Shown: positions 1 through 40,576 of the stretch, piece after piece
Layout: every line of letters begins with the position of its first letter
Numbering within the stretch: position 1 is the stretch's first letter
NCBI RefSeq assembly: GCF_004010195.1
Contig: NC_057754.1
Span: 2,841,089-2,881,664 of the forward strand
Source: Chiloscyllium plagiosum
Lineage: Eukaryota
Reading direction: 5' to 3'
DNA: 40,576 nucleotides
The notes under the pieces: generated by a model
The model's input: only the letters and a program-made list of their open reading frames with translations
Database searches by the model: none
Told to the model about the DNA's origin: nothing
Position numbers and translations under genes: made by a program

Positions 1-1215
1 CCCTCTGACAGTGCTGCACTGCCTCAGAACTGTCCTTCGGACAGTGCTGCACTGCCTCAGTACTGACCCTCTGACAGTGCAGCATTTCCTCAGTACTGAC
101 CGTCTGACAGTGCAGCATTCCCTTAGTACTAACCCTCCGACAGTGCAGCACTCCCTCAGTACTGACTCTCCGACACTGCCCTCTCCCTCAGTACTGACTC
201 TCTGACAGTGCAGTACTCCCTCAGTACTGACCGTCTGACAGTGCAGCACTGCCTCAGTACTGACTCTCTGACTGTGCAGCATTCCTTCAGTACTGATCGT
301 CTGTCAGGGCTGCACTCCCTCAGTACTGACTCTCCGAAGTGCAGCACTCCCTCAGTAATGGCCCTCTGACAGTGCTGCACGCCCTCAGTACTGATCCTCT
401 GACTGTGCTGCACTTCATCGGTACTGACCCTCTGACAGTGCAGCAGTCCCTCAGTACTGATCCTCGGACAGTGTTGCACTCCCTCAGTACTGATCCTCTG
501 ACAGTGCAGCACTCTCTCAGCACTGACTGTCAAACTGTGCTGAACACCCTCAGTATGGACCCTCCGACAGTGCTGCACTCCCTCAGTACTGACACTCTGA
601 CGGTGCAGCACTCTCTCAGTACTGATCCTCCGACAGTGCTGCACTCCCTCAGTACTGACACTCTGACGGTGCAGCACTCTCTCAGTACTGATCCTCCGAC
701 AGTGCTGCACTCCCTCAGTACTGACACTCTGACGGTGCAGCACTCTCTCAGTACTGATCCTCCGACAGTGCTGCACTCCCTCAGTACTGACACTCTGACG
801 GTGCAGCACTCTCTCAGTACTGATCCTCCGACAGTGCTGCACTCCCTCAGTACTGACACTCTGACGGTGCAGCACTCTCTCAGTACTGATCCTCCGACAG
901 TGCTGCACTCCCTCAGTACTGACCCTCTGACAGTGCTGCACTCCCTCAGCACAGACCCTCTGCCAGTGCAGCACTCCCTCAGTACTGACCCTCTGACAGT
1001 GCAGCTCTCCCTCAGTACTGACCCTCCGACAGTGCAGCACTCCCTCAGTACTGACTCTCCGACACTGCCCTCTCCCTCAGTACTGACTCTCTGACAGTGC
1101 AGCACTCCCTCAGTACTGACCGTCTGACAGTGCAGCACTGCCTCAGTACTGACTCTCTGACTGTGCAGCATTCCTTCAGTACTGATCGTCTGTCAGGGCT
1201 GCACTCCCTCAGTAC
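1..1215. repeat. 33-bp tandem satellite (consensus ~CCCTCTGACAGTGCAGCACTCCCTCAGTACTGA), truncated by window start and an N gap
   Basis: Tandem copies are directly visible, and ORFs here show 11-aa periodicity (STDPLTVQHSL). A 66-bp dimer run lies at ~560-890, and 132-326 recurs at 1021-1215. Confidence 0.97.
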
Positions 1216-1715
1216 NNNNNNNNNNNNNNNNNNNNNNNNNNNNNNNNNNNNNNNNNNNNNNNNNNNNNNNNNNNNNNNNNNNNNNNNNNNNNNNNNNNNN
1301 NNNNNNNNNNNNNNNNNNNNNNNNNNNNNNNNNNNNNNNNNNNNNNNNNNNNNNNNNNNNNNNNNNNNNNNNNNNNNNNNNNNNNNNNNNNNNNNNNNNN
1401 NNNNNNNNNNNNNNNNNNNNNNNNNNNNNNNNNNNNNNNNNNNNNNNNNNNNNNNNNNNNNNNNNNNNNNNNNNNNNNNNNNNNNNNNNNNNNNNNNNNN
1501 NNNNNNNNNNNNNNNNNNNNNNNNNNNNNNNNNNNNNNNNNNNNNNNNNNNNNNNNNNNNNNNNNNNNNNNNNNNNNNNNNNNNNNNNNNNNNNNNNNNN
1601 NNNNNNNNNNNNNNNNNNNNNNNNNNNNNNNNNNNNNNNNNNNNNNNNNNNNNNNNNNNNNNNNNNNNNNNNNNNNNNNNNNNNNNNNNNNNNNNNNNNN
1701 NNNNNNNNNNNNNNN
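1216..1715. other. Assembly gap (500 N)
   Basis: Run of N. Confidence 1.
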
Positions 1716-2012
1716 CAGATCAGATACTTGACATTTCTGGAAATTTGGAACAAGTTTTGCTATTTCTCAACCTTTCTGGGCTGACACTGGTTTTTAATGA
1801 ACTGCTGCACAGTCCAGCCATAGATTCTAACTTCATTTCCTTCAGTATAATTGGATGCGATCCACTTGGTTTTGTGCCTCATAGATACTCAGATATTATG
1901 TGTTTTAACAGTCTGTTTGCACCATGTCTGTGAGTACAATCCTTCACGTTGTTGGACTGCAGTGGAACTTGTGTTTCCTGCCTGCTTTGTGTTGTTTCTG
2001 TGTGCACCTCAC

Positions 2013-2045
2013 CTCAGCTGCCTTTGAGTTCCTCTCCATCGCCAT
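2013..2045 (-). CDS. Candidate first coding exon segment (MAMERNSKAAE) of a periaxin/AHNAK-family gene; candidate exon ~2013-2082
   Basis: Minus strand: pyrimidine tract cctcattaccttctgcctctgcccAAG, then gtgATGGcgATGG (two strong Kozak contexts), 11 codons, and a phase-0 donor GAG|GTGAGG. MERNSKAAE resembles the mammalian periaxin N-terminus MEARSRSAE as recalled. The match is short, so the call is tentative. Confidence 0.45.
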
Positions 2046-2109
2046 CACAATTACTGTTTCCTCGTTTGAAGATTGGAGCTCTCTTGGGCAGAGGCAGAAG
2101 GTAATGAGG

Positions 2110-2690
2110 CCTCACACTTCAGCTTCAAGACCAAGTGAGCATCTCATGCTGCAGCAACAAGAGACTAACTCACCTCCTGACTCCTCAAAACTTGTCCGCC
2201 ATCTACAAGACGCAAGTCAGAGGTGCGATGGAATGTTTCCGACTTGCTTGGACGAGTGCAGCTCCAGTAACACTCAAGAAGCTCACAACATTCAGGAGAG
2301 AGCAGCCACTCCAATGGCACCACATCCACAAACACCCATGCCCTCCACTGTTGACGTAGAATGGCAGAAATATGTAAACTCCACAAAGTGCAGTCCAAAT
2401 CCGTGGTTACCTCTGTTATCCAGAAAGGCAAGGCTGCGTCACCACCTGTGGGCTGCCCTTCAAGCTTCATACCATCCTGGTTTGGAACTAAATGGGCTGT
2501 TCCTTCAGTGTCACTTGGTCAAAATCCTGGATCTCCCTCCCTAACAGTACCGTGGATGTTCCTACACTCTACAGATTGCAATGGTTCCAAAAAGCAGTTC
2601 ACCACCGACCGTTCCAGGGCATCTAGGGGTTGGAATTAAATGCTGGCCCAGCCAGTGATAGCCACATCCCACGTACAAATTTTAAAAAGG
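2110..2690 (+). mobile_element. Ancient non-LTR retrotransposon (CR1/L2 group) 3' fragment
   Basis: Degenerate translation LSAIYKTQVRGAMECFRLAWTSAAPVTLKKL (post-RT region). The 3' tail ...aaatgctggcccagccagtgatagccacatccc... is shared with other copies in the window. Confidence 0.65.
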
Positions 2691-2974
2691 CCACAGCGAT
2701 GCTTACGGTATGACCCATGACCCAGGCTCCGGAATAGCAATGAGCAATGCCACAGTATATTGAGTAAGACACTAAGAGTGAACTCATCAGTGATGGGCGC
2801 TCTCTGTCACCTCGAAATGAAACAGCTCATGTGGTTGAGACCAATGCCAGCAACTGAGTACATAGTCACTGTTGGTACTCCAGTGCAGTGCTACAAAAAC
2901 CTTTTTGACCCGCGGTACCATTTTGGTGTGTTTACATTGTCAGGACAGAACTGTGAGAGTGGGTGGGGGAAGGG

Positions 2975-2975
2975 G

Positions 2976-3010
<35 letters not shown>
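2975..3010. repeat. (GT)n microsatellite
   Basis: gtgtgtgt run. Confidence 0.95.
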
Positions 3011-3223
3011 CCCTCCCTCTTACTGTTCCTGGTTTGTTCAACTCTGTTTGAAGCCTTGTTAGTTATATCAGTGCAGTTTGAAAATATTAAACATTGGGCC
3101 CACACTAGCATCTTAGAGCCTGACTGTAGACCCCCTGACACACACAAAGCTGGGAAGAGAGGGAAATATTTGCTGAGGATCTCTCGGGATTTTCCTGCTG
3201 CACGTGTGGTTCCCAGAATCTAA

Positions 3224-3360
3224 CTGTCTGTCGCATTCCCTGTCTGCCTGTCTATCTGTCTGACTGTCTGTCTCTCTCTCTGTCGCTCTCTTCTCTGTCC
3301 CTGTGTCTCCCTCTCTGTAAATGTCCCTGTGTCTCTGTCTGTCTCTCCCTGCCCTGCTCT
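3224..3360. repeat. CT/CTGT low-complexity repeat
   Basis: ctgtctgtctctctc runs. Confidence 0.85.
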
Positions 3361-3619
3361 ACATGCAGCCATTTCTAACTTGACTTCCAATCCTTTATTT
3401 TCTTTCCCTTTCTCTAATATATCGACAGAGTTTGGGAATTTAAAACAATGATCACATGCCTGTCCCTCATCCCCCACATTTATCCCTCTCTGCTACACCC
3501 CTCCACACATACACACACTATCCCCAACACAGGACCGGGGAGATCAGGGGGACTATACACACGTTTGGTCAGGGGGGAGAGTCAGTGAGGGTCTGACTTC
3601 ATGTGTCGTCACTGAATTG

Positions 3620-3875
3620 TCTGCGTGTGTGTGTGTATGTGTTTGTGTGTGTGTGTGTTTATGTGCGTGTATGTGTATGTGTTTGTGTGTATGTATATTT
3701 ATGCATATGTGTGTATGTTTGTATGCATGTGTGTGCATATTTATGTGTATATGTATGTGTGTATGTTTGTGTGTGTGTGCATGCATGTGTGTGTGTATGC
3801 GCACACGTGTGTTTATGTGTGTGCATGTATGTACACATGCGTGTAAGTGTGAACGTGCGTGCGCGTATATGTGTA
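3620..3875. repeat. Degenerate (GT/AT)n alternating purine-pyrimidine tract
   Basis: About 250 bp of gtgtgtatgtgt; source of several spurious C/V-rich ORFs. Confidence 0.95.
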
Positions 3876-4099
3876 GTGCGAAGAGATGCTAGCTAATTTC
3901 CAATTATAAAGCAACTAACCCCTCCAGAACAGAATCAAACAACTAGTCAATGCTTACTGTTACAAATAATCTGATCATTTAAAGGTGCAAAGAGGCTGTG
4001 AGCACATACACTGCCACAGCAGCCATTTCCCACTACCCCAGAATGTTAGCTGCTGACTCTATCGGGCCTCAGAGCCCATAGTTTGGGAAGCCTTGCTCT

Positions 4100-4490
4100 T
4101 GCACAGTGCTGAGGAAGAGTTGCAATGTGCTGTTTTTTTTTCCCGCAAAGGGATTAAACCAAGGCTTTAACTCCCTTCTCAGAGGGATGTAAAAGATCAC
4201 AATCCAATTTTTGAAGCGTGGGATTGAGGTCGGGAATAGACGCCCACCATGTCATCAATCCGCTCCCACAGCTGCCTGAGTCCAGTCTTTACCTCAATGT
4301 CAAAAATCACTGAAATGAAAGCAACGGCCCAGACATTTACCTTGTTTATGTTTGTGGGATCATGCTGTGCTGCCTGCATCAAAGCAGTGACTGTGTCTCA
4401 AAAGAAGTTGCTTAGTTAACCATGAAAGAAAACCACTTTTGGGTGGCTTTATGTTGTGAAGGTCTGTATCGGAAAATTCAGGTCTCTTGG
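4100..4490 (+). mobile_element. Degenerate Deu-domain SINE (SacSINE1-like)
   Basis: Motifs cagtgctgagg, ttaaaccaaggc, ctcagagggatgtaaaagatc, gtttgtgggatcatgctgtgc and cagtgact occur in the order of the recalled Deu-SINE consensus. Confidence 0.55.
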
Positions 4491-4983
4491 ATGCAAGCTA
4501 CACAGAAATAACATGTGTACAGCAGGCAGGTTACACCACAGCCCCCAGGGTCATTACTGAGCCTTGTAGCTATGTGAAGTATTCACACCCAGTAATAGAT
4601 ACCTCTCTGAGCAAGTCTGCACAGTCCTGAGTAAACATCGGCACAGCCCGACCAGCCAACAGAATAGGCTGATAACTTCCATCTCCACCTACCCTCCCCA
4701 CCTTCCCACCAGACTTTCAATTAAACTAATTGCTGCTGTTCAGCCTGCCCTGTTGAAAGGAAACTTGTCACCAAATTTATTTTGTTTCTCCTTCGATTAC
4801 CATCCTCTTCTTTCCTAAAGTGACTGATTTCAAAAAAGTTATATCTCCGGCACCATCACCCCCACTTCTCCCCTTGGCTGTTCACTGTAACGCACATTCA
4901 CCCACCCCCCCATGACCTGCCCCAAATCTGAGATGAGCAGAGGGGGTCAGGTACAAGAGGGGGAGGAAGATTGGGGTGACGAA

Positions 4984-5482
4984 CATAGAGTCATAGAGAT
5001 GTACAGCGTGGAAACAGACCCTTCGGTCCAACCCGTCCATGCCAACCAGATATCCCAACCCAATCTAGTCCCACCTGCCAGCACCCGGCCCATATCCCTC
5101 CAAACCCTTCCTACTCATATACCCATCCAAATGCCTCTTAAAGGTTGGTAATTGTACCAGCCTCCACCAAATCCTCTGGCAGCTCATTCCATACACGTAC
5201 CACCCTCTGTGTGAAAAAGTTGCCCCTTAGGTCCCTTTTATATCTTTCCCCTCTCACCCTAAACCTATGCCCCTCTAGTTCTGGACTCCCCGACCCCAGG
5301 GAAAAGACTTTGCCTATTTATCCTATCCATGCCCCTCATGATCATGCCCCTCAATGTCTTTTCCCTGGGGTGGGGAAGTCCAAGTGCTGGAAAATGGGAT
5401 AAGATTAGGTTAGGATATCTGGTCAGCATGGACGGGTTGGACCGAAGGGTCTGTTTCCGTGCTGTACATCTCTATGACTCTA
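4984..5482. mobile_element. CR1/HER1 LINE 3' ends in inverted arrangement (minus 4984-5340, plus ~5357-5482)
   Basis: catagagtcatagagatgtacagc on the left and its reverse complement gctgtacatctctatgactcta on the right; the body matches other CR1 3' ends. Confidence 0.9.
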
Positions 5483-6525
5483 CGTCTGATGTTAGCCTTC
5501 TCCTCTATGAACCCGTCTTGAACCCAAAACTCATAGATAAAAAAAAAGAAAGTTTGATGCTGCTTGCACAATTAAATATCCCTGAAAAAGATGGCCACTT
5601 GAGCTGAGTTTCGGATGTTGCTGGCTACACGGTGCAATTGGACGCAAATTAAGGTGGCCGACCGTGTAAGGATTTGGTTAGTAAAGACTGAGTGCTCATT
5701 ATTAAGGAATATCAGGACTTTCCCTTTAAGGCAACATGAGTCACTGACTGCCACCATACAGCAGGGAGAGAAAAGAATCACAGATTATGTTATTGTGGGT
5801 CAGGAATTTGACAAAATGCAAACAGGAAGTGATCTATGGTCTCTGGAATTTATGTGAGGCACAGTTCCCAGGAGCTATACTGTCCACACAGCATTCACTT
5901 ACAAAGGGTTTTACAAACAGCTCAAAATGTATCTACTGAATGGGTGAATTTTGGATGCGGACAGATTTGCGGTTGGTTGTGATCCCTTCCAAGGACAAAT
6001 AGCCCAACTGGCATTTGCTGCCTTGGCCATGGACAAACGTGCCACTTGTCCTGTTAAGGGCCCAGAGCATTTTGTCCTCTGGCAACTGTTGAACAACACG
6101 TGTGTTACACAATACACCAGTTACTGAACACACCCTTTAACTTTATTAAAAGCTTCTGTTAAAGAACACAACATGCTTGTCATGTTTGTAGATATTTTTT
6201 AATCAACCTGTTCAGGGAAGTTATTTCACACCTCTGGAGTAGGAGGGTGTTTTGAACCTGGGTCTCCTGGCTAGAGGTAGGCACATAATAAGAACAATCC
6301 ACTATGCCACATAAGGCCCCCCACATGGCTTTTCTTTGTTTTGGTATCAACGTGTCTGTTCTTTCTTCTGTCAGAAGTAAAGGCAGGTCTTATATACACT
6401 TAATTGTAAGGTGCGGGGGAGTGTTGCTGAGCAAAGAGACCTTGGGGTGCAGGTTCATAGTTCATTGAAGGTGGAGTCACAGGTAGACAGTATTTGGGAA
6501 TAAAGTACTTGGTATGCTTTCCTTT

Positions 6526-6918
6526 CGCATACATGAACATCAACTAGCCACGAAACGACACGACCAGCTATCCTTAGTAGCCACACACGCAACATGAATT
6601 CGACTGGGACAACACTACTATCATAGGGCAAGCCAGACAGAGAACAGCCAGGGAATTCCTACAGGCATGGCATTCATCCACAAACTCCATCAACAAACAC
6701 ATCGACCTCGACCCAATATACCAACCACTACAGCGGACAACCGGAAGCGGCAGGGACAGACCACTATAAAACATCAAAGAAGCGCTTCACAGGAGGCTCC
6801 CAAGCACTGATGATGTCGCCTAGCCAGGGGACGAAACGTTTGCAACAAAAACTTCCAGCTCGGCGAACAGAACCACAGCAACGATCACCCGAGCTACAAA
6901 TCTTCGCACAAACTTTGA
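6526..6918 (+). mobile_element. Penelope-like element 3' fragment (GIY-YIG C-terminal region plus pseudo-LTR with hammerhead motif)
   Basis: Reads RIHEHQLATKRHDQLSLVATH / EFDWDNTTIIGQARQRTAREFLQAWHSSTNSINKHIDLDPIYQPL (frameshifted), followed by CTGATGA...GAAACGTT; 12-bp flanking duplication. Confidence 0.85.
6804..6843 (+). ncRNA. Minimal hammerhead ribozyme motif (Penelope-associated)
   Basis: GCA-CUGAUGA-U-GUCGCCU(AGCC)AGGGGAC-GAAAC-GUU-UGC: stem I GCA/UGC, stem II with one mismatch, intact core. Confidence 0.75.
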
Positions 6919-7361
6919 ATGCTTTCCTTTATTGGTCAGTGCATTGAGACTAGGAATTGGGAGGTCATGTTGTGGCTGTGCAGGACATTGTTAGGCCACC
7001 TTTGGAATACTGCATTCAGTTCTGGTCTCCCTGCTATAGGAAAGATATTGTTAAACTTGAAAAGATTTGCAAGGATGTTGCCGGCATTGGAGGGAATGAG
7101 CTACAGGGAGAGGCTGATCAGGCTGGGACTATTTTCCCTGGAGCGTCGGAGGCTGAGGGGTGATTTTATAGAGGTTTATAAAATCATGAGGGGGTTGGAT
7201 AGGGTGAATAGTCACGGTCTTTTTTCCCCTGGGGTAGGCGAGTCTAAGACTAGAGCGCATAGGTTTGGGGTGAGAGGGGCAACATTTAAAAGGGACCTAA
7301 GGGGCAACTTTTTCACGCAGAGGATGGCACGTGTATGGAATGAGCTGCCAGAGGAAGTGGT

Positions 7362-10090
7362 ATTTGGAAAGTTGCTTTACCCAAAACACTACTCGGATAT
7401 TTCTCCCACCTTTCCTCCTCCTCTAACCAAAAGAAACAGTTCTGTGCACCGGATTGGTAAGGTGAGTGGTTTCTTCACTTTTTTTTAGATTTTCATTTGT
7501 CCAGTTGGGAATTTAGAATGTGGGAATGGTGGTTAGGGCAGATCCTCCTACAGAATGTGGGAGGTAAGGGTCACCACTAGCGTCCCTGCTGACTACATCT
7601 GCGGGAAGTGCACCCAACTCCAGCTCCTCGAAAACCGCGCCAGGGAACTGGAGCTGGAGCTGGATGAACTTTGGATCATTCGGGAGGCGGAGGGGGTTAC
7701 TGAGAGGAGTTACAGGGAGGGAGTCACTCCTCAGGTACAAGAAGAAGGTTACTGTCAGGGGACGGAAAGGGAACCGGCAGGCAGTGCAGGGATCCCCTGT
7801 GGCCATTCCCCTCAACAACAAGCATACCGTTTTGGATACCTGTTGGAGGTATGACTTACCAGGGGTAGGCAATGGGGCACAGGGCTCTGGCACAGAGTCT
7901 GTCCTTATCGCTCAGAAGGGAAAGGGGAAGAGGAGCAGAGCATTAGTCACTGGGGACTCCATAATTAGGGGGACACATAGGAGGTTCGGTGGGAACGTGC
8001 CAGGGTTCATGATGTCTCTGATCGTGTTTTCAGAGGCTTGGGGGTGGGGGGGGGCAACAGCCCCAAGTCGTGGTCCACATTGGCATCAGCAACGAAGGTT
8101 GGAAGAAATATAGGGATTTAAGGCAGAAATTCAGGGAGCTAGGGCGGGAGCTTAGAGCTAGAACAAACAGAGTTGTTAACTCTGGTTTGTTGCCCGTGCC
8201 GCGTACTAGCGAGGCGAGGAATAGGGAGAGAGGGGTTGAACATGTGGCTACAGGGATGGTGCGGGAGGGAGGGTTTTGGATTCCTGGACAGTTGGGACTC
8301 TTTCTGGGGTAGATGTGACCTCTACAAACAGGATGGTCTTCACCTGAATCAGAGGGGGGAGATATTTGCTCGTGCTCTTTGGGTGACTTAAAACTAATTT
8401 AGCAGGGGGATGGGAACCCAAACTGTGGTTTGAGTATACTGGAGGTTGAGATTAGTGACGTCAGAAATAAGGTTTCAAGGTTGCAAGAAGGCACCAGCAA
8501 GCAAAACATTGGTTTGAAGCGCGTCTACTTCAATGCCAGGAGCATCCGGAATAAAGTGGGTGAACTTGCAGCATGGGGTTGGTACCTGGGACTTCGATGT
8601 TTTGGCCATTTCAGAGACATGGGTAGATCAGGGACAGGAATGGTTGTTGCAGGTTCTGGGATTTAGATGTTAATAACAGAGAAGATGGTAAAAGAGGGGG
8701 TGGTGTGGCATTGTTAGTCAAGGTCAGTATTACAGTTGCAGAAAGGATGTTTGAGGACTTGTCTACTGAGGTAATATGGACTGAGATTAGAAACAGGAAA
8801 GGAGGTTACCCTGTTAGGAGTTTTCTATCGGCCTCTGAATAGTTCCAGAGATGTAGAGGACAGGATAGCAAAGATGATCCTCAAATAGGAACGAGAGTGA
8901 CAAGGTAGTTGTTATGGAGGATTTTAACATTCCAAATATTGTCTGGATTTACTTTAGTTGAAGTGCTTTAGATGGGTCAGTTTTTAACAATGTATGCAGG
9001 AGGGTTTCCTGACACAGTATATAGACAGGCCAATATGGGGCAAGGCCACATTAGATTTGGTACTGGGTAATGAACCTGGCCAGTGTTAGATTTGGAGGTA
9101 GGTGAGCACTTTGGTGATAGCGACCACACTTTGGTTATGTCTACTTTAGCGATGGAAAAGGATAGGTATACAATGCAGGGCAAGAGTTATAGCTAAGGCA
9201 ATTATAAGGCGATTAGGCAAGATTTAGGATGCATAGGATGGGGAAGGAAACTGCAGGGGATGGGCACAATTGAAGTGTGGAGCCTGTTCAAGGAGCAGCT
9301 ACTGTGGGTCCTTGATAAGTATGTACCCGTAAGGCAGGGAGGAAGTTGTCGTGCACTGGAGCCATGGTTTAACTCAGGAAGTTGAATCCCTTGTCAAGTG
9401 GAAGAAGAAGGCTTATATTAGGATGAGATGTGAAGGCTTGAGAGTTACAAGTTAGCCAGGAAAGATCTAGAGAGAGAGCCGTGAAGAGCCAGGAGGGGAC
9501 GTGAGAAGTCGTTGGTGGATAGGATCAAGGAAAACCATAAGGCTTTCTATAACTATATCAGGAATTAAAGAATGATTAGAGTAAGATTAGAGCCAATCAA
9601 GGATAGTAGTGGGAAGTTGTGCATGGAGTCAGAGGAGATAGGGGAAGTGCTAAATGAATACTTTTCGTCAGTATTTACACTAGAAAAAGACAATGTGGTC
9701 GAGGAGAATACTGAGATACAGGCTACTAGACGCGATGGGTTTGAGGTTCACAAGGATGAGGTGTTAGCAATTCCAGAAAGTGTAAAAAATAGATAAGTCC
9801 CCTGGCCTGGATGGGATTTATCCTAGGATTCTCTGGGAAACCAGGGAGGAGATTGCCGAGCACGTCGATTCTCCTGTTCCCTGGATGCTGCCTGACCTGC
9901 TGCGCTTTTCCAGCAACACATTTCCAGCTCTTTATCCTAGGATTCTCTGGGAAACCAGGGAGGAGATTGCCGAGCCTTTGGCTTTGATCATTATGTCGTC
10001 ATTGTCTACAGGAATCGTGCCAGAAGACTGGAGGATAGCAACTGTCGTTCCCTTGTTCAAGACGGGGCGGAGAGACAACCCTGGAATAGT
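7362..10090 (+). mobile_element. CR1 LINE 5' two-thirds: 5'UTR, ORF1 (zinc finger/leucine zipper and SGNH esterase), ORF2 APE endonuclease to RT start; degenerate
   Basis: ORF1 motifs DYICGKCTQLQLLENRARELELELDEL, LVTGDSIIRG and LYKQDGLHLNQRG; ORF2 motifs YFNARSIRNKVGEL and PEDWRIATVVPLFK; many frameshifts and stops. Confidence 0.92.
9862..9930 (+). mobile_element. 69-bp Penelope-like pLTR fragment inserted in CR1, flanked by a 45-bp direct duplication
   Basis: acgtcgattctcctgttccctggatgctgcctgacctgctgcgcttttccagcaacacattt matches 10915-10980; 9817-9861 is identical to 9931-9975. Confidence 0.85.
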
Positions 10091-10335
10091 GAGGGTAAGA
10101 TGGGTTACAGATTGGTTTCACAGGCTGGTGCAACATCGAGGGCCAAAGGGCCTGTGCTGCGCTGTAATGTTCTATGTTCAATGGTGCAGGCTGGTACAAT
10201 TACAATATTTAAAAGGCATAGGAAGGGGCTAGAGGGATATGGGCCAAGTGCTGGCAAATGGGACTAGATTAGGATAGGATATCTGGTCGGCATGGACTGA
10301 AGAGTCTGTTTTCATGCTGTATGGCTCTGTGACAC
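10090..10335 (+). mobile_element. CR1 3' tail fragments (two different tails)
   Basis: gggccaaagggcctgtgctgcgctgtaatgttctatgttc followed by gggatatgggccaagtgctggcaaatgggactag... Confidence 0.7.
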
Positions 10336-10894
10336 TTTAAGTGCTTTTACACACAACCGAATGAAACATGGCTGTTCTTTTTAAAATCCTCTTTTACATA
10401 ATGTGTCTGTTTGTTAAAATGTATATCCAGACGTGCACACAACTGAATGTTTACTTTTCCTATCATCAGTGGTATTATGCCCCACCAGTAAAAGCGGCCC
10501 ATGAATTCTAATTGATTAATGTACGTGCAATGAATCCACCAAAGGGGAAGGAGTGATAGGGAGAAGGGAGGAATCTGAACCAAACTAGAGTCAGAGGGGA
10601 ATATGCCTGTTCTAGAAAACATTCATTTTGGGGCTCACCTGACAGACGACACGGAAGTTGCCTTATGAAATGGGAATGACAGCTCTTTGGTATCAAAGCA
10701 GCATTTGACCGAGTGGGGCATCAAGAAGCCCAAGCAACACTCGATTCAATGGGATGGGGGAGTAAACTCTTCGCTGGTTGGAGTCATACACAGGAAGAGG
10801 TCTGTAGTTGTTCAGTCACCTTACCCCCAAGGCATCTTCAGAGGAGTTCCTTGGGGATGTGTCCATGGCCCAACTTTCTTTACCTGCTTCATCA

Positions 10895-11019
10895 AGAAGA
10901 AGGGCTAATGCCCGAAAGGTCGATTCTCCTGTTCCCTAGATGCTGCCTGACCTGCTGCGCTTTTCCAGCAACACATTTCCATCTCTGATCTCCAGCATCT
11001 GCAGACCTCACTTTCTCCT
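10895..11019 (+). mobile_element. Penelope-like pLTR fragment with truncated/mutated hammerhead
   Basis: gaagaagggctaatgcccgaaaggtcgattctcc...; same family as 18195, 23378 and 24897; flanked by catcaa. Confidence 0.75.
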
Positions 11020-11049
11020 CATCAATCAAGTGTTAATGATGGTAAATAT

Positions 11050-11440
11050 CTACATACGGGGCCTTGTATGAAATCCTAGTATCTTCTTTAATCACAAGCA
11101 AGGTCCCAGAGGAATGAAGAATAGCCAGTGTTGTTCCTTGGTTTAAGAAGGTCAACAGGGAAATTACAGGTCGGTGAGACTTAAGTCAGTGATAGGAAAA
11201 TAATCAGAGAAGGTCTTTAGGGACAGGATTCATTCACATTTGGAAAAATACAGACTTATTCATGATAGGCAGCATGGTTTTGTGTAAGGGGAGGTTGTGT
11301 CTCACAAACTCGATTGAGTGTTTTGAGAAAGTGACAAAGATGAGGGTAGAGCAGTAGATGTTGTCTAGGTGCATTTTAGCAAGACCTTTCACAAGGTTCC
11401 TCGTGATAGGCTGATAGAGCAAGTGATACGATATATGGAA
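11050..11440 (+). mobile_element. Degenerate CR1 RT fragment
   Basis: cagcatggttttgtg (QHGFV), gcagtagatgttgtc...ttttagcaagacctttcacaaggttcc (DFSKAFDKVP-like). Confidence 0.8.
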
Positions 11441-12060
11441 CAAACCTAGATTGCTGTTAAGTCTTTAATCACATAAAATGGGGTTGCAGGTTTTGATTCA
11501 TTAATATGTAAATCCCAGAACTTCTTTCAAGTCACATGCCCGCGACAACTTAAGGTTTTATAAAAAAAAGGTGACATCTCAGCTCAGACAATGTATTAAA
11601 GGTGTGAGGTTAGAGTCTGTCTACATTCCAAGCTTGAGTCAGACTGGTTCTATTTCCAAAGTAGGAATTTATAAAATGGACTCCCTGCAGGTTGTGTGCT
11701 TTTTGAGCAATATAGAATATATCTGCAAAATATAATTCTGCAAACGTAAATTCACCCCAGAGATTTATATGTGTGTGCATGCATGCGAGGGAGGGGGAGG
11801 GGGAGAGAGAGAGAGACTGAGTGCGTGCTTTGTGTGTGTGCATGTACATGTGTGTGTGTCTCAGTGAAATGTGTACGCATGAGTGTGACAGAGTATAAGG
11901 TGTGTGAGGTGTATATGTGTGTATGTCTGAGAGAGAACATGTGTATGAGAGAGGATCCTGCCCCACTAACTACCTGATGAAGGAGCAGTGCTCTGAAAAC
12001 TGGTGCTTCCAAACTAACCTGTTGGACTATAACCTGGTGTTGTGTGATTTTTAACTTGGT
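11440..12060. mobile_element. Probable Penelope-like element fragment with internal microsatellite and a pLTR with degenerate hammerhead at 11971-12005
   Basis: cctgatgaaggagcagtgctctgaaaactggtg...aacctgttggactataacctggtgttgtgtg matches 19700-19820 and 26795-26880. Assignment of 11440-11960 to the same element is inferred. Confidence 0.6.
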
Positions 12061-12129
12061 CATCGAGGGCAGAGAACAGAAATGGAAGGAGAAAATTACT
12101 GCAGATACTGGAATCTGAAAACTCCACCA

Positions 12130-12412
12130 CATCCAGCTTCCACCACATCCTCTGGCAGCTCATTCCATACATGTACCACCCTCTGTGTGAAGATGTTGCC
12201 CCTTAGATCTCTTTTATATCTTTCCCCTCTCACCCTAAACCTATGCCCTCCAGTTCTGGGCTCCCCGACCCCAGGGAAAAGACTTTGCCTATTTATCCTA
12301 TCCATGCCCCCTCATAATTTTGTAAACCCCTATAAGGTCACCCCTCAGCCTCCGACGCTCCAGGGAAAACAGCCCCATAAATCTTTTCTGAACCCTTTCA
12401 AGTTTCACATCA
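12130..12412 (-). mobile_element. CR1/HER1 ORF2 C-terminal fragment
   Basis: ORF 12096-12305: RTGGHRFRVRGERYKRDLRGNIFTQRVVHVWNELPEDVV. Confidence 0.9.
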
Positions 12413-13202
12413 TCAGCACTGACATGGGTGGGTATATAAATAGGAAGAGTTTAAGAGGGATCAGGGCCTAAATCTGACAAATGGGACTAGGTCAGATTGG
12501 GATGTCTGCTCAGGGGGTAAAATGTGGACCGGAGGATCTGTTTCCATACTGTATGATTCCATGACTATAAACCTGAGGTGAGGCATTTTGCAAGGTTTAA
12601 TGCAGGAGGGGAGTTTACAGTAACTGGCAGACCCTTTAGAAGCATTAACAGACAGAGGAATCTAGGAGTATAAGTCCACAGTTTCATGAGAGTGGCAACA
12701 CAAGTGGATAAGTTTGTCAAGAAGGCATATGGCATACTTGCCTCCATTGGTCGAGACAGACAGTATAAGAATTGGAAATTCATGTTACAGCAGCATAGAA
12801 ACTGAGGAGGGCCACATTTGAAATACTGCACACAGTTCCGATCACCATACTGGCAGGAGGTTGTGGAGGTTTTAGAGATGTACAGAAAAGATTTACCAGG
12901 GTGTTGCCTAGTTTGGAGGGTTAGCTATGAGGAAAGATTGGACGAAGCCAATCTGCTTTCACTTGAACGTCAGAGGCCGAGAGGTGACCTGATAGAGGCT
13001 TGCAAAGTTGTGAGGGGATGCTCAGAGTCTTTTTCCCAGGGTAGAAGTAGGTGGTGTAGTGTAAGGTTAAAAGGAGGAATGCTTAAAAGAGACTAGGATT
13101 TTACACAGTGGGTGGTAAGGGCCTGGTATGCATTGCTAGAGGAAGTGGTAGAAGCAGATACAACAGCAAGATTAAAGGGGCAACTTGACAGATACATGAA
13201 TA

Positions 13203-13640
13203 GAAATTGCTGGAAAAGTTCAGCAGGTCTGGCAGTATCTTTTTTATTTATTTTTGGCAGAATCCCTATAGTGTGGAAACTGGCCCTTCAGCCCAACAAG
13301 ACCACACCGACCCTCCGGGGAGTAACCCACTTCGACCCATTCCCCTACCCTACTATTGAATATTTACCCTTGACTAATGCACCTAACCTACAGGTCCTTG
13401 AACACTATGGGGCAATTTAGCACAGCCAATTCACCCTAACCTGTACACCTTTGGATTGTGGGAGGAAACCCCACACAGACACTGGGAGAATGTGCAAACT
13501 CTACACAGACAGTCGCTCAAGGGTGGAATTGAACCCGGGTCCCTAGCACTGTGAGGTAGCAGTGCTAACCACTGGGCCACCATGCCAGGGAGATGAATTT
13601 AAGTTAACATTTCAGGTCGAGTGACCTTTTCTCAGAATTG
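13203..13640 (-). mobile_element. Penelope-like pLTR fragment split by a HE1 SINE; degenerate hammerhead at 13603-13637
   Basis: gaaattgctggaaaagttcagcaggtctggcagtatct on the left. On the right the minus strand reads ttctgagaaaaggtcactcgacctgaaatgttaac (stem GGTC/GACC, mutated core). Confidence 0.55.
13259..13586 (-). mobile_element. HE1-type tRNA-derived V-SINE
   Basis: A box tggcccagtggttagc, B box ggttcaattcc, V-domain gtgtagagtttgcacattctcc, CR1-like tail gggccagtttccacactat. Confidence 0.9.
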
Positions 13641-13767
13641 GCAGGGAAGAACGGGATATAGATTCATAGAGGCTAAAAGTCTTCAGTTTACAAAGATGTC
13701 ATGTGTTGGCACAGGCTTGTTGGGTCTGTAGTCCTGTGTTGTACTGTTCTTTGTTCTTTGCTGACAT

Positions 13768-13778
13768 TATATATATAT

Positions 13779-13821
<43 letters not shown>

Positions 13822-13830
13822 TAATTATAT
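13768..13830. repeat. (TA)n/(CA)n microsatellite
   Basis: Directly visible. Confidence 0.95.
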
Positions 13831-13898
13831 ATGCAAGGTTTGTAGCTCAGGTTGAAGTTTAGGGTGTTGGTTTGCTCGCTGAGCTGTAGGTTTGATAT

Positions 13899-13938
13899 CC
13901 AGTCGTTTCATTACCTGGCTAGGTAACATCATCAGTGG
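13899..13938 (-). ncRNA. Hammerhead motif with cleavage triplet mutated (GAC)
   Basis: CCA-CUGAUGA-U-GUUACCU(AGCC)AGGUAAU-GAAAC-GAC-UGG. Confidence 0.6.
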
Positions 13939-14097
13939 CGACCTCCAAGTGAAGCGAAGCTGTTGTCTCCTGCTTTCTATTTATATCTTTCTCCTAGATG
14001 GGGTTCCTGGGGTTCACCACAATCCACAGGAACCCCATCCAGGAGAAAGATATAAATAGAAAGCAGGAGACAACAGCTTCGCTTCACTTGGAGGTCG

Positions 14098-14137
14098 CCA
14101 CTGATGATGTTACCTAGCCAGGTAATGAAACGTCTGG
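14098..14137 (+). ncRNA. Minimal hammerhead ribozyme motif, intact
   Basis: CCA-CUGAUGA-U-GUUACCU(AGCC)AGGUAAU-GAAAC-GUC-UGG. Confidence 0.82.
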
Positions 14138-14472
14138 ATATCAAACCTACAGCTCAGCGAGCAAACCTACACCCAAAACCTCAACCTGAGCTACAAACCT
14201 TCACAAACCTTGCATACATCAAATTTGTCACGAATACTTCCTTTCGGACTGACCGCAAACCTATAGCCCCAACCCCTCTAATCTTTCTCCTTCATCCCCG
14301 ACATTGAGAAATCCTCATAATGCCATAAACAAACACATAGATCTAGATGCCATCTGTCAACCCCTCAGAAAACGAATAGGAAATGACATCACCACAAACC
14401 CCAGGAACCCCATCCAGGAGAAAGATATAAATAGAAAGCAGGAGACAACAGCTTCGCTTCACTTGGAGGTCG

Positions 14473-14512
14473 CCACTGATGATGTTACCTAGCCAGGCAA
14501 TGAAACATCTGG
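14473..14512 (+). ncRNA. Hammerhead motif, mutated (AUC, stem II mismatch)
   Basis: CCA-CUGAUGA-U-GUUACCU(AGCC)AGGCAAU-GAAAC-AUC-UGG. Confidence 0.55.
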
Positions 14513-14560
14513 ATATCAAACCTACAGCTCAGCGAGCAAACCTACACCCCATAATTATAT

Positions 14561-15434
14561 GTATCATTGCAATTTTTGGGAAGTTGGACACTAAAATAGA
14601 GGCAGAGGGATTTTGGTTAGTCCCTGTGAAGGTTTTATTTTGAAGGTTAGGAAGGCATTGTAGAACAATGACCTAAATACATAATTACTAAGAAGGCATG
14701 TGACTTCAGCCAACTGCTGAGCAGATCTCTGTGGCATTGATGGACAACATGGTTACATTGTTGGGTTTAGTACAGGCAAGGGTAAACACATGAAAGCAAA
14801 TAATTTAGTTTTGATTTCAGAACGGAAGGTTTGAAGCTAGTTCTTAAGGCCCGAGGGTTTGGAATAGACTGGTTCTCCTCCGAGATGGCAAACAGAGTGC
14901 TGTTCACTCCACACTCACCTTAGCAGAAGCAGTGTGTGCGGAGTTTTCATCCTGGGAGAGTCTTTGCAGGAGCTTTTAAGTCATTAGAGCTGAGAAGGTT
15001 TGAGGCCTCAGAAATGTAAAAGGTTTACATCAGCAGAGTTGGAAGGGAATTGCAAAATTGTCTCCACGGTCAAGGGAAAAGAAACTCACAGGAGTCGGTT
15101 AAGGAGGAACTTAGAGTTCAGAGAGAAGGATAATTTCTCTGGACCTGCATCGCTGAGGTACATAGTATTGAGAAGCAGATGAAAATTTGTTTTGATGTTA
15201 ATATTAAAATCTTTCTAAATTGCCCTCTATATCTGTATTGCTTGTTTGTTTTCCCTTTTGTTTATAAAATAAACTTCTGTTCTGTTGTTTAAGAACAGCG
15301 GAAGCCTCATGTGAAAATGTTTTGGTAACTAGCCAACAAGAAACCAATCTTAGTAATTAAAAATATGATCTATTCAGCCAGGTTTAATTCTGGAATCTGA
15401 TTTGTCTCATGGTGCCATAAACTGCGATTATAAC
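14561..15434 (+). mobile_element. Possible solo LTR (Gypsy-like)
   Basis: Non-coding block with a T-rich stretch, AATAAA at ~15268 and a terminal ...ttataaCA directly abutting a LINE fragment. No clear TSD or 5' TG was found. Confidence 0.3.
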
Positions 15435-15820
15435 AATGCCATCTACAAAATGTACTTCAGTAACACACTAAGACTTGCTTAGACAGTACTTTCTAAACCC
15501 GCGACCTCTACTGATAGATTGACAAGAACAGCAGACACATGGTAACACCAGCACCTGCAAGTCTGCCTCCAAACCAAACGTACCATCCTGATATGAAACT
15601 CTATTGTTTGTTGAATTCCATCCACGTTTTTGTTCCTTCATCACTCTGTCCTCCTCTCCTTCCTGATTCTCTGCTGAATTTGATCAAAATCCTGAAACTC
15701 CCACAAACGATCAGGAAGGCACCTCACAGGCACTGTCCCAAGGGCAAACTGGAGTGGACAACAAATGCCACCCTTGCCAATGATGCCCACTTCCTGACAA
15801 CGAATTTAAAAATTCCCTTT
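15435..15820 (+). mobile_element. Ancient CR1/L2-group LINE 3' UTR fragment
   Basis: ccatctacaaaatgtacttcagtaac...aggaaggcacctcac...acaaatgccacccttgccaatgatgcccac; related to 2400-2690, 18650-18975 and 39580-39720. Confidence 0.6.
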
Positions 15821-16127
15821 TAGGTGACTGATGGACTCCATTGAGCATTGGAAAGGATATGGCGTTCAACTCTAGATTCAATCAATTCCCAGTCGACAAA
15901 TCAACTGTAAGGAATAGGTGTAAATACCCAAATGGTATTGCAATTTAGCTTGACTAATGTTCTCACGTTAACATTTGTGACTTCAGGCACAGTGACATTC
16001 TTTCACTAACTTGTCATAGGAGACCATGGCACTGGATATCACGCAGAGGAATCAGAATCCATATTAACACGACACTGAGTAAAATTTTGATTTCCTGATA
16101 AACAAATTATCCACTCTAGGCCACACT

Positions 16128-16523
16128 TATAGAGTCATAGAGATGTACAGCATGGAAACAGAGGCTGAGGGGTGACCTTATAGAGGTTTACAAAATTATG
16201 AGGGGCATGGATAGGGTAAATGGGCAAAGTCTTTTCCCTGGGGTCGGGGAGTCCAGAACTAAAGGGCATGGGTTTAGGGTGAGAGGGGAAAGATATAAAA
16301 GAGACCTAAGCGGTAACGTTTTCACGTAGAGGGTGGTACGTGTATGGAATGAGCTGCCAGAGGAAGTGGTGGAGGTTGGTAAATTGCCATATTTAAGAGG
16401 CATCTAGATGGGTATATGAATAGAAAGGGTTTGGGCCGGGTGCTGGCAGGTGGGACTAGACTGGGTTGGGATATCTGGTCGGCATGGACAGGTTGGACGG
16501 AATCTGTACATCTCTATGACTAT
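16128..16523. mobile_element. CR1/HER1 3' fragment (plus) with a short inverted second tail at its 5' side
   Basis: atagagtcatagagatgtacagcatggaaacag (minus tail) is joined to aggctgaggggtgacc...ctgtacatctctatgacta (plus). Confidence 0.88.
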
Positions 16524-16926
16524 ACAAAAAGGCTCATCTGTCCCTCGGCTCTGGGACGGGTCCGTACCCAGAACATTAACTAGCCACTCGTATTAAAGCT
16601 GTGCTGCCTTTGAGCAATACGTTCGGTTTCAGTCAGCTCTCTGACTAATTCTCTGTCTGTGAGCTACAACAGGTCACAAAATGGCTGCCACTCCTGCAGC
16701 CATAACGAGCCAAGCTCACTTACATCGGTGGTGGTGGTGGGGGGGGGTGCGTGAAAAGGTCCCCTGTGATTGGGTTTGGCGTGGCAGATTGATAAGAAGC
16801 AGAACAATCGCTATTTGTGTTGCTGAGTTTGCAAAGTCTAAGGAGTAAACAGAACGATCTAAAAGTGGCAAGGCACAAAGACAGTTATCAGTATTTACTG
16901 ATGATTATTAGAGTCAGGCCCGCCTT

Positions 16927-16940
16927 GTAACCATGGAAAC
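16927..16940. promoter_or_regulatory. RFX X-box-like site
   Basis: GTAACCATGGAAAC matches the palindromic RFX consensus GTNRCCATGGNAAC, within a repeat-free island. Confidence 0.35.
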
Positions 16941-17914
16941 ACATCAGGTTTCAAGCACAGACCCCAGTGCTCAACATAGCCTTTCAAATATTAATAACCA
17001 GGGTGGCTGCAGGTTGTTAGGCAAACACTGAACATGAACAACACTTTTGTTCTCTAGTTTTAAGCACATTTCCTGTCAGCGTAAGAGTATCCTCATCTTT
17101 GACTGAGCTTTCAGCTTCCCCTAATATTGCTGTCTGACCAACATCTGTATTCTATCCTTCACTCTACATCTGTGTGGTGTTGTATGAGTGGGAAATGCCA
17201 ACTACCAGCGTGTGTTTGAGTAAATCGCTGCTACTATCTTCTTGTCCTGAACGGGATTTTTCTACAAACCATTGCTTGGTCTAAAGCAATCACTGGAAAT
17301 CAATAATAGACAAACAAGCAAAGACTGTCATCTTAAACAAGACATAGTTTATTGCAAGATACCAACTAGGTACCATAGAGGCATAGAGATGTACAGCATG
17401 GAAACAGACCCTTCAGTCCAACCTGTCCATGCCGACCAGATATCCCAACCCAATGTAGTTCCACCCATGAGTAAGATAAAACTGATTACCATGACTACTT
17501 GGAGACACAGGATAAGAACTCTATCTCCTTTGAGATCCTAAGATATTCCCAACTGACTTCATCAGTTTGGGTACAGCCTTTTACAGTCTCAAGCATTAAC
17601 CCTTAGAGTAATGGAGTTGTGGAGAGGTACAGCACAGAAACGGACCCTTCAGTCCAAATTGTCCATGCTGACCAGATATCCCAACCTAATCTAATCACAT
17701 TTGCCAGAATTTGGCCAATATCCCTCTAAATCCTTCCTATGCATGAACCAGATGCCTTTTAAATGTTGTAATTGTACCGGCCTCCAACACTTCCTATGCG
17801 AGCTCATCCCATACTCACCACACTCTGCGTGAAAAAGTAGGCCTTTAGGTTCCTTTTGAATCTTTCCCCTCTCACCCTAAACCTATGCCCTCTAGCTCTG
17901 GACACCCCCTACTC

Positions 17915-18060
17915 TGGAGAAAGTGAGCACTGCAGGTGCTGGAGAGTCAGAGTCGAAAAGTGTGGTGCTGGGAGAGCACACCAGGTCAGGCAGCATCCGT
18001 GGAGCAGGAGAGTCAATGTTTCAGGCATAAGCCCTTCATCATTCCTGTTGAAGGGTTTGT
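17915..18060 (-). mobile_element. Penelope-like pLTR fragment with collapsed inverted junction
   Basis: caggtcaggcagcatcc...gtttcaggcataagcccttcatca|ttcctgttgaaggg; cccctac(t/c)ctggagaaa occurs at ~17906 and ~18061. Confidence 0.7.
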
Positions 18061-18194
18061 CCCCTACCCTGGAGAAAAAATCCTTGGCTATTTACCCTAT
18101 CCAGGCCCCTCATGATTTTATAAACTTTTATAAGGTCACCCCTCAGCCTCTGACACTTCAGGGAAAACAGCCCCAGCCTATTCAGCCTATCCCA

Positions 18195-18316
18195 ATGAAG
18201 GGCTTTTGCCCGAAACGTCGATTTTCCTGCTCGTCGGATGCTGCCTGACCTGCTGAGCTTTCCCAGCACCGCTCTGATCTAAACTCTGGTTTCCAGCATC
18301 TGCAGCCCTCACTTCT
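18195..18316 (+). mobile_element. Penelope-like pLTR fragment, hammerhead truncated at its 5' end
   Basis: atgaagggcttttgcccgaaacgtcgattttcc...; gcctattcagcct duplicated at ~18176 and ~18317. Confidence 0.78.
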
Positions 18317-18649
18317 GCCTATTCAGCCTCTCTGTATAACCCCAGCAAGATCCTTGTAAACCTTCTTGGGATATTTGTCCAAGTTTAAGGCACTGCGTAA
18401 ACTCATATTGTTGTAAACCGGCAGTCTTCACTTAGCGAAATTGTGCATTTTAAATTGAGGAAAAATGGTTGATTAATTTGGATAGAGACCATTAGTTAGA
18501 AGTTCTTCGAATGTGTTAAGCTTTTTGGAGGCTGTGTATCGAGTTTCACCTTGGTCCCTATTCACTGCTTAGCGGTTCACCATTATAGCTCCAACAGTGT
18601 ACAGAACCATGCAGCTTTCTTGATAGGCACCCCATCTAACACTTGCAAT

Positions 18650-18975
18650 GGTATCAGCAGTGTGTACTGTCTGCAAGGTGCGCTACAGTAACTCAGCAAG
18701 GCTCTTTTGACCTTTCAAACCCATGGCTTCTCCTACTGAGAAGGGCAAGAGCAGTAGATGTATGGGACCACCATCCCCTCTAAGGCTACTCACTTGACTT
18801 GGAACTGTATTGGCTGTTATGTCACTGTCACTGGATCAAATTTCTGGAACTCCCTCCCTGACAGCAGTTGTGAGTGTACCTATACCACACAGACCGCAAG
18901 AAGGCAGCTTAACAACACCTTCTAAAGGGCAATTAGGATTGAGAAATAAACGCTGACTCAGCTAGAGTTGGACAC
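18650..18975 (+). mobile_element. Ancient CR1/L2-group LINE 3' fragment
   Basis: ctggatcaaatttctggaactccctccctgacagc...aagaaggcagcttaacaacaccttctaaagggcaattagg. Confidence 0.6.
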
Positions 18976-19699
18976 ATAGAACACGGAACAGCACAGTACA
19001 GTACAGGCCCTTTGAACCTCAATGCTGTGCCAACCTTTTGTCCTACTCTAAGATCAAACTAACCTACGTAACCTTCATGTTACTGTCATCCATGTGCCTA
19101 TCCAAGAGTCATTTCAATGTCCCTAATGTCTCTGACTCTACTACCACCACTGTCAGTGCATTCCACACACCCACCACTCTCTGTAAAGAACCAACCTCTG
19201 ACATTTCCCCTAAACCTTCCTCCAATCACCTTAAAATTATGCCCCTTTGTGATAACCCTTTCTGCTCTGGGAAAATTTCTCTGACTATTCACTCTATTTA
19301 TGCCTCTCCTCATCTTTTACACCCCTATCAAGTTATCTCTCATTCGTCTCTGTTCCAATAAGAAAGCCCTAGCTCCTTCAACCTCTCTTCATAAGACATG
19401 CCCTCCAGTCCAGGCAGCATCCTGATAAATCTCCCCTGTACCCTCTAATAGCATCTACATCCTTCCTATAATGAGGTGACCAGAACTGAACACAACATTC
19501 CAAGTGTGATATAACCAGGACTCTATAGAACTGCACCACAACCTTGCGGCTCTTAAACCCAACCCCCTGCTAATGAAAGCCAACACACAGTAGGCCTTCT
19601 TAACAACCCTACCAACTTGGGTGGCAACTTTGAGGGATCTGTGGACTTGGACCCCAAGATCCTCTGTTCCTCCACACTGCCAAGACTCCTGCCTTTAAC

Positions 19700-19822
19700 T
19701 TATCTGATGAAGGAGCAGCGCTTTGAAAGCTAGTGCCTCCAAATAAACCTGTTGGACTATAACCTGGTGTTGTGTGAGTTTTAACTTCATCCACCCCAGT
19801 CCAACACCAGCATCTCCAATTT
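19700..19822 (+). mobile_element. Penelope-like pLTR fragment inserted in CR1; TSD TGCCTTTAAC
   Basis: tgcctttaac at ~19690 and ~19824; same family as 11971 and 26795. Confidence 0.8.
19701..19735 (+). ncRNA. Minimal hammerhead motif (GAAAG-CUA variant)
   Basis: UAU-CUGAUGA-A-GGAGC(AGC)GCUUU-GAAAG-CUA-GUG. Confidence 0.65.
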
Positions 19823-22800
19823 GTGCCTTTAACCTTGAATTCTGCATTCAAATTCAACCTTCCAACGTGAATCACTTCACACTTTTCCACGTTGAACTCC
19901 ATCGGTCTCTTTTCAGCCCAGTTCTGCATCTTGTCATTGTCCCGTTGCAACCTACGACAGCCCTCCACACTATCCACAACTCCACCAACCTTCATGTCAT
20001 TGGCAAACTTACTAACCCACTCTTCCACTTCCTCATTCAAGTCATTTATAAAAATCACAAAGAGCAGAGGTCCCAGAACCGATCCCTGGAACACCACTGG
20101 TCACTGAGCTCCAGGCTGACTACTTTCCATCTACTAGCACCTTCTGTCTTCTATCGGCCAGCCAATTCTGAATCCAGACAGGCCAAGTTCTCTCATCCTT
20201 ACTTCCTGAATGAGCTACCATGGGGAACCTTATCAAATGCCTTGCTAAAATCCATGTACAACACATCCACTACTCTACCTTCATCAATATGTTTTGTCAC
20301 ATCCTCAAAGCCCCTCACAAAGCCATGCTGACTATCTCTAATCAAGCTATGATTTTCCAAGTAATCATAAATCCTATCTCTCAGAATCCTCTTCAATAAT
20401 TTGCCCACCGCTGACATAAGACTGATTGGTCTGCAATTCCCAAGATTATCCCTATTCCCTTTCTTGAACAAGGGAATAATATTTGCCACTTTCCAATCAT
20501 CTGGCACTACTCCACTGGACAGTGAGGACACAAAGATCATCATTAAAGGTGCGGCAATCTCTTCCCTCACCTCCTGTAGTGCCTTGGATATATCCCGTCT
20601 GACCCAGGAGACTTATCTATCCATATGTTTTTCAAAAATTTCAGCACATCTCCCTTCCTTACATCAATCTGTTCGAGCATATCAGCCTGTTTCACACTGT
20701 CCTCACAAACGACAAGGTCCATCTGCTCTGAATACTGAAGCAAGATATTCATTAAGGATCTCCCCTACCTCCTCCAACTCTAGGCACAAGTTCCTGATAC
20801 CTACAAGTAGATGTCCTTGATAGGCCCTACCCTCACTCTGGCTATCCTCTTGTTCCTCACATAAGTGTAGAACACCTTATGGTTTTCCTTAATCCTACCT
20901 GCTAAACCTTTTCCATGCCCCCTTCTGGCTCTCCAAATCCATTCTTCAGTTCCATCCTGGCTACCTTGTTACCCTCTAGATCCCTGTCTGATCCTTGCCT
21001 CCTCAACCCTAAGTAAGCTTCCTTCTTCCTCTTGACTAGATGTTTCATATTCCTTGCCACCCAAGGTTCCTTCACCCTACCATCCCTTCCTTGCCTCAGT
21101 GGGACAAACCGATCCAGCACTCGCAGCAAGTGCTCCCTAAACAACCTCCTCATTTCTGTTGTGCATTTTCCTGAGAACATCTGTTTTCAATTTAGGTGCC
21201 CCAATTCCTGCCTAATAACATTGTAAATCCCCCTCCCCCCCCAATTAAATACTTTCCCATACCGTCTGTTCCTATCCTTCTCCATGACTGTAGGGAAGGT
21301 CAGGGAGTTGTGATAACTATCACTGAAATGCTCTCCCACCTGGCCTGGTTCGTATCCAAGTACCAAATCCAATATGGCCTCCCCTCTAGTTGGCCTATCT
21401 ACATATTGTGTCAGGAATCCTTCCTGGAAACACCTGATAAAACACGCCATTCAAATTATTTGAACTAAGGAAGCTCTGGTCAATATTAGGAAAGTTAAAG
21501 TCACTCATAACAACAATCCTGTTACTTATGCACCTTTCCAAAATCCGCCTCCCAATCTGCTCCTCTGTGTGTCTCTGTTGCTAGTGGGGGGGTCTGTAGA
21601 AAACTCCCCAATAAAGTGACTGCTCCTTTCCTGTGTCTGACTCCCACCCACACTGACTCTGCAGACAAACCCTCTGCAATGACCTCTCTTTCTGCAGCTA
21701 TGATACTATTCGTGATTAGCAATGCCACTTCCCCACCTCTTTTACCTCCCCGCCCCATTCCTTTTGAAAAATCTAAACCCTGGAACATCCAACAACAATT
21801 CCTGCCTCTGTGGTATCCAAGTCTAAGTAATGGCCACAACATCATAGTTCCAAGTACTGAATACATCTCATGAATACATTTACAAAAATGGTTCCTAATT
21901 GTAGACATCATTAATACCAGCTACCATGTCCAATTTGTCATCTAGACAAGTGAGAGAACTGAGATATTCAACACCAGCTTTATGTAACCAATATCTAATA
22001 CACAGATGATCTGAATTTGTGCAAGGGCAAAACTCTTTGCTGTAGATTTACTTGAATAATCCCACTCATAGCATACACCAAAGATGTGCACGAGAACCCT
22101 TACAAAACCAAGTGACTGAAAGAGCTGAAATGACATGGCCACTGCAATTAAGCCTCATCTGTTATTATTGTTTGGAAACTTAGTTCCAATTAGGAAGAAA
22201 ATTGGATTTTAGTTTTCAGCTTTGTGAAAGTCTGAATTTTTTTCTTTTAGAAAGTGAGAAGGTCATTTTAAACAGTGAGCTAAATACAGCAAGATATCAT
22301 GTGATTTTAGCTAAAAGACTGGTAACTCCCCCCCACCCCGCGAGATAACTGCATATGCTAGGGTTTTTTTTTTCTGTTTTGATTTTTACAATCCAGACAG
22401 ATCGAAAGAGAGAGGGAGAGTGACAGGCCCAGACAGAGGTTCATTCAGATAGAAAGGTGTGATAACAGCAGAGGTGCAGTCCTGGGTTGCTTCGATCTAA
22501 ACTTCAGAAACAGAAGGCTATGAAGCAGTCACTCTGTCCTTTGCATCCTTGCTAGTTCTTTATTAGAGTTGAGTATTTCTCAGGCTTTACCTTTTGGTTT
22601 CAAATCTGTGTTCAGTTGCCTTTTAAGCAACCATCCAATCTCTGCCTCTGGTAGTGCAACATTCCATTTCTTAATTGTTCTGTGTTAAATCACCTTCTAA
22701 CCTCCACTTCCAGTCCTGGCTCTCAGTCTCTGTTCCTTTGTTACAAACTCACCAACCATTTAAGTAACCTTCTCCGCATGGAGACCGTCAAAATCCTTCA

Positions 22801-22904
22801 TCAAGATACTTATTACATTTTCAATCCTTCCTATTCCAGCCCCAGTTATAACGAACTCCTCATTCCTGAAATTCTTATGAAATCTTTTGTCCATGGTTCC
22901 GTAA

Positions 22905-23175
22905 ACTCATCGAGTCATACAGCACAGGAACAGACCCTTCGGTCCAACTCGTCCATGCTGACCAATTTTCCCAGACTAAATTAGTCCCGGTGTTTGGCCC
23001 ATATCTCTCCAAATCTCTCCTATTCATGTATCTGTCCAAACTTCTTTTAAATGTTGTAATAGTATCTGCATTTGTCTCTTCCTGTAGCAATGTACGAACC
23101 ACCCTCTTTGTGGAAAGGTTGTTTCTCAAGTCCCTTTTAAAACTTTCTCCTCCAACTTAAAAACATGCCTCCTAA
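22905..23175 (-). mobile_element. CR1 3' fragment
   Basis: gagtcatacagcacaggaacagacccttcgg...; ORF contains ITTFKRSLDRYMNR. Confidence 0.8.
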
Positions 23176-23267
23176 AGGTATGGCCAGAATTGTGTGCAGT
23201 TATCCAGTTGTGGTCTAACCACACGGCTTCACTAATTCAACGTTGTTTCCCAGTCAATGACTGTCTT

Positions 23268-23378
23268 TAGATTAGATTACTTTACAGTGTGGAAACAGGC
23301 CCTTCGGCCCAACAAGTCCACACCGACCCACCGAAGCGCAACCCACCCATACCCCTACATTTACCCCTTACCTAACAC
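23268..23378 (-). mobile_element. HE1 SINE 3' fragment
   Basis: tagattagattac...gtgtggaaacaggcccttcggcccaacaagtccacaccg is nearly identical to 30800-30910. Confidence 0.85.
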
Positions 23379-23472
23379 CTGATGAAGGGCTTTTGCCCGA
23401 AACGTCGATTTTCCTGCTCCTTGGATGCAGCCTGAACTGCTGTGCTCTTCCAGCACCACTCTAATCTAGACT
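23378..23472 (+). mobile_element. Penelope-like pLTR fragment starting at an intact hammerhead core (23379-23406)
   Basis: C-CUGAUGA-A-GGGC(UUUU)GCCC-GAAAC-GUC-G; the 5' arm of stem I is largely replaced by SINE sequence. Confidence 0.78.
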
Positions 23473-24043
23473 TTCTTCTTTACCTGCTCACCTGCCATTA
23501 AAGTGACCTCAGTTTTATTGAATGGTGAGGAACAGATTCAAAGGGCTGAATGGCCTGCTCCTGTCATGTGTTTACTATCGATATTGATGAGTTGGATGAA
23601 GGGACCAACTATATTGCAGCCAAATATACTGACAACTGAGAGGTAGGTGGTCAGGTAAGTAGTGAGGAGGGCAATTAGATTAAATGGGCAAAAGATTTTG
23701 ACAGAGTGAAATGTAGGAAAATGTGTGACGTTATCCACATTGGTTCAGAAAATAGAAATATCAGATCTGATTGTACGGAGACAGCTTACAGAACATTGTG
23801 GCACAGGTGTGGATCTGGGTTGTTATTTTTCCTACAGGATGTAGACATCACTGACTAACATTTATTGCCCACTCCTTGTTGGAGAGAGTTGGTGGTGAGC
23901 TGCCTCATGACCTGCTGCGTTCCTTGGGATATATCTACACCTCAGCGCTGATAATTGAGAGTAGACTGATGGTCAATAACAGGCAGGGTTAGATTTGAAC
24001 AGCATATCACATACCTGGGCTAGTTTCCACAATGTGGGATAGA

Positions 24044-24368
24044 TCATAGAATCCCTACAGTGTGGAAACAGGCCCTTCGGCCCAATAAGTCCACACCCAC
24101 CTTCAGAGTAACCCACCCAGACCCATTCCCCTACCCTACTATTGTCCATTTACCCCTGACTAATGCACCTAACCTACACATCCCTGAACACTATGGACAA
24201 TTTAGCATGGCCAATCCACCCTAATCTGCACATCTTTGGATTGTGGGAGGAAAACGGAGCACCCAGAGGAAACCCCGCATAGACAGAACATCTAAAATCC
24301 ACACACACAGTGGCTTGAATCGAGGCTGGGTCCCTGGCGCTGGGAGGCAGCAGTGCTATCCACTGCCA
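24044..24368 (-). mobile_element. HE1-type V-SINE
   Basis: Colinear with other HE1 copies. Confidence 0.85.
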
Positions 24369-24896
24369 GTGTTATAGCTGTGCTGGAATGGTTCTGGAGC
24401 ACTAGTCTTCAGTGCTATTGCTGAAATGTTGTCAGAGCCTACAGCCTTTGCAATATCATCTTCAATCGTTTCTTGATATCACGTGGAGTGAATCAAATCG
24501 GTTGAAGTTTGGCATGTGTGTTGCTGGAGATCTCAGGAGATTAAGCTGGATCATCCACTGAATACCTCCGGCTGAAGATGGACGCATGTAATTGTCTTTT
24601 GTCGAGACGCGTTGGTTTCCTGCATTGTTGAGGATTGGGGTATATGTGGGGCCTACGCCTGATGTCAGAGGTGTAATTGTTCAGCACCATTTGTGACTGG
24701 ACGTGCAGAACAACACAGCTTAGGTCAGGTCAGTTGACAATGGGATTGTTTAGCCTTCCCTATCCCATATTGCGGTTTGGCAAGCAAGAAGTTTTGTACT
24801 GTAGCTTCACCAGGTTGACCCCTCACTTTTAGTTACTCGTGGTGCTACTGACGTGCTGTAATGCACTCTTCTTTGAAATAGGGTTGATCTCCTGAC

Positions 24897-24987
24897 TGAA
24901 AATGTGTTGCTGGAAAAGCGCAGCAGGTCAGGCAGCATCCAAGGAGCAGGAGAATCGACGTTTCGGGCATGAGCCCATCTTCAGGAA
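24897..24987 (-). mobile_element. Penelope-like pLTR fragment with intact hammerhead (24954-24987); TSD TGATCTCCTG
   Basis: Minus: AUUC-CUGAAGA-U-GGGC(UCAU)GCCC-GAAAC-GUC-GAU; tgatctcctg at 24885 and 24988. Confidence 0.82.
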
Positions 24988-25469
24988 TGATCTCCTGGCT
25001 GGATGGTAATGGTAGAGGGGAGCCATAAGTTGCAGGTTGAGGTTGAACACAATTCAAGAGTGCTTTTGTACATAAATCACTTAACGTTAGAACGCAAATA
25101 CAGCAAGGCATTAGGAAGACAACTAAACCGTTAACCTTTACTGCAAGGGGGATGCAATATAAAGGTGAGGAAGCTTTGCTATAAGCTGTATGTGGCACCA
25201 GAACACTGCAGGTTTGGTCTGATTTCAGCAGGGTTGTACCTGCATTGTATATGACGCAGAGAGGGTTCATGAGGTTGATTCCTGGGATGAAGGGACTGCC
25301 TTACAAATTCAGCCGCATGAGCTCAGAAAAACGAGGGATAATTTTCAATTGAAATTTATAAGCTTCTGAACAGCCATGATAAGGGAGAGAATTACAGCTT
25401 AGTGGTATTATCCTTGGACTGTTAATCCAAAAAAAAAAACACAAGGACCTATAAAATTAAAAGCAGGGC

Positions 25470-26032
25470 CATGGATAGTGTAGAAGAGGCGTTCAGGTAC
25501 ATAATTCTTTGAAGTTTGCATCACATGTAGACAGAGTGGTTAAAACGGCAGTTAGCACATTTGTCTTCATTGCTCAGACCTTTTGAGTATAGGAGTGAAG
25601 ATGTTATGTTGAGGTTGTACACAACGTTAGTAACACTTCTACTGTGTCCAGTTCTGGTCACACTATTATAGGAAGGGTATTGTTCAGCTGGAGAGGGTTC
25701 AGAAAAGATTTACCAAAATGCCGCTGGGTATGGGAGGTTTGAGTTATAAGGAGAGGCCGGATAGACGGACGGTTTTTCACTGGAGAGTAGGAAGGTCGAG
25801 AGGTGACGTTTTGAGATTTATAAAATCATGAGGGGTACAGATAAGGTGAATGGGAGGTGTCTTTTCCCGAAGGGGAGGGATTTCAAAACTACATGGCATA
25901 TTTTTAAGGTGAGATGACAAAGATTTTAAAAAAGACACGAGGGGCAGTGGTTTTCCAGAGGGTGGTCAGTGTGTGGAATGAACTTCCAGAGGAAGTGGTG
26001 GATGCGAGTACAGTTACAGTGTTTAAAAGACA
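25470..26032 (+). mobile_element. CR1 ORF2 C-terminal fragment lying inside a tRNA-derived SINE (head ~25395-25430, tail ~26033-26150)
   Basis: FQRVVSVWNELPEEVVDA; the flanks match the SINE at 39108-39435. Confidence 0.75.
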
Positions 26033-26685
26033 TCTGGCCTACGTGTCACTCCAGACCCACAGCAGTCGGGTTGACTCTCAACTGTCCTGTGGACAATAAA
26101 TGATGGCCTCTGCATAAATGTCCTCACCCTGTCAATGAATCAAATAAAATCACAGGAAGGATGCTGAAATGTTTCTCACTGTGCCACCTCTCCAACACAG
26201 ACAGTTTTATAATGGTTTTACCTTTCAGATAGAACGGAAGTTTCTTCCTTGAGGGTTATGGATCATTGGAATTGCCAATTTAAGAAAGCTGCTCAGGTAC
26301 TGAATAAATTCAAGGCTGAGATGGAGAGATAGGAGTTGAAGGTTGTGGGGATCTAGCAGCAACATGGAGTTAGGCTCGAGATCAGATCAACCATTATCTC
26401 ATTGAGTGGCAGAACATACTCAGAGGCCAAACCTTCCAACATACAGGTCAGACTGTAATGCTTTCCTTGATGGACATCATTAAACCAGATGAGGTTTTAT
26501 GACAATCCAGTAGCTTCAAATTTACCGTCACTGAGATTGTTCTTTGGTTTGAGATTTAACCAAAGTTAAATTTGCCAGCTGCCTTTTAAGCAGGATTTAA
26601 ACCCCTGGTCCTGATCATTGGGATTACTAGTCCAATAGGATACCCACACAGCTGCCATATCTATTTACTTCACCGGTATCCACTT

Positions 26686-26881
26686 TATGATTTAGAGATG
26701 CCAGTGTTGGACTAGGGTGTACAAAGTTAAAAAAGCACACAACACCAGGTTAATAGTCCAACAGGTTTAATTGGAAGCACGAGCTTTCAGAGAACCACCT
26801 AATGAAGGAGCGTCGCTCTGAAAGCTAGTGCTTCCAATTAAACCTGTTGGACTATAACCTGGGGTTGTGAGATTTTTAACT
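26686..26881. mobile_element. Fold-back Penelope-like element (two inverted pLTR fragments); TSD GTATCCACTT
   Basis: ~26725-26790 is the reverse complement of ~26816-26880; hammerhead core mutated (CUAAUGA); TSD at 26676-26685 and 26882-26891. Confidence 0.82.
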
Positions 26882-27239
26882 GTATCCACTTCAGTGAGAG
26901 CTCTGGCTGATTGACTCTCATTAGTGATGGTTTGTACATCAACATTACACGTGATTCACTTAGACCTTGCTGTGCTGCACTCCTTCAAAAATCCCTACCC
27001 TGCTCTGCCCATTCACCGCACAGAAATCCACACCCATATTCTCTGATCTACCCCTGTTCAACATGCACAGCTGAACACAATGAAATCTACTGTCCAGCCA
27101 AACTCACCAGGAAACAAAAAAAAACTTTTAAGCCAATTACATTCAAGCTAAAACTCCCTCTGCTGACACGCCCATCCTCTTTAACTGTGGCGGTGACTGT
27201 GAGGGGCTTAACATCTGCAGTTCATTGGGTTTAGTCGAG

Positions 27240-27530
27240 CATAAAATCCAGGAAAATGTCAGTGCTGAGTATGGGAGGTCACACTCAGAGACCCTGTCAT
27301 CCCAATGAGATGTTAAAACAAAGTGCTATCAGAGGAACAGAGCTTTCTTCTCTCTCAGTTCTGGGCTGTAGTTTATTGCTTAAACATCATCAGAAAAAAA
27401 TCTGGGTCATTGTCAGATTGCTATGGGTGGGAAGTTTGCTATGTACACATTGGCTGCTGCATCGTCCAAATTACAACAGTGACACCAATTCAAAAGCTGT
27501 AAAGCAAACTTTGAGCTGGTGAAAGATAGT
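27240..27530 (+). mobile_element. Degenerate Deu-domain SINE
   Basis: gagatgttaaaac...tctgggtcattgtcagattgct...ttgctatgtacacattggctgctgc...attacaacagtgac...gctgtaaagc. Confidence 0.6.
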
Positions 27531-28195
27531 CGAGTGTTTTTAAAAGAACTTAACTGAATTTGCAAATCATACAGGCCCTACCTGAAACCAGAATAGCCAG
27601 TATAAAGTGAAAGCAAGGTGCAGGGAAACAGTCAGCAATTGTAAACAAATGCCCTTTAGCAGAGGTTATCAGCCATTTTTACCCAGTCCGATCCAAATGT
27701 GACCAGGTCTATAGTACTGTAGTTGACTCAAAGGATCGAGTAAGCTGTCCAATTAAGATGGATAACAAATCCTGATCTTGCCAGAGATGACCACAACCAA
27801 TTGAAAAACTTAGAATAAGGCAATATCAGACAAAGAACAATTGACATAAATCAGAGAGAGATATTAGAGACCAAAAGGTACACCATAACGAGAGTGGGGT
27901 GGTGAGGGACTTCGAGATGGAGCCTTATGTAACTGAAGGCACGACCACCAATGGTGAAACAATGGGAATCCAGGGATGCCTGAAAGCCCAGGATTGGAGC
28001 TCAAAAATCTCAGAGGGGCTGAAGGTTACTAATAGGAGGGTCGAAGGAACGGATGAGCTTACAGATAGAGAGGGATCTCTGAGGTGACCGATTGGGAGGG
28101 ACAGAGGAGATTACTGAGATTAGCGAGTTTTCAGATTTGTAGCTCAGGTTGAGGTTCTGGATGTAGGTTTGCTAGCTGAGCTGGAAAGTTCATTT

Positions 28196-28235
28196 TCAGA
28201 CGTTTCGTCACCATACTAGGTAACATCTTCAGTGA
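28196..28235 (-). ncRNA. Minimal hammerhead ribozyme motif, intact
   Basis: UCA-CUGAAGA-U-GUUACC(UAGUAU)GGUGAC-GAAAC-GUC-UGA. Confidence 0.8.
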
Positions 28236-28263
28236 CTCTCCAGATGAAATTTCGCCTGGGGGC

Positions 28264-28303
28264 TCACTGAAGATGTTACCCAGTATGGTGACGAAACGTC
28301 TGA
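28264..28303 (+). ncRNA. Minimal hammerhead ribozyme motif, intact
   Basis: UCA-CUGAAGA-U-GUUACC(CAGUAU)GGUGAC-GAAAC-GUC-UGA. Confidence 0.8.
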
Positions 28304-28599
28304 AAGCAACCTTCCAGCTCAGCGAGCAAACCGACATCCAGAGATTAGAGAGATAGACAGGGGCGCAGGACTGGAGGTTACAGAGATAGAGAGGGGTGTA
28401 GATGGTTACCGAGCAAAGGGTATAGAGGTTGGAGGAGGTTAAATAGAGAGAAATTGTGGAACAATTTTGAAAACAATGAAATTCAAAACCAAGACACTGC
28501 ATTCTGGTATAATATGACTTACTTTCCTCTGCAACCTTGCACAATAGAAAAATACATCTGTTCAGTAGAAAGTTTGCGTCCACAATTCATCAATCGTCT

Positions 28600-29520
28600 C
28601 ATAGCCAATTTGCATTGATGAAACACATTATACCAGCATGACTTGTACTGCTTGACCAGGACCAGATGCGGTCGAGATAGTAAAAGGAAGAGAGTGCGGA
28701 ATGGGATTGGTTATGACTTGGGTAGTAGCTCACTATGACCAGTTTGATAGTGTTGGGAAAAAGGGGGCAGGGGGTGGAGTGATCATGGGACATCAGTATA
28801 GTTGTGTGCCGGAATAGGAAAGTCCAATAAACTGTGGCACAAGTTCAGCCAGGGCAAGGTGGAGTCCATTTTAAATGAGACACGAGCTGGGTGCTATGAA
28901 AGGGCATATTCAAAAGGAGCCAGAAAACTAAGGACACACACCGAGATGAGATGACCATGGTCTTAGACGGTGATGATATAGCCAGGTGGGGAGGCTTTAT
29001 CTAGGAAGGAGGAATCGTTACTCCTTAATCACTTTTCCATAAAGCTAACACCATTGGTGCACCCACCCACAATCAGCTTACAGATGGCAAGGAGCTTTCT
29101 CCGAGCGAAAAGACGATCTGGAGGGTGATGCAGAGTATGGCAGGATGGTGGGGTCAGCAGGAACTGACTTGCTGATAGAGGTCACAGGGTAAGCACCATC
29201 AGACAATGCGGTGGCCAGGAAAAAGACTGGCAAGAGTAGCCCTGGGCAAGTGAGAGAGTAGAGTGGCATAAAATTGGGCTGTGATACGGAAGGAGCCAGT
29301 GACAAGTGTTCCAATGGACCATTTTCTGGCCGAGAGGAGAGGACAGCCAAAAAATACCAGAAGGTTGGGAAATAGCTTCGGGAAGGAACTGTCTCCCACG
29401 AAGGAAGAAATGAGCGGAATTCTAATGGCAGAACAAGGGGGGGGGGGAAACAGGATCTGGCTCTGAAATGTTGTGAACATATATTGCTCAGGAGAGTAGC
29501 GTCTCTGGGCCAGTGAAGAC
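28600..29520 (-). mobile_element. Very old L2-like LINE RT-region relic
   Basis: Faint motifs in the expected order: LSSRPENGPLE (cf. SKPTTCPLD), DPTILPYSASPSRSSFRSEK (cf. DPxxLxNYRPISxLPFLSK), DHGHLISVCVLSFLAPFE (cf. DSGxxSxLVLLDLSAAFD). Confidence 0.45.
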
Positions 29521-29579
29521 GTGATTGAGTGTATTTGTTCAGGAAAGGCCAGAAAGACCCATTTTTCAGAAATCTCTCA

Positions 29580-30075
29580 AGACTGTTATGGGAAGGATAT
29601 TATTAAGCTGGAGGGGGTTCAGAAGACATTTAACCAGGAAATTGCTGGGAATGGAGGGCTCAAGTTATGAGAAGTTGAATAGACTGGGACTTTTTTCACC
29701 AGAGCGTAGAAGGTTGAGGGGTGACCTTTAATAAAATCATGAGGGGGATAGATAAAGTGAATAGCAGGTATCTTTTCCCCAAGGTGGAGGCTTTCAAGAC
29801 ACGGGAACATATTTTTAAGGTGAGAGGAGAAAGATTAAAAAAGACTGGAAACTATTTTTCTTTTTGCATAGAGTGGTATGTGTGGAATGGACTTAGAGTT
29901 AAGTGTCGGATGTGGGTACAGCAACAATTAAAAGGCATTTGGATAAGTACATGAACAGGGAAGGTTTGGAGGGATGTGGGCCAAGTACAGGCATGTGGGA
30001 TGAGTTCAGTTTGGAGTTATGGTTGACATAGACTGGTTGGGCTGAAGAGTCTGTTTCCACGTTGTATGACTGACT
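29580..30075 (+). mobile_element. CR1/HER1 3' fragment
   Basis: YEKLNRLGLFSPERRRLRGDL; tail gtctgtttccacgttgtatgactg. Confidence 0.88.
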
Positions 30076-30249
30076 CAGAAGGAACCCAAAACAAGACTTC
30101 AGTCTAACATCACACTCGTATCTGCACAAATGCACACTCCTTCAGCACTGCCACAGAACGTCGGGCCCGATTACCAGCTTACAGGCTGAACCCACACAAC
30201 TGGCAGCAAGAAATAAAAGTGACAGTAGCAGCGATGGAATAAGTTTCTT

Positions 30250-30255
30250 TTTATT
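30250..30255 (-). terminator. EEF1G: Polyadenylation signal AATAAA of EEF1G
   Basis: tttatt on the plus strand, ~112 nt downstream of the stop codon. Confidence 0.8.
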
Positions 30256-30366
30256 CTGCATCTGTGATTTAAAAATAGCAGCTGGTGACATTGCCACGTG
30301 CACTGGGTGGGAACAGCAGCCTGGCGAAGGGGTTGGCAGGGCTGAACTGGCACAGAGTCTATTTGC

Positions 30367-30525
30367 TCACTTGAAGATCTTCCCCTGGTTGAAGGGCTTG
30401 CCCACATGCTTGAAATCCCCCTCCCACGCAAAGTATTCCTTCACCATCGTCCGGCACTCCTCGCTGTCAACATCCAGCTTCCGCCAGCTGTACGACTCGT
30501 AATCCACTTGCCAGTCAGGAGACAT
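30367..30525 (-). CDS. EEF1G: Elongation factor 1-gamma, last coding exon
   Basis: [52 protein letters not shown] matches the conserved EF1G C-terminus; acceptor ttttcctgttcAG at 30526-30527; TGA at 30367-30369; phase 0. Confidence 0.97.
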
Positions 30526-30799
30526 CTGAACAGGAAAACCAAATAAGTCAAGCACCTGACCCAACCATGGACAACCCACCCCTCAGTCCCTCGCGCCTGT
30601 TTTAAAAGGTACGAGATAGAGATCAGCAGCCCCTGCAATTATTGGAAGGGCTGTGAGCATCAGCATCAAAGGCAAGGCACTGAATTTCACACTAGACTGG
30701 ACACAGGCCGCAACCATAATTAGGGAGATACATCTCCTGGGTTAAAGTGAACGTCAATTACAGACTAATCGAAAGGCTAGAGTTTCTCAACTCTGATCA

Positions 30800-31106
30800 A
30801 GATTAGATTAGATTACTTGCAGTGTGGAAACAGGCCCTTCGGCCCAACAAGTCCACACCGACCCGCCGAAGCGCAACCCACCCATACCCCTACATTTACC
30901 CCTTACCTCACACTACGGGGAATTTAGCACGGCCAATTCACCTGACCTGCACATCTTTGGACTGTGGGAGGAAACCGGAGCAGCCGGAGGAAACCCACGC
31001 AGACACGGGGAGAACGTGCAAACTCCACACAGTCAGTCGCCTGAGTCGGGAATTGAACCCGGATCTCTGGCGCTGTGAGGCAGCAGTGCTAACCACTGTG
31101 CCACCC
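30800..31106 (-). mobile_element. HE1-type V-SINE in EEF1G last intron
   Basis: tRNA head with A/B boxes, V-domain and (TCTAA)n tail. Confidence 0.92.
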
Positions 31107-31489
31107 ACAAACTGCACACCTGGAGGTAACAGCCCTAGAAATTTCAAGGATTGGGAGATTTGGATCCAGTTTCCAAAACCTGCAGCCAATACTCTCATTT
31201 TCTCGGTTTTGTGGACCTCTGAGGTCCATGCATGGCACTGACTTCCAAAAGGAACCTTGGAAGCTACTCCACCAGAATGAAACCAAAGACCCAAGAGTTA
31301 AAAATCACCCTCATACACCTGGCTTGATCAGTTTCTTTGTATTGCCTCTATCAGATGAGGCTGCAATGCCAGCATCCTCTAGCACCCCCACAATCTTGCG
31401 AGCAGGCATTGGGTGCAATCAGGCTGCGCCAAAAAGCCCCATCACCAAGTACCAGCTGAGGCAGTGGGGACACTGCAGAAAGGTCATAC

Positions 31490-31614
31490 CGGGAAGGCCA
31501 GCTCGTGGCCACGGAACACCCAGATTCCAGAGATGCTGCTATCGTTGTTCCCTCCAAACAGAATCACGCTGGCGAAGGCGTTCTTGCGCAGCTTGTCCAG
31601 CCGTTGAAACATAC
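31490..31614 (-). CDS. EEF1G: Elongation factor 1-gamma, penultimate coding exon (125 nt)
   Basis: (G)[41 protein letters not shown]; acceptor tgtcAG at 31615-31616, donor GTatga at 31488-31489; phases join both neighbouring exons. Confidence 0.97.
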
Positions 31615-31624
31615 CTGACAACAG

Positions 31625-31921
31625 GATTAGATTGGATTAGATTCCCAACAGGGTGGAAACAGACCCTCCGGCCCAATCAGTCCACACCAACCCTCCGAAG
31701 AGTAACCCACACAGACCCATTTCCCTCTGACTAATGCACCTGACACTATGGGCAATTTCCCACGGCCAAATCACCTGACCTGCACATCTTTAGACTGAGA
31801 GGGGAAACCCACGCAGAAACGGGGAAAATGTGCAAACTCCACAGACAGTCGCCCCAGGCTGGAATCGAACCTGGGACCCTGGTGCTGCGAGGTAGCAGTG
31901 CTAACCACTGTGCCACCATGC
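31625..31921 (-). mobile_element. HE1-type V-SINE ending ~11 nt from the EEF1G acceptor
   Basis: Colinear with other HE1 copies; tail gggaatctaatccaatctaatc. Confidence 0.9.
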
Positions 31922-32339
31922 AATGAACCTTATTGTTACAAGTCAAAGCCCAGAAGGAAATCCAGACAAGCAGTAATTCAACAACGCATGAACAGAAACA
32001 GACCAATTACAAAAGAACAGAAAATTTAGTGAATGTTTAGTAGCACCTATGAATAAGTAATGTTTTTGACCTATCTGCTTCTCTGCCTCAGCGTCTCTAA
32101 TTTTCAGGCCCTAACTGTTGGCTGGTTGCACACACACTAACCATACCAGTCAGAATTAGCAGCGATGGTTGCCACGGAGGGCACTACATTACCAAAGGAA
32201 GCTAAAAGACTACAATCACACCAGCCTGGCCTTCTGATTTGAGTGGTACAGAAGCAATGGACCTCATTAGGTAGACTCGCTTCGACAGTAGCCTGCAAAA
32301 CCTCTGGACATTCCCAAACAGTTTTGGTATTTAATTGAA

Positions 32340-32584
32340 CAATACACATTGGCCCAGGACATGAGGGAGAACTCATCCTTCCTCTTCCAATGGTGGCCAT
32401 GGGATCTTAATAAATTGGCCAAACAGGGTGAATGGGGTTTAACGTCTCACCCGAAAGATGGAACCTGACAGTGCAGCATTCCTTCAGTACTTGCATTGAA
32501 CTGGATTGTGGGTTTAAATGGAGTCTGATTGGAACCACAACCTCTGACTTTACAGGCAATTGTGCAACTCGCTGAGTCACAGCA
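32340..32584 (-). mobile_element. tRNA-headed Deu-domain SINE (SacSINE1-like)
   Basis: Minus: gctgtgactcagcgagttgcac...agtcagaggttgtggttccaatc (A/B-box-like) then agtactgaaggaatgctgcactgtcagg..ccatctttcgggtgagacgttaaacc...aagatcccatggcc. Confidence 0.7.
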
Positions 32585-32725
32585 GATACCTAAACATTTA
32601 AAGTAAACTCTCTTAGAGGCCACCTAAGAAAGGAATTTATTTTCAGAGCATCAAACAACTTGTGCTGCTGTGCAATCAAGAGATAGGGGAGAATTGGCTG
32701 CTTTAGTTAGTAAAAAGACCCTTAC

Positions 32726-32898
32726 CCGAAATCAGGTTACAACTCATGAAGGCAAGGGTGAGTTCAGCTGGATATTTGTACTCGCCATACCAGATGGACC
32801 AGCCTTCCTTGTCAAAATGCTCCCAGAAGTGTGGCAAGGCAACAGATAAAGTGTCCTCGTTTGAGTATTTGCGTTTAAACTCATCCAGGATAAACGGG
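32726..32898 (-). CDS. EEF1G: Elongation factor 1-gamma, third-last coding exon (173 nt)
   Basis: [57 protein letters not shown](G); acceptor tttttcAG at 32899-32900, donor GTaagg at 32724-32725. Confidence 0.97.
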
Positions 32899-32935
32899 CT
32901 GAAAAAGGTCAAAAACACAAAACAAACATATTCAT

Positions 32936-33376
32936 ATAGAGTCACAGATGTACAGCATGGAAACAGACCCTTCGTCCAACCCGTCCACATATCCCAACCC
33001 AATCTAGTCCCACCTGCCAGCACCCTGCCCACATCCCTGCAAACCCTTCCTATTCAAACCTTTCCTCTGTGTGAAAAAGTTGCCTCGTAGGTCTCTTTTA
33101 TATCTTTCCCGTCTCACCCTAAACCTATGCCCTCTAGTTCTGGACTCCCCAATCCCAGGGAAAAGACTTTGCCTATTTACCCTATCCATGCCCCTCAATT
33201 TTGTAAACCTCTATAAAGGTCACCCCTCAGCCTCCGATGCTCCAGGGAAAACAGCCCCAACCTGTCCAGCCTCTCTCTATAGCTCAAATCCTCCAACCCT
33301 GGCAACATCCTTGTAAATCTTTTCTGAACCCTTTCAAGTTTCAAAACATCTTTTCGATAGGAAGGAGACCAGAAAT
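32936..33376 (-). mobile_element. CR1/HER1 3' fragment in EEF1G intron
   Basis: MRGMDRVNRQSLFPGIGESRTRGHRFRVRRERYKRDLRGNFFTQR. Confidence 0.9.
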
Positions 33377-34540
33377 TATTATAAATACAAAACCAGATTA
33401 TCAGTAGTATACATGCACAGATAGAAGACCTTCATTTTCTGGAGTTTCTCTGACCTCGAGTGACTTGGTCCTAACCAAACACCCTCGTAAATTATAACGT
33501 GCATCCGAGGTAAGCTTCTCTCCATCAACCACCAACAATTACATACACAGCAACTGAAGATCTGTGAGGTATATCCTGGTGAAACGTCCCTCTGTCATCC
33601 ACCGCCAGACACCGGAACCTAGGATTTGTGGGACCTTGCCTGGTGCTCGGTTGGACTCAGTGACATTTATAGGAAGTATTTAACTAGTGACAAAATGTAA
33701 TCCCAACAGAGGCCTGGTGCACAGGGGCTCCCTCCCTCAGTCAGCCAAGACGTCAGGGGGATACGAGCACAAGTTAGGTCCAGGGAAACTGTTCTGGTTT
33801 GAAAAGAAAGTTCACAGTCCACAAGAATGCAGGTGTCGTTGGGTATTTTCACTCTTTAGCTTTACATTGTCTCTAAATATGAAGCCATTCCCTCTTGGGC
33901 ACAACGACAGGACTAGAAACCTTTTGAAAATTTCTGAATATATTTTACATTTATTTAAAGAAGTGTCCGACGAGTCAGTATTTGGTGAAACAACACTATT
34001 TCAAATTGAGCACCACACAAAGCCTAAGAGAGGAAGACTCTGTCAACACCCAGCTCGCAATGTTAGCTGACAACAAATCAGGGTAGCAAGACAGCCTTTG
34101 CTCGGCAGTTTCCGCTGAGCACAGGGTAGGGCTCAAGCTAAAATCATTCACAGGCACCTCCACAGCCAGGAAGATGGGGAGAAATGTTTTCACACATGGG
34201 ACAAGCATTTCAGCTGATAGCTCCCAGTAAACAGACAGTTTGAGAGGTGAGAAAAGGCTGTTCTTACAGATGTACTGGCAATAACTAATCCTGTCTCTCT
34301 CCCTCTCTGTGTACAAACATGGCTTCAGTTAAAACCAAGAAGGAACAGAAATGCCAGATGCAGCTGAAAAACAGTCCAGTGTTTGGAGAAAACTGTCGCT
34401 TTTAATTTAGAAATCTGGCTTTCCTTCAGAGATTTAACTGGTTCCAGACACTCCTTGGTACTGTCCCATCGAGCATGGCGTGTGTAAATCACTGAAGGTG
34501 GGGCGGGTGGGGGAGGGGAGAGGACATAGAGAGAGCGTGA

Positions 34541-34547
34541 NNNNNNN
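34541..34547. other. Small assembly gap (7 N)
   Basis: Run of N. Confidence 1.
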
Positions 34548-36049
34548 GATTCCAGGCGTTGCGAAAACCCTGGGAGATTTATGGGAGAGCCTGCACAGCC
34601 TCAAACTGGATACAGCCAGTTCTACAGCAGCTGCAGGCAGAGTCACTCTGGGAGTTGGGCCAACAGCAAACTGGGCCCAAGCCGCTGGAGGTTCAAGGAA
34701 GGGGGATGCGGGGAGGTGGTGGGCGATTTAAGTGAAGAAACTCTTAAAACAAAGTCACAACACTCAATAAAAAAAACAGAAGTAGACCCCTGGCTGAAGT
34801 TCCCCCTCCCACTTGAAAACCTGATTTAAAATTCAGGCTGATCATGGAACAGCCTTAGTACAGGGTCCGGGAGTCAGCCTACACCCTTCTAATGGATTCG
34901 GAGACGGTGGGGGCAGCAAGTTGAATTCAGTTTGGCTTCTCCTCAAAAATAGAGTTTCTCAGCAGTAGAAAGGACCTTGAGGACAAATCAACAGTGCAAT
35001 TATGGCTGAGGACAGGTCCCACTGCCCCGCTTTCTGATTAAATAATTGGCAGGTAACAGTAAATCCATCAGAAAAGTTATGCAAGCAACGTGACAGTAAG
35101 GAGGGAGTTATTCTTTTTAAAGCAGTCAGGCAAATGAAGGTCAGTGAGATGCCAATGTGCGTGTAACCCTAGATCCCAGCGCTGGTTATAGACTGTTGAC
35201 TGGGAACAGAAATTCCTGCCTTGCGTGGCAGAGGTTCCTCAGCGTTCACTTCCAGGCGGCAATGTCTAGGTTCAAACTCTGACAACGCCAGCGATCGGCC
35301 GGCTCTCAGAGAATGGAATGAAGCAACATGGCCAACTGCAGCCTCTTGCCTCTATTTATTTTCACAGGCTCGCAGGTACCTCCCTGCACAGCCACTTAAA
35401 CAGGAAACATTCAGCATTTTCTCACCACAGGCCCCAGCTCACCCAGAGCACTGAAAGGGTTAATGAACGCGACACAGAGCTGGTACACAGTGTGCTGGCT
35501 GACACACAAACACATCACCAGGCTCTTGGCAGGCAAACAGTGCCCCCTGGTAGCAGTCTGTTGCACGTCCTAAAACAGACACCGTCAAGCCTAACAAAAG
35601 CACTATCACAATTAGGTAAAGCTTAGCTCAACAGGTCAATTTATACTCAGCACTTTCTCCTGCAACCACCCTTTCATATTCCCCCTATGTCCTTTGATTC
35701 ACTTCTCCCTCATGCATAACTAGCTCTGCCTTAAATGCAGTACAAGATACACTTCAACCACCCCCTTTCGGGGTTTGTAATAGAGTTCCTCCTGAATTAC
35801 TGATGGATTTGTAAACGATTTGTTTTCCATCAATGGTGCTCTGTTCTGGACTCCCCTTGAGTCTACTGAATTCCATCATCATCTGAACATTTTCCAGTGG
35901 ATTAGCCCTTTCTATTCTAGAGAAAATACTTCCCTGAAAGGTCTAACCATGAGACTGAGGCCTGAGAGTGACATGATTCTCTCCTGATCACTGCTGGTGG
36001 GGGTGCTGAAAAATAACCACAAAGGGTAGATTGGGTTCAGAAAAGTTTC

Positions 36050-36430
36050 CATTGTTCAACAACCTGTATCCATCCCTTTTTAAATTGTATATACTTTTAA
36101 TCACGATGCCCCTCAGCCCCCAACACTCTCGTGAAAACAAGCCAAATTTGTTCAACCTGTCCTCGTAGCTAATACACTCTGATCCTCTTCAAGCCTCCAC
36201 ACCCTTCCTGGTGTGGCAACAAGATCAGTGCACACCACTCTAAATGACTCTGACTAAAGTGACTTGTCAACATGTATACTCAATGCCCCCTGGCTCTTGA
36301 AGGCAAGCACGTGGTAAGTATTCGTTTATCAACTTATCCACTTGTGCTCACACTTTCAGGGAGCTAGAGACTTGCACCCTGAAATCCCTCTGCACATGGA
36401 AGCTCCAAAGGTTCCTACCATTTGCTGTAG
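36050..36430 (-). mobile_element. Highly degenerate CR1 fragment
   Basis: cccctcagccccc..ctctcgtgaaaacaagccaaatttgttcaacctgtcctcgtagct...aaggcaagcac...aacttatccacttgtgct. Confidence 0.55.
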
Positions 36431-38659
36431 TCTCATCCGTACAGCTTTCACCAGCTCCCTCATAACAGTGGGAGTGGGAACCCGCAGGAATACAGTTCAT
36501 GCAACCTCAGACGCGGGTGACAGAAATGCCTGTGCAGGTTCACAAATACAACCTGAAGCACCTGGCTGGCATCGGATCCTATTTACATTAACAGATTCCT
36601 AGTCCCACTTCCTTTGGATGGGGACTACTGGTTGGTCCTATCGTTTATCTCGGGGCAGGGCGGGCACAGGGGAGTAAAGGGCAAGAGCTTTAAGATCAGC
36701 TAGGGTATCCCAGAGAAGGAATGGGGTTAAAAACTAGAAGGGCACTGCTCCCATGCCCATTAAAGATCCCATTGCTAGAACGCCAACGAGGATTTGGTCA
36801 GCTCTGATGGTAGTCAAAGTGCACCTAGTCCTGCGTAATGACTAACCTTACTGCCCAAGGTATCAAACTGGCTGACCCCATAAAGAACCAGCTCCTTTCC
36901 GATAAAAACAAGGTAGGGTTACTGTGAGGCAGGGAAAACAAAATGCAACATTCCCTGAGGGAGCACCATTTTGAACCATGAGCAGCTGGGCTCACATCCT
37001 GACTGGGCCCTCTCACCAACACTATCTAACAGTCTCCAAAGATGGGCCAAAGGGCCCCTGCCATATCAACAGGAGGCTGGAACATTAGTGAAAGGGTTAA
37101 AGGCAGGCAAGGGAAGAAAGCAGGGGGAAAAGAAAACAAATCTCTGAACCATGAGATGATGCCTCAGACACAATTGAGGTCCCACTGCCAGGCTGCTTTG
37201 TGAGGGAAGTTTTAGCTGTTTGGCCAAGACTGCTTTCTCAAACTGGGAATAGAGCCAACCTGGAACGATTAGGGAATAACCCTTTGACTGCCACATGCTC
37301 AATGCAAACTCCAAACAAACACAAGCCCCCCTGTACAATTATACACCAGGAAGAACAGCTCCAGTGGTATTGTCCCTACTTCTGGACCAGAAGGTGCATT
37401 ATCTGCAAACAGATCTAATGTAGAAAGAGCATGCAGCCCATCTAAAGAAACTACCTGCCATCATTTGATTTTTTTTTAAAACAGCTCCAGGATTTAGGGT
37501 TCTACTATTTCTATACAGGGTCTGTTTTAATCCTTTAAGAATCTGTCAGACATCAGCCCTAAACTTACCACTTACAAGCTGAAACTATGCATGCTCCTTA
37601 TCCAACTCCTCAAATTAAAGTAACACCAGTGTTTAACAATTACCCACTCCAAGCCCACATACCTGCTCTCCAGACATTCCACCCCTCTACCCTGAACTGT
37701 CCAATGCCATCCTTGTGCCCTGCAGTCAGCGTGCAGCGATGTCCGAGTAACGCACTGTACCAATTAAACCTGGTCCCTCGCTATGGTTTAGGCTTCCTGG
37801 TAACACATGGACATCCACCCAAAGGTGCTCACCCTCTATCTCGGGTAACAAATCCCCTTATTAAAAGGGCACCCCAGCACCCTTCAAAATGTAATGAGGT
37901 TACTTGCCTCCACCACCTCATAGGAAGCAGCTGGGGAGCGGCCTGGAAATCATTACTTCAAATAATGGTAGAGACAGAAACTTCCACCGTATCCCAAAAA
38001 AAAACAGAATATGCCCTTATGGTGCCACAACTTAGTGGTGCACGGACCAACAGCTAGAGGTGGGGTTAGGTTAGAGCGCCCCCTTCGGGTAGTATGGACA
38101 CAATGGGCTGAATAGTCTTTGTCGGCATAAATCTTCCTCAAATGGTTTAGTCCATCAATGGTTGGGAATGATGCTGGAGGGTGCATATTCCATGTTAAAG
38201 TGCCACAGGGAATTAGAAAAACCTTTTCATCCCACTGACGAGAGGATTACAGGAGGAAATAGTACCTGTTTAATTAATAGCCAATTGCTATTTGATAGCA
38301 AACAGCTTAGGCTTAAAAGTCAAACGGTGTAATAGACTGCCTCCTCACCTGGGGCCAACTGCACAGGCATAGTAAACACGGGCAAGTTAGGTCACCAGGA
38401 ACACTCACCCACTGTGGAAACCTGCACTGCCTTCCCAGCATAAGGCAAGGGGGACAAGGGCAATTGCGGTAGTTCAAACAACTCAGGTCAAGATTAAATC
38501 CAGGGAAGAGGCATCCCAACTACCCTCTGGGGAACTGAGGGGCCAAAACGGGGTCCTAGGGCCTCGGCCTGACAATACAATGTTGAAGAGAAGTGGCGGC
38601 AGACCTTGACAGGGCCAAGGATGGTTTGGTAGTTGAACAGCTGTGGAAACTTCACCCGT

Positions 38660-38980
38660 GGGCAGCACTGTGGCGTTAGCACTGCTGCCTCATAGCGCGA
38701 GGGACCCGGGTTCAATTCCCACCTTGGGCAACTGTGTGTGTGGAGTTTGCACATTCTCCCAATGTCTGCGTGGGGTTTCCTCTGGTTTCCCCCCCCACAG
38801 TCCAAAGATGTGCCGGTTAGGTGAATTGACCATGCTAAATTGCCCCGTAGTGTTAGGTGCATTAGTCAGGGGTAAATGTAGGGGAATGGGTCTGGGTGGG
38901 TTGCTCTTCAGAGGGTAGGTGTGGACTTGTTGGGCCGAAGGGCCTGTTTCCACACTATTGGGAATCTAATCTAATCTAAT
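38660..38980 (+). mobile_element. HE1-type V-SINE, full length
   Basis: gttagcactgctgcctcatagcgcgagggacccgggttcaattccc...gtttccacactattgggaatctaatctaatctaat. Confidence 0.92.
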
Positions 38981-39107
38981 TAACCCGAGGCCAGAAACGA
39001 TATCAGAAAGGGAGGAATCAAGTGCAATCACTACTGATCAGTGAACAGGCAAGATCTCGGTACAAGGCAAGATCTCGGACTCAAAATGCCATAAAAATTA
39101 AAAGGAG

Positions 39108-39435
39108 GGCTAGCTCAGTGGTATTATCACTGGACTTTAATCCAGAGACCCAGATAATGTTCTGGGGACCCAGCGAGGCAGGTGGTAGAATTTGAATTCA
39201 ATTTATTAAAAAATCTGGCATTAAGAGTCTAATGATGACCATTGTTAATTGTCAGGAAAAACCCATCTGGTTCACTCACGCCCTTACGGGAGGGAATCTG
39301 CCACCTTTATCTGGTTTGGCCTATGTTTTGACTCCAGACCTCCTGTACATATCGTCATGTAACAGTCTACTGCACAATTAGGGATGGGGTAACAAATGCG
39401 AGTCTAGCTTCATCCCGTGAATGAATTTTTAAAAA
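39108..39435 (+). mobile_element. tRNA-derived SINE with ancient LINE-type tail (family not named)
   Basis: tagctcagtggtattatcactggactttaatcc head, ccatctggttcact...tgactccagacc core, caattagggatgggg..acaaatgc tail. Related pieces at 25395/26033, 26460-26660 (minus) and 27640-27810. Confidence 0.65.
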
Positions 39436-39969
39436 TATTAAAAGCGAGGTAGTTTGGTTATCATTAACGGCAAAAAGGAAGGCACGCTTGCCAAAACACC
39501 ATGGCGTTCTGCTCTTCTTGGAAATGCCGGCTTGAAGTCCCAACCAAACAGAGAAGGCAAGGTTTTGATTTAACACCTCACCCAAACAAGCAGCAAAATG
39601 TGGCATAGGAACTCTCCCCAACAGCTTTGTGGGGATCGCTACACTACACAGGCTGTAGCAGCTCACCACCACCTGCACAGGCAATTAGGGATTGGAAATT
39701 AATGCTGACCCAGTCAATGGTCAGAAAATTGAACTAAATACTCCCTCACTCAAGGGTAAGACTAATGCTATTGCATCCTCAAAATTCCAACATCCCCACT
39801 TCTGCAAGAGAGCCCCAACAGAATTATACCGTTTCCTCTTCCATCTACGCCTGGCCCATTTTGCCCTGTCTCCAGGGTCTCAGTGCTAGAGGTTCAAGGT
39901 TGTCTCTTCAGTACACTCGTCACAAGAGGATTGAGCATCCTACCACCTCTGTTATTATCATCGGCTCAC

Positions 39970-40220
39970 CCCTCATTTCAGTCAGAAAGTGTAACCACCG
40001 TTTGGAGAGTGTAAAGTCCAGGCCAACAGAGAAGTGGTACCAAATGAAGCGTGGCCTGCCCCTCAGGTAGAGGTCAAAGATCCTGCGCACGATCTCAATG
40101 TCCCAGAAAGTAATCACCCCCTCATCCAACATCACAGAAAAGATAAATCTGGCTAGTCAACTTGCAGTTCTAAGACCTCGTCACCACCTTTTTCTACAAC
40201 AGCAGCTACACAAACTACTT
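39970..40220 (+). mobile_element. Degenerate Deu-domain SINE
   Basis: ctgcccctcaggtagaggtcaaagatcc...cctcatccaacatcacagaaaagataaatctgg. Confidence 0.5.
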
Positions 40221-40576
40221 CTGGTCTCTTTCCTATCGGAAGGATGCTGTAAAGCTTGAAAGGGTTCAGAAAAGATGTACTAGGATGTTGCCAGGGTTCG
40301 AGGATTTGAGCTACAGGGAGAGGTTGAACAGGCTGGGGCTGTTTTCCTTGGAGTGTTGGAGACTGAGGGGAGACTTTATTGAGGTTTATAAAATCATGAG
40401 AGGCATGGATAGGATAAACAGACAGTCTTTTCCCTGGGGTCGGGGAGTCCAGAACTAGAGGGATATAGGTTTAGGGCGAGAGGGGAAAGATATAAGAGAG
40501 ACCTAAGGGGCAACTTTTTCACACAGAGGGTGGTACGTGTATGGAATGAGCTGCCAGAGGAAGTGGTGGAGGCTGG
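40220..40576 (+). mobile_element. CR1/HER1 ORF2 C-terminal fragment running off the window
   Basis: ttctggtctctttcctatcggaagg...gagacctaaggggcaactttttcacacagagggtggtacgtgtatggaatgagctgccagagg. Confidence 0.92.

Follow-up and report, generated by a model that had tools for sequence, protein, structure and literature searches.

The fifteen hammerhead motifs in a 40,576-nucleotide stretch of the Chiloscyllium plagiosum genome (NC_057754.1, positions 2,841,089 to 2,881,664; the whole stretch analysed, hereafter the window) are very probably minimal type I hammerheads located in dead 3'-terminal copies, mostly 70-240 bases long. Four repeat families are represented, three of them Penelope-like, and RNA cleavage in live elements would likely require two copies to pair via a 4-base palindrome. 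The kind of motif has already been described; it is the scale in this shark genome that stands out.

Hammerhead motifs of the window and their families

All fifteen sites pointed out in the first-pass annotation proved to be a hammerhead motif or the remnant of one, within a few bases of where they had been placed. Seven have whole cores, with the catalytic boxes CUGANGA and GAAA, U16.1, H17 and the type I order all present, and eight are decayed (Table 1). All seven had been called intact; this is correct for the cores, whereas the motif at 6807 fails the strict descriptor (CTGANGA, a stem II of at least 3 bp, and GAAA-N-N'-T-H) owing to its stem II G.G only. The descriptor thus finds six motifs in the window, as compared with a mean of 0.02 (maximum 1) across 200 Markov shuffles, and the looser pattern CTGANGA-N4-30-GAAA matches 17 times (3.77 +/- 1.92 in shuffles). 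An arbitrary genome sample of 1.35 Mb contained 87 strict hits versus 1 in the reversed control. The density of strict motifs is 0.15/kb in the window and 0.064/kb in this sample, which makes the window about 2.3 times denser.

Table 1. Repeat copies of the window that carry, or derive from, hammerhead-bearing families (positions within the window).
Copy	Strand	Family	Hammerhead	State	Remarks
6807..6917	+	A (A3)	6807-6840	whole core	stem I GCA/UGC; stem II GUCGCC/GGGGAC with G.G mismatch or one-base bulge
9862..9931	+	B		no hammerhead	tail fragment; similarity starts 5 nt before predicted cut site
10894..11018	+	B	10894-10921	decayed	first core box AAGAAGA; stem III AGGU
11967..12060	+	C	11974-12002	decayed	GAAAACUG
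	-	D	13606-13635	decayed	stem II GGUC/GACC; stem III AUGU; truncated soon past motif by SINE-like repeat
13832..14014	-	A1	13902-13935	decayed	inverted arm of head-to-head pair; U16.1 changed (GAAACGAC)
14018..14212	+	A1	14101-14134	intact	long tail; starts 83 nt upstream of hammerhead, within end of element's reading frame
14316..14549	+	A1	14476-14509	decayed	stem III CG -> CA; 5'-truncated ~160 nt upstream of hammerhead; short tail
17916..18042	-	B	18015-18042	decayed	
18192..18314	+	B	18192-18219	decayed	first core box broken (CCAATGA)
19696..19819	+	C	19704-19732	core intact	two G.U pairs in stem I, two in stem II; AATAAA 3' of motif; inserted in LINE-type reverse-transcriptase remnant of opposite strand
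23378..23472	+	B1	23379-23406	core intact	stem I only 1 bp, because copy begins at CTGA and 5' strand of stem I is missing
24896..24990	-	B2	24957-24984	intact	
26692..26889	- (26692-26792)	C			arm of head-to-head pair; truncated 12 nt before cut site
26692..26889	+ (26793-26889)	C	26799-26827	decayed	arm of head-to-head pair; G5 -> A
28133..28340	- and +	A2	28199-28232 (-), 28267-28300 (+)	intact	head-to-head pair; each arm starts ~19 nt upstream of CTGA

The motifs belong to four families, A to D, where at least three had been claimed; the motif at 13606 represents the fourth, D. Stems I, II and III differ between families and the core is kept, as the first reading of the DNA had it. Across the four families stem II reads GUUACC/GGUGAC, GGGC/GCCC, GGAGC/GCUCC and GGGUC/GACCC, stem I reads NCA/UGN', AUUC/GAAU, CAC/GUG and AGUU/AACU, and the loopless, palindromic stem III is ACGU in families A, B and D and AGCU in family C. 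The core, the unpaired base after A9 and the G-C pair closing stem II are constant (stem II opens G...C, the G10.1-C11.1 pair, in the common form of each family). Two further proposed hallmarks, the extra base after CUGANGA (90 of 93 strict hits) and the loopless palindromic stem III, were both found.

The claim of compensatory variation also holds, as seen from changes in stems I and II counted in family B. At pair 2, the double change from G-C to A-U was observed 7 times with ~0.9 expected, and 30 cells were changed on both sides versus 15 +/- 2.9, a number that none of 500 shuffles reached. Four families alike in nothing but the core provide clean natural covariation in support of the two-copy (dimer) model, and the palindrome switch from ACGU to AGCU is foremost in this support. 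The stem II G.G mismatch or bulge at 6807 is the own state of the whole A3 subfamily; of the first 100 matches listed, out of 4,002 in the genome, 91 have it. Subfamily A3 has spread to at least 4,002 copies despite this imperfection.

When all 4,227 Rfam models were run against the window, a check suggested for the whole genome in the first-pass annotation, none of the window hammerheads was matched at the gathering score or even at E <= 10, probably because helix III is missing. Taken by itself, this would suit chance look-alikes within ordinary repeats, an explanation to which we give practically no credence. Exact genome searches returned 88,166 matches for family B, 17,348 for C, 4,740 for A1/A2 and 4,002 for A3, against 0 in all reversed-pattern controls, shuffles yield 0.02 motifs per window, and the same core is common to four families whose stems differ. 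Chance look-alikes were rejected by the shuffle and reversed-pattern controls.

Penelope-like elements as the source of family A, B and C copies

In families A, B and C, the motif follows reverse-transcriptase and GIY-YIG frames at a distance of a few hundred bases, in sense orientation on the same strand; these families are therefore Penelope-like elements, and the Penelope link drawn from the first reading is upheld for them. At 14 of 25 family B loci a same-strand reverse-transcriptase fragment precedes the hammerhead by 349-1322 nt, and at 21 of 30 family C loci a GIY-YIG-type fragment precedes it by 467-1201 nt. Family A forms a 5'-truncation series with a common 3' end, the longest members of which have YVDD reverse-transcriptase and GIY-YIG-type frames. 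The family A frame scores 29.7 bits with RVT_1 (cut-off 29.6) and contains the VIYKIPCKDCHKHYVGQTGRKL motif. A family B frame (L133:5562-6128) has a CxxC...IIYCICCSRCGLLYIGETGR motif and runs into the hammerhead; both of its relatives, P0007 and P0012, are above the GIY-YIG cut-off, and P0012 is also above that of RVT_1. The family C frame L210 is 39% identical to P0012 over 316 aa (E = 1e-72). While the protein relatives of the A, B and C frames have RVT_1 and GIY-YIG, the Pfam GIY-YIG model stayed below its cut-off on the genome's own frames (15.4 and 17.9 bits) and gave no score in family C. Many full-length copies consist of N in the sequence and were left out of this frame analysis.

Insertion signatures of Penelope elements were found as well, namely strong 5' truncation, an inverted 5'-truncated partner, an optional 30-40 bp tail and target-site duplications (8-14 bp; 6 of 30 family B loci on visual inspection). 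Each family has two alternative 3' ends, ~37-40 nt apart; scored by eye, A1 copies comprised 13 long, 14 short and 3 cut off. On the 5' side, the copies make up a truncation series, and their ends cluster strongly at the hammerhead or immediately upstream of it. Among 116 family B copies of at least 90% identity, the 5' limit falls beyond -38 in 30, at -37 to -28 in 41 and within the motif in 29, and the remaining 16 begin at or past the cut site; there was no excess of starts exactly at the cut site (3 of these 116 young copies, not above chance). In family C, 7 of 30 copies start at -37, and long copies have TATAAAT at -38 from CTGA. Head-to-head copies are frequent, with three pairs in the window (13832-14212, 26692-26889 and 28133-28340).

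Most copies are only 70-135 nt long and start near the hammerhead, as would independent non-autonomous elements, SINE-like or retrozyme-like, that borrow a reverse transcriptase and are not truncations. A 2026 preprint argues, in its available part, that animal retrozymes derive from Penelope-like terminal repeats (10.64898/2026.07.22.740005). Metazoan non-LTR retrozymes (Cervera and De la Pena 2020, PMC7229834) likewise have type I hammerheads in short, non-coding, high-copy repeats; according to the sections of that paper at hand, they reach up to 120,000 copies in axolotl and probably depend on Penelope-like elements. They are, however, tandem repeats of 150-450 bp with canonical hammerheads, loop-loop contacts and circular RNAs, whereas the copies described here are dispersed singles or head-to-head pairs with a minimal motif that lacks the loop-loop contacts and tandem layout of retrozymes. 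Comparison of the window with itself revealed no tandem array of hammerhead units, and no tandem 150-450 bp units with a canonical type I hammerhead each were found in it. Long, frame-bearing copies also terminate in the sequence of the short ones and share both of their 3' ends, and the 5' ends make a continuous truncation series. Independent elements are thus a very improbable source of the short copies, for which we retain truncation of Penelope-like elements. The sole tandem array of the window, at 1-1215, is devoid of hammerhead motifs.

Genome-wide, we estimate ~230,000 strictly intact motifs and ~one million copies, the latter amounting to roughly 3% of genome DNA. The first-pass annotation had anticipated a very large and mostly non-autonomous set; very large it is, and its copies are mostly truncated 3' pieces of the autonomous families themselves. 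By count, this genome would rank among the richest known stores of hammerhead motifs. In genome annotation, these motifs are best masked as remnants of Penelope-like elements rather than entered as ribozyme genes.

Terminal repeats and likely cleavage by paired copies

The cluster of short copies may consist of run-off products that end at the transcription start of the element. In long family C copies, a TATAAA box is located 30 nt upstream of the point where short copies start, and it is this TATA-box spacing that suggests the transcription start, cleanly in family C, tentatively in A and weakly in B (TTTATC box). Short copies would arise if the element's own enzyme initiated reverse transcription on the tail copy close to the RNA 5' end, and the full-length RNA would bear the motif near both ends. 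A double hammerhead could then be assembled from these two motifs or from those of two RNAs, probably with the element's protein assisting. The window copies themselves would be decaying relics with no function of their own.

All of this can be joined into a single reading, which is conceivable although we consider it doubtful: a terminal repeat that resembles the R region of retroviral LTRs in its layout, with the ribozyme at both RNA ends, short copies as run-off cDNAs and family C seeding poly(A) sites. In such a repeat a TATA box would come first, with the RNA start 30 nt downstream of it; the hammerhead and A(A/U)UAAA would follow, and then a poly(A) site in actual use, ~30 nt beyond the cut site. 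With a ribozyme at each end of every full-length RNA, one double hammerhead could form from the two. A reverse transcriptase that initiates on the tail copy, close to the capped 5' end, would yield run-off cDNAs, and these would account for the ~one million short copies. If true, the short copies would be a genome-wide fossil record of the element's transcription start, and host transcripts would also gain sense-strand poly(A) sites from the ~190,000 family C copies.

Family C RNAs are polyadenylated ~30 bases past the predicted cut site. Poly(A) single-cell RNA reads are unbroken across this site (depth 878 versus 948), and no pile-up of read starts or ends at it was reported in this library, the type of which is unsuited to such ends. 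In modelled folds, the double hammerhead is nested and feasible (-14 to -18 kcal/mol); other dimers are more stable (-23 to -33 kcal/mol), and two monomers do at least as well. The relevant papers, as far as their available text goes, report low in vitro activity of Penelope-like hammerheads (PMC4209133), insertion in vitro for which cleavage is unneeded and a lack of RNA-seq ends at the cut site in Anolis (PMC11167929), and good spread of Penelope-like clades without hammerheads (PMC8557442).

The hammerhead might then be kept in active elements without acting by self-cleavage. It could be a structured landmark, set between the start of the RNA, the poly(A) signal and the sites where reverse transcription begins, or a mere passenger; hammerheads "may simply parasitize" Penelope-like elements, in the words of one of the sources (PMC8557442). 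Such a role would agree with RNA that is intact across the cut site, copy starts without excess there, an A3 subfamily that thrives with an imperfect stem II, an active dimer that is not the favoured fold and in vitro insertion independent of cleavage (PMC11167929). We nevertheless regard it as unlikely. The exact catalytic core is kept in four families with otherwise unlike flanks, and so are the A15.1-U16.1 context and H at position 17; stems I and II show compensatory changes; and stem III stays palindromic through the change from ACGU to AGCU, a property that matters only for two-copy pairing. Cleavage by paired copies remains our preferred reading. Young, near-identical subfamilies and the expressed, polyadenylated family C RNA make a practical system for finding out whether the minimal Penelope-like hammerheads cleave in vertebrate cells and what purpose this would serve.

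Comparison with other Penelope-like hammerheads

Our literature search found no paper on hammerheads of shark Penelope-like elements. The structural features emphasized in the first-pass annotation (the extra base, the loopless palindromic stem III and covarying stems) have already been published for the minimal hammerheads of metazoan Penelope pseudo-LTRs (Cervera and De la Pena 2014, PMC4209133), as have head-to-head pairs. The portions of that paper available to us describe motifs like those found here, with a CUGANGA/GAAA core of type I topology in which one base is left unpaired between positions 9 and 10.1 and G10.1 pairs with C11.1; stem II is long (4-7 bp), stem I is short (3-4 bp), and the 15.2-16.2 segment is a palindrome without a loop. 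Shared features also include many sequence families per genome with compensatory changes, opposite-strand pairs 100-700 bp apart and a predominance of single motifs in truncated copies. What differs is the host, here a shark, and the number: ~230,000 strict motifs and ~one million copies, against ~4,000 in coelacanth and ~9,000 in Xenopus as counted with that study's own descriptor.

The families also resemble PAc, a Poseidon-clade element of Anolis carolinensis (Frangieh et al. 2024, PMC11167929), in having a reverse transcriptase with a C-terminal GIY-YIG, AT-rich targets and no RNA-seq ends at the cut site, as given in the accessible part of that report. PAc has two adjacent internal reverse-transcription start sites and an optional 30-40 bp tail, which matches the two 3' ends seen here. 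In both, the hammerhead overlaps one end of the reading frame; the PAc frame starts inside the hammerhead, whereas in family A1 the frame closes within the hammerhead, its stop codon lying in loop 2.

Hammerhead motifs and their families

The motifs in the window are a known kind of ribozyme motif. All fifteen sites at which the first-pass annotation reported minimal hammerheads, seven intact and eight damaged, carry a hammerhead-like motif, as judged by direct reading of the sites and by a scan with family templates. Seven copies retain both catalytic boxes, U16.1 and a permitted H17, and eight are decayed (see table). The label "intact" holds for the seven cores, but two copies are weaker than it implied: the one at 23379 begins at CTGA, with a stem I of 1 bp, and pairing at 19704 leans on G.U pairs. 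Damage includes C-to-T or G-to-A changes at five of the eight decayed sites (11974, 13606, 14476, 18015 and 26799), several of them at the stem III CpG or at the junction between stem II and GAAA; the remaining three show transversions or a broken first core box.

A strict descriptor (CTGANGA, stem II of at least 3 bp, GAAA-N-N'-T-H) matched the window 6 times, whereas 200 shuffles gave 0.02 matches on average and never more than 1, and a loose pattern (CTGANGA-N4-30-GAAA) matched 17 times, compared with 3.77 +/- 1.92. Copy 6807 misses the strict descriptor solely through a G.G in stem II, which is found in 91 of the first 100 listed among the 4,002 genome matches of subfamily A3. This stem can alternatively be drawn with a one-base bulge, a variant described from Drosophila virilis in the available text of Cervera and De la Pena (PMC4209133). 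Rfam searches, at the gathering score and at E <= 10, matched no hammerhead model to any window motif, which we attribute to the missing helix III. The 20 weak Rfam matches were microRNA-like hairpins, not hammerheads, formed by head-to-head pairs or TG-rich DNA; several of these spurious sub-threshold matches came from low-complexity TG/CA-rich DNA at 3626-3850.

Self-comparison of the window was used to sort the copies into families. At least three were proposed previously and are present (A, B and C), and there is also a fourth, D, with a remnant at 13606(-). Stem II is GUUACC/GGUGAC in family A, whose three subfamilies have C-G, U-A or G-C as the third stem I pair, GGGC/GCCC in B, GGAGC/GCUCC in the common genomic form of C, and GGGUC/GACCC in D, where stem I is AGUU/AACU. 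As the first reading had it, the sequences of stems I and II vary between families while the core is kept, CUGANGA is followed by an extra base (one unpaired base in 90 of 93 strict hits), and stem III is palindromic and lacks a loop. The palindrome reads AGCU in family C and ACGU in the other three, and stems I and II differ between families in length as well. A G-C pair opens stem II in all four families. Families B and D have related tails and compensated changes in stem I (first pair C-G vs U-A, third U.U vs G-C).

Among 142 copies of family B, 77.6% of cells pair, and the second stem II pair shows the double change from G-C to A-U seven times, with about 0.9 expected from single frequencies. 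Both sides have changed in 30 cells, compared with 15 +/- 2.9 in shuffles, and none of the 500 shuffles came up to that value. One control, slid by +1, scores 34 on the same measure, and covariation support within family B is therefore modest. These counts were made per family; a single alignment and covariance model across all families was dropped because MAFFT placed family C one column out of register. All of the anatomical and covariation features found here are listed in the available text of PMC4209133.

Cutting at the motif is putative. The stem III palindrome changes between families yet stays palindromic, from which we argue that pairing between two copies is required, in keeping with the published dimer model. 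In cofolding with a thermodynamic model, an active dimer was possible but not favoured, and was not the minimum-energy state. The result is consistent with the low in vitro activity of minimal hammerheads and with protein-assisted cleavage, reported in the available text of PMC4209133 and PMC11167929, respectively. No paper on the hammerheads of Penelope-like elements in sharks came up in our literature search; the available part of the whale shark genome paper (PMC8455134) merely lists Penelope among the repeats.

Genome-wide abundance and linkage to Penelope-like elements

The window comes from a genome of 3.56 Gb. Exact matches to family patterns number 88,166 for B, 17,348 for C, 4,740 for A1/A2 and 4,002 for A3, with 0 for each reversed control. 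Sampling 140 arbitrary 10-kb stretches yielded 87 strict motifs in 1.35 Mb (0.064 per kb), compared with 1 in the reversed control; scaled to the genome, this gives about 230,000 strict motifs (roughly 180,000 to 280,000), in line with the very large genome-wide set anticipated from the window, whose density is approximately 2.3 times that of the sample. Recognition by the tail alone gives 406 copies in 1.39 Mb including the window (292 B, 75 C and 39 A), which scales to about one million copies in the genome. The identity of the copies and their conservation at the level of lineages are established.

Pfam searches of 49 window frames found just a LINE-type reverse transcriptase and an EF1G fragment, and no Penelope-like reading frame in the window. 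A whole-genome search with the Pfam GIY-YIG model (PF01541) gave one weak match of no use and was replaced by searches with reading-frame fragments from this genome, on whose frames the model scores below its cut-off. In the genome, the link of families A, B and C to Penelope-like elements is systematic, and the association with Penelope reverse transcriptase and GIY-YIG that had been suggested holds for all three, through upstream frames on the same strand or a truncation series. The copies covered were unmasked ones; many of full length read N, as does sequence just upstream of many hammerheads.

The reverse-transcriptase fragment upstream of one family B hammerhead recurs widely in the genome, and in 14 of 25 placeable loci a family B hammerhead follows on the same strand, 349-1322 nt downstream. 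One family B frame has a CxxC...IIYCICCSRCGLLYIGETGR motif and continues into the hammerhead; its database relatives comprise uncharacterised orectolobiform shark proteins (86%, 63% and 59% identity) and metagenomic proteins with RVT_1 plus GIY-YIG. The family C hammerhead lies 467-1201 nt downstream of a GIY-YIG-type fragment in 21 of 30 loci. The remaining nine comprise four loci masked at that place, two with only a family B motif and three with none. The family C frame is 39% identical over 316 residues to a relative with RVT_1 and GIY-YIG (E = 1e-72). For family A, the 83 bases upstream of the motif at 14101 occur at only about 50 genome places, and these copies form a 5'-truncation series sharing the 3' end. 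The longest of them encode a YVDD reverse transcriptase (RVT_1 29.7 bits, cut-off 29.6) and also have a VIYKIPCKDCHKHYVGQTGRKL motif. In subfamily A1 (genome loci L146:1487-2377(-), L139 and L140; window 14018-14120), the reading frame enters the hammerhead, where a TAG in loop 2 of stem II ends it.

Transcripts, ends of copies and insertion structure

Raw reads from one poly(A) single-cell library with the same species label were aligned to two stretches. On family B copies, reads fall in similar numbers on the two strands and leave the unique flanks bare, so they derive from other copies; this looks like passive transcription. In a long family C copy (locus L179), cover is mainly sense. Reads join to A-runs at three neighbouring points, 29-32 nt beyond the predicted cut site (270, 49 and 342 reads, 661 in total; L179:1501-1561) and 12-15 nt after ATTAAA; the equivalent region of the window is 19733-19760. 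Read depth is also unbroken across the predicted cut site. Family C is thus expressed, its RNAs acquire poly(A) shortly beyond the motif, and many of them are uncut. They are either transcripts of the element or host transcripts ending in copies of this kind. The A[AT]TAAA signal is retained in 61 of 75 family C copies, which together with the poly(A) joins indicates a terminal repeat in which a TATA box is followed by a putative RNA start, the hammerhead and the poly(A) signal.

In 116 young family B copies, the 5' limit, scored relative to the cut site, lies beyond -38 in 30, between -37 and -28 (the 5' edge of the motif) in 41, inside the motif in 29 and at or after the cut site in 16. A start exactly at the cut site is seen in only three copies, no more than chance would give. 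Family C 5' ends have their main cluster 8 nt upstream of CTGA (7 of 30 copies), 30 nt past a TATAAAT box that is kept in most long copies. The family A2 arms in the window start about 19 nt upstream of CTGA, and A1 has TATAAATA 50 nt upstream. A candidate interpretation, drawn solely from the spacing of ends to upstream boxes, is that short copies would end at the RNA start; they might arise when reverse transcription starts at a tail copy near the RNA 5' end. Each family has two 3' ends, approximately 37-40 nt apart, which fits the two internal reverse-transcription start sites and optional tail of the Anolis element in the available text of PMC11167929.

Three head-to-head pairs in the window (see table) represent the inverted 5'-truncated partners known from Penelope-like elements, according to the available text of PMC8557442. 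One belongs to a composite at 13832-14549, in which 103 nt of otherwise unique sequence separate an inverted A1 pair from a third A1 copy. A direct repeat that is nearly perfect, TAATTATAT(AT)G, lies on either side of the composite. The whole may be one complex insertion carrying foreign sequence. A search for the source locus of the insert matched only the window and one largely masked contig with the same structure.

Other features of the window

Features of the window, with positions and strands
Feature	Position	Strand	Remarks
Hammerheads with whole cores	6807, 14101, 19704, 23379, 24957(-), 28199(-), 28267		
Decayed hammerheads	10894, 11974, 13606(-), 13902(-), 14476, 18015(-), 18192, 26799		
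Head-to-head pairs	13832-14212, 26692-26889, 28133-28340		
Insert of composite	14213-14315		103 nt
LINE-type reverse transcriptase	19609-20612	(-)	Two frames; RVT_1; PLFKKG...RPISL and FANDMK motifs; only reverse transcriptase in the window
Family C copy	19696-19819		Interrupts the LINE-type reverse transcriptase
EF1G open frame	32703-33053	(-)	Elongation factor 1-gamma domain, E = 5.6e-24
SINE-like repeat	13259-13585, 24047-24365, 30800-31108, 31626-31917, 38658-38980		About 320 bp, tRNA-like head
Tandem array	1-1215		Period about 33 bp, units 82-94% identical; runs into 500-N assembly gap 1216-1715
Abundant dispersed repeat	5157-5342, 7059-7361, 12133-12377, 16161-16379, 33064-33374, 40219-40576		Without hammerhead

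The EF1G frame may represent either an exon or a processed pseudogene, and over its first third it overlaps a repeat recurring at 4984-5117, 10216-10321, 16426-16502 and elsewhere. Within the second listed copy of the SINE-like repeat, 582 RNA reads have a T-run just before 24056.
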